The translations under genes were made by a program, and so were the position numbers. From Squalus acanthias (Eukaryota): a DNA stretch of 64,000 nt. How positions within the stretch are numbered: position 1 is the first letter of the stretch; each line of letters begins with the position of its first letter. Under the pieces are notes generated by a model. That model ran no database searches, was not told the origin of the DNA, and saw only the letters and a program-made list of their open reading frames with translations. The DNA is taken from positions 248,001 through 312,000 of the forward strand of contig JASTWF010000327.1 in the NCBI GenBank assembly GCA_030390025.1, in the 5' to 3' direction. This document shows, in pieces, positions 1 to 64,000 of this stretch.

Positions 1-654
1 TTATCTAACTCCTCGAGTGGACAGAATAGAGAAAGATCCCAACTCTAAGAACATCTAGAATCTGTTGTAAATATCTTTCAAATCCTGACTGGTCCAATCT
101 GTCGGTTTCCTTTCAATTGAAGTGAATGGAAGATGAAAGGGGTGTTGGCATATGGACCTCGGTTAATTCAGCTTCTGAAAGGTGTTCATGTTTAGTTCAT
201 TCGATATCGGGGAAAATGTGGTTGGTATCATTAGAGAGAGAGAGATTTAATTGAGCAACAGCTGGTGTTTGCAACTAACTGGCCTTGGATAATTTCATCA
301 TAGAATGTTTCGATCAGAAATATGATGTTGGGATAAGAAAAGTCTGGAGACTAGTGGTTTGTGCTGCCCCAGGAAGGCCACAGTGTTTTTACCTGCTTCT
401 GACGTTGTTGATGTGTGTTGAAGAAAATGCAGACTTGTGTCTCTGGACTGTGCAGTAGCCAGAGACGACCATATTAGGCAATGCCAGCTCCAGTTTGATA
501 AGAGGTTGATGGCAGAGCAAGAGATCCAGCAGTTTTAAGAATTTATCTCCCGTTATCTGCAGACATCGAATGTCGCAGCGTGCTGACAAAATTGGACTTA
601 AGACTTGAACCTATTGGGTTCAATTATTGGGATCAATTGTTATAGAATTGAATT

Positions 655-1274
655 GTTATAGAATGGAAAAGTAGTGAAGTTCTGCTTAACTTGTATCGAA
701 CCTTGGTTAGACCACACTTGGAGCACTGCGTACAATTCTGGTCGCCATATTATAAAAAGGATATAGAGGCACTGGAGAGGGTGCAGAGAAGATTTACAAG
801 GATGATACCAGAAATGAGAGGGTATACCTGTCAGGAAAGGATGGACAGGCTGGGCCTCTTTTCTCTTGAAAAAAGGCTGAGGGGTGACCTAATAGAGGTC
901 TTTAAAATGATGAAAGGTTTTGATAGAGTAGATACAGAGAGAGTGTTTCCCCTTGTGGGGAAGAGCATAACTAGAGGCCATCAATATAAGATAGTCACCA
1001 AGAAATCCAATAGGAAATTCAGGAGAAACTTCTTTACCCAGAGAGTGGTGAGAATGTGGAACTCGCTACCACAGGGAGTGGTTGAAGCGAATAGTATAGA
1101 TGCATTTAAGGGGAGGCTAGACAAGCATATGAGGGAGAAGGGAATAGAGGGTTATGCTGATAGAGTTAGATGGGGAAAGACGGGAGGAGGCTCGAGTGCA
1201 GCATAAACGCCGGCATGGACTGGTTGGGCCGAATGGCCTGTTTCTGTGCCGTATATCCTGTGTAATCCTGTGTA
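655..1274 (+). mobile_element. CR1 LINE 3' fragment (ORF2 C-terminus + 3' tail)
   Basis: ORF 691-1206 has CR1 ORF2 C-terminal motifs (LVRPHLEHCVQFWSP, RRNFFTQRVV.WNSLP); ends in short repeat (atcctgtgta)x2. Confidence 0.9.
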
Positions 1275-1624
1275 GTCACAGCAAACAGACAGTTTAACAG
1301 ACTGCCCATGGTCCACTCGAACCCCCACCTTCTCTCTCTCACTATTCATGGACACTGCTGCAGTAATTGCTCCTCTAACCTTTCCTCTCTTGTCCCTCCT
1401 ACACCCCCAAGACACGGCCCGACACAATCTCCCTCCCCCTACATCCTCACTGTGCTGGAATCCACACCAGTCTCCCCATCTGCTCCTTGTTCTCTCCCTG
1501 GATCCGAAAACTACTGAACTCAGTCTTCCCTCCTGAAGTCGACAGGCTCTAAAACTGAAGCTTGGTGTCCCTCAGTCCCTACTCCACCCCTTCTCCCCTC
1601 CTCTTTTCCCCCTTGGTTGTGTCG

Positions 1625-1912
1625 ACACTCTGGGCCTTGCCCGGGGATTCTCAGTATGAACAGGTGGGGTGTGTTTTGAGACAGGGTGTCCCCGCTCTCC
1701 TCCTCTTTTCCCCGGGGTGTGTCCACACTCTGGGCCTTGGGCCTTGCCCGGGGATTCTCAGTATGAACAGGTGGGGTGTGTTTTGAGACAGGGTGTCCCC
1801 GCTCTCCTCCTCTTTCCCTCGGGGTGTGTCCACACTCTGGGCCTTGGGCCTTGCCCGGGGATTCTCAGTATGAACAGGTGGGGTGTGTGTTGAGACAGGG
1901 TGTCTCCGCTCT
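1625..1912 (+). repeat. ~107-bp tandem repeat, ~3 copies
   Basis: ccacactctgggccttgggccttgcccggggattctcagtatgaacagg recurs at 107-bp offset (1723, 1830); single copy in inverted paralog ~38610-38690. Confidence 0.85.
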
Positions 1913-2023
1913 CCATCTTTAAAGGGACAAGGAGATGACCAGCTGGGCTGAATGGCCCTGCTTTATGACATCACTGCAGTGCCCGGCAACCAACCTCCCT
2001 GAGCCCTGCTCATTATGGGCTGG

Positions 2024-5000
2024 CAGTGTTTGATGGGACAGTGTTGAGGGAGGTTTACTCTGTATCTAACCCGTGCTGTACCTGCCCTGGGAGTGTTTGA
2101 TGGGACAATGTAGAGGGAGCTTTACTCTGTATCTAACCCGTGCTGTACCTGCCCTGGGAGTGTTTGATGGGACAGTGTAGAGGGAGCTTTACTCTGTATC
2201 TAACCCGTTGTGTACCTGCCCTGGGAGTGTTTGATCGGCCAGTATGGAGCGAGCTTTACTCTGTATCTAACTTGTGCTGTACCTGCCCTGGGAATATTTG
2301 ACGGGACAGGTTAGAGGGTGCTTTACTCTGTATCTAACCTGTGCTGTACCTGCCCTGGGAGTGTTTAATGGGACAGTGCAGAGGCGGCTTTACTCTGTAT
2401 CTAACCCATGCTGTACCTGCCCTGGGAGTGTTCGATGGGACAGTATAGAGCGAGCTTTACTCTGTATCTAACCCGTGCTGTACCTGCCCTGGGAGTGTTT
2501 GATGGAACAGCACAGAGGGAGCTTTACTCTGTATCTGACCTGTGTTGTACCTGCCCTGGGAGTGTTTGATGGGACAGTGTAGACGAAGCTTTACTCTGTA
2601 TCTAACCCGTACTGTACCTACCCTGGGAGTGATTGATGGGACAGTGTAGAGGGAGCTTAACTCTGTGTCTAACCCGTGCTGTACCTGCCCTGGGAGTGTT
2701 TGATGGGACAGTGTAGAGGGAGCTTTACTTTGCATCTAACCTGTGCTGTACCTGCCCTAGGAGTGTTTGATGGGACAGTGTAGAGGGAGCTTTAATCTGT
2801 ATCTGACCCGTGCTGTACCTGATCTTGCAGTGTTTGATGGGACAGTGTAGAGAGAGTTTGCTCTGTGTCTAACCCGTACTGTAGCTGCCCTGGGAGTGTT
2901 TGATGGGACAGTGTAGAGGGAGCTTTACTCTGTATCTAAACCTTGCTGCACCTGCCCTGGGAGTGTTTGGCGGGACAGTGCAGAGGGAGCTTTACTCTGC
3001 ATCTAACCCGTGCTGTACCTACCCTGGGAGTGTTTGATGGGACAGTGTAGAGGGAGCTTTGCTCTGTATCTTACCCGTGCTGTACCTGCCCTGGGAGTGT
3101 TTGATGGGACAGTGTAGAGGAAGCTTTACTCTGTATCGAACCTGTGCTGTACCTGCCCTGGGAGTGTTTGATGGGACAGTGTAGAGGGAGCTTTACTCTG
3201 TATCTAACCCGTGCTGTACCTGCCCTGGGAGTGTTTGATGGGACAGTGTAGAGATAGCTTTACTCTGTATCTAACCCGTGCTGTACCTACCCTGGAAGTG
3301 TTTGATGGGACAGTGTAGAGGGAGCTTTACTCTGTATCTAACCTGTGCTGTACCTGCCCTGGGAGTATTTGATGGGACAGTGCAGAGGGAGCATTACTCT
3401 GCATCTAACCCATGCAGTACCTGCCCTGGGAGTGTTTGATGGGGACAGTGTAGAGGGAGCTTTACTCTGTATCTAACCCGTGCTGTACCTACCCTGGGAG
3501 TGTTTGATGGGACAGTGTAGAGGGAGCTTTGCTCTGTATCTAACCCGTGCTGTACCTGCCCTGGGAGTGTTTGATGGGACAGTGTAGAGGGAGCTTTACT
3601 CTGTATCGAACCTGTGCTGTACCTGCCCTGGGAGTGTTTGATGGGACAGTGTAGAGGGAGCTTTACTCTGTATCTAACCCGTGCTGTACCTGCCCTGGGA
3701 GTGTTTGATGGGACAGTGTAGAGATAGCTTTACTCTGTATCTAACCCGTGCTGTACCTACCCTGGGAGTGTTTGATGGGACAGTGTAGCGGGAGCTTTAC
3801 TCTGTATAGAACCTGTGCTGTACCTGCCCTGGGAGTGTTTGATGGGACAGTGTAGAGGGAGCTTTACTCTGTATCTAACCCGTGCTGTACCTGCCCTGGG
3901 AGTGTTTGATCGGCCAGTATAGAGCGAGCTTTACTCTGTATCTAACCTGTGCTGTACCTGCCCTGGGAGTGTTTGATGGGACAGTGCAGAGGGGGCTTTA
4001 CTCTGTATCTAACCCGTGCTGTACCTGCCCTGGGAGTGTTTGATGGGACAGCACAGAGGGAGCTTTACTCTGTATCTGACCCGTGTTGTACATGCCTTGG
4101 GAGTGTTTGATGGGATAGTGCAAAGTGAGCTTTACTCTGTAACTAACCCTTGCTGTACCTGCCCTGGGAGTGTTTGATGGGACAGTGTAGAGGGAGCTTT
4201 ACTCTGTCTCTAACCCGTGCTGTACCTGCCCTGGGAGTGTTTGATGGGACAGTGTCGAAGGAGCTTTACTTTGTAGCTAACCCGTGCTGTACCTGCCCTG
4301 GGAGTAATTGATGGGACAATGCAGAGGGAGCTTTACTCTGTATCGAACCCGTGCTGTACCTGCCCTGGGAGTGTTTGATGGGACAGTGTAGAAGAAGCTT
4401 GACTCTGTATCTAACACGTGCTGAACCGACCCTGGGACTGTTTGATGGGACAGTGTCGAGGGAACTTTACTCTGTATCTAACCCGTGCTGTACCTGCCCT
4501 GGGAGTGTTTGATGGGACAGTGTAGAGGGAGCTTTGCTCTGTATTTAACCTGTGCTGTACCTGCCCTGGAAGTGTTTGATGGGACAGTGTCGAGGGAGCT
4601 TTACTCTGTATCTAAACCATGCTGTACGTGCCCTAGGAGTGTTTGATGGGATAATGTAGAGGGAGTTTTACTCTGTATCTAACCCGTGCTGTGCCTGCCC
4701 TGGGAGTGTTTGATGGGACAGTGTGGAGGGAGCTTTAATCTCTATCTAACCTGTACTGTACCTGCCCTGGGAGTCTTTGATGGGTCAGTGCAGAGGGAGC
4801 TTTAATCTGTATCTAACCCACGCTGTACCTGCCCTGGGATTGTTTGATGGGACAGTATAGAGGGAGCTTTACTCTGTCTCTAACCCGTGCTGTACCTGCC
4901 CTGGGAGTGTTTGATGGGACAGTGCAGACGGAGCTTTACGCTGTAGCTAACCCGTGCTGTACCTGCCCTGGGAGTGTTTGATGGGACAGTATAGAGGGAG

Positions 5001-8000
5001 CTTTACTCTGTCTCTAACCCGTGCTGTACCTGCCCTGGGAGTGTTTGATGGGACAAAGTAGAGGGAGCTTTGCTCTGTATCTAACCCGTGCTGTACCTGC
5101 CCTGGCAGTATTTCATGGGACAGTATAGAGGGAGCTTTACTCTATCTAACCCGTGCTGTACCTGCCCTGGGAGTGTTTGATGGGACAGTGTAGAGGGAGC
5201 TTTACTCTGTATCTAACCCGTGCTGTACCTGCCCTGGGAGTGTTTGATGGGACAGGACAGAGGGAGCTTTACTTTGTATCTAACCCGTGCTGTACCTGCC
5301 CTGGGAGTGTTTGATGGGACAGTGTAGAGGGAGCTTTACTTTGTACCTAACCCGTTCTGTACCTGCCCTGGGAGTGTTTGATGGGATAGTGTAATGGGAG
5401 CTTTACTCTGTATGTAACCTGTGCTGCACCTGCCCTTGGAATGTTTGATAGGACAGTGTAGAGGGAGCTTTACTCTATCTAACCCATGCTGTACCTGCCC
5501 TGGGAGTGTTTGATGGGACAGGACAGAGGGAGCTTTACTTTGTACCTAACCCGTTCTGTACCTGCCCTGGGAGTGTTTGATGGGATAGTGTAATGGGAGC
5601 TTTACTCTGTATCTAACCCGTGCTGTACCTGCCCTGGGAGTGTTTGATGGGACAGTGTAGAGGGAGCTTTACTTTGTACCTAACCCGTGCTGTACCTGCC
5701 CTGGGAGTGTTTGATGGGACACTGTAAAGGGAGCTTTACTCTGTATCTAACCTGTGCTTCACCTGCCCTAGGAGTGTTTGATGGGACAATGTGGAGGGAG
5801 CTTTACTCTGTATCTAACCCGTGCTGTACCTGCCCTGTGAGTGTTTGATGGGACAGTTTCGAGAGAGCTTTACTCTGTATCTAACCTGTGCTGTACCTGC
5901 CCTGGGAGTGCTTGATGGGACAGTGTAGAGGGAGCTTTACTCTGTATCTTACCTACGCTGTATCTTCCCTGGGAGTGTTTGATGGGACAGTATAGAGAGA
6001 GCTTTACTCTGTATCTAACCCATGCTGTACCTGCCCTGGGAGTGTTTGATGGGACAGTGTAGAGGGAGCTTTACTCTGTATCCAACCCGTGCTGTATCTG
6101 ACCTGGGAGTGTTTGATTCGACAGTGTACTGGGAGCGTTACTCTGTATCTAACCCGTGCTTTACCTGCCCTGTGAGTGTTTGATGGGACAGTGTATAGGG
6201 AGCGTTACTCTGTATCTAACCCGTGCTTTACCTGCCCTGGGAGTGTTTGATTCGACAGTGTAGTGGGAGCGTTACTCTGTATCTAACCCGTGCTTTACCT
6301 GCCCTGGGAGTGTTTGATGGGACAGTGTAGAGGGAGCGTTACTCTGTATCTAACCCGTGCTTTACCTGCCCTGGGAGTGTTTGATGGGACAATGTAGAGG
6401 GTGCTTTACTCTATATCTAACCCATGCTGTACCTGCCCTGGGAGTGTTTGATGGGACAGTGGAGAGGGAGCTTTACTCTGTATCTCACACGTGCTGTACC
6501 TGCCCTGTGAGTCTTTGATGGGACAGTGTTGAGGGAGCTTTACTCTGTATCTAACCCGTGCTGTACCTGCCCTGGGAGTGTTTGATGGGACAGTGTCGAG
6601 AGAGCTTTACTCTGTATCTAACCCGTGCTGTACCTGCCCTGGGAGTGTTTGATGGGACAGTGTAGAGGGAGCTTTACTCTGTATCTAACCCCTGCTGTAC
6701 CTGCCCTGGGAGTGTTTGATGGGACAGTGCAGAGGGAGCTTTGCTCTGTAACTAACCCGTGCTGTACCTGCCCTGGGAGTGTTTGATGGGACAGTGTAGA
6801 GGGAGCTTTACTCTGTATCTAACCCGTGCTGTACCTGCCCTGGGAGCGTTTGATGGGATAGTGTCGAGCGAGCTTTACTCTGTATCTAACCCGTGCTGTA
6901 CCTGCCCTGGGAGTGTTTGATCGGCCAGTATAGAGCGAGCTTTACTCTGTATCTAACCTGTGCTGTACCTGCCCTGGGAGTGTTTGATGGGACAGTGCAG
7001 AGGGGGCTTTACTCTGTATCTAACCCGTGCTGTACCTGCCCTGGGAGTGTTTGATGGGACAGCACAGAGGGAGCTTTACTCTGTATCTGACCCGTGTTGT
7101 ACATGCCTTGGGAGTGTTTGATGGGATAGTGCAAAGTGAGCTTTACTCTGTAACTAACCCTTGCTGTACCTGCCCTGGGAGTGTTTGATGGGACAGTGTA
7201 GAGGGAGCTTTACTCTGTCTCTAACCCGTGCTGTACCTGCCCTGGGAGTGTTTGATGGGACAGTGTAGAAGGAGCTTTACTTTGTAGCTAACCCGTGCTG
7301 TACCTGCCCTGGGAGTAATTGATGGGACAATGCAGAGGGAGCTTTACTCTGTATCGAACCCGTGCTGTACCTGCCCTGGGAGTGTTTGATGGGACAGTGT
7401 AGAAGAAGCTTGACTCTGTATCTAACACGTGCTGAACCGACCCTGGGACTGTTTGATGGGACAGTGTCGAGGGAACTTTACTCTGTATCTAACCCGTGCT
7501 GTACCTGCCCTGGGAGTGTTTGATGGGACAGTGTAGAGGGAGCTTTGCTCTGTATTTAACCCGTGCTGTACCTGCCCTGGGAGTGTTTGATGGGACAGTG
7601 TCGAGGGAGCTTTACTCTGTATCTAAACCATGCTGTACGTGCCCTAGGAGTGTTTGATGGGATAATGTAGAGGGAGTTTTACTCTGTATCTAACCCGTGC
7701 TGTGCCTGCCCTGGGAGTGTTTGATGGGACAGTGTGGAGGGAGCTTTAATCTCTATCTAACCTGTACTGTACCTGCCCTGGGAGTCTTTGATGGGACAGT
7801 GTAGAGGGAGCTTTAATCTGTATCTAACCCACGCTGTACCTGCCCTGGGATTGTTTGATGGGACAGTATAGAGGGAGCTTTACTCTGTCTCTAACCCGTG
7901 CTGTACCTGCCCTGGGAGTGTTTGATGGGACAGTGCAGACGGAGCTTTACGCTGTAGCTAACCCGTGCTGTACCTGCCCTGGGAGTGTTTGATGGGACAG

Positions 8001-9783
8001 TATAGAGGGAGCTTTACTCTGTCTCTAACCCGTGCTGTACCTGCCCTGGGAGTGTTTGATGGGACAAAGTAGAGGGAGCTTTGCTCTGTATCTAACCCGT
8101 GCTGTACCTGCCCTGGCAGTATTTCATGGGACAGTATAGAGGGAGCTTTACTCTATCTAACCCGTGCTGTACCTGCCCTGGGAGTGTTTGATGGGACAGT
8201 GTAGAGGGAGCTTTACTCTGTATCTAACCCGTGCTGTACCTGCCCTGGGAGTGTTTGATGGGACAGGACAGAGGGAGCTTTACTTTGTATCTAACCCGTG
8301 CTGTACCTGCCCTGGGAGTGTTTGATGGGACAGTGTAGAGGGAGCTTTACTTTGTGCCTAACCCGTTCTGTACCTGCCCTGGGAGTGTTTGATGGGATAG
8401 TGTAATGGGAGCTTTACTCTGTATGTAACCTGTGCTGCACCTGCCCTTGGAATGTTTGATAGGACAGTGTAGAGGGAGCTTTACTCTATCTAACCCATGC
8501 TGTACCTGCCCTGGGAGTGTTTGATGGGACAGGACAGAGGGAGCTTTACTTTGTATCTAACCCGTGCTGTACCTGCCCTGGGAGTGTTTGATGGGACAGT
8601 GTAGAGGGAGCTTTACTTTGTACCTAACCCGTGCTGTACCTGCCCTGGGAGTGTTTGATGGGACACTGTAAAGGGAGCTTTACTCTGTATCTAACCTGTG
8701 CTTCACCTGCCCTAGGAGTGTTTGATGGGACAATGTGGAGGGAGCTTTACTCTGTATCTAACCCGTGCTGTACCTGCCCTGTGAGTGTTTGATGGGACAG
8801 TTTCGAGAGAGCTTTACTCTGTATCTAACCTGTGCTGTACCTGCCCTGGGAGTGCTTGATGGGACAGTGTAGAGGGAGCGTTACTCTGTATCTTACCTAC
8901 GCTGTATCTTCCCTGGGAGTGTTTGATGGGACAGTATAGAGAGAGCTTTACTCTGTATCTAACCCATGCTGTACCTGCCCTGGGAGTGTTTGATGGGACA
9001 GTGTAGAGGAGCTTTACTCTGTATCCAACCCGTGCTGTATCTGACCTGGGAGTGTTTGATTCGACAGTGTACTGGGAGCGTTACTCTGTATCTAACCCGT
9101 GCTTTACCTGCCCTGTGAGTGTTTGATGGGACAGTGTATAGGGAGCGTTACTCTGTATCTCACCCGTGCTTTACCTGCCCTGGGAGTGTTTGATGGGACA
9201 ATGTAGAGGGTGCTTTACTCTATATCTAACCCATGCTGTACCTGCCCTGGGAGTGTTTGATGGGACAGTGGAGAGGGAGCTTTACTCTGTATCTCACACG
9301 TGCTGTACCTGCCCTGTGAGTCTTTGATGGGACAGTGTTGAGGGAGCTTTACTCTGTATCTAACCCGTGCTGTACCTGCCCTGGGAGTGTTTGATGGGAC
9401 AGTGTCGAGAGAGCTTTACTCTGTATCTAACCCGTGCTGTACCTGCCCTGGGAGTGTTTGATGGGACAGTGTAGAGGGAGCTTTACTCTGTATCTAACCC
9501 CTGCTGTACCTGCCCTGGGAGTGTTTGATGGGACAGTGCAGAGGGAGCTTTGCTCTGTAACTAACCCGTGCTGTACCTGCCCTGGGAGTGTTTGATGGGA
9601 CAGTGTAGAGGGAGCTTTACTCTGTATCTAACCCGTGCTGTACCTGCCCTGGGAGCGTTTGATGGGATAGTGTCGAGCGAGCTTTACTCTGTATCTAACC
9701 CGTGCTGTACCTGCCCTGGGAGTGTTTGATGGGACAGTGTAGAGCGAGCTTTACTCTGTATCTAACCCGTGCTGTACCTGCCC
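2024..9783. repeat. 67-bp satellite array, ~116 monomers
   Basis: Consensus gggagtgtttgatgggacagtgtagagggagctttactctgtatctaacccgtgctgtacctgccct repeated head-to-tail without spacers. Confidence 0.97.
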
Positions 9784-10285
9784 TTTTGTACTCTACACCC
9801 CTATTTATAAAACCTAAGATCCCATGTGCTTTTTAAACACTATCAGCTTGTCCCTCCCACTTTTAAAGGTGTGTGTATCTGAACCCCTTGTTGGTTTTAG
9901 TGATATTAACAGAACATGGCTAAAGTATATTAACATAAATGTCTGATATAATGGGCATTGTGGGAGAAGTTTAGTCTGAGTTAGAAACTCAAACAGGTGT
10001 TTCACTGCAGACAGGTCGCCATGGCAACACTGATAAGACATTCCATTCCACAAATTCCGCTCCTAATCAGATCAGTGGAAAGAACCGGCTTTGTCTGTTA
10101 TTAACCACAATATAAGCTTAAACCAGAGTGAGTAATAGAATAGATCAGATTATAATGTGTGATGTTTATACCTATAACTGTGAAACTATAAGAAATAACA
10201 TCATTAACAGCAGGCAGGGTAGTTTAGGGATAATGAGAACATTACTGAAGAAAAGGAAACCATGGAAAGTGTCCTTGTAAACCAC
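9784..10285 (+). repeat. Duplicated non-coding module X (copy 1)
   Basis: Homologous to ~17330-17716 (+) and ~37020-37625 (-); holds gtcgccatggcaac and ctgataag motifs. Confidence 0.75.
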
Positions 10286-10289
10286 ACCT

Positions 10290-10790
10290 CTTTACTGTTC
10301 GGCTCCTCGACTCCTTTTAAACTTTGACCATTTAATGTACTTTTCCTACCATTTTCTTCCTCCCAAAATGCATCACCTCACATTTCTCTGTGTTAAATTT
10401 CAGCTGCCATCTCCCTGCCCCATTTACTAACCTGTGTATTCACACTGAAGTCACTTACAGTCCTCTTCACAGTTGGCCAGGGTCCCTATTTTAGTCTCAT
10501 CTGGAGATTTTGATCTTGTGCCCCACATACCCAAGCCCAGATCATTTCTCGATATTGAGAAGAGCAGTGGTCCCAACACTGACCCTGGGGGACACCACTG
10601 TGTACATCCCTCCAGTCTGAAGAACATCCATTAACCACTACTCTCTGTTTTCTGCCCTTTACCCAACTTCCTATCCACGCTGCCCCACTCCCTTTAATAC
10701 CGTCAGCCTTCATTTGATCAACAAGCCTCCTGTCCGGCACCTTATCAAACACCTTTTGACAATCCATCTACACAACATCCACTGCATTTC
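10290..10790 (-). mobile_element. Old degenerate CR1 RT fragment (duplicated at ~18110-18940 and ~35810-36115)
   Basis: ORF 10486-10767 MDCQKVFDKVP...KQRVVVNG...SGVPQG is a decayed CR1 RT. Confidence 0.8.
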
Positions 10791-10973
10791 CTTTCTCACT
10801 ACACTGTGTTATTTCCTGAAATAATCCCTGCTGTCTGTCCTGAGTGAATCCATTTCACTACCAAATGTTGCAATGTTTGCTCCACCCCACAGGGTTCCAT
10901 CTGTGGTGTGGAGCAAACAACAGAAAGTCCACAAAGCGGCCCCGCGGCAAACTCCGGGACAGGGAGGAAGTGA

Positions 10974-12065
10974 GTCAGGGAGCGTCTGTAAATGGAGGAG
11001 AAATGGAGACTGGTCAGGGAGCGTCTGTAAATGGAGGAGAAATGGTGAATGGTCAGGGAGCGTCTGTAAATGGAGGAGAAATGGAGACTGGTCAGGGGGC
11101 GTGAGTAAATGGAGGAGAAATGGTGACAGGTCAGGGAGCATCTGTAAATGGAGGAGAAATGGAGACTGGTCAGGGAGCGTCTGTAAATGGAGGAGAAGTG
11201 GTGAGTGGTCAGGGAGCGTCTGTAAATGGAGGAGAAATGGTGAGTGGCCAGGGAGCGTGTGTAAATGGAGGAGAAATGGGGAATGGTCAGGGGGCGTGAG
11301 TAAATGGAGGAGATATGGTGACTGGTCAGGGAGCGTCTGTAAATGAAGGAGAAATGGTGAGTGGTCAGGGAGTGTCTGTAAATGGAGGAGGAATGGAGAC
11401 TGGTCAGGGAGCGTCTGTAAATGGAGGAGAAATGGAGACTGGTCGGAGTGTCTATAAATGAAGGTGAAATGGTGAGTGGTCAGGGCGCGTCTGTAAATGA
11501 AGGAGAAATGGTGAGTGATGAGGGAGCGTCTGTAAATGGAGGAGAAATGGAGACTGGTCAGGGAGCGTCTGTAAATGAGGAGAAATGGTGAATGGTCAGG
11601 GAGCGTCTGTAAATGGAGGAGAAATGGTGAATGGTCAGGGAGCGTCTGTAAATGAAGAGAAATGAGGACTGGTCAGGGAACTTCTGTAAATGAGAAGAAA
11701 TGGAGACTGGTCAGGGAGCGTCTGTAAATGAAGGAGAAATGGCGACTGGTCGGGGAGCGTCTGTAAATGGAGGAGAAATGGCGACTGGTCAGGGAGCGTC
11801 TGTAAATGTCGGAGCAATGGTGACTGGTCAGTGAGTGTCTATAAATGGAGGAGAAATGGGCACTGGTCAGGGAGTGTCTTTAAATGGAGGAGAAATGGGC
11901 ACTGGTCAGGGAGCATCTGTAAATTGAGAAGAAATGGAGACTGGTCAGGGAGCGTCTGTAAATGAAGGAGAAATGGCGACTGGTCGGGGAGTGTCTGTAA
12001 ATGAAGGAGAAATGGTGACTGGTCAGGGAGTGTCTGTAAATGAAGGAGAAATGGTGACTGGTCAG
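10974..12065 (+). repeat. 39-bp minisatellite, left part (~28 units)
   Basis: Unit ggtcagggagcgtctgtaaatggaggagaaatggtgact. Confidence 0.95.
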
Positions 12066-15000
12066 AACATAAGAACATAAGACGTAGGAGCAGGAGTAGG
12101 TCATTTGGCCCCTCGAGCCTGCTCCACCATTCAATAAGATCATGGCTGATCTGATCTTGGCCTCAACTCCACTTCCCTGCCCGCTCCCCTTAACCCTTGA
12201 CTCCCTTACCATTCAAAAATCTGTCTATCTCCACCTTAAATATATTCAATGACCCAGCCTCCACAGCTCTCTGGGGAAGAGAATTCCAAAGATTCACGAC
12301 CCTCTGAGAGAAGAAATTCCTCCTCATTTCCAATTTAAAAGGGTTTCCCCTTATTCTGAAATTATGTCCCCTAGTTCTAGATTCCCCCACGAGGATGAAA
12401 CATCCTCTCTGCATCTACCCTGTCAAGCCCCTTCAGAATCTTACATGTTTCAATAAGATCCCCTCTCACTCTTCTAAACTCCAATCAGTATAGGCCCAAC
12501 CTGCTCAACCTTTCTTCATAAGACAACCCCTTCATCTCCGGAATCAACCTCGCAAACCTTCTCTGAACTGCCTCCAATGCAAGTATATCCTTCCTTAAAT
12601 AAGGAGACCAAAACTGTACACAGTACTCCAGGTGTGGCCTTACCAACGCCCTGCACAGTTGTAACAGGACTTCCCTACTTTTCTACTCCATTCCCTTTGC
12701 AATAAAGGCCAACACTCCATTTCCCTTCCTAATTACTTGCTGTACCTGCATGCTAACTTTTTGTGATTCATGTACAAGGACCCCCAGATCCCTCTGTACC
12801 TCAGCATTTTGTAATCTCTCCCCATTTAAATAATAATTTGCTTTTTTATTTTTCCTACCAAAGTGGATAACCTCACATTTTCCCACATTAAACGCCATCT
12901 GCCAGATTTTTGCCCACTCACTGAGCCGACCTCTATCCCTTTGGAGATTCTTTGACTCCTCCACACAACTTGCTAACCCACCTTTGTATCATCAGCAAAT
13001 TTGGCTGCATTACACTCAGTCCCTTCATCCAAGTCATTAATATAGATTGTAAATAGTTGAGGCCCCAGCACTGATCCCTGCAGCACCCCACTAGTTACAG
13101 TTTGCCAACCTGAAAATGACCCATATATCCTGACTCTCTGTTTTCTGTTAGTTAGCCAATCCTCGATCCATGCTAATATATTACCCCCAACCCCGTGAGC
13201 TCTTATCTTGTGGAGTAACTTTTTATGTGGCACCTTATCGAATGCCTTCTGGAAATCCAAATACACTACATCTACTGGTTCCCCTTTATCCACCCTGCTC
13301 ATTACATCCTCAAAGAACTCTAGTAAATTTGTCAAACATGATTTCCCTTTCATAAAACCATGCTGACTCTGCTTGACTATATTATGATTTTCTAAATGTC
13401 CTGCTATCACTTCCTTAATGATAGACTCCAGCATTTTCCCAATGACAGATGCTAGGCCAACTGGTCGATAGTTGCCTGCTTTCTGTCTCCCTCCTTTCTT
13501 AAATAGGTGCGTTACATATGCGGTTTGCCAGTCCGCTGGGACCTCTCCAGAATCCAGGGAATTTTGGTAGATTACAACCAATGCATCCACTATCTCTGCA
13601 GCCACCTCTTTTAAGACTCTGGGATGCAGGCCATCGGGTCCAGGGGACTTGTCCACCTTTAGTCCCATTAGTTTGCCTAGTACTTTCTCTCTAGTGATAG
13701 TGATTGTTTTAAGTCCCCCCCCCCCCCCCACCCCAATAGCCCCTTGATTATCCATTATTGGGATGCTTTTAGTGTCTTCTACCATGAAGACTGATACAAA
13801 ATATTTGTTCAAAGTCTCCGCCAATTCCCTGTTTCCCATTATTACTTCCCCAGACTCATCCACTAGGGGACCAACGTTTACTTTAGCTACTCTCTTCCTT
13901 TTTATATACCCGTAGAAGCTCTTGCTGTCTGTTTTTATATTTCTTGCTAGCTTCCTCTCATAAGCTATATTCTCTCTCTTTATTATTTTTTTAGTCATCC
14001 TTTGCTGGTTTTTAAAAATTTCCCAATGCTCTGGCCTTTCACTATTCTTCGCAACATTGTATGCTTTTATTTTCAATTTGATACCATCCTTTACTTCCTT
14101 AGTTTGCCAGGGATGGTTCATCCTTCTCTTGGAGTCTTTCTTTTTCACTGGAATATATCTTTGCTGAGAGTTATGAAATATCTCCTTAAATGTTTGCCAC
14201 TGCTTTTCTACAGTCTTACCCTGTAATATATTTTCCCAGTCCACTTTAACCAAGTCTGCCTTCATACCTTTGTAATTACCTTTGTTTAAGTTCAGGACAC
14301 TAGTTTGAGACCTAGCTTTCTCACCCTCAAACTGAATTTGAAATTCTACCATGCTATGATCACTCTTCCCAAGAGGATCCTTCACTTCGAGATCATTAAT
14401 TAATCCAGCCTCGTTACACATTACCAGATCTAAAATAGTCTGCTCCCTGGTTGGTTCCACAACATATTGTTCCAAGAAACCATCCCGTATACATTCTAAG
14501 AACTCTTCCTCAAGTCTGGCTATCTCATAGAAGGAAGAGGGTGGTGGTGGATGGAAAATTTTCGGACTGGAGACCAGTTACCAGCGGTGTGCCACAGGGG
14601 TCGGTGCTGGGTCCTCTGCTGTTATTGATTTTTATCAATGACTTGGAGGAGGGGACTGAAGGGTGGATCAGTAAATTTGCTGATGACACCAAGATTGGTG
14701 GAGTAGTGGATGAGGTGGAGGGCTGTTGTAGGCTGCAAAGAGACATTGATAGGATGCAGAGCTGGGCCGAAAAATGGCAGATGGAATTTAACCCTGATAA
14801 GTGCGAGGTGATTCATTTTGGTAGGGCAAATTTGAATAAGGATTACAGGGTCAACGGCAGGGTTCTGAGGAACGTGGAGGAACTGAGGGATCTGGGGGTT
14901 CATATCCACAGATCTCTGAAGGTTGCCACTCAAGTGGATAGAGCAGTAAAGAAGGCCTATAGTGTGTTAGCGTTTATTAACAAGGGGTTTGAGTTTAAGA

Positions 15001-16037
15001 ACCGTGAGGTTATGCTGCAACTGTACAGGACCTTGGTGAGACCACATTTGGAATATTGTGTGCAGTTCTGGTCACCTCACTATAGGAAGGACGTGGAAGC
15101 ATTGGAAAGAGTGCAAAGGAGATTTACCAGGATGCTGCCTGGTTTGGGGGGGAGGTCCTCTGAGGAAAGATTGAGGGAGCTAGGGCTTTTCTCTTTAGAG
15201 CGGAGGAGGATGAGAGGCGACTTAATAGAGGTTTATAAGATGATGAGGGGGATAGATAGAGTGGATGTTCAGAGACTATTTCCTCGGGCATAACTATAAG
15301 GTGCATGGGGGGAGATATAGAAGGGATGTCCGAGGTAGATTCTTTACTCAGAGAGTGGTTGGGGTGTGGAATGGACTGCCTGCTGTGATAGTGGAGTCGG
15401 ACACTTTAGGAACTTTCAAGCGGTTATTGGATAAGCACATGGAGCACACCAGAATGATAGGGAGTGGGATAGCTTGATCTTGGTTTCGGACAATGCTCGG
15501 CACAACATCGAGGGCCGAAGGGCCTGTACTGTGCTGTACTGTTCTATGTTCTATGTTCTACCTTTGCCAATATGCTTTGTCCAGTCATTATGAAGATTAA
15601 AATCTCCCATGATTATAGCCGTACCTTTCTTACAAGCCTCTATTATTTCTTGATTTATTCTCTGTCCTACAGTGTGGCTACTGTTTGGGTGCCTGTAGAC
15701 CACTCCCACCAGTGACTTTTTACCCTTATTATTTCTTATCTCCACCCAAACTGATTCTACGTCTTGATCTTCTAGGCCAATATCAGTTCTCATTACTGCA
15801 CTGATCTCATCCCTTATTAACAGAGCTACACCACCTCCTTTTCCTTTCTGCCTATCCGTACGAAATGGCAAATACCCCTGAATATTCAGTTCCAATCATT
15901 GGTCACCTTGCAACCATGTCTCTGTAATGGCTATCAGATCATAGCCATTTATTTCTATTTGTGCTGTCAAGTCATCTATCTTGTTACGAATGCTGCGTGT
16001 GTTCAGATATAGAGCTTTTAATTTTGTCTTTTTGCCA
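12066..16037 (-). mobile_element. CR1 LINE covering nearly all of ORF2 (APE+RT), inserted in the 39-bp array and interrupted by a nested CR1
   Basis: Minus ORFs 15551-15895 (APE: KGGGVALLI, VVYRHPNS, MGDFN), 12973-14475 ([17 protein letters not shown]), 12683-12964, 12190-12414; (ttcttatg)n-type tail at 12066. Confidence 0.92.
14518..15557 (+). mobile_element. Nested young CR1 3' fragment
   Basis: ORF 14451-15293; near-identical to 57653-58603 (-) and 63670-64000; (gttctat)n tail. Confidence 0.92.
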
Positions 16038-16039
16038 TT

Positions 16040-16490
16040 TTTCTCTACTCTGACCCCTCTGTCTGTAAATGAAGGAGTAATGGTGACTGGTCAGGGAGCA
16101 TCTATAAATGGAAGAGAAAAGGTGACTGGTCAGGGAGCATCTGTAAAAGAAGGAGAAATGGTGACTGGTCAGGGAGCGTCTGTAAAAGAAGGAGAAATGG
16201 TGACTGGTCAGGGAGCGTCTGTAAAAGAAGGAGAAATGGTGACTGGTCAGGGAGCGTCTGTAAATGGAGGAGAAATGGAGACGGGTCAGGGAGCGTCTGC
16301 AAAAGAAGGAGAAATGGTGACTGGTCAGGGAGCATCTGTAAATGCAGGAGAAATGGGGAATGGTCAGGGAGCGTCTATAAATGGAGGAAAAATGGTGAGT
16401 GGTCAGGGAGCGTCTGTAAATGAAGGAGGAATGGTGATGGGTCAGGGAGCGTCTGTAAATGAAGGATGAATGGTGATGGGTCAGGGAGCG
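16040..16490 (+). repeat. 39-bp minisatellite, right part (~11 units)
   Basis: Same unit resumes after the CR1 insertion and runs directly into ZNF sequence. Confidence 0.93.
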
Positions 16491-16982
16491 AGTTCACTTG
16501 CTCCGTGTGTGGGAAGGGATTCACTCAGTGATCCCACTTGGTGAGACACCAGCGTATTAACACTGATCGGAGCCTGTTTGTTCTCACTGTGTGAAGAGGT
16601 TTACAAACTCATCCCACCTGATGAGGCCCCTGCATATTCACACTGGGGAGAGGCCGTTCACCTGCTCCGGGTGTGGGAAGGGATTTAACCAGTCCTCTCA
16701 CCTGCTGACACACCAGCGAGTTCACACTGGGGAGAGGCTGTTCACCTGCTCCGGGTGTGGGAAGGGATTCAACCAGTCCTCGCCCCTGCTGAGACACCAG
16801 CGAGTTCACACTGGGGGAGGCCGTTCACCTGCTCCGGGTGTGGGAAGGGATTTAACCAGTCCTCTTCCCTGCTGACACATCAGCGAGTTCACACGAGAGA
16901 GAAGTCATTTAAATGTTCCGTGTGTGAGAAGGGATTCATCCATTCATCCAACCTGCTGATAAACCAGCGAGTTCACATTTGA
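16491..16982 (+). pseudogene. C2H2 ZNF pseudogene (5'-truncated, ~6 finger remnants)
   Basis: [12 protein letters not shown] stop at ~16528, frameshifts between ORFs 16591 and 16755; family 3'UTR with AATAAA at ~17128. Confidence 0.85.
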
Positions 16983-17716
16983 CTGTTGGGGTTGGATTCT
17001 GCTGTTATTGCTGCTGTTAATCACATCCCGAACTGAATCGTGTTCATTCTGACAGTTGGGGTTTGTTTCTGCTGATGTTAAACTCCAGCCCAGTTACAGG
17101 GGTTATTAATATTCTGGATATCTGTCAAATAAATCAAAGGGTGAAAGGTTAGAGTCACTCTTGTCCCTGAAAGGGGGGTAAAAATCCTGCTGATTGTGTT
17201 TCCCTCCAGTGGAGTTTATTGTTACTTTTGCCAAATAATCTTTAAAGGGATTTCCCAAATACTGACAACTGTCTCAAATGGAGCTAAAATCTGTGCAGGT
17301 TTTGGGGCAATAATGTTCAGAGATGAACATGTTTTAACATAAAATGGTTAAAATACATTGAATTAAATGTCTGATAGAATGGGCATTGTGGGAGAGAGAA
17401 GTTTAGTCTGAGTTAGAAACTCAAACAGGAGCTTCACTGCAGACAGGTCACCATGGCAACACTGATAAGACATTCCATTCCACTGAATCCACTGGGTGGA
17501 AACTGTAATCAGATCAGGGGAAAGAACAGGGTTTGTCTGTTTAAAAACCACAATATAAGCTTAAACCACAGTGAGTAATAGAATAGATCAGATTATAACG
17601 TGTGATGTTCATACCTATAACTCTGAAACTGTAAAATAACATAATTAGCAGTAATTTAGAGATAAAGAGAAAATTACTGAAGAAAAGTAACTGCCTTGAA
17701 CCAGGGAAAGTGTCCT

Positions 17717-18104
17717 TGTAAACCACAGATTAGAGAAGTTCCAGCTGTCTTTCCCTCGCTTCCTGCCAAAACCCAGCAGAGAAGACAAAGAAGAGTCAGG
17801 TGCCAGAGATGGATCACTACAGGGTATAAAAGTGAGCGGATCCTGATGTAAGGGGGCAGTCGGGACTGGAGACACCGGAGATCAAGCTCAGGGCGCCTGA
17901 GGTTCCACCCAGCGGGCTGACCTCGTGTAAGTTACTGTGGACACGCGGGACTTGCAAGTTTACTCTGATTGATGGATCAATGTAAGGTACGGTAGAGGAC
18001 AGAGAATCTGCTCATCTTATATTTCTAATAAGGTATTAAAGTTGTTGACACGAGACTCTCGAACCTGCTAATGAATAAGACAAGGCATCAGCTAGAATCT
18101 TACA
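17717..18104 (+). mobile_element. Putative solo LTR
   Basis: TGTAA...TTACA termini, TATAAAA at ~17825, ATTAAA at ~18035; almost wholly absent from paralog at ~10276-10290; no convincing 4-6 bp TSD. Confidence 0.5.
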
Positions 18105-18371
18105 CCTCTTTCCTGTTCTGTTCCTCTAATCCTTTTAAGCTTTTACCATTTAATGTAGATTTCCTACTTTTTTCTTCCTCCCAAAATGCATCACCTCATA
18201 ATTCTCTGCATTAAATTTCAGCTGACATCTCCCTGCCCCATTTACTAACCTGTGTATTCACACTGAAGTCACTTACAGTCCTCTTCACAGTTGGCCAGGG
18301 TCCCTATTTTGGTCTCATCTGAAGATTTTGATCTTGTGCCTCACATACCCAAGCCCAGATCATTTCTCTGA

Positions 18372-18866
18372 GATGATTCACTTGGTTAATTCCAGAGATG
18401 AGGGTTTTGACTTATGAGGAAAGGTTGAGCAGGTTGGGCCTATACTCATTGGAATTTAGAAGAATGAGAGGTGATCTTATCGAAACACATAAGATACTGA
18501 GGGGGCTCGACAGGGTAGATGCAGAGAGGATGTTTCCCCTCATGGGGAAATCTAGAACTCGGGGGCACGGTCTCAGAATAAAGGGTCGCCCTTTTAGAAC
18601 TGAGATGAGGAGGAACTTCTTCTCTCAGAGGGTCGTAAATTTGTGTAATTCTCTGCCCCAGAGAGCTGTGGAGGCTGGGTCATTAAATACATTTAAAGTA
18701 GAGATAGACAAATTTTTGCAAGATAAGGGAGTGAAGGGTTGGTTATGGGGAGCGGGCTGGGAAGTGGCTTTGAGCCCGAGATCAGCCATGATCTTATTGA
18801 ATGGGGGAGCAGGCTTGAGGGGCCAAGTGGCCTATTCTTGCTCCTATTTCTTATGTTCGTATGTTC
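18372..18866 (+). mobile_element. CR1 3' fragment inserted in older CR1 remnant
   Basis: ORF 18398 YEERLSRLGLYSLEFRRMRGDLIE; ttcttatgttcgtatgttc tail. Confidence 0.88.
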
Positions 18867-19109
18867 TCTGGGCACCTTATCAAACACCTTTTGACAATCC
18901 ATCTCCACAACATCCACTGCATTTCCTTTCTCACTACACTGTGTTATTTCCTAAATAATCCCTGCTGTCTGTCCTGAGTGAATCCATTTCACTGCCAAAT
19001 GTTGCAATCTTTGCTCCACCCCACAGGGTTCCATCTGTTCAAAGCCACAACAGAAAGGTCCAGTTTTCTCCTGGAGTTTGAGAGAAATCAACTTCAACAA
19101 TGAGGCAGA

Positions 19110-19293
19110 GTTTCAGCCAATGAGGGAGATCCGGGCTCAGCCCCGCCCACTGTGTGCCGCAAGCCCCGCCCCTCACACACTCCGATTGGTTGGAGGACCA
19201 GCCGCCCGCTCGGTCCTCCAGTCCCGCACCGCTCTTCCTATTGGTCCGCAGCTCCCGTCAATCACCCGGGCAGTGTGAGCTGAGCATGCGCGG
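19110..19293 (+). promoter_or_regulatory. CpG-rich ZNF promoter module P1 (CCAAT boxes, GC boxes, NRF1-like site)
   Basis: ccccgccc x2, ATTGG at 19185 and 19240, gcatgcgc at 19284; homologs at 42291-42424 (+) and 54450-54560 (-). Confidence 0.7.
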
Positions 19294-19684
19294 GAGAGGC
19301 TCATTGTTGGGCAGTGGCGGAGACTGAGTGACCCGACAGGAGAAACAACAAGTGGCCTTGACACAGCAGAGGGAGCAACTCCGAGCCGGTTAGCATCAGG
19401 GTGGGCGGTGGATGTGGAACTCGCTCCGAGGCCTCCTGTGCAGGGCTTTCTTGTTGCATCAGTTTGAGCTGGAGTGGAGAGGGGGGAGAAGCTGCTGGGT
19501 TTAACCCCAGTACTTCTGAGCCCAGTGGGACCCAACAATTTCCAATGTGGGACTGTGAAGGGAGGTGGATTCTAGGGGAGATTAAGTTGCTAAACAGACA
19601 CTGTCCGTACAGTGTAAAAGATTATCGTTTTAGGAATAAGTATTTCTGTGGAGGCTTTCAATCCATTTTATATATACAGATTTT

Positions 19685-20010
19685 TTAAATTCATTCGATG
19701 TGGGTGTCACTAGCAAGGCCAGCATATATTGCCAGTCCCGAGTTGCCCGTTGAGAAGGTGATGCTGGGCCTTCTTCTTGAACCTCTGCAGTCCGTGTGGT
19801 GAAGGTACTCTCAGAATGCTGTTAGGTGAGGAGTTCCAGGATTTTCACCCAGCGACGATGTAGGAACGGCGATATATGCCCAAGTCAGGATAGTGTGTGA
19901 CTTGGAGGGGAACTGGGAGGTGATGGTGTTCCCATGCACCTGCTGCCCTTGTCCTTCTAGGTGGTGGAGGTCGCGTGTTTGGGAGGTGCTGTCAAAGTTC
20001 TAGTCGAGTT
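19685..20010 (-). mobile_element. Old LINE 3' end (CR1/L2 group) in ZNF intron; shared at ~30470-30795 and ~57515-58800
   Basis: Same sequence at the same intronic position in three paralogs; resembles a LINE ORF2 end plus tail. Confidence 0.55.
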
Positions 20011-20286
20011 GCAGATGTATAAAGTAACTCCTTCACTGCTCCCCCTCCCACCTCACTCTCTCTCCTCCCATAGAGCCCAGAGTCTTGTGTAGGCCCAGAC
20101 CGGGTGGCGGGTTCCCTTCCCTGAAGGACATTAGTGAACCAGGTGGGTTTTTACGACAATCCGGCAGCTTTCATGGTCACTTTTTTCTAGTGCCGGCCCC
20201 ACAAATTCCCAGATTCATTCAGCTCAATTTCACAACCTGCCTTTGTGAGTTCTCTCTCACCCTCCCTTTTTCCTGTTTTGAATTAA

Positions 20287-21609
<1,323 letters not shown>

Positions 21610-22158
21610 CTGCAGTGGTTAGATTCTGATGTTTTTGCAGCTGTTAATTACATCCTGGACCGAATCGTGTTCATTCTGACAGTTGGGGTTTGTTTCTGCT
21701 GATAAACTCCAGCCCAGTTACAGGGGTTATTAATATTCTGGATATATGTCAAATAAATCAGTTTGCTTTAAACACATTGTGGTGGATTTTTGTCGTTCCC
21801 ACCTGAGTGTTTAGCATCACCTGGTTGGAGCTCAGAAAGGACAATCTGGGGGAGGATCGTACGGCGGGAACAGAACTACAGCCTGGACACAGTCCTTCAG
21901 GGCCACACTGAGAGGGGCAAACGGCACTTTGGTCTTTCTCGTCTCTCTTCACTGAAACCAAAGTCGCCGTGCGGGTTAATCTTGAGGCCTGTAATGTCCA
22001 GATGATTTCCACCCAAGGGTGTGTAAAGAGATCGGACGGGTGCTCTGTGAGCCCCTTGCTCGTGTCTTCAGCTCAGTAGAGTCAGGGATTGCTCCCTGAG
22101 ATTGGAAGGTAGCTCACGTAGTTCCCATTTTCCAAATTGGGGACAAATCAGAGTCTGG

Positions 22159-22341
22159 GAACTAGAGGCCCATCAGTGTGATATCGATCACAGGGAAGGT
22201 GCCTGAAGGGATCCTAAGAGAACTAGAAGCCCATCAGTGTGATATCGATCACAGGGAAGGTGCCTGAAGGGATCCTAAGAGAACTAGAAGCCCATCAGTG
22301 TGATATCGATCACAGGGAAGGTGCCTGAAGGGATCCTAAGA
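22159..22341 (+). repeat. 61-bp tandem triplication inside an old CR1 RT remnant (~22040-22490)
   Basis: gaactagaagcccatcagtgtgatatcgatcacagggaaggtgcctgaagggatcctaaga at 22159, 22220, 22281. Confidence 0.88.
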
Positions 22342-22607
22342 GATGCTGTTTTCGATCACGGGGAAAGGGAAGGAGCCATTCGAGATATTCAACATGGCTT
22401 CCAGAAAACAAGGCCAACTTGCTTGAGTTTTGTGAAGAAGTTGCTGGGTTGGGGGATGAGGGGAATCCGGTTGACATTGTCTACCTCAGGGGAGTCAATC
22501 TCATTTTCCATGGTGGGCCGAATCCGATATCCTGGCCCTTGGCGAGGGTCACATTCAGCAAAAGTTATTAAAATAGGAATAAATGAAGATAAACTATATC
22601 GACACTT

Positions 22608-23150
22608 GGAATCAGAGAATGGTTACAGCACAGAATGTGGCCATTCGGCCCGTCGAGCCCGTGCCGGCTCTCTGCAAGAACACTTCAGCTAGTCCCACTC
22701 CCCCACCCTTCCCCCGGAGCCCTGACATTGTTTCTTCTTCAGGGACTCATCCAATTCCCTTTTGAAAGCCACGATTGAATCTGCCTCCACCACCCTTTCA
22801 GGCAGTGCATTCCAGATCATAACCACTCGCTGCGTAAAAGTTTTTTCTTACATCACCTTTGGTTCTTCTGCCAATCACCTTAAATCTGTGTCCTCTGGTT
22901 CTCGACCCTTCCAACAATGGGAACAGTTTCTCTCTATCTACTCTGTCCAGACCCCTCATGATTTTGAACACCTCTATCAAATCTCCTCTCAAACATCTCT
23001 GCTCTAAGGAGAACAACCCGATCTTCTCCAGTCTATCCACGGAACTGAAGGCCCTCATCCCTGGAAGCATTCTTGCAAATCTTTTCTGCACCCTCTCTAA
23101 GGCCTTCACGTCCTTCCTAAAGTGTGGTGCCCAGAATTGGACACAATACT
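22608..23150 (-). mobile_element. CR1 3' fragment
   Basis: ORF 22798-23214 YCVQFWAPHFRKDVKALERVQ. Confidence 0.88.
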
Positions 23151-23992
23151 GCAGAAATTTTCTCCAATTAAATATTGGGAAAACCAAAGCCATTGTTTTT
23201 GGTCCTCGCCACAAACTCCATCCCTCTCCCCAACACCTGTCTGAGACTGAACCAGACTGTTCACAACCTTGGTGTTATATTTGACCCTGAAATGAGCTTC
23301 TGACCACATATCCGCAGCGTAACCAAGACCACCTATTTCCACCTCGGTAACATCGCCCGTTTCTGCCCTTGCCTCAGCTCATCCGCTGCTGAAACCCTCA
23401 TCCATGCCTTTGTTACCTCTAGACTAGACTATTCCAACGCACTCCTGGCCGGCCTCCCACGTTCCACCCTACGTAAACTTGAGGTCATCCAAAACTCAGC
23501 TTCCCGTGTCCTAACTCGCACCAAGTCCCGTTCGCCCATCACCCCTGTGCTCGCTGACCTACATTGGCTCCCGGTTAAGCAGTGCCTCGATTTCAAAATT
23601 CTCATCCTTGTTTTCAAATCCCTCCATGGCCTCGCCCCTCCCTATCTCTGTAATCTCCTCCAGCCCCACAACACCCCGAGATATCTGCGCTCCTCTAATT
23701 CTGCCCTCTTGAGCATCCCTGATTAAAATCGCTCAACCATTGGTGGCCGAGCCTTCTGTTGCCTCGGCCCTAAGCTCTGGAATTCCCTGCCTAAACCTCT
23801 CCGCCTCTCTACCTCTCCTTCCTCCTTTAAGATGTTCCTTAAAACTTACCTCTTTGACCAATCTTTTGGTCATCTGCCCTAATTTCTCTTTGTGTGGCTC
23901 GGTGTCAAATTTCTTATCTTATAATCCTCCTGTGCAGCGCCTTGGGACGTTTTACTATATTAAAGGCGCTATATAAATACAAGTTGTTGTTG
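23151..23992 (+). mobile_element. L2-clade LINE 3' fragment
   Basis: NFLQLNIGKTKAIVFG and LIHAFVTSRLDYSNALL motifs typical of L2 ORF2; (gtt)n tail at ~23983. Confidence 0.82.
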
Positions 23993-24202
23993 CACTCAGC
24001 CAGATTCAGTTCCTTCTGGAGAGAAGGGGAGACACAAAATCCCAGATGATGTAATGAATGTTGTTTTTAGACAGTAAGGATGGAGGGAGAGTGTGTAGAA
24101 TGGGGAATTTACAGCTTAGGAGGGACAGGAGGGAAAAGGATGTTGTATAGAAACTAGATTTGTCTGTTCTGAAGTTCTATCCTGTTGTAAACACCAGTTG
24201 AG

Positions 24203-24838
24203 GGTATTAGAAGGGGAGGATCTGCAGATGGAAACTGAATCCAAACATTGCGTCAAGATCTGACAGATTCACCGGATTCATCAGGACCTGAATATCATCG
24301 GCCTTTGGCTATAGGAGGAAAAAAACACCAATCACAGCGGGGAGAAACAGGACACGTGTTCTGTGCCTGGATCCACTTTTAACAAATCGTCTAGCCTGTG
24401 AGATTCGTGCACCCACCTGAATCAACAGTGTAAATGTGGGGAATGTGGGAATGGATTCAGTTGCCCGTCTGAGGTGCAAACTCATCGAAACAGTCACACC
24501 GGGGAGAGGCTGTTCACCAGCTGAGTGTGGAAAGAGATTCACTCGCTCATCTCACCTATTCCCACACTAACATGTTCATAACGGGGAGAATCCGTTCACT
24601 GCTCTGTATGTGGAAAGTGATTCAATCGATCATCCCATTTACTGACACACCAGCACAGTCACACCGGAGAGAGACCGTTTAGATACTTCACGTGTGGGAA
24701 GGGATTGACTCCGTTGTCCCACCTGTTGACACTCCAGAGTGTCCACATGGAGAACAGTTGCTGTAAATACTCTGACTGCGAGAAAAGCTTTCAAAGTTCA
24801 AAGCAGCTGATGAACGATCAGCGCATTGATACTGGAGA
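24203..24838 (+). pseudogene. Heavily degraded ZNF pseudogene; 3' end resumes at ~28135-28225 after CR1 insertions
   Basis: Family exon start ggtattagaaggggaggat, decayed HTGERPF/CGKGF repeats with stops; paralogous fragment at ~34175-34255. Confidence 0.75.
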
Positions 24839-27800
24839 GTGGATGTAACTGGTAGAATTGATAAGGGAGAACCAGTGGATGTGGTGTATTTGGACTTTCA
24901 GAAGGCTTTCAACAAGGTCCCGCATAAGAGATTGGCATGCAAAGTTAAAGCACATGGGATTGGGGTTAAGGTACTGTCTTGGATAGAGAACTGGTTGGCA
25001 GACAGGAAGCAAAGAGTTGGAATAAACGGGTCTTTTTCCGAGTGGCAGGCGGTGACTAGTGGGGTACCGCAGGGATCGGTGCTAGGACCCCAGCTATTCA
25101 CAATATGTATTAAATGGCGTAAAAATAAAAAAGGGAAGGTGGCTCAACCATGGCTAACAAGGGAAATCAGGGATAGTATTAAAACCAAGGAAGTTGCATA
25201 CAAATTGGCCAGAAGTAGCAGCAAACCCGGGGACTGGGAGAACTTCAAAACTCAGCAGAGGAGGACGAAGGGTTTGATTAGGGCAGGGAAAATAAAATAT
25301 GAAAGGAAGCTTGCAGAGAACATTAAAATGGACTGCAAAAGCTTCTATAAATATGTAAAAAGAAAGAGGTTAGTAAAAACAAACGTAGGTCCCCTGCAGT
25401 CAGAAACAGGGGAAGTCGTAATGGGGAACAAGGAAATGGCAGATCAATTGAACAAGTACTTTGGTTCGGTGTTTACTGTGGAGGACACACACAACCTGCC
25501 GGAAATAAAAGGGGTCAGAGGATCTGGTAAGAGGGAGGAGCTGAGGGAAATCCTTATTAGTCGGGAAAAGGTATTGGGGAAATTGATGGGACTGAAGGCT
25601 GAAAAATCCCCGGGGCCTGATGGTCTGCATCCCAGAGTACTTAAGGAGGTGGCCTTGGAAATAGTGGATGCATTGACGATCATTTTCCAACATTCCTTAG
25701 ACTCTGGATCAGTTCCGATGGAGTGGAGGGTGGCCAATGTAACCCCTCTTTTTAAAAAAGGAGGGAGGGAGAAAGCAGGGAATTATAGACCGGTCAGCCT
25801 GACATCGGTCGTGGGTAAAATGATGGAAGCAATTATTAAAGATGTCATAACAGACCATTTGGAAAGTGGCGACATGATAGGTCCAAGTCAGCATGGATTT
25901 GTGAAAGGGAAATCATGCTTGACAAATCTTCTGGAATTTTTTGAGGATGTTTCCAATAGGGTGGACAGGGGGGAACCAGTAGATGTGGTGTATTTGGACT
26001 TTCAGAAGGCCTTCGACAAGGTCCCACACAAGAGATTGGTGAGCAAAGTTAAAGCACATGGGATTGGGGGTAATGTGTTGACGTGGATTGAGAACTGGTT
26101 GGCACACAGGAAACAAAGAGTAGGAGTAAATGGGTACTTTTCAGAATGGCAGGCAGTGACCAGCGGGGTACCGCAGGGTTCGGTGCTGGGACCCCAGCTG
26201 TTTACATTATATATTAATGATTTGGACGAAGGGATTAAATGTAATATCTCCAAATTTGCGGATGACACTAAATTGGGAGGCAGTGTGAACAATGAGGAGG
26301 ATGCTAGGAGGCTACAGAGTGACTTGGACAGGTTGGGTGAATGGGCAAATGTATGGCAGATGAAGTACAATGTGGATAAATGTGAGGTTATCCACTTTGG
26401 TGGTAAAAATAGAGAGGCGGACTATTACCTGAATGGTGGCAGATTAGGGAAAGGGGACGTGCAACGAGACCTGGGCGTCATGGTACATCAGTCACTGAAG
26501 GTGGGAATGCAAGTGCAGCAGGCAGTCAAGAAAGCAAACGGAATGATGGCCTTCATAGCAAGGGGATTTGAGTACAGGAGTAGGGAGGTGATGCTACAGT
26601 TGTACAGGGCCTTGGTGAGGCCACACCTGGAGTATTGTGCGCAGTTTTGGTCTCCTAACTTAAGGAAGGACATTCTTGCTATTGAGGGAGTGCAGCGAAG
26701 GTTCACTAGATTGATTCCTGGGATGGCCGGACTGACATATCAAGAAAGATTGGGTCAACTGAACTTGTATCCTCTGGAGTTCAGAAGAATGAGGGGGGAT
26801 CTTATAGAGACATTTAAAATCCTGACTGGTTTAGACAAATTAGATGCGGGCAGAATGTTCCCAATGGTAGGGAAAACTAGAACCAGGGGTCACAGTCTAA
26901 GGATTAAGGGGAAGCCATTTAGGACTGAGCTGAGGAGGAACTTCTTCACCCAGAGAGTGGTGAATCTATGGAATTCTCTTCCACAGAAGGTTGTTGAGGC
27001 CAGTTCGCTAAATATATTCAAAAGGGAGTTAGATATAACACTCACAACTAAGGGGATCAAGGGGTATGGCGAGAAAGCAGGAATGGGGTACTGAGGTAGC
27101 ATGTTCAGCCATGAACGCATTGAATGGCGGTGCAGGCTCGAAGGACCGAATGGTCTACTCCTGTACCTATTTTCTATGTTTCTAATCATTTAGACGAGGG
27201 AACTAGATGTAATATCTCCAAGTTTTCAGATGACACAAAGCTGGGTGGGCGAGTGTGCTGTGAGGAGGATGTAGAGAAAATCCAGTATGATTTGGACAGT
27301 TTGGGTGAGTGGGCAAATGCGTGGCAGATGCAGTATAATGTGGATAAATGTGAGGTTATCCACTTTGGTGGCAAAAACAGGAAGGCGGATTATTATCTGA
27401 ACGGCAATAGATTGAGAAAAGGGGAGGTGCACCAGTCGCTGAAGGTAAGCATGCAGGTGCAGCAGGCAGTTAAGAAGGCAAATGGTATGTCGGCCTTCAG
27501 AACAAGAGGATTCGAGTACAGGAACAAGGATGTCTTGCTACAGTTGTACAGGGCCTTGGTGAGACCACACCTTGAGTATTGTGTGCAGTTTTGGTCGCCT
27601 TATCTGAGGAAGGATGTTCTTGCCATGGAGGGAGTGCAGCGAAGATTCATCAGACTGATACCTGGGATGGCAGGGATGATGTATGAAGAGAGATTGGGTC
27701 GATTAGGCTTATATTCGCTGGAGTTTAGAAGAATGAGAGGGGATCTCATTGAAACTTATAAAATTCTAACAGGACTAGACAGACTAGATGCAGGAAGGAT

Positions 27801-28132
27801 GTTCCCGATGGCGGGTGAGTCCAGAACCAGGGGTCACAGTCTAAGGATAAGGGGTAAGCCATTTAGGACTGAGATGAGGAGGAATTTCTTCACCCAGAGA
27901 GTGGTGAACCTGTGGAATTCTCTACCCCAGAAGGCAGTTGTGGCCAATTCATTAAATATATTCAAGAAGGAGTTAGATATAGTTCTTAAGGCTAAAGGGA
28001 TCAATGGATATGGGGAGAAAGCAGGGACAGGGTACTAAATTTGGATGATCAGCCATGATCTCATTGAATGGCGGAGCAGGCTTGAAGGGCCGAATGGCCT
28101 ACTCCTGCTCCTATCTTCTATGTTTCTATGTT
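24839..28132 (+). mobile_element. CR1 3' fragment (host: 24839-25111 + 27184-28132)
   Basis: [10 protein letters not shown] joins NHLDEGTRCNISKFSDD across the nested element. Confidence 0.88.
25112..27183 (+). mobile_element. Nested 5'-truncated CR1 with uninterrupted RT reading frame
   Basis: Open frame to 27094 containing complete RT ([27 protein letters not shown]). Confidence 0.92.
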
Positions 28133-28304
28133 TCAATATCCTGTGTGTGGGACTCCAGTGAGATCACATGTGACTGCAGGGGTTTGGAATCTGTTATTAA
28201 TCACATCCAGGACTGAACCATGGCAGAATGCCCGTGCACTGTGGTTTATGTGTGAATTATTGATAAATATTTTCTCAATCGGATCACAGAAACTCATTCT
28301 CCAT

Positions 28305-28666
28305 TCACTAATTGGGACTTTCAATGGACGGGTTGCTCCCCAGCATGCCCCGCGGGGGAGAATGTGCCCTATTCACACTGGAGGAGCCCAGTGCGCAGGC
28401 GCTGAGCCCGCCTTTATTCGGAGTATGCGCAGTGTCACTGTGATCAGAGCGGGGCGAGTGCAGGGAACGGACAAAGGTCGGAGATGAGATTTTACGCCGA
28501 TTACGGATCGGCGGGGCGCAGAGAGGTAACGCACCCGGCGGGTGAGCTTCATAAACACCTGGTGTAGGCCGCAAGCCCCGAATGAGAACCTGCAGGTTCC
28601 CCGTTTGCAACTCCCGGGCTCTTTCCCGGGAACAGGATCGGGTTAACTGCGGCCATCTTTGTAAAG
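28305..28666 (+). promoter_or_regulatory. CpG-rich promoter/first-exon module P2 (NRF1-like, YY1-like)
   Basis: tgcgcaggcgc, atgcgcag, gcggccatcttt; possible donor gag|gtaacg ~28525; homolog 48605-48950. Confidence 0.55.
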
Positions 28667-28684
28667 GGAAGCTGAGAGTTTGTG

Positions 28685-28813
28685 ATGAAAGGTCATCGAC
28701 CTGAAACGTTAACTCTCTTTCTCTCTCCACGGATGCTGCCTGGCCTGCTGAGTTTTTCCAGCGTTTTCTGTTGTTATTTCGGATTTCCAGCATCCGCAGT
28801 ATTTTGCTATCGT
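28685..28813 (+). mobile_element. Short Penelope-derived repeat with 12-bp TSD; other copies 37059-37160, 48133-48258, 52532-52630(-)
   Basis: tgagagtttgtg flanks both sides; core aggtcatcgacctgaaacgttaactct. Confidence 0.7.
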
Positions 28814-28880
28814 GAGAGTTTGTGCGCCGCACTCTTGCTTCATCAAAAGGTAGAGAGGATGCGCAACCATCTTTGTAAAG

Positions 28881-29912
28881 ATGATGCGGAGATGCCGGTG
28901 TTGGACTGGGGTGGACAAATGTGATAAGTCGCACAACACCAGGTTATAGTCCAACAGCTTTATTTGAAATCACAAGCTTTCGGAGCGCTGCTCCTTCGTC
29001 AGGTGAAGTGAAGAGATGCATATAGGCACAGCATATATAGTCAAAGAACACTGCCAGATGATTACAGTTAATCTTTCTAACTGCCCTTTATCACACCTTG
29101 GCAGAGAGATAATCACGGCAATCAAAGGTGTGGATGGTGTCCAAACAGGTCAGTCAGGAAAACATTACATCAAAGACAATGAGGTGGGGTCACAAGGGGT
29201 CAAATGTGGCAGATGCTGGGGTCTGTATGGAAAACAAAAAACTTTTTTTGCTGGAAATCACAGCAGGTCCGGCCGCATCTGTGTAGAGAGAACAAGCCAA
29301 CGACGACTCGAGTCTGGATGACTCTACGTCAGGTGGGGTTACATGTAGCGTGACATAAACCCAAGATCCCGGTTGAGGCCGTCCTCATGGGTGCGGAACT
29401 TGGCTATCAGTTTCTGCTCGACGATTTTGCGTTGTCGTGTGTCTCGAAGGCCGCCTTGGAGAACGCTTACCCGAAGATCGGAGGCTGAATGTCCTTGACT
29501 GCTGAAGTGTTCCCCGACTGGGAGGGAACACTCCTGCCTGGCGATTGTTGCGCGGTATCCGTTCATACGTTGTCGCAGTGTCTGCATGGTCTCGCCGATG
29601 TACCATGCTCCGGGGCATCCTTTCCTGCAACGTATGAGGTAGACAACGTTGGCCGAGTCACAAGAGTATGTACCATGTACCTGGTGGGTGGTGTCCTCAC
29701 GTGTGATGATGGTATCTGTGTTGATGATCTGGCATGTCTTGCAGAGGTTGCCATGGCAGGGTTGTGTGGTGTCGTGGTCGCTGTTCTCCTGAAAGCTGGG
29801 TAATTTGCTGTGAACGATGGTCTGTTTGAGGTTAGGTGGCTGTTTGAAGGCGAGTAGTGGAAGCGTGGGGATGGCCTTAGCGAGGTGTTCGTCGTCATCG
29901 ATGACATGTTGA
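28881..29912 (-). mobile_element. Penelope-like element, 5'-truncated (GIY-YIG endonuclease + pseudo-LTR)
   Basis: Minus frame reads NVVYLIRCRKGCPGAWYIGETMQTLRQRMNG...GLNRDLGF to stop 29339. Confidence 0.88.
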
Positions 29913-29916
29913 ATGC

Positions 29917-30018
29917 TGTCCCACGGTTGGAATCCCCATGTACAGTCCCAGGGTTGGAATCCCCATGTACAGTCCCAGGGTTAGAATCCCCATGTACAGT
30001 CCAAGGGTTGGAATCCCT
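29917..30018. repeat. 27-bp tandem repeat, ~4 copies
   Basis: gtacagtcccagggttggaatccccat. Confidence 0.85.
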
Positions 30019-31188
30019 CAGCAACACCGAGTGTGGGTCTCAGGCCCCGAGTCAGAGCCGGCGGACGTGCGGCCAGGGCCCCGGCACCATTAACCCCAGG
30101 GTGCAGCACCTCCCCCAGACAAGAAACACAACAACTTGCATTTATACAGCAGAGGGAGCAATTCAGAGCCGGTTAGCATCAGGGTGGGCGGTGGATGTGG
30201 AACTCGCTCCCTGGCCTCCTGTGTAGGGCTTTCTTGTTGCATCAGTTTGAGCTGGAGTGGAGAGGGGGGAGAAGCTGCTGGGTTTAACCCCCAGTACTTC
30301 TGAGCCCAGTGGGACCCAACAATTTCCAATGTGGTACTGTGAAGGGAGGTGGATTCCAAGGGAGATTAAGTTGCTAAACAGACACTGTCCGTACAGTGTA
30401 AAAGATTATCGTTTTAGGAACAAGTATTTCTGTGGAGGCTTTCAATCCATTTTATAAATACAGATTTTTAAAATTCATTTGATGTGGGTGTCACTAGCAA
30501 GGCCAGCATATATTGCCAGTCCCCAGCTTCCCATTGAGAAGGTGATGCTGGGCCTTCTTCTTGAACCTCTGCAGTCCGTGTGGTGAAGGTACTCTCAGAA
30601 TGCTGTTAGGTGAGGAGTTCCAGGATTTTCACCCAGCGACGATGTAGGAACGGTGATATATGCCCAAGTCAGGATACTGTGTGACTTGGAGGGGAACTGG
30701 GAGGTGATGGTGTTCCCATGCACCTGTTGCCCTTGTCCTTCTAGGTGGTGGAGGTCGCGTGTTTGGGAGGTTCTGTCAAAGTTCTAGTCGAGTTGCAGAT
30801 GTATAAAGTCGCTCTCCTTCACCCCTCCCCCTCCCCCTCCCACCTCGCTCTCCCTCCTCCCATAGAGGCCAGAGTCTTGTGTAGGCCCAGACCGGGTGGC
30901 GGGTTCCCTTCCCTGAAGGACATTAGTGAACCAGTTGGGTTTTTACGACAATCTGGCAGCTTTCATGGTCACTTTTTTCTCGTGCCGGCCCCACAAATTC
31001 CCAGATTAATTCAGCTCAATTTCACAACCTGCCTTTGTGTTTTTGTGAGTTCTCTCTCACCCTCCCTTTTTCCTGTTTTAAATTCATTTTACAAGGTATT
31101 AGAAGGGGAGGATTTGCAGACGGGAAACTCAAACCAAACATCACTTCAAGATCTGTCAGAGTCACTCGATTCATCAGGACCTTTGAAC

Positions 31189-32226
31189 ATGGAAGCAGAA
31201 AGCACCGTTCAGAGTGGAGAGAAACCGTACACGTGTTCTGTGTGTGGACGAGGCTTCAGCCGATCCTCTGACTTGTCGAGACACAAGCGCAGTCACACTG
31301 GGGAGAAACCGTGTAAATGTGGGGACTGTGGGAAGCGATTCCACTACCCGTGTGAGCTGGAAATTCATCGACGAGTTCACACCGGGGAGAGGCCGTTCAC
31401 CTGCACTGTGTGTGGGAAGGGATTCACTCAGTCATGCAATCTGCTGCAGCACTGGCGAGTTCACACTGACGAGAGACCTGTTGAATGTCAGGACTGCGGG
31501 AAGTGCTATAAAAGTTCCGGGGAACTGACACACCATCAATGTGTTCACACTGACGAGAGACCGTTCAGGTGCTCTCACTGCGGGACTGGGTTCGGGCGAT
31601 CATCTGACCTCACTGTACACCAGCGCACACACACCGGGGAGAGGCCGTTCATCTGCTCTGAGTGTGGGAAGGGATTCAGTCAGTCATCCCACCTGCTAAT
31701 GCACCAGCGAGTTCACACTGGGGAGAGACCATTCACCTGCTCAGAATGTGGGAAGGGATTTACTCGTTCATCCCACCTGCTGACACACCAGCGAGTTCAC
31801 ACTGGGGAGAGGCCGTTCACATGCTCCGTGTGTGGGAAGGGATTCACTGATTCATCCAACCTGCTGAAACACCAGCGAGTTCACACTGGGGAGAGGCCAT
31901 TCACCTGCTCCGAGTGTGGGAAGGGATTCACTGATTCATCCAACCTGCTGCTACACCAGAGAGTTCACACTGGGGAGAGGCCGTTCACCTGTTCCGTGTG
32001 TGGGAAGGAATTCACTCAGTCATCCCACCTGCTGAAACACCAGCGAGTTCACACTGGGGAGAGGCCGTTCACCTGCACCGTGTGTGGGAAGGGATTCACT
32101 CAGTCATCCAGCCTGCTGACACACCAGCGAATTCACACCGGGGAGAGGCCGTTCACCTGCTCCAAGTGTGGGAAGGGATTCACTCAGTCATCCCACCTGC
32201 TGAAACACCAGCGAGTTCACAAGTGA
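31189..32226 (+). CDS. C2H2 zinc-finger protein, 12 fingers (345 aa from ATG 31189)
   Basis: Uninterrupted CxxC..HxxxH fingers with TGERPF linkers; exon begins ~31096; AATAAA ~32373. Confidence 0.88.
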
Positions 32227-33293
32227 CTGCAGGGGTTGGATTCTGATGTTTCTGCTGCTGTTAATCACATCCCGGACTGAATCGTGTTCATTCTGACAGT
32301 TGGGGTTTGTTTCTGCTGATGTTAATAACCCCTGTAACTGGGCTGGAGTTTAATATTTCTGGATATATGTCAAATAAATCAGTTGGCTTTAAACACATTG
32401 TTGTGGATTTTTGTCGTTCCCACCTGAGTGTTTAGCATCACCTGGCTGGAGCTCAGAAAGGACAATCTGGGGGGAGGATCGTACGGCGGGAACAGAACTA
32501 CAGCCTGGACACAGTCCTTCAGGGCCACACTGAGAGGGGCAAACGGCACTTTGGTCTTTCTCGTCTCTCTTCACTGACAGCAATGTCCCCGTGCAGGTTA
32601 ATCTTGAGGCCTGTAAGGAATGTGTCCCAGCCGCTCTCTCCCATGGGCACGGAACAGAAGGCTCCTTTACAACTGTGTTTAGAGTCAGGAAGAACAACGG
32701 TGAATGCTGGAAACGTGCTGTCAAATCAGAGATTGGTATCAAACTGCGATCTGTTCCTGACTGAAAGTGAAACGGCAGGGCTAAGTTTCCAGTCTAAAAA
32801 TGACTGGTAATTAATGTGTGTGTGTGAGACAGTCCTGAGTCTACCATTTTAAGGCAGGTGTTAGCTCATTTAAAATAAACCCATTTAAAATAAATTGATT
32901 AAAGTCTGCATTAAAATATCAGAGGGAGGCGTTCACAGGAGCCTGTTAACTGCTGGTACAATACAAGGGAGTCAAACTCATTTTCCAAGGTGGGCCTGAC
33001 CCGATATCCTGGCACTTGGTGAGGGCCACAGTCAGCAAGAGTTATTAAACTAGAAATAGATGAAGATAATCTATATCGGTATTTCCTTCCATTTGGATTT
33101 GATTTCCAGCTACTGCTGCTCCCGATCCCTGGCACCTCTGAGCTTGAACCATTGCAGCAACATTTGGAGCAAGTGACTGGGCTGAGGCCTGTCTGGGATA
33201 AAAACACGAGGACCACTTGTCACCACAGAACTTTGACCCCCAACCTCTGACCCTGGAAGTGAATTCCACAGCCTCACAACTCTCTGTGTAAAG

Positions 33294-34110
33294 AATCATC
33301 GAATCAGAGAAATTTACAGCACAGAAGGAGGCCGATCGGCCCATCGTGTCCGTGCTGGCTGACAAAGAGCGATCCGGCCTAATCCCACTTTCCAGCACTT
33401 GGTCCGCAGCCTTCAAGTGTATATCCAAGTACTTTATAACTGTGATGAGGGTCTCTGCCTCTACCACCCTTTCAGAGCAGGGAGGTTATGCTTGAATTGT
33501 ATAAAACACTAGTTAGGCCACAGCTAGAGTACTGCGTGCAGTTCTGGTCACCACATTACAGGAAGGATGTGATTGCACTGGAGAGGGTACAGAGGAGATT
33601 TACGAGGATGTTGCCTGGACTGGGGAATTTTAGCTATGAGGAAAGATTGGATAGGCTGGTGTTGTTTTCTTTGTAACAGAGGAGGCTGAGGGGAGACCTT
33701 ATTGAGGTGTATAAAATTATGAGGGCCCTAGATAGAGTGGATAGGAAGGACTTATTTCCCTTAGCAGAGGGGTCAATAACCAGGGGGCACAGATTTAAAG
33801 TAATTGGTGGAAGATTTAGAGGAGATTTGAGGGGAAATTTCTTCACCCACAGGGTGGTGAGGGTTTGGAACTCACTGTCTGAAAGGGTGGTAGAGGCAGA
33901 AACTCTCACCACATTTAAAAAGTACTTGGATGTACACTTGAAGAGCCGTAACCTACAGGGCTACGGACCAAGAGCTGGGAAGTGGGATTAGGCCGGAGAG
34001 CCATAACCCACAGGGCTACGGACCAAGAGCTGGGAAGTGGGACTAGGCCGGATGGCTCTTTGTCGGCCGGTGCGGACACGATGGGCCGAAATGGCCTCCT
34101 TCCGTGCCGT
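33294..34110. mobile_element. Back-to-back CR1 3' fragments (minus ~33294-33475, plus ~33476-34110)
   Basis: ORFs 33488 and 33707 (+) and MVEAETLITVIKYLDIHLK (-). Confidence 0.8.
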
Positions 34111-34255
34111 GAATGTCTCTGATTCTATGATCAGGAGCAGGAGTCGGCCATACGGCCCCTCGAGCCTGCCCCATCACCTACTGACACACTAGCATGTTCG
34201 TAATGGGGAGAATCCGTTCACTGCTCTGTATGTGGAAAGGGATTCAATCGATCAG

Positions 34256-35811
34256 AGGCTGAGACAGGAGGAATTATTCTGGGGAATAAGGAAATGGCAG
34301 AAACGTTAAACAAATATTGTATATCTGTCTTCACAGTAGAAGACACAAAAAGCAGACCAAAAATGGTGGGGAACCAAGGGTCTAATGAGGGTGGGGAACT
34401 TTACCTAATTAACATCAGTTGAGAAAAAGTACTAGAGAAACTAATGGGACTAAAAGCTGACAAATCCCCTGGACCTGACGGCCTACATCTGAGGGTTCTA
34501 AAAGAGGTGGCTGCAGAGATAGTGGATGCATTGGTTGTGATCTTCCAAAATTCCCCAGATTCTAGAATGGTCCCAGCGGATTGGAAGGTCGCAAATGTAA
34601 CACCGCTATTCAAGAAAGGAGGGAGAGAGAAAACAGGGAACTACAGACCAGTTAACCTGACATCAGTCGTCGGGAAAATGCTGGAATCCACTGTTAAGGA
34701 AGTGGTATCAGGACACTGAGCAAATAATAACATCATTAGGCAGAGTCAACATGGTTTTATAAGGTCAATCGTGTTTAACAAATTTATTAGAGTTTTTTGA
34801 GGATGTTACTAGCAGGGTAGATAAAGGGGAGCCAGTGGATGTAGTATATTTGGATTTCAAAAAGACATTCGATAAGGTGCCACATAAAAGGTTATTACAC
34901 AAGATTAGGGCTCATGGGGTTGGGGGTAATATAGCAGCATGGATAGAGGATTGGTTAACGGACAGAAAACAGAGAGTAGGAATAAACGGATCTTTTTCAG
35001 GTTGGCAGGCTGTAACTAGTGGGATGCCGCAAGGATCAGTGTTGGGGCCTCAGCTATTTACAATCTATATTAATGAGCTAGATGAAGGGACCGAGTGTAA
35101 TGTATCCAAGTTTGCTGATGATACAAAGCTAGTTGGGACAGTAAGCTGTGAGGAGAACACAAAGAGTCTGCAAAGGGATATAGATAGACTAAGTGAGTGG
35201 GCAGTAAGGTGGCAGATGGAGTATAATGTAGGGAAATGTGAGGTTATTCACTTTGGTAGGAAGAATAGAAAAACAGAATATTTTTTAAATGGTGAGAAAC
35301 TTTCAAATGTTGGTGTTCAGAGAGATTTGGGTGTCCTCGTGCAAGAAACACAGAAAGCTAGCATGCATGTACAGCAAGCAATAAGGAAGGCAAATGGCAT
35401 GTTGGCCTTTATTGCAAGGGGTTGGAGTATAAGAGTAAGGAAGTCTTGCTACAATTGTACAAGGCCTTGGTGAGACCACACCTGGAGTACTGTGCACAGT
35501 TTTGGTCTCCTTATCTAAGGAAGGATATACATGCCTTGGAGGCGGTGCAACGAAGGTTCACGAGATTGATTCCTGGGATGAGAGGGCTGTCCTATGATGA
35601 GAGATTGTGTAGAATGGGCCTATACTCTCTGGAGTTTAGAAGAATGAGAGGTGATCTCATTGAAACATACAAGATTCTGAAGGGGATTGGCAGGGTAGAT
35701 GCTGAGAGGTTGTTTCCCCTGGCTGGAGTGTCGAGAACTAGGGGGCATAGTCTCAGGATAAGGGGTCGGCCATTTAAGACTGAGATGAGGAGGAATTTCC
35801 TCACTCAGAGG
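34256..35811 (+). mobile_element. CR1 ORF2 RT fragment with stops/frameshifts
   Basis: ORFs 34444, 34835, 35422. Confidence 0.9.
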
Positions 35812-36302
35812 GTCCCTATTTTGGACTCATCTGGAGATTTTGATCTTGTGCCCCACATACCCAAGCCCAGATCATTTCTCGATATTGAGAAGAGCAGTGG
35901 TCCCAACACTGACCCTGGGGGACACCACTGTGTACATCCCTCCAGTCTGAAGAACATCCATTAACCACTACTCTCTGTTTTCTGCCCTTTACCCAACTTT
36001 CTATCCACGCTGCCCCACTCCCTGTAATACCGTGAGCCTTAATTTGATCAACAAGCCTCCTGTCCGGCACCTTATCAAACACCTTTTGACAATCCATCTC
36101 CACAACATCCACTGCATTTCCTTTCTCACTACACTGTGTTATTTCCTGAAATAATCCCTGCTGTCTGTCCTGAGTGAATCCATTTCACTGCCAAATGTTG
36201 CAATGTTTGCTCCACCTCACAGGGTTCCATCTGTGGTGTGGAGCAAACAACAGAAAGTCCACAAAGCGGCCCCGCGGCAAACTCCGGGACAGGGAGGAAG
36301 TG

Positions 36303-36846
36303 AGTCAGGGAGCGTCTGTAAATGGAGACTGGTCAGGGAGCGTCTGTAAATGGAGGAGAAATGGAGACTGGTCAGGGAGCGTCTGTAAATGGAGGAGAAA
36401 TGGAGAATGGTCAGGGAGCGTCTGCAAATGAGGAGAAAAATGGTGAACGGTCAGGGAGCGTCTGTAAATGGAGGAGAAATGGTGCTTGGTCAGGGAGCGT
36501 CTGTAAATGGAGGAAAAATGGAAACTGGTCAGGGAGCGTCTGCAAATGAAGGAGAAAAAATGGTGACCGGTCAGGGAGCGTCTGTAAATGGAGGAGAAAT
36601 GTAAGTGGTCAGGGAGTGTCTGTAAATGGAGGAGAAATGGTGCTTGGTCAGGGAGCATCTGTAAATGGAGGAAAAATGGTGACTGGTCAGGGAGCGTCTG
36701 CAAAAAAAGGAGAATTGGTGAGTGGTCAGTGAGCGTCTGTAAATGGAGGAAAAATGGAGAATGGTCAGGGAGCGTCTGTAAATGAAGGAGTAATGCTGAC
36801 TGGTTAGGGAGCGTCTGTAAATGAAGGAGAAATGGTGACTGGTCAG
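36303..36846 (+). repeat. 39-bp minisatellite (~14 units)
   Basis: Same unit and same leader (35810-36302 is near-identical to 10480-10973). Confidence 0.93.
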
Positions 36847-39724
36847 GGCCCAACCTGCTCAACCTTTCCTCATAAGACAACCCCTTCAACTGAAGAATCA
36901 ACCTCGTGAAGCTTCTCTGAACTGCCTCCAATGCAAGTGTATCCCTCCTTCAATCAGGAGAGTGAAACTGTCCGCAGTACTCCAGGTGTGGTCTCACTAA
37001 CGCCCTGTGCAGTGGTTCCCAGCAGTTACTTTTCTTCAGTAATGTTCTCGATCACAACGTTCTGACGAAAAGTCATCGACCTGAAACGTTAACTCTGTTT
37101 CTCTCTTCACAGATGCTGCCTGACCTGCTGAGTATTTCCAGCATTTTCTGTTTTTATTTCTCTATCACTAAACTGCCCTGCCTGCTGTTAATGATGTCAT
37201 CTCTTATAGTGTCACAATTCTAGGTATAAACATCACACATTATAATCTGAACTATTCTATTACTCACTCTGGTTTAAGCTTACATTGTGGTTAGTAACAG
37301 ACAAAACCTGTTCTTTCCCCTGATCTGATTACAGACTCCAACATGTCGATTCAGTGAATGGAATGTCTTATCAGTGTTGCCATGGTGACCTGTCTGCAGT
37401 GAAAGGCCTGTTTGAGTTTCTAACTCAGACTAAACTTCTCTCTCCCATAATACACATTATATCAGACATTTAATTCAATGTATTTTAGCCATGTTATGTT
37501 AATATCTTTAAAATCTACAGGGAGATCAGATACACAAATCTTTAAAAGTTGGAGGACAAGTTTATAAAGTGGTTTAAAAATGTTACCCGAGGTTTTTTAT
37601 AATTGGGGCGTAGAAAACAAAACCATCAGTTCGGCTGCAGTTAGAATAAGTTTTGGGAATCTTCCACTAGGAAGGATGTCGGGGCCACAGAGAGGCTGCA
37701 GAATAAATTCACTGAGGTTATACCACGGATGAGAGGCTTTAGTTATCAGAGAATCAGAGAACGATACAGCACAAAAGGTGGCCATTCGGCCCATCATGCT
37801 TGTGCCAGCTCTTTGGGAGAGCTATCCAATTAGTCCCACTCCCTTGCTCTTTCCTCATATCCCGGTAAATGTTTTCCCTTCAAATATTTATCCAATTCCC
37901 TTTGAAAGTTACTCTTGAATCTGCTTCCTCCACCCTTTCAGGCAGTGCATTTCAGATCATAATAACTCGCTGGGTAAAGAAATGTTTCCTCATGATGACC
38001 TGTCTGCAGTGAAGCGCCTGTTTGAGTTTCTAACTGAGGCGAACTTCTCTTTCCCAGGAGGAGAGACGAGAGAAACTGGGGCACTTCTCATTAGAACAAA
38101 GCAGGGTGAGAGGAGATGTGAGCGAGGTGTTTAAACTTGATCAACGACACCGACCAAAATATCAGAGACACTCCCTGTCCTTCAGGACCTGTGTCCAGGG
38201 GAGAAGCTGATGGGTTTATCAGATCATCTTTGGGTTAAATGTTGTGCTCGTGGAGCTGAGCCCCTAGTGTCAGCATCAAACACTCTCCAGTCGGGTACAG
38301 CACGGGTTAGATACAGAGTAAACCCATCAGCCTGCTCCCCGACACAGATACCGAGGGACAGGGAGTGTCCGGGACAATGACATTTCTCACTCAATAAGGT
38401 ATAAATTGATCCTGTACCTCTCCCCATTAATCCTGGGCTCCACACGGGGCGAATCCTGCTCCTGTTTCCCTTCCTGTAACAGCACTGAGCTAAACCCAGC
38501 CCATAATGAGCAGGGCTCAGGGAGGTTGGTTGCTAGGCACTGCAGTGATGTCATAAAGCAGGGCCATTCAGCCCAGCTGGTCGTCTCCTTGTCCCTTTAA
38601 AGGTGGAGAGCGGGGACACCCTGTCTCCAAACACATCCCACCTGTTCATACTGAGAATCCCCGGGGAAGGCCCAAGGCCCAGAGTGTGGAACACAACCAA
38701 GGGGGAAAGAGGAGGAGAGAAGGGGAGGTAAATCAAGGAGTCGGGACTGAGGGACACCAAGCTTCAGTTTTAGAGCCTGTAGACTTCAGGAGGAGAAGAG
38801 TGAGTTCAGTAGTTTTAGGATCCAGGGAGAGAACAAGGAGCAGATGGGGAGACTGGTGTGGATTCCAGCACAGTGAGGATGTAGGGGGAGGGAGATTGTG
38901 TCGGGCCGTGTATTAGGGGTGTAGGAGGGACAAGAGAGGAAAGGTCAGAGGAGCAATTACTGCAGCAGTGCCCATAAATAGTGAGAGAGAGAGAAGGTGG
39001 GGGTTCGAGTGGACCAGGGACAGTCTGTTAAACTCTCTGTTTGCTGTCACCAGTTTTCCTTCGGTTAAAAATGGCCTCCTGTAGCCCAGTGACACAAACA
39101 GCCCATTAAACTCCACCAATGGCCTTTGGTCTGGTGAGGTCTCCCTTTGTGAAACATCGGCTGTTGTTAAAGCTTTTCATTCTGACCCGCTCACACTGAG
39201 AAATGAGCTGCAGAACTGCCGACACTGTCAGCTTTAAGGAGACGTTTCCCTTTGGAGATCGGATTGTCCATTGAGTTTGATTAAACTGATGTTAAAGTAA
39301 CAATGTTGCTTTGCCCCATGACAATAACAGATTATCAGAGTATTTCCCATAGGTTAAAATCCAATGTTACAGGGGCTCACTGCCCTGGATGGTTGAAGTG
39401 GACCCTGTGATATAATAGAATTTTCTGTCCTGTCAGACTTGGACATCTTGTAGATCCATCTTTTAACAAGTTGTGGGATCTCAGTTCTCAGATGGATTCC
39501 AGTCAGTTTGTAACAAGTCCTCAATCAGCTCGTCTTATTGTCGAGATATCAAGGACTCGACACACTGCGTGTGTGTGAAACAAAGCTCATTTATTTGACA
39601 TTGATACAGATTAAACTCCAGCCAGTTATAGGGGTTACTAACATCAGCTGAAACAAACCCCAACTGTCAGAATGAACATGGTTCAGTCCTGGATGTGATT
39701 GACAGCAGAATCCAACCCCCGCAG

Positions 39725-40315
39725 TCACATGTGAACTCGCTGGTGTCTCAGCAGGTTAGATGATAGACTGAATCCCTTCCCACAAACAGAGCAGGTGAAC
39801 GGCCTCTCCCCAGTGTGAGTGCGTTGGTGTGTCAGCAGATCCTTTGTGCTTTTAAAGCTCTTCTCACAGTCAGAACATTTAAAAGGTCTCTTATCAGTGT
39901 GAACAAGCTGGTGTCTCAACAGGTTGGATGAATTAGTGAATCCCTTCCCACACACTGAGCAGGTGAACGGCCTCTCCCCAGTGTGAACTCGTTGGTGTGT
40001 CAGCATATCCTTTGTGCTTTTAAATCTCATCTCACAATTATTACAGTTAAAAGGTCTCTTATCAGAGTGAACAAGCTGGTGTGTCAACTGGTTGGATGAA
40101 TGAGCAAATCCTTTCCCACACACGGAGCAGACAAATGGCCTCTCCCCAGTGTGAATTCGCTGGTGTGTCAGCAGGGTGGATGAACCATTGAATCCCTTCC
40201 CACACTCGGAGCAGGTGAACGGCCTCTCCCCGGTGTGACTGCGTCGATGTTTTTCCAGCTGGTATGGGTAATTGAATCCCTTCCCACAGTCCCCACATTT
40301 CCACGGTTTCTCCAT
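39725..40315 (-). CDS. C2H2 zinc-finger protein, 7 fingers from MEKPWK start (frame open upstream to 40480 with 2 further finger-like units)
   Basis: ORF 39725-40480; first ATG 40315; acceptor ttttacag|g, exon starts 40678; AATAAA ~39590 (-). Confidence 0.82.
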   Translation of the reverse strand: MEKPWKCGDCGKGFNYPYQLEKHRRSHTGERPFTCSECGKGFNGSSTLLTHQRIHTGERPFVCSVCGKGFAHSSNQLTHQLVHSDKRPFNCNNCEMRFKSTKDMLTHQRVHTGERPFTCSVCGKGFTNSSNLLRHQLVHTDKRPFKCSDCEKSFKSTKDLLTHQRTHTGERPFTCSVCGKGFSLSSNLLRHQRVHM

Positions 40316-41439
40316 GGTGCGGGTGTCCTTGTGTCTCTCCAGGTTGGATGATCTGTTGAAGCCTCGTCCACACACAGAACATGTGTACGGTTTCTCCCCG
40401 CTGTGAATGGTGCGATGTTTTTTCAGGCTGTGTAACTGGTTAAAGCTCTTTCCACAGTCAGTGCACTGGAACACTCTCACTCGGGTGTGTGTGTCTCGGT
40501 GCTTTTCCAGTCACACTGATGTTTGAAATTTTTCCCACAGACAGAACAGACAAACATTTCTCCTTCCACATTCAAAGGCCGATGATATTCAGGTCCTGAT
40601 GAATCGAGTGACTCTGTCAGATCTTGTTGTGATGTTTGGTTTGAGTTTCCTGTCCGCAAATCCTCTCCTTCTAATACCCTGTAAAAGGAGTTTACAAAAG
40701 TCATCACTGTAAGTACAGGATAGAAATTCAGAACAGACAATTCTAGTTTCTATGGAACATTCTTTCCTCTCTTGTTCCCCAAAGCTGTAAATCCCCATCC
40801 CACACACTCTCCCTCCTCCCTGTGCTGAAATCCAAACCCATCGCACCATCTCCAACATTTTTCCTTTCAATCGACTTTTCTTCCTCCCCCTGAAGGTGTT
40901 GACTCTGATGGGTTCAGTTCTACACTCATGAGGGACTGGAAGCCAGCATCCTGCGGGGACCGGACTCTGTCATAAAATAATGGCTTCAGAAGAGAAATTG
41001 AAGAAACTATTTAAAAGGTGTGGTAGTGAAATGTTGGGCGGGTGCTCAGCATCTCACACACAGTGCAAGAGTAACACTCGACATGTGTGAAGCTGTTCAT
41101 TCCGTCCCTGATTTGGGCATCTCTTGAGCCGGCACTTCTTGTCCCATTGTACCGAGTTGGTGTAACAGGAGAGCCAGGGATCGGGGATATTGGACAGGAA
41201 GCACACAGCACGGACATTACACTGCAGGTGGGATGTGTGAAAGTGTTACAGTGAGGGTTTCGGGCACTTTATTAAACACACACACAGCAGAAGCACATTA
41301 ATCTGATGGGAGATCACTGAGAGTCCGGCCCCTGTCCAGCCAGTATTTACAGGAGCTGGGTCACAGAGAGAGTCTCATTAAAATCACTGATATATTTGTT
41401 CACACAAACCAACTCCCAAAAAATGCTGAATGATTTCTC

Positions 41440-42060
41440 CCAGACGCTCCCTGATGAGTCACCATTTCTCCTTCATTAACAGACGCTTCCTGACCCATCA
41501 CCAGTTGTCCTTCATTTACAGATGCTCCCTGACGTGTCACCATTTCTCCTTCATTCAGACACTATCTAACCATCACCATTTAACCTTCCTTCACAGACTC
41601 GTCACTATTTCCCCATACTTTACAGACGCTCCCTGACCAGTAACATTGAAGGGTCAATAACAAGGGCACAGACTTAAGATGTTGGCAAAGGAACCAGAGG
41701 CGACATGAGGGAAAGGTTTTTCTTGCAGCGAGTGATTAGGATTTGGAATGCACTGCCTGATAGGGTGGTGGATACAGATTCAATAGTAGCCTTCGAAATA
41801 GAATTGGATAAATACTTGAAGGAGGAAAAAATTGCAGGGATCTGGGGAAAGAGCAGTGGGAGTGGAACTAACTGGATTGCTCTTCAAAAGAGCCAGCGCA
41901 GACTCGACGGTCTGAATAGCCTCCTTCTGTGCTGTAATATTGTATGATTCTATTTCTCCTTCATTTACAGACGCTCCCTGACCAGTCTCCATTTCTCCTT
42001 CATTTACAGACGCTCCCTGACCAGTCACCATTTCTCCTTCATTTACAGACGCTCCCTGAT
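41440..42060 (-). repeat. 39-bp minisatellite, inverted and degenerate, split by CR1 3' tail (~41642-41951, +)
   Basis: tttacagacgctccctgaccagtcaccatttctcc units; ORF 41705 RFFLQRVIRIWNALP. Confidence 0.8.
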
Positions 42061-42130
42061 TCACTTCCTGTCTGTCCCGGAGTTTGGCGCTTTGTTGAGA
42101 TTCGGGCCGGAGCGAAACGGGAACCCGCGG

Positions 42131-42563
42131 GTGGAGGCGGATAATGTTCACTGATCTCATAATGGGGCCTGGGGCCGCGTCCCCCGGGGTTTATTAACCC
42201 GCTCCCTGAGCTCTCTCACCTGATGTGTCAGCGGCTGCTGCCAAGGTCCGCGCATGCTCAGCTCACCTTCTGTTGTTCAGGTTTAAAGGTCAAGCCGCGC
42301 CCCTCACACACTCCGATTGGTTGGAGGACCCGCCGCCCGCTCGGTCCTCCAGCCCAGCCCCACTCTTCCTATTGGTCCGGAGCTCCCGTCAATCACCCGG
42401 GCAGTGTGAGCTGAGCATGCGCGGACCTTGGCAGCAGCCGCTGACACATCAGGTGAGAGAGCTCAGGGAGCGGGTTAATAAACCCCGGGGGGACGCGGGC
42501 TGCACACACCCCGAGTGCGGCCCCAGGCCCCATTATTAAAACACTCAACATTATCCGCTTCAC
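42131..42563. promoter_or_regulatory. Palindromic bidirectional promoter (P1 core between inverted arms)
   Basis: 42175-42266 is the reverse complement of 42406-42498 (one indel); each arm has gcgcatgc and cag|gtgaga donor. Confidence 0.75.
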
Positions 42564-42789
42564 AAACACCCGGGGTGGGCCTCAGGCCCCGAACAACAGC
42601 CTCCGGGCCGGGCCTTTGCCCCGAGCGGGGCGGCAGCTGCGGGGCTTTCTCCCGGTGACAGGCCCGGGTTAACGGCCGCCATCTTGAGAGGCGCATGCGC
42701 GGCCCCCTTGGCCAGGAACCAGGAGGAGAGAATCTTGTCAATTTCTATCCTGGACTCACAGTCATGGCTTTTGGAAACTCCTTTTACAG

Positions 42790-43735
42790 GCTGTGAGAAG
42801 GGCAGCATTTACACACCGCAAACTCACACCAAACATCACATCAAGATCTGACAGAGTCACTCCATTCATCAGGACCCGAATATCATCGGCCTTTGAATGT
42901 GGAAGGAGAAATGTTTGTCTCTTCTGTCTGTGGGAAAAGATTTCAAACATCAGTGTGACTGGAAAAGCACCAAGACACACACACCCGAGTGAGAGTGTTG
43001 CAGTGCACTGACTGTGGAAAGAGCTTTAACCAGTTACACAGCCTGAAAAAACATCGCACCATTCACAGCGGGGAGAAACCGTACACGTGTTCTGAGGCTT
43101 CAACTAATCATCCACCCTGGAGAGATGTAAGGACACCCGCACAACGGAGAAGCCGTGGAAATGTAGGGACTGTGAGAAGGGATTCAGTTCCCCGTCAAAG
43201 CTGGAAACTCATCGACGCAGTCACACTGGGGAGAGGCCGTTCACCTGCTCCGTGTGTGGGAAGGGATTCAGTCAATCGTCCAACCTCACTGAACACCATC
43301 TTGTTCACACCAATAAGAGACCTTTTAAATGTTCTGACTGTGAGAAGAGCTTTAAAAGAACAAAGGATCTGCTGAGGCATCAACACACTCACACTGGGGA
43401 GAGGCCGTTCATCTGCTCCACGTGTGGGAAGGGATTTACTCAGTCATCCACCCTGGTCACACATCAGCAAGTTCACACTGGGGAGAGGCCTTTTATCTGC
43501 TCTGTGTGTGGGAAGAGATTCATTAGTTCTTCCCGTTTCATTGAAACACCAGCATGTTCACACTGGGGAGAGGCCGTTCACCTGCTCCGTTTGTGGGAAG
43601 ACATTCACTCGTTCACCCAATCTGCTGAGACACCAACGCACTCATACTGGGGAGAGGCCGTTCACCTGCTCCAAGTGTGGGAAGGGATTCACTCGGTCAT
43701 CCCACCTGCTGAGACACCAGTGAGTTCACAAGTGA
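42790..43735 (+). pseudogene. ZNF pseudogene (tandem copy 1)
   Basis: MEKPWK start mutated to ACG, deletion at ~43093, frameshift ~43538, CGA>TGA at 43721. Confidence 0.85.
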
Positions 43736-43802
43736 CTGCAGGGGTTGGATTCTGCTGTTTCTGCTGATGTTAATCACCCTCTAACTGGGCTGGAGTTTCA
43801 TT

Positions 43803-44528
43803 AGAATCTTACAGCACAGAAGGAGGCCATTCAGTCCATTGTGCCTGTGCTGGCTCTCTGGTAGAGCTATCCAATTATTCCCACACCCCAGCTCTTTCCG
43901 CATAGCCCTGCAATGTTTCCTTCTCAAGTATTCCCTTTTATAAGTTGTTATTGAATCTGCTTCCACCACCCTTTCAGGCAGTGCATTCCAGATCACAACA
44001 ACTCGCAGCGTAAAAAATTCTCCTCATCTCCCCTCAGATTGTTTTGCCAATTATTTTTAATCTGTGTCCTCTGGTTACCGACCCTTCTGCCAGTGGAAAC
44101 AGTTTCTCCTAATTTGCTCTCTCAAAGCTGTTCATAATTTTGAACATCTGAATTAAATCTCCCCTTAAATTTCTCTGCTCTAAGTAGAACAATCCCAGCT
44201 CCTCCAGTCTCTCCACATAACTGAAAACCCTCACCCCAGGTACCAGTCTAGTGAATCTTTTCTGCACCCTCTCCAAGACCTTGACATCCTTCCTAAAGTG
44301 TGGTGCCCAGAATTGAACACAATACTCCAGTTGAGGCCGAACCAGTGTTTTATAAAAGTTCATCATAACTTCCTTGCTTTTGCACTTTATTCCTCTATTA
44401 ATAAAGCCCAGGATCCTGTCTGCTTCTTTAACAGCCTCTCACCTTGTCCTGCCACCTTCAGAGATTCGTGTATATAAACCCCAGGTCTCTCTGTTCCTGC
44501 ACTCCCGTTAAAATTGTTCCTTTAGTTT
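43803..44528 (-). mobile_element. CR1 3' fragment (in tandem unit 1)
   Basis: ORFs 44109-44366, 43781-43996. Confidence 0.88.
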
Positions 44529-44772
44529 ATAACACCCGGGGTGGGCCTCAGGCCCCGAACAAGAGCCTCCGGGCCGGGCCTTTGCCCCGAGCGGGGCGGC
44601 AGCTGCGGGGCTTTCTCCCGGTGACAGGCCCGGGTTAACGGCCGCCATCTTGACAGGCTCAGGGGGCAGCAGGGCGCATGCGCGGCCCCCTTGGCCAGGA
44701 CCCAGGAGGAGAGAATCTTGGCAATTTCTATCCTGGACTCACAGTCATGGCTTTTGGAAACTCCTTTTACAG

Positions 44773-45718
44773 GCTGTGAGAAGGGCAGCATTTACACACC
44801 GCAAACTCACACCAAACATCACATCAAGATCTGACAGAGTCACTCCATTCATCAGGACCCGAATATCATCGGCCTTTGAATGTGGAAGGAGAAATGTTTG
44901 TCTCTTCTGTCTGTGGGAAAAGATTTCAAACATCAGTGTGACTGGAAAAGCACCAAGACACACACACCCGAGTGAGAGTGTTGCAGTGCACTGACTGTGG
45001 AAAGAGCTTTAACCAGTTACACAGCCTGAAAAAACATCGCACCATTCACAGCGGGGAGAAACCGTACACGTGTTCTGAGGCTTCAACTAATCATCCACCC
45101 TGGAGAGATGTAAGGACACCCGCACAACGGAGAAGCCGTGGAAATGTAGGGACTGTGAGAAGGGATTCAGTTCCCCGTCAAAGCTGGAAACTCATCGACG
45201 CAGTCACACTGGGGAGAGGCCGTTCACCTGCTCCGTGTGTGGGAAGGGATTCAGTCAATCGTCCAACCTCACTGAACACCATCTTGTTCACACCAATAAG
45301 AGACCTTTTAAATGTTCTGACTGTGAGAAGAGCTTTAAAAGAACAAAGGATCTGCTGAGGCATCAACACACTCACACTGGGGAGAGGCCGTTCATCTGCT
45401 CCACGTGTGGGAAGGGATTTACTCAGTCATCCACCCTGGTCACACATCAGCAAGTTCACACTGGGGAGAGGCCTTTTATCTGCTCTGTGTGTGGGAAGAG
45501 ATTCATTAGTTCTTCCCGTTTCATTGAAACACCAGCATGTTCACACTGGGGAGAGGCCGTTCACCTGCTCCGTTTGTGGGAAGACATTCACTCGTTCACC
45601 CAATCTGCTGAGACACCAACGCACTCATACTGGGGAGAGGCCGTTCACCTGCTCCAAGTGTGGGAAGGGATTCACTCGGTCATCCCACCTGCTGAGACAC
45701 CAGCGAGTTCACAAGTGA
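44773..45718 (+). pseudogene. ZNF pseudogene (tandem copy 2, offset 1983 bp)
   Basis: Near-identical to copy 1 with the same lesions except the 43721 stop. Confidence 0.85.
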
Positions 45719-45785
45719 CTGCAGGGGTTGGATTCTGCTGTTTCTGCTGATGTTAATCACCCTCTAACTGGGCTGGAGTTTCATT

Positions 45786-46510
45786 AGAATCTTACAGCAC
45801 AGAAGGAGGCCATTCAGTCCATTGTGCCTGTGCTGGCTCTCTGGTAGAGCTATCCAATTATTCCCACACCCCAGCTCTTTCCGCATAGCCCTGCAATGTT
45901 TCCTTCTCAAGTATTCCCTTTTATAAGTTGTTATTGAATCTGCTTCCACCACCCTTTCAGGCAGTGCATTCCAGATCACAACAACTCGCAGCGTAAAAAA
46001 TTCTCCTCATCTCCCCTCAGATTGTTTTGCCAATTATTTTTAATCTGTGTCCTCTGGTTACCGACCCTTCTGCCAGTGGAAACAGTTTCTCCTAATTTGC
46101 TCTCTCAAAGCTGTTCATAATTTTGAACATCTGAATTAAATCTCCCCTTAAATTTCTCTGCTCTAAGTAGAACAATCCCAGCTCCTCCAGTCTCTCCACA
46201 TAACTGAAAACCCTCACCCCAGGTACCAGTCTAGTGAATCTTTTCTGCACCCTCTCCAAGACCTTGACATCCTTCCTAAAGTGTGGTGCCCAGAATTGAA
46301 CACAATACTCCAGTTGAGGCCGAACCAGTGTTTTATAAAAGTTCATCATAACTTCCTTGCTTTTGCACTTTATTCCTCTATTAATAAAGCCCAGGATCCC
46401 GTCTGCTTCTTTAACAGCCTCTCACCTTGTCCTGCCACCTTCAGAGATTCGTGTACATAAACCCCAGGTCTCTCTGTGCCTGCACTCCCGTTAAAATTGT
46501 TCCTTTAGTT
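45786..46510 (-). mobile_element. CR1 3' fragment (in tandem unit 2)
   Basis: Same ORFs at +1983 offset. Confidence 0.88.
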
Positions 46511-47102
46511 TATAACACCCGGGGTGGGCCTCAGGCCCCGAACAAGAGCCTCCGGGCCGGGCCTTTGCCCCGAGCGGGGTGGCAGCTGCGGGGCTTTCTC
46601 CCGGTGACAGGCCCGGGTTAACGGCCGCCATCTTGAGAGGCGCATGCGCGGCCCCCTTGGCCAGGAACCAGGAGGAGAGAATCTTGTCAATTTCTATCCT
46701 GGACTCACAGTCATGGCTTTTGGAAACTCCTTTTACAGGCTGTGAGAAGGGCAGCATTTACACACCGCAAACTCACACCAAACATCACATCAAGATCTGT
46801 CAGAGTCACTCCATTCATCAGGACCTGAATATCATCGGCCTTTGAATGTGGAAGGAGAAATGTTTGTCTCTTCTGTCTGTGGGAAAAGATTTCAAACATC
46901 AGTGTGACTGGAAAAGCACCGAGACACACACACCCGAGTGAGAGTGTTCCAGTGCACTGACTGTGGAAAGAGCTTTAACCAGTTACACAGCCTGAAAAAA
47001 CATCGCACCGTTCACAGCGGGGAGAAACCGTACACGTGTTCTGTGTGTGGATGAGGCTTCAACTGAACGTCCAACCTGGAGAGACACAAGGACACCTGCA
47101 CC

Positions 47103-47861
47103 ATGGAGAAACCATGGAAATGTGGGGACTGTGGGAAGGGATTCAGCTCCCCATCCCGGCTGGAAACTCATCGGCGCATTCACACCGGGGAGAAGCCGTT
47201 CACCTGCTCTGTGTGTGGGAAGGGATTCAGTCAGTCATCACACCTTCTGACACACCAGCGAATTCACTCTGGGGAGAGACCGTTCAGTTGCTCTCACTGC
47301 AGGAAGGGATTTGGGCAGTTATCGAACCTCACTGACCACCAGCGAGTTCACACTGGAGAGAGGCCATTCACCTGCATTGTGTGTGGAAAGGGATTTGCTC
47401 GATTAGCCAACCTCACTAAACACCAACTTGTTCACACTGAAAAGAGACCTTTCCAATGTTCTGAGTGTGAGAAGAGCTTTAAAAGCACAAGAGATCTGCT
47501 GACACACCAACACACTCACACTGGGGACAGGCCGTTCACCTGCTCTATTTGTGGGAAGGGATTTGCTAATTCATCCCACCTCTTGATACACCAGCGAGTT
47601 CACACTGGGGAGAGGCCGTTCACATGCTCTGTGTGTGGGAAGGGATTCACTGATTCATCCACCCTGCTGAGACACCAGCAAGTTCACACCGGGGAGAGGC
47701 CGTTCACCTGCTCCGTGTGTGGGAAGGGATTCATTCAGTCATCCCACCTGCTGAATCATCAGCGAGTTCACACTGGGAAGAGGCCGTTCTCCTGCTCCGA
47801 GTGTGGGAAGAGATTCACTCGGTCCTCCCACCTGCTGAAACACCAGCGAGTTCAGAAGTGA
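47103..47861 (+). CDS. C2H2 zinc-finger protein, 8 canonical fingers + 1 terminal finger lacking last His
   Basis: ATG in accATGg context, 252 aa open; exon starts 46739; AATAAA ~48008. Confidence 0.88.
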
Positions 47862-48274
47862 CTGCAGTGGGTTGAATTCTGTTGTTATTGCTGCTGTTAA
47901 TCACATCCAGGACTGAACCTTGTTCATTCTGACAGTTGGGGTTTGTTTCTGCTGATGTTAATAACTTCTATAACTGGGCTGGAGTTTAATATTCTCGATA
48001 AACATCAAATAAATCAGTTTTGTTTCAAACACGCAATGTGTCGAGTATTTGGTTCCTCCAAGATGAGAGGAGATTAACAGCACTGGAAAAAGTTGGAAAA
48101 GTAACAGATTTTTAAGCAAAGTTTTCCATTTTTGATGAAGGGTCATCGACCTGAAACGTTAACTCTGTTTCTCTCTCCACGGATGCTGCCTGACCTGCTG
48201 AGTGTTTCCAGCATTTTCTGTTGTTGTTTCAGATTTCCAGCATCCGCAGTATTTTGCTGCAGAAAATCATCTGG

Positions 48275-48603
48275 TGGATGCTGATTCGCTCAATTCCTTC
48301 AAGCGAGAGCTGGACCTGTTTCTGGCTGGGGCGGAGATCACCTCTTACAGAAGGTAGGCACTGCTGGGAATTCAGGGCCAGAGTGATCTCCTGGACTAGT
48401 TTCGATCGCCTAGATGGGTCGGACAGGAATTTGCAAGATTTTTTTGGCCTGGGTTTTTACCTGTTTTTTTGCCTCTCCCAGGAGCTCACATTATTTCGGG
48501 TGGGGTGGAGTGTATATATTGTGATACACAAGGTATCGCAAATGTGTGGGACAGGCTGGATGGACCAGAGGGTCTTTACCTGTCCCTCATTGTTCGGATG
48601 TTC
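48275..48603 (+). mobile_element. CR1-type LINE 3' end (different subfamily)
   Basis: DADSLNSFKRELDLFL-like ORF2 end followed by 3'UTR. Confidence 0.6.
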
Positions 48604-48604
48604 C

Positions 48605-48950
48605 ATTCACTAATCTGGTCTTTCACTGGCGGGGCTTTTACCCAGCATACCCCGCGGTGGGGAATGTGCCGCACCCAGACTACAGGAGCCCAATGCGCAG
48701 GCGCGGTACCGGGCTGTGTTTGGAGCATGCGCAGTGCGTGGACTGGAGAAGGACAGAGCCTGGTCACGGGCTCCTTGCAGCGCGTAATAGACGGCAGGGC
48801 TGAGCGGAGTAATGGACCGGCAAGTGGGCGGGGAGGGTTCATAAACAACTGGTGTAGGCTGCAAGCCCCGAATATTACCCTGAAGGTCCCGCGTTTGCAG
48901 TTCCGGGGCTTCTCCCGGTCACAGGCCCAGACTAACGGCCGCCATCTTGA
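48605..48950 (+). promoter_or_regulatory. Promoter module P2, second copy
   Basis: tgcgcaggcgc, gcatgcgca, YY1-type gccgccatcttg ~48938; aligns to 28305-28666. Confidence 0.55.
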
Positions 48951-48967
48951 TTCAACTCCCGGTGTAG

Positions 48968-49107
48968 GCGAGAGGCCCAGCTGCCAGTGCGGAGGGGCCG
49001 GGGCGATAGCGAGAGGCCCAGCTGCCAGTGCGGAGGGGCCGGGGCGATAGCGAGAGGCCCAGCTGCCAGTGCGGAGGGGCCGGGGCGATAGCGAGAGGCC
49101 CAGCTGC
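48968..49107. repeat. 41-bp GC-rich tandem repeat, ~3.4 copies
   Basis: gcgagaggcccagctgccagtgcggaggggccggggcgata. Confidence 0.9.
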
Positions 49108-49882
49108 TCGTGGGGAACTCCAGCGCGGAGGGGCCGGGGCGTAGGGCCCAGTGTGGAAGATCCAGAGGAGAGTGGCCTGAGCGGGAGACCCAGCACGGAG
49201 AGCCCCAGGCGGGGGACTCAGGGTGGAGTGGCTGGTCGGCAGAGGTGGAGTCGGGAGATGCGGTTGCTGAGCATTGCTGCACTGGTTCTAAAAGTTGCAG
49301 AATGGTCGCGGGCCTGAATGAGTTCCAGCGGCGCAGCATGTGCTCTGTCCGGCGGCAGCTGTGAGGCTTTTTCTTGGCCATGGGACTGGTTTATGCGTCA
49401 CCATATTGGTGGAGGAAAGACAAACTGTTTCCATCTGTAACCCTCTGATTTCTGTTTTGTAGCCAGCTTTCCAACAATTCTGCTGCCTGGCCCTTCACTC
49501 CACACGGCCTGACCTTGGTCATCTTGTCGATCGTACAAACTGTTATGGATAGCAAGCTGGTTACAGAACAGGAAACAGAGAGTAGGGGCTGGGAGTAGCT
49601 ACTCAGACTGACAATAGGTGGGAAGTGGTGTTCCACAGGGATCGGTGCTGGGATCACTGTTGTTCACCATTTACAGAAACGATTTGGACTCGGGAATCGA
49701 ATTAAAAAATTTGTCGATGACACCAAATTGGGAGGTAGAGTTAATACTGAGGAAGACAAAATGCAAGAAGACATTAATAAATTTCAGAATGTGCGTGTAA
49801 TTGGCAAATGAATTTCACTAGATCAGTGTGAGGTGGTGTGTTTTGGTGGGAAGAATAAGGAGGCCACTCACTACTTGGACAA

Positions 49883-50530
49883 GGGGGTGAAATTGGGTTG
49901 CTTTGTGCCTCCCGCGATATTCAGCGGGAGGTTAGCGGCGGCGGTAGCCGGTAGCGCCCCGCGGCACTGCACCGCCGGCAATGACGTCATCGCCATGCGC
50001 AGCACCCCGGCTGCAACCTTGGGTTGCGACCCCTGACCTATCGCCGGACGATATGTCCGACAGGGTCAAGGGTCGTTCTTGCAGCCGCGGCGACGCCACT
50101 TAAAGGGCAGGTGTCGGGCGGCAACTTTTTATTTTGGCCGACTGCCAGCACCTGCCCCCTTCCCCTTTCTTCTTCGGGGTGCCGGCCGCGATCGCTCAGC
50201 CCGGCGCTCCTCTTGATCCGACACCCCGCTCCCCGGTGGTCCAGCAGGGCCCCGGTGTGAGCAGTGCTAGGCCCCTCCCCTTTAATCAGGGAGGGAGGTC
50301 TGCTATGACACGGTGCTATGTGCCGACGGGCGTGGCGCTGTTGCACGAAGTGCCGCGAAATTCACTGGTAGCGCCCCAAGAGGGAGGGGAGCGCTTCCAG
50401 TAGCACCCCGCCTCCTGCTTGGGGCGCTACCACTGAATTTAATGCGCAGGGGCGCTAACTTTTTTGGGGCGCTAAAATTAGCCCCGGCGACGTTAGCGAC
50501 CCAAAGGGGGCGCCACCGAATTTTTCCCCC
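49883..50530. mobile_element. Non-autonomous TIR element, possibly PIF/Harbinger-like; partial inverted copy 60641-61015
   Basis: Ends gggggtgaaatt...aatttttccccc, flanked by CAA/TAA, inserted in an old CR1 remnant. Confidence 0.55.
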
Positions 50531-51104
50531 TAAGAGTCTAAATGGGCTGGAGGAGCAGAGGGATCCAGGGATACAGATACACAAATCACTAAAAGTAGCG
50601 ACACACGTTAATAAGGCCATTAAACAAAAAAGCACTGGGGTACATTCCTAAAGGAGCCTTCTGTTCCGTGCCTAGGAGCTCTGAACCATGGCAGAGAGCG
50701 GCTGGGACACGTTTCTCACACGCCTCGAGATTAACCCGCACGGGGACTTTGCTGTCAGTGAAGAGAGACGAGAAAGACCAAAGTGCCGTTTGCCCCTCTC
50801 AGTGTGGCCCTGAAGGACTGTGTCCAGGCTGAAGTTCTGTTCCCGCCGTACGATCCTCCCCCAGATTGTCCTTTCTGAGCTCCAGCCAGGTGATGCTAAA
50901 CACTCAGGTGGGAAAGAAGAAAATCTACAACAATGTGTTTAAAACAAAGCTGATTTACTTGACATTTATCCAGAATATTAAACTCCAGCCCAGTTACAGG
51001 AGTTATTAACATCAGCAGAAATAAACCCCAACTGTCAGAATGAACATGGTTCAGTCCTGGATGTGATTAACAGCAGCAATAACAGCAGAATCCAACCCCT
51101 GCAG

Positions 51105-51974
51105 TCACTTGTGAACTTGCTGGTGTCTCAGCAGGTGGGATGAACGAGCGAATCCCTTCCCACATACGGAGCAGGTGAACGGCCTCTCCCCAGTGTGAGT
51201 GCGCTGGTGTACAGTGAGGTCAGATGAGTGCCTGAACCCAATCCCGCAGTGAGAGCACCTGAACGGTCTCTCCCCGGTGTGAACATGTTGATGGTACGTC
51301 AGTTCCCAGGAACTTTTATAGCACTTCCCGCATTCCGGACATTTAAAAGGTCTCTCATCAGTGTGAACTCGCTGGTGATTCAACAGGTTGGATGACTGAG
51401 TGAATCCTTTCCCACACTCGGAACAGGTGAACGGCCTCTCTCCAGTGTGAACTCGCTGGTGTCTCAGTAGGTGGGATGAATTAGTGAATCCCTTCCCACA
51501 CTCAGAGCAGGTGAACGGCCTCTCCCCACTGTGAACATGCTGGTGTCTCAGCAGTTTGGAGGACAAAGCGAATCCTTTCCCACACTCGAAGCAGGTGAAC
51601 GGCCACTCCCCAGTGTGTAGGTGTTGGTGTCTCTTCAGCTCCCCGGGGTTTTTAAAGCTCTTCCCACAGTCAGAACACTGAAATGGTCTCTCGTCAGTGT
51701 GAACTCGCTGGTGTGTTTCCAGGTGGGATGGATAAACAAATCCCTTCCCACACACGGAGCAGGTGAACGGACTGTCCCTGGTGTGACTGCGCCGTTGAAC
51801 TTCTATTGCAGACGGGGAACTGAATCCCTTCCCACCGTCCCCACCTTTACCCGGTTTCTCCCCGGTGTGACGGTGCACGTGTCTCGCCAGGGCAGGCGAT
51901 CGGCTGAATCCGCGTCCACACACCGAACACGTGTGCGGTTTGTCATCGCTGCAATCGCTGCTTTCTCCTTCCAT
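51105..51974 (-). CDS. C2H2 zinc-finger protein, 9 canonical + 1 degenerate finger (289 aa from ATG 51974)
   Basis: ORF 51105-52235; acceptor tttacag|g, exon starts 52083. Confidence 0.87.
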
Positions 51975-52329
51975 GTGCAAAGGCCGATGATGTTCAGGTC
52001 CGGATGAATCGAGCGACTCTGTCAGATCTTGACGTGTTGTTTGGTCTGAGCTTCCCACCTGTAACTGCTCCACTTCTATAACCCTGTAAATTGAGATCAG
52101 AAAAGGATCAGAGACAAACTGTTGTTTAATTTTCCCCTTTCCGAACCTAGGGGCAGTGAAGCTGATTTTCAGGCTCCAGCTGCTGCACAGGTTGGTTGAA
52201 AGGATCAGCAGTAATGGCGGCTGCAATACCCACAAGCCCCGGCGCTCCAGAAAGTGCTCTGTTGACGCTGAGTCCCGCCCATGTGCTCATGGCCCCCGCG
52301 CTCTCCCTCCTGCTCCACAATCGCCCGTC

Positions 52330-52500
52330 CCGATCGGTCCACAACGCGCATGCTCAGCGCACAAAACCCCGCGGTTGGAACATCGGGCGCGCATGCGGAG
52401 CCGCAACATCTGGTACGTGTGCGCGGCTCAGGTGGGGGCGAGTCGGTGTTTCGCCTCAGCCGCCAGGGAGGTGCGCATGCGCAGGACGACCCAACATTCT
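52330..52500. promoter_or_regulatory. CpG-rich NRF1-site cluster upstream of the minus-strand ZNF
   Basis: Perfect TGCGCATGCGCA at 52472-52483 plus gcgcatgc at ~52347 and ~52389. Confidence 0.5.
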
Positions 52501-52645
52501 TCCTGTCAGCAATCACTCCCTCGTTTCTTTAATAAAAACAGAAACTGCTGGAAATACTCAGCAGGTCAGGCAGCATCTGTGGAGAGAGAAACAGAGTTAA
52601 CGTTTCAGGTCGATGACCTTTCGTCAGAACGGCTTGTTCTTTAGT

Positions 52646-52872
52646 GTCAGCCAGTGGCTCAGTGGGTAGCACTCTTGTCTCTGAATCAGAAAGTTGTGGG
52701 TTCAAGTCCCACTCCAGAGACTTGAGCACAGGAATCCAGGCTGACGCTCCAGTGCAGTGCTGAGGGAGTGCTGCACTGTCGGAGGTGCCGTTTTTTGGAG
52801 TAGACGTTAAAGCGAGGCCCCGTCTGCTCTCTCAGGTGGACGTCAAAGATCCTATGCCATTATTTTGAAGAA
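52646..52872 (+). mobile_element. tRNA-derived DeuSINE (SacSINE1/AmnSINE-like), 3'-truncated
   Basis: A box tggctcagtgg, B box gttcaagtc; Deu-domain-like gacgttaaagcgaggccccgtctgctctctcaggtggacgtcaaagatcc. Confidence 0.72.
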
Positions 52873-54082
52873 GAAAAGCAAAGAGAGGGCATGAAAAAAT
52901 ATTGGCAAGTAAAATCAAGGAAAACCCAAAGATGTTTTATAAATACATTAAGAGCAAGAGGATAACTAAAGTAAGAGTGGAGCCTATTAGGGACCATAAA
53001 GGTAACCTGTGTGTGGAAGTGGAAGACATGAGTATGGTTCTTAATGAATACTTTGCGTCTGTTTTCACAAAAGAGAGGGACGATGCAGACATTGCAATCA
53101 GGGAGGAGGGAGTGTGAAATATTAGATGAAATAAACATAGTGAGAGAGGAAGTATTAAGGTGTTTAGCATCTTTCAAAGTGGATAAATCCCCAGGCCTGG
53201 ATGAAATGTATCCCAGACTGTTAAGAGAAGTAAGAGAGGAAATAGCAGAGGCTCTGACCATCATTTTCCAATCCTCTCTGGCTACAGGTGTGGTGCCGGA
53301 GGACTGGAGAACTGCTAACGTGGTACCATTGTTTAAAAAGGGAGAAAGGGATAGACCGAGTAATTACAGGCCAATCAGCCTAACCTCGGTGTTGGGAAAT
53401 TTATTGGAAAAAGTTCTGAGGGACAGGATAAATCTTCATTTAGAAAGACACGGATTAATCAGGGACAGTCAGCATGGATTTGTTATGGGAAGGTCGTGTC
53501 TGACTAACTTGATTGAATTTTATGGGGAGGTAACAAGGAGGGTCGATGAGGGGAGTGCGTTTGATGTAGTCTATATTGATTTTAGCAAGGCTTTTGATAC
53601 TGGTCACGAAAGTAAAAGCCCATGGGATCCAAGGCAAAGTGGTAAGTTGGATCCAAAATTGTCTCAGAGGCAGGAAACAAAGGGTAATGGTCGAAGGGTA
53701 TTTTTGTGACTGGAAGGTTGTTTCCAGTGGGTTTCCGCAGGGCTCAGTACTGGGACCTTTGCTTTTTGTGGTATAGATCAATGATTTGGACTTGAATGTA
53801 GAAGTATGATTAAGAAGTTTGCAGATGACACAAAAATTGGCCGTGTGGTTGATAATGAAGAAGAAAGCTGCAGACTGCAGGAAGATATCAATGGACTGGT
53901 CAGGTGGGCAGACAAGTGGGAAATGGAATTCAATCTGGAGAAGTGTGAGGTAATGCATTTGGGGAGGTCTAACAAGGCTTGGGAAAACACTATAAATGGT
54001 AGGACACTGAAGTGCAGAAGATCAGAGGGACCTTGGAGAGCATGTCCACAGATCCCTGAAGGGAGCAGGACAGGTAGATAAG
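52873..54082 (+). mobile_element. CR1 ORF2 fragment, frameshifted
   Basis: ORFs 52902, 53044, 53576, 53806 (KFADD). Confidence 0.88.
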
Positions 54083-54449
54083 GCGCATGCGCACACGGAG
54101 CGGCGACACAGCGACCCCTCCCGGTCACCAAGGACAATAACCGCGCATGCCCAGAGGACACCAAACCCCTCCCCCACTCGGAGCTGCGCCTGCGCGGTCG
54201 GATCCTGCCGGACGGAGTCAGCGCAGGGCATTCCGGGGAAAGGCCTTGGTGTCCGTTACAGAGTCGCGATCGGTGACGCAAAGTGAGTTTTCTCCGCTCC
54301 GATTGGGTGGAGAATCGCGCGGGGTGGGGGGGAGGGGTGGATCGGGAGAGAATAAAGAGAAATAGAAAAACCTCAGAGTCCGCGAGGCCCCGGACCGAGC
54401 GGAGTCAGTTGGACGGAGCACGTGATCTCCTCGGAGTCACGTGACCCTG

Positions 54450-54560
54450 GCCCGGGCTGATTGACGGGAGCTTCTGACCAATAGGGAGCGAGCGGGGCGG
54501 GGCTGGAGGACCGAGCCGGCGGCGGGTCCTCCAACCAATCGGGGAGCCCGAGGGGCGGGA
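54450..54560 (-). promoter_or_regulatory. Promoter module P1, inverted copy within CpG island 54085-54640
   Basis: Reverse complement aligns to 19160-19270; CCAAT at ~54478 and ~54535. Confidence 0.65.
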
Positions 54561-54709
54561 CTAGCGCCGGCTGATTGTCTGATCCGCGGGGCAGCGAGTT
54601 TCTCCAGTCCCTTGTTCAGGGCCCGGGGCTAGGGGAGGCTGTGGGCCTTTATTCCCCTTATTGGACACAAGGCTCTTTGTCTCACAACACACTGGCTCAA
54701 GGTTTTAAT

Positions 54710-55612
54710 TGAGAGGTCGCACAACACCAGGTTATAGTCCAACAGTTTTATTTGAAATCACAAGCTTTCGGAGCTATCGATTGCTCCTTCCTCAGGTGAA
54801 GTAAATTAGATACAGAATCGCCAAAGCATATATAGATAGAGAACAAAGCATGTGTACTTTACAATTGCAGGCCAATAAATTAAATCATCCTGACTATCTG
54901 CCGAGGTGTGATAAAGTTAATTAAGTCAGCCAGGAAGGTACCACATCAAAGACATAGCAAGATACAACTGAGACAATGAGGTGTAGTCGCAGGGGTTCTA
55001 ACGTGTCAAAAGCTGCCGTCTGTATGTAAAACGAAAAGCTTTAAAAATATTTTACTTTTTTACTGGGAAAATTTTTACTTTTTTACTGGGAATCACATCT
55101 GTGAACAAGCTAACGACGACTCGAGTCCGGATCACGTCATGTATCGTGACATAAACCCAAGATCCCGATTGAGACCGTCTTCATGAGTGCGGAACTTGGC
55201 TATCAGTTTCTGCTTGATGATTTTGCGTTGTCGTGTGTTTCTAAGGTTGCCTTGGAGAACGCTTACCCGCAGATCCGAGGCTGAATGTCCTTGACTGCTG
55301 AAGTGTTCCCCGACTGGGAGGTAACAATCCTGCCTGGCGATTGTTGCGCGGTGCTCGTTCATACGTTGTCTCAGTGTCTGCATGGTCTCGCCGATGTACC
55401 ATGCCGCGGTGCATTTGTAATTGTAAAGTACACATGCTTTGTTTTCTATCTATATATGCTTTGGCGATTCTGTATCTAATTTACTTCACCTGAGGAAGGA
55501 GCAATCGATAGCTCCGAAAGCTTGTGATTTCAAATAAAACTGTTGGACTATAACCTGGTGTTGTGCGACCTCTCAATTTTGTCCACCCCAGTCCAACACC
55601 GGCATCTCCGCA
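54710..55612 (-). mobile_element. Penelope-like element with inverted pseudo-LTRs and TSD
   Basis: GIY-YIG C-terminal ORF 55132-55383; ~54707-54868 inverted at ~55415-55577; tcaaggttttaat at 54697 and 55613. Confidence 0.88.
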
Positions 55613-55697
55613 TCAAGGTTTTAATACAGACTTTTTAAATTCATGAATAAAAGCAGATAAACCCCGTGCTTCTGTGGAACAAACTTTCTAATATTTT

Positions 55698-56945
55698 ATA
55701 GAATCATAGAATGGTTACAGCACAGAAGGAGGCCATTCAGCCCGTCGAGCCCGTGCCGGCTCTCTGCAAGACCACTTCAGCTAGTCCCACTCCCCGCTCT
55801 TTCCCCGTAGCCCTGCAAATTTCTTTACTTCAGATACTTATCCAATTCCCTTTTGAAAGCCGTGATTGAATTTGCCTCCACCACCCTTTCAGGCAGTGCA
55901 TTCCAGATCCTAACCACTCGCTGCATAAAAAAGTTTTTCCTCATGTCGCCTTTGGTTCTTCTGCCAATCACCTTAAATCTGTGTCCTCTGGTTCTCGACC
56001 CTTCCGCCAAGGGGAACAGTTTCTCTCTACTCTGTCCAGAACCCTCATGATTTTGAACACCTCTATCAAATCTCCTCTCAACCTTCTCTGCTCTAAGGAG
56101 AACCACCCCAGCTTCTCCAGTCTATCCACGTAACTGAAGTCACTCATCCCTCATCCCTGGAACCATTCTTGTAAATCTTTTCTACACCATCTCTAAGGCC
56201 TTCACATCCTTCCTGAAGTGCGGTGCCCAGAATTGGACACAATAATCCAGTTGAGACCGAACCAGTGTTTTATAAAGGTTCATCATAACTTCCTTGCTTT
56301 TGGACTCTATGCCTCTATTTATAAAGCTCAGGATCCCGTATGCTTTTTTAACCGCTTTCTCAACCTGCCCCGCCACCTTCAATGATTTGTGCATACATAC
56401 CCCCAGGTCTCGCTGTTCATGCACCCACTTTAGAATTGTACCCTTTAGTTTATATTGCCTCTCCTCGTTCTTCCTACCAAAATGTATTACTTCACACTTT
56501 TCTGCATTAAATTTCATCTCCCACGTGTCCACCCATTCCACCAGCCTGTCTATGTCCTCTTGAAGTCTGTCAGTATCTTCCTCACTGTTCACTATACTTA
56601 CAAGTTTTGTGTCATCTGCAAATTTTGAAATTGTGCCCTGTACACCCAAGTCTAAGTCATTAATATATGTCAAGTAAAGCAGTGGTCCTAGTACCGACCC
56701 CTGGGGCACACCACTGTGTACCTTCCTCCAGTCCGAAAAACAACCGCTCACCACTATTCTCTGTTTCCTGTCACTTAGCCAGTTTCATATCCATGCTGCC
56801 ACTGTCCCTTTTATTCCATGAGCTTCAACTTTGCTGGCAAGCCTCTTATGTGGCACTTGTCGAACGCCTTTTGGAAATCCATCTACACCACGTCAACCAC
56901 ATTGCCTTCATCAACCCTCTCTGTTACCTCATCAAAAAACTCAAT
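55698..56945 (-). mobile_element. CR1 3' fragment
   Basis: ORFs 56182-56754, 55825-56106. Confidence 0.9.
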
Positions 56946-57652
56946 CAGAATCAGAGCGGCCGGGCCCGGCGGACGTGCGGCCAGGGCCCCGGCACCAGGA
57001 AACCCAGGGTGCAGCGCCTCCCCCATCCGAGCTGCCGCTTCCCGGTTTCTTCAGCCGGTTCCACCGAGTCCGACTCGGGACAAAGGACAGGAGCCAGGCT
57101 CCCAGAATAGCCCGCGGCCCCGAGCTCAGCGGGGAAATCAGCGCGTTGGATAGAGCGGTTTCTGGGGCATGGGGGATTATGGGTGCTGTGGCCGCCATTA
57201 GTCAGCGGCTGTCGGGAAGAGTTTTATTGCAGGCTGACGGAAGGTAGGTCCCTGACCGCCTATGTAGGTCTTTTTGTTGCTTCAGTTTGAGCTGGAGTGG
57301 AGATGGAGGAGGAGCTGCTGGGTTTAACCCCCAGTACTTCTGAGCCCAGGAGGACCCAACAATTTCCAATGTGAGACTGTCAAGGGAGGTGGATTCTGGG
57401 GGAGATTAGGTTGTTAAACAGACACTGTCCCTACAATGTAAAAGAATATTGTTTTAGGAACAAGTATTTCTGTACAGGCTTTTAATCCAGTTTACATATG
57501 TAGAATTTTAAAAATTCATTCTTAGGCTGTGGGTGTCACTCACAAGAGCAGCAAATATTGCTAATCTCCAGTTGCCCGTTGAGAAGGTGGTGGTGAGTCA
57601 CTTTCTTGAACTGCTGCAGTCCGTGTGGTGAAGGTACTCCCACAATGTTGTT

Positions 57653-58603
57653 AGAACATAGAACAGTACAGCACAGTACAGGCCCTTCGGCCCTCAATGT
57701 TGTGCCGAGCATTGTCCGAGACCAAGATCAAGCTGTCACACTCCCTATCACTCTGGTGTGCTCCATGTGCTTATCCAATAACCGCTTGAAAGTTCCTAAA
57801 GTGTCCGACTCCACTATCACAGCAGGCAGTCCATTCCACACCCCAACCACTCTCTGAGTAAAGAATCTACCTCGGACATCCCTTCTATATCTCCCCCCAT
57901 GCACCTTATAGTTATGCCCCCTTGTAACAGCTGCCTCTACCCGAGGAAATATTCTCTGAACATCCACTCTATCTATCCCCCTCATCATCTTATAAACCTC
58001 TATTAAGTCGCCTCTCATCCTCCTCCGCTCTAAAGAGAAAAGCCCCAACTCCCTCAATCTTTCCTCATAAGACCTCCCCCCCAAACCAGGCAGCATCCTG
58101 GTAAATCTCCTTTGCACTCTTTCCAATGCTTCCACGTCCTTCCTATAGTGAGGTGACCAGAACTGCACACAATATTCCAAATGTGGTCTCACCAAGGTCC
58201 TGTACAGTTGCAGCATAACCTCACGGTTCTTAAACTCAAACCCTCTGTTAATAAACGCCAACACACCATAGGCCTTCTTTACTGCTCTATCCACTTGAGT
58301 GGCAACCTTCAGAGATCTGTGGATATGAACCCCCAGATCCCTCTGCTCCTCCACGTTCCTCAGAACCCTGCCGTTGACCCTGTAATCCTTATTCAAATTT
58401 GCCCTACCAAAATGAATCACCTCGCACTTATCAGGGTTAAATTCCATCTGCCATTTTTCAGCCCAGCTCTGCATCCTATCAATGTCTCTTTGCAGCCTAC
58501 AACTGCCCTCCACCTCATCCACTACTCCACCAATCTTGGTGTCATCAGCAAATTTACTGATCCACCCTTCAGTCCCCTCCTCCAAGTCATTGATAAAAAT
58601 CAT
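57653..58603 (-). mobile_element. Young CR1 3' fragment in ZNF intron
   Basis: ORF 57728-58726, same subfamily as 14518-15557. Confidence 0.92.
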
Positions 58604-59196
58604 ATATATTCGGTAAGGAGTTCCAGGATTTTGACCCAGCAACGATGAAGGAATGACTATATATATCTGAGTCAGGATGGTGTGTGACATCGAGGGGAAC
58701 TTCGGGATGATGGTGCTCCCATGCAACAGCTGCCCTTGTCCTTCCAGGTGGTGGATGTTGCGGGTTTGGGATGTTCTGTCAAAGTTCTGGTTGAGTTGCA
58801 GATGTATAAAGTTCCTCTCCTTCGCCCCCTCCCCCCCGTCCCACTCCCACCTCTCTCTCCTCCCATAGAGGCCAGAGTCATGTGTAGGCCCAGACCAGGT
58901 GGCTGATTCCCTTCCCTGAGGGACATCAGTGAACCAGTTGGGTTTTTACGACAATCCGGCAGCTTTCATGGTCACTTTTTTCTAGTGCCGGCCCCACAAA
59001 TGACCAGATTCATTCAGCTCAATTTCACAACCTGCCTTTGTTTTCTTGTGGGTTCTCTCTCACGCTCCCTGTTTTAAATTTATTTTACAGGGTATTAGAA
59101 GGGGAGGATTTACAGACGGTAAGCTCAAACCAAACATCACATCAAGATCCGACAGTCACTCGACTCATCGGATCTGAATATCACCGGCCTCTGAAC

Positions 59197-60066
59197 ATGG
59201 AAGCAAAAAGCACCGTTCACAGCGGGGAGAAACCGTACACGTGTTCTGTGTGTGGACGAGGCTTCAGCCAATCCTCTGGCCTATCGAGACACAAGCGCAT
59301 TCACACCGGGGAGAGGCCATTCACCTGCTCTGTGTGTGGGAAGAGATTCATTCACTCATCCGACCTTCAGACACACCAGAGAGTTCACACTGGGGAGAGA
59401 CCGTTCACCTGCTCTGTGTGTGGGAAGGGATTCACTCAGTCATCCACCCTGCTGAATCACCAGCGAGTTCACACTGATGAGAGACCTTTTAAATGCCCGG
59501 ACTGCGGGAAGTGCTATAAAAGTTCCGGGGAACTGACATGCCATCAACATGTTCACACTGGAGAGAGACCGTTCAGGTGCTCTCACTGCGGGACTGGGTT
59601 CAGGCGATCATCTGAACTCACTGTCCACCAGCGCACTCACACTGGGGAGAGGCCATTCAGGTGCTCTCACTGCGGGACTGGGTTCAGGCGATCATCTGAA
59701 CTCACTGTACACCAGCGCACTCACACTGGGGAGAGGCCATTCAGGTGCTCTCACTGCGGGACTGGGTTCAGGCAGTCATCTGAACTCACTGTACACCAGC
59801 GAGCTCACACTGGGGAGAGGCCATTCAGGTGCTCTCACTGCGGGACTGGGTTCAGGCAGTCATCTGAACTCACTGTACACCAGCGCACCCACACTGGAGA
59901 GAGGCCGTTCACCTGCACCGTATGTGGGAAGGGATTCACTCGTTCATCCACCCTGCTGACACACCAGCAAGTTCACACTGGGGAGAGGCCGTTCACCTGC
60001 TCTGAGTGTGGGAAGGGATTCACTCGTTCATCCAGCCTGCTGAGACACCAGCGAGTTCACAAGTGA
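59197..60066 (+). CDS. C2H2 zinc-finger protein, 10 fingers (289 aa from ATG 59197; possible upstream coding exon 57179-57243)
   Basis: Acceptor ttttacag|g at 59090; open fingers; AATAAA ~60212. Confidence 0.88.
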
Positions 60067-61015
60067 CTGCAGGGGTTGGATTCTGCTGTTATTGCTGCTG
60101 TTAATCACATCCAGGACTGAACCATGTTCATTGTGACAGTTGGGGTTTGTTTCTGCTGATGTTAATAACTCCTGTAACTGGGCTGGAGTTTAATATTCTG
60201 GATAGATGTCAAATAAATCAGCTTTGTTTTAAACACATTGTTGTAGATTTTCTTCTTTCCCACCTGAGTGTTTAGCATCACCTGGCTGGAGCTCAGAAAG
60301 GACAATCTGGGGGAGGATCGTACGGCGGGAACAGAACTTCAGCCTGGACACAGTCCTTCAGGGCCACACTGAGAGGGGCAAACGGCACTTTGGTCTTTCT
60401 CGTCTCTCTTCACTGACAGCAAAGGCTCCGTGTGGGTTAATCTCGAGGCGTGTGAGAAACGTGCCCCAGCCGCTCTCTGCCATGGTTCAGAGCTCCTAGG
60501 CACGGAACAGAAGGCTCCTTTAGGAATGTACCTCAGTGCTTTTTTTTTTAATGGCCTTATTAACGTGTGTCGCTACTTTTAGTGATTTGTGTATCTGTAT
60601 CCCTGGATCCCTCTGCTCCTCCAGCCCATTTAGACTCTTGGGGGGGAAATTCAGTAGCGCCCCCTTTGGGTCGCTAACGTCACCGGGGCTAATTTTAGCG
60701 CCCCAAAAATGTTAGCGCCCCTGCACATTAAATTCAGTGGTAGCGCCCCAAGCAGGAGGCGGGGTGCTATTGGAAGCGCTCCCCTCCCTCTTGGGGCGCT
60801 ACCAGTGAATTTCGCGGTGCTTCGTGCAACAGCGCCACGCCCGTCGGCACATAGCACCGTGTCATAGCAGACCTCCCTCCCTGATTAAAGGGGAGGGGCC
60901 TAGCACTGCTCACACCGGGGCCCTGCTGGACCACCGGGGAGCGGGGTGTCGGATCAAGAGGAGCGCTGGGCTGAGCGATCGCGGCCGACCCCCGAAGAAG
61001 AAAGGGGAAGGGGGC

Positions 61016-64000
61016 AGAGGAGGTCATAGATAGAAGCTTCAGGGATGTAATTACTCCAAAGCATGAAGATAGATGGGTGACGGTGAGAGGGGCTAGGAGG
61101 AAGCAGTCAGTGGTCGTTCCCCTCAGTAACAGGTATACCACTTTGAATACTGTTGAGGGGGACGACTTACCAGTGGTAAGCCATGGTGACCAGATCTCCG
61201 GCGCTGGGTCCGTCCCTGTGGCTCAGAAGGGAAGGGGGGAGAGCAGGAGAGTAATAGTTATTGGGGACTCAATAGTCAGAGGGACAGATAGGAGGTTCTG
61301 TGGCAGCAAAAGAGACTCACGGATGGTATGTTGCCTCCCGGGTGCCAGGGTCCGTGACGTCTCGGACCGTGTTTTCAGAATCCTCAAAGGGGAAGGGGAA
61401 CAATCACAAGTCGTGGTACACATCGGTACCAACGACATAGGTAGGAGAAGGGACGGGGATTTAAAACAGGAATTTAGGGAGCTAGGTTGGAAGCTGAGAG
61501 CCAGTACAAACCATGTTGTAATTTCTGGTTTGTTGCCGGTGCCACGTGCTAGCGAGTTGAGGAACAGGGAGAGAGTGCAGATAAACACGTGGCTGCAGGG
61601 ATGGTGTAGCGGGGAGGGTTTCAGTTATGTGGATAATTGGAGCACATTCTGGGGAAGGTGGGACCTGTACAAACAGGACGGTTTGCACCTGAACCAGAGG
61701 GGCACCAATATCCTGGGAGGGAAATTTGCTACGGCTCTTCGGGGGGGTTTAAACTAATTTGTCAGGGGGATGGGAAAAAGGGCTGTAGTCCAGGAGCCAG
61801 TGGTGAGTGTAGGGAGGTACTGAGGAGGGTATCAAGGTCGCAGGAATGTACCGGCAGACAGGAAGATGGCTTGAAGTGTGTCTACTTCAATGCAAGGAGC
61901 ATCCGGAATAAGGTAGGAGAACTTGGAGCATGGATTGGTACTTGGGACTACGATGTGGTGGCCATTACGGAGACATGGTTAGAACAGGGACAGGAATGGT
62001 TGTTGGAAGTTCCGGGGTATAGATGTTTCAGTAAGAGTAGGGAAGTTGGTAAGAAAGGTGGAGGAGTAGCATTGTTAATCAAGGATAGTTTAACAGCGGC
62101 AGAAAGGCAGTTCGAGGGGGATCTGCCGTCTGAGGTAATATGGGCTGAAGTTAGAAATAGGAAAGGAGCGGTCACGTTGTTAGGAGTTTTCTACAGGCCC
62201 CCAAATAGTAATAGAGATGTGGAGGAAGAAATTGCAAAGCAGATTATGAATAGGTGTGGAGGTCACAGAGTAGTTGTCATGGGTGACTTCAACTTTCCAA
62301 ATATTGATTGGAACCTTTATAGGTCAAACAGTTCGGATGGGATAGTTTTTGCACAGTGTGTGCAGGAGGGTTTCCTGACACAATATGTGGATAGGCCGAC
62401 AAGAGCTGGGGCCACGTTGGATTTGGTACTGGGTAATGAACCGGGCCAAGTGTTTGATTTGTATGTGGGAGAGCACTTTGGAGATAGTGACCACAATTCG
62501 GTAACTTTCACTATTGCAATGGAGAGGGATAGGGCCATACAGCAGGGCAGGGTTTATAATTGGGGGAGGGGTAATTATGATGCGATTAGGCAAGAATTAG
62601 GGAGTATAAGATGGGAACAGAAACTATCAGGGAAAGGCACAAACGAAAAGTGGAGCTTTTTCATGGAGCAATTACTGCATGTCCTTGATAGGTATGTCCC
62701 TGTCAGGCAGGGAGGAAATGGCTGAGTGAGAGAACCATGGTTCACAAAAGAGGTTGAATGTCTAGTCAAGAGGAAAAAGGAAGCGTATGTAAGGATGAGA
62801 AAACAAGGTTCAATTGGGTCGATTGAGGGGTACAAGGTAGCAAGGAATGAGCTAAAAAAAGAGCTTAGGAGAGCTAGGAGGGGGCATGAGAAGTCCTTGG
62901 CGGGTCAGATCAAGAAAAACCCCAAGGCCTTTTACTCTTATGTGAGAAATAAAAGAATGACCAGGGTGAGGGTAGGGCCGGTCAAGGACAGTAGTGGGAA
63001 CTTGTGCATGGAGTCAGAAGAGATAGGAGAGGTGATGAATGAATACTTTTCGTCAGTGTTCACCGAGGAGAGGGGCCATGTTCTTGAGGATGAGAGTGTG
63101 ATAAAGGTGGATAGGCTGGAGATGGTAGATGTTCTGAGGGAAGATGTTTTAGCAATTTTGAAGAACCTGAGGGCCGATAAGTCCCCTGGACCAGATGGGA
63201 TATATCCTAGGATTCTTTGGGAGGCAAGGGAGGAGATTGCAGAGCCTCTGGCTTTGATCTTTGGGTCCTCACTGTCCACGGGAATGGTGCCAGAGGACTG
63301 GAGAGTGGCGAATGTTGTTCCTCTCTTCAAGAAAGGAAATAGGAATGACCCTGGTAATTATAGGCCGGTTAGTCTTACTTCGGTGGTTGGTAAGATAATG
63401 GAAAAGGTCCTGAGGGATAGGATTTATGACCATTTGGAAAGGGGCAACTTAATCAGGGATAGTCAACACGAATTCGTGAAGGGTAAGTCTTGCCTAACAA
63501 ATTTGATTGAATTCTTTGAGGAGGTAACTAAATGTGTAGATGAAGGTAGAGCAGTTGATGTCGTATACATGGATTTTAGTAAGGCGTTTGATAAGGTTCC
63601 CCATGGTCGGCTCATGAAGAAAGTAAGGAGTTGTGGGATAGAGGGAAATTTGGCCGATTGGATAAGTAACTGGCTATCTCATAGAAGGCAGAGGGTGGTG
63701 GTGGATGGAACATTTTCGGACTGGAGACCAGTTACCAGCGGTGTGCCACAGGGGTCGGTGCTGGGTCCTCTGCTGTTTGTGATTTTTATCAATGACTTGG
63801 AGGAGGGGACTGAAGGGTGGATCAGTAAATTTGCTGATGACACCAAGATTGGTGGAGCAGTGGATGAGGTGGAGGGCTGTTGTAGGCTGCAAAGAGACAT
63901 TGATAGGATGCAGAGCTGGGCCGAAAAATGGCAGATGGAATTTAACCCTGATAAGTGCGAGGTGATTCATTTTGGTAGGGCAAATTTGAATAAGGATTAC
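61016..64000 (+). mobile_element. Young CR1 LINE: ORF1 C-terminal SGNH-esterase domain (to 61757) and ORF2 APE-RT with one nonsense codon at 62723; runs off the window
   Basis: GDSIVR, GTND, DGLHLN esterase motifs; NARSIRNK, AITETW, YRPPNS, GDFN, SDH APE motifs; RT motifs to FADD ~63830. Confidence 0.93.

What the first reader, a model, noticed from the sequence alone, without database searches (positions are those of the whole stretch)
16491..60066. Modular cluster of effector-less C2H2 ZNF genes in rapid birth-and-death within TE-saturated DNA
Seen: ten finger arrays in both orientations share an exon-start sequence, a 3'UTR and two promoter modules, but differ in finger number and helix residues; no KRAB/SCAN/BTB exon is recognisable. 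Established: tetrapod KRAB-ZNF and cyprinid FiNZ-ZNF clusters evolve this way and are linked to TE repression. Inference: an independent chondrichthyan ZNF system, possibly TE-targeting, with a minimal or unknown effector region.
Basis: partly seen in the sequence, partly recalled or inferred. Interest (0 to 1): 0.7.

Follow-up and report, generated by a model that had tools for sequence, protein, structure and literature searches.

The report
Shark finger-only zinc-finger gene cluster
This stretch, likely from a shark, holds ten duplicated zinc-finger genes, half of them broken, whose predicted proteins are little more than DNA-gripping fingers with no known silencing domain; their DNA-reading residues change faster than neutral, so they likely track fast-changing repeat DNA such as transposons, but their targets are untested.

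Summary
Largely confirmed. There are ten C2H2 arrays (8 on +, 2 on -): five have intact ORFs of 7-12 fingers and five are broken. Nine share the exon-2 start and nine the 3' end; the promoter modules are patchier than claimed. No effector domain was found in 206 upstream frames. Contigs from other species' runs (RNA status guessed) join a short exon 1 straight onto the finger exon. In subfamily E/F/G/H a shared in-frame TGA, also implied in sawshark and horn shark models, cuts off any upstream domain and leaves three dead fingers as 5'UTR. For B/D/I/J a short N-terminal peptide is not excluded. Across 47 fingers, dN/dS is 0.04 in the zinc core and 1.8 at helix contacts (LRT 13); none of 78 null simulations reached this. 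Paralogues are chimeras. Targets and TE repression are untested. This is a lineage-specific poly-ZF expansion of a known kind. Shark ZNF numbers are already tabulated (Wells 2023 supplement), but my nine searches found no description of the finger-only layout. This scan noted the same family on other DNA about 20 times.

The parts
16491..17136 (+). Array A: 5'-truncated, frameshifted pseudogene with the family 3'UTR and AATAAA (17128)
19160..19293 (+). Double-CCAAT promoter-like module with NRF1-like GCATGCGC (factor names recalled), upstream of B
   Evidence: CpG o/e 0.70
20295..21775 (+). Array B, exon 2 to 3'UTR; ORF from ATG 20389 broken after finger 1 by an insertion at about 20517-20950 (SINE-like, label recalled); 8 further fingers
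24203..24850 (+). Array C: heavily decayed pseudogene, altered acceptor, 3' end lost
28165..28222 (+). Eleventh remnant: family stop/3'UTR start only
28300..28680 (+). CpG-island exon-1-like module (YY1-like variant), candidate promoter of D (inferred)
31189..32226 (+). Gene D CDS, 345 aa, 12 fingers, intact; exon 2 starts at 31095/31096 (acceptor AG shifted one base)
39725..40315 (-). Gene E CDS, 196 aa, 7 fingers, starts MEKPWKC, intact
40316..40678 (-). E 5'UTR in exon 2: leader plus three dead fingers, 1-nt deletion, shared TGA (about 40511-40513), three upstream ATGs
42220..42452 (.). Head-to-head promoter shared by E and F: two CCAAT boxes flanked by inverted copies of a short exon 1, each with a CAG|GTGAGA donor (last exon bases 42220 on -, 42452 on +)
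   Evidence: splice joint
42565..42789 (+). YY1-like/NRF1-like module and intron end before F; copies at 44531-44772 (G), 46514-46738 (H), and orphan at about 48600-48950
42790..43777 (+). Array F: dead-finger UTR (TGA 42956-42958), start ATG lost, frameshift, stop in last finger; pseudogene
44773..45760 (+). Array G: 99.5% tandem copy of the F unit; start ATG lost, same frameshift; pseudogene
46739..47102 (+). H 5'UTR in exon 2: leader with stop, three dead fingers with three in-frame stops, three upstream ATGs
47103..47861 (+). Gene H CDS, 252 aa, 9 fingers (last His replaced by Gln), starts MEKPWKC, intact
51105..51974 (-). Gene I CDS, 289 aa, 9 fingers plus one degenerate, intact; exon 2 starts at 52083; CpG island at 52200-52500
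54450..54566 (-). Third copy of the CCAAT module, in a CpG island 2.4 kb upstream of I
56950..57243 (+). CpG-island candidate exon 1 of J with AAG|GTAGGT donor; holds an ATG (57179) that would be in frame with the fingers if spliced here (untested)
59197..60066 (+). Gene J CDS, 289 aa, 10 fingers (four near-identical internal repeats), intact; exon 2 starts at 59091

Best explanation
This is a slice of a large family of two-exon zinc-finger genes, likely from a shark, whose predicted proteins are only tandem C2H2 fingers; the fingers' DNA-contact codons evolve faster than neutral while the zinc core is conserved, and the proteins likely recognise young transposon or other repeat DNA and would silence or block it through a partner bound by the fingers themselves. 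Steps: (1) Shown: a CpG-island promoter-like module, a short exon 1, one exon with leader, fingers and stop directly after the last finger, and a shared 3'UTR. (2) Shown for E/H: nothing upstream can be fused in frame. Inferred for D/I/J. (3) Shown: copies arise by tandem and inverted duplication, swap 5', finger and 3' blocks, and half die. (4) Shown by codon models: purifying selection on the scaffold and excess amino-acid change at helix -1 and +6. (5) Inferred by analogy: the selective agent is repeat DNA. (6) Speculative: a co-repressor is recruited by the conserved atypical fingers, or repression is steric.
For: Architecture. Splice: one contig of run X1 skips 337 nt with GT..AG ends, exactly from the predicted donor (42452) to the acceptor (42790). 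It is absent from X8, X11 and the large run X19 (kind not on record). In X8, 4 contigs run from the YY1-like module directly into the exon-2 start. In-frame stop: F, G and H carry it and E has the same TGA after a 1-nt deletion; 3 of 5 hits (two Pristiophorus, one Heterodontus) end at the same residue. The leader evolves like non-coding DNA: omega 0.74-0.92, LRT against 1 of 0.5 or less. 21 upstream segments of database models gave 3 matching pairs, none a known domain: two are intron-end translations and one is a short segment shared by two sawshark models. Selection in 47 fingers: omega 1.79 at contacts, 0.036 core, 0.27 linker, 0.66 other; LRT 13.2; -1 = 2.4, +6 = 3.1. It holds with CpG terms (LRT 11-13) and with a separate synonymous rate for the helix (LRT 8.0) or for the contact codons alone (LRT 5.1). 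0 of 78 null simulations (8 without and 70 with gene conversion) reached omega 1.78 or LRT 13; the maxima were 1.57 and 7.9. ZNF and retroelement counts correlate across metazoans and FiNZ-ZNFs repress TEs (PMC10547256, passages).
Against: No target was tested. The splice joint rests on one contig with only 26 letters on its short side, from another species, in a run whose RNA status is a guess. No RNA was laid on B/D/I/J exon 1. The leader frame is open into the fingers in B, D, I and J; J keeps it through compensating -2/-1 deletions, and J's best CpG-island donor gives an in-frame upstream ATG. The leader omega test has little power. E and H each have three upstream ATGs, one overlapping the main frame, so they may be poorly translated. 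The 20 atypical fingers alone give omega 1.36, not significant (LRT 1.7), and +2 and +3 are not individually above 1. The tree is of single 84-nt fingers from one window. Two earlier scan notes report contact residues conserved among young copies.
Confidence: 0.5

Rival explanations
1. The B/D/I/J subfamily carries a short, undescribed effector peptide encoded by exon 1 plus the acidic 31-36-codon leader, in the way the 28-aa FiNZ domain sits on a small upstream exon.
For: The leader is open in frame in B, D, I and J. Indels in it sum to multiples of three. J's CpG-island donor gives a 57-aa in-frame extension. A leader-like peptide precedes fingers in many shark and skate models.
Against: Leader omega is not below 1. 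D's acceptor is shifted by one base. F/G/H have a stop in the leader. No shared upstream peptide among 21 model segments. B's three candidate donors give no in-frame ATG, and no donor passed the cut-off for I.
Confidence: 0.15
2. The proteins are finger-only, but their changing targets are not transposons: satellites, host promoters, the ZNF genes themselves, or RNA.
For: Positive selection at contacts says nothing about the target. Wells 2023 notes KZNFs often bind non-TE sequence and fly ZAD-ZNFs do not target TEs. Cephalopod C2H2 expansions are neural in expression (PMC12513265, passages). Satellites make up 17% of the window.
Against: Vertebrate poly-ZF families with this evolutionary signature that have been tested (KRAB, FiNZ) repress TEs.
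Confidence: 0.25
3. The cluster is mostly passive: TE-driven ectopic recombination copies the cassette, most copies are functionless, and helix diversity comes from shuffling and mutation bias.
For: 5 of 10 arrays are broken. Block-wise chimerism. CR1 fragments bound the F/G duplication unit. Upstream ATGs in E and H.
Against: Core omega is 0.04 and all-neutral is rejected at LRT about 200. Zinc ligands are kept in 187 of 188 positions (partly by construction, since fingers were picked by pattern). CpG and conversion controls do not reproduce contact omega 1.8.
Confidence: 0.1

Closest known systems
Lineage-specific poly-ZF expansions under positive selection (Emerson and Thomas 2009, PMC2604467; passages read)
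   Same: Clustered tandem C2H2 genes with TGEKP-type linkers, recent duplication, and selection concentrated at helix -1, 3, 6.
   Different: Sharks are not covered ('shark' 0 occurrences). The paper leaves open whether genes without an N-terminal domain are truly finger-only or mis-annotated; here sequence and splice evidence favour finger-only, firmly for one subfamily.
Tetrapod/sarcopterygian KRAB-ZFP clusters (KRAB-TRIM28-SETDB1)
   Same: All fingers in one 3' exon, birth-and-death in TE-rich clusters, adaptive contact residues, head-to-head promoters (last point recalled).
   Different: No KRAB exon. In E/F/G/H fusion is blocked by a stop. KRAB families are reported as lost or absent in cartilaginous fishes (PMC8455134, passage).
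Cyprinid FiNZ-ZNFs (Wells et al. 2023, PMC10547256; passages, part 2 of 9 of the text, supplement rows) and ray-finned KRAB-like ZNFs (PMC11603059, passages)
   Same: Fish-lineage two-exon ZNF family, hundreds of copies, positive selection at contacts. The Wells supplement counts 3586 ZNF ORFs in S. canicula, 1851 in C. carcharias, 1223 in A. radiata and 475 in C. milii.
   Different: FiNZ exon 1 encodes a conserved 28-aa domain; here exon 1 of E/F is about 30 nt without ATG. TE repression was shown for FiNZ but is untested here. The main text never mentions sharks.
Cephalopod C2H2 expansions (PMC12513265, passages)
   Same: Large lineage-specific clustered expansion; the link to repeats is left open.
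   Different: Independent lineage, studied for neural expression; gene architecture not compared here.

Membership tests
Lineage-specific poly-C2H2 ZNF expansion | Three or more tandem canonical fingers with conserved linkers | tested here: met
   7-12 fingers in five intact ORFs
Lineage-specific poly-C2H2 ZNF expansion | Clustered recent duplicates and pseudogenes | tested here: met
   F/G unit 99.5% identical; 5 of 10 broken
Lineage-specific poly-C2H2 ZNF expansion | dN/dS above 1 at helix contact positions, purifying selection on scaffold | tested here: met
   omega 1.8 against 0.04; finger-level test on one window
Lineage-specific poly-C2H2 ZNF expansion | Hundreds of copies genome-wide | not testable with these tools
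   No genome held; counts for other sharks
KRAB-ZFP | KRAB-A domain on an upstream coding exon | tested here: not met
   0 of 206 upstream frames (no positive control); none of 17 chondrichthyan proteins among 120 listed hits carries PF01352; in-frame stop in E/F/G/H
KRAB-ZFP | TRIM28 recruitment and H3K9me3 at targets | not testable with these tools
   Needs experiment
SCAN- or BTB-ZNF | SCAN or BTB domain N-terminal to fingers | tested here: not met
FiNZ-ZNF / KRAB-like ZNF | Conserved short N-terminal domain on its own exon | tested here: inconclusive
   No FiNZ profile available. Excluded for E/F/G/H by the stop; no shared upstream peptide in 21 model segments; J has a possible 57-aa extension
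FiNZ-ZNF / KRAB-like ZNF | Expression at zygotic genome activation and TE derepression on knockdown | not testable with these tools
   Runs carry no tissue record

The most novel reading that the evidence does not exclude
Sharks and rays run a genome-wide repeat-surveillance system of thousands of finger-only proteins with no effector domain. Variable fingers read the target, conserved atypical fingers recruit the silencing machinery, and in one subfamily former fingers were turned into a conserved uORF-laden 5'UTR that throttles translation.
Probability: 0.2. Interest if true: 0.75.

Novelty: new variant of a known kind. Interest (0 to 1): 0.42.

Why it matters
Cartilaginous fishes carry up to thousands of ZNF ORFs but no reported KRAB-ZFP system. 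If these adaptive proteins are truly finger-only, ZNF-based repeat control needs no dedicated effector domain, which bears on what the ancestral vertebrate system looked like before KRAB and FiNZ. It also addresses the open point of Emerson and Thomas 2009 on domain-less poly-ZF genes. The evolutionary pattern itself is familiar, and function is untested.

Tried and rejected
No whole genome is held, so there is no genome-wide count. No RNA holder was listed on record; 18 runs are guessed RNA, and contig depths were not used as expression levels. One search (E-F region with fingers) showed no informative splice joint among the 15 rows displayed, with 208 hidden. Readthrough or selenocysteine at the shared TGA (helix +3 of the first dead finger) was considered and rejected: H has two more stops downstream, F/G have a 10-nt deletion and a stop, E has a frameshift before it, and the Carcharodon model P0004 ends in the third dead finger; pN/pS of the dead fingers is 0.6-0.8 on few changes. 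RNA structure in E's 5'UTR: none (z +1.43). Rfam: 0 matches. tRNA: 0. ESM Atlas on the leader and on J's exon-1 frame gave no usable hit, which shows nothing. Search with gene I's N-terminus returned 27 mostly generic ZNFs, one of them a shark. One search shows only the top five families for proteins with many hits, so it was used only for the 18 of 25 new proteins listed in full (no effector domain in them). The short/long branch split (omega 2.5 against 1.4) is biased because lengths include the contact sites; terminal and internal branches both give 1.8. Binding-motif prediction against TE consensus was not attempted: no validated predictor or shark TE library was at hand. Paper searches returned nothing; others returned no description of this family in their listings. 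PMC10380595 (passages) and PMC11620358 (abstract) added nothing decisive. Wells supplementary files 3-5 were not searched and may bear on sharks.
Full report
Observation. A six-frame scan finds C2H2 fingers in ten groups between 16.5 and 60.1 kb, eight on + and two on -. Translation of each finger exon shows five intact ORFs: D (345 aa, 12 fingers), E (196, 7), H (252, 9), I (289, 9 plus one degenerate) and J (289, 10). A and C are decayed. B is split by an insertion after finger 1. F and G have lost the start codon and carry a frameshift. A motif scan puts the same splice acceptor and exon start at 9 of 10 arrays (3 further hits unrelated) and the same stop and 3'UTR start at 9 of 10 plus an orphan remnant at 28165 (2 further hits unrelated). 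The promoter-like modules are real CpG islands (o/e 0.6-1.0 against 0.43 overall) but are not shared by all: a double-CCAAT module occurs three times, a YY1-like module five times counting one variant, and J has a third type (factor names recalled). About a third of the span is retroelement coding sequence, mostly CR1-like (RT, endonuclease and GDSL ORF1 hits; coverage, SINEs not counted).

Origin. All 5 hits to the shared leader are sharks. A profile search of 1.84 billion representatives gave 31 hits; 28 look like family members by inspection and 3 are unrelated repeats. Of 10 looked up, 8 are sharks and 2 are the unrelated ones. A skate protein is also a hit, but it was in the query alignment. 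The window is therefore likely chondrichthyan; no genome was available.

Gene layout. E and F sit head to head around two CCAAT boxes, each with an inverted copy of a short exon 1 ending in a strong donor. Laying four public runs from related organisms on 42070-43075 gave one contig in run X1 that skips 337 nt with GT..AG ends, exactly between the predicted donor and acceptor. It was not seen in X8, X11 or X19. Its short side is 26 letters and the RNA status of X1 is a guess. Four contigs of X8 run from the YY1-like module straight into the exon-2 start. So exon 1 is likely spliced directly to the finger exon. Every intact ORF ends at its last finger.

Is there an effector? Pfam finds none in 206 upstream sense-strand frames (one weak RT hit; no positive control). 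None of the 17 chondrichthyan proteins among the 120 listed of 789 long hits carries KRAB or SCAN, though most of these are chained automatic models. The firmer evidence is subfamily E/F/G/H. There the exon-2 leader runs into three dead fingers with a shared TGA at helix position +3 of the first, and the first in-frame ATG after it starts MEKPWKC. Two sawshark models and one horn shark model end at the same residue, so the stop is likely old. Further stops and frameshifts in each copy rule out readthrough. In B/D/I/J the leader is open for 31-36 codons. It evolves with omega 0.74-0.92, not different from 1 but with low power, and 21 upstream segments of database models share no domain. J's best CpG-island donor would, however, add 57 in-frame residues, so a short FiNZ-like peptide stays possible for this subfamily.

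Evolution. Among 47 fingers of the intact genes, entropy peaks at helix -2, -1, +3 and +6, and 43 signatures are distinct. A codon model on the finger tree gives omega 0.036 for zinc ligands and core, 0.27 for linkers, 0.66 for other sites and 1.79 for -1/2/3/6 (LRT 13.2 against 1; -1 2.4, +6 3.1; +2 and +3 not significant alone). The result survives CpG terms and local synonymous rates, with LRT falling to 5-8 in the strictest versions. None of 78 simulations with contact omega 1, 70 of them with gene conversion, reached it. The 27 generic fingers carry the signal (2.35); the 20 atypical fingers do not (1.36, not significant). Pseudogene fingers were left out of these fits. Paralogues are patchworks: I and J are 97.7% identical over 948 bases of 3' flank but only 57-80% over most of the exon; F and H are 97-100% identical for 500 bases and about 80% in the fingers; F and G are 99.5%.

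Mechanism. Shown: cassette duplication, block exchange, frequent death, purifying selection on the fold and excess change at DNA-contact positions. Inferred: finger-only proteins that read fast-changing repeat DNA, by analogy with KRAB and FiNZ families (PMC10547256). Speculative: repression through a partner bound by the conserved atypical fingers (finger-mediated recruitment is known for some ZNFs; recalled) or by steric blocking. I put the whole chain at 0.5, the finger-only layout at about 0.8 and adaptive change at about 0.85. E and H carry three upstream ATGs each, which may damp their translation.

Comparison and novelty. It works like a lineage-specific poly-ZF expansion (PMC2604467, passages) and meets the tested criteria. 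It is not a KRAB-, SCAN- or BTB-ZNF family. Wells 2023 tabulates shark ZNF ORF counts in its supplement but its text does not mention sharks. The whale shark paper notes KRAB families missing in cartilaginous fishes. PMC11603059 places the KRAB-ZNF ancestor in bony fishes. Nine paper searches showed no description of this finger-only layout; subscription journals are mostly not covered. The scan's own notes hold 20 findings with these words in at least 7 genomes; they are unchecked and not independent support, and two disagree with me on selection in young copies. Verdict: real, a new variant of a known kind, function open; interest 0.42.

Noticed in passing
window 40313-40571 (-) vs 46846-47105 (+): The dead-finger 5'UTR is 97% identical between E and H (251 of 259), more than their leader (86%), intron end (90%) or 3'UTR (89%). 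Constraint on the RNA/DNA or recent gene conversion; unexplained.
   Followed up: partly
window 2020-9784: 67-bp satellite, 116 copies, 89% matches.
   Followed up: no
window 10974-12065, 16061-16490, 36320-36848, 41441-41640, 41952-42059: The same 39-bp minisatellite at five places; one array abuts the truncated 5' end of array A.
   Followed up: no
window 60975-64000; 14516-14846; 58382-58602: CR1-like element with GDSL-esterase ORF1 and endonuclease running off the window end; fragments elsewhere are 98.5% identical to it, so the family is young. One copy interrupts J's intron.
   Followed up: partly
window 29339-29980, 54707-55615: Penelope-like fragments (label recalled; no Pfam hit), one flanked by a 163-bp inverted repeat at 98.8%.
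   Followed up: no
window 42565-46513: F and G units are 99.5% identical over 1966 bases: a very recent tandem duplication or an assembly artefact.
   Followed up: partly
P0001: A sawshark model fuses histone H2A to this family's exon-2 leader, suggesting ZNF cassettes lie among histone genes there.
   Followed up: no
13 of 18 Heterodontus hits list the same longest contig (59,489,666 bases) and 3 of 3 Carcharodon hits the same 20,355,162-base one, hinting at chromosome-scale clusters.
   Followed up: no
window 48550-49150: Orphan CpG-island exon-1 module with no finger exon downstream on +; it matches the start of sawshark model P0002.
   Followed up: partly
window 1275-2019 vs 38500-39050; 9785-10973 vs 17334-18368 and 35809-37621; 12298-13864 vs 34254-35814: Mosaic of non-ZNF repeated or duplicated blocks at 81-98% identity.
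   Followed up: no
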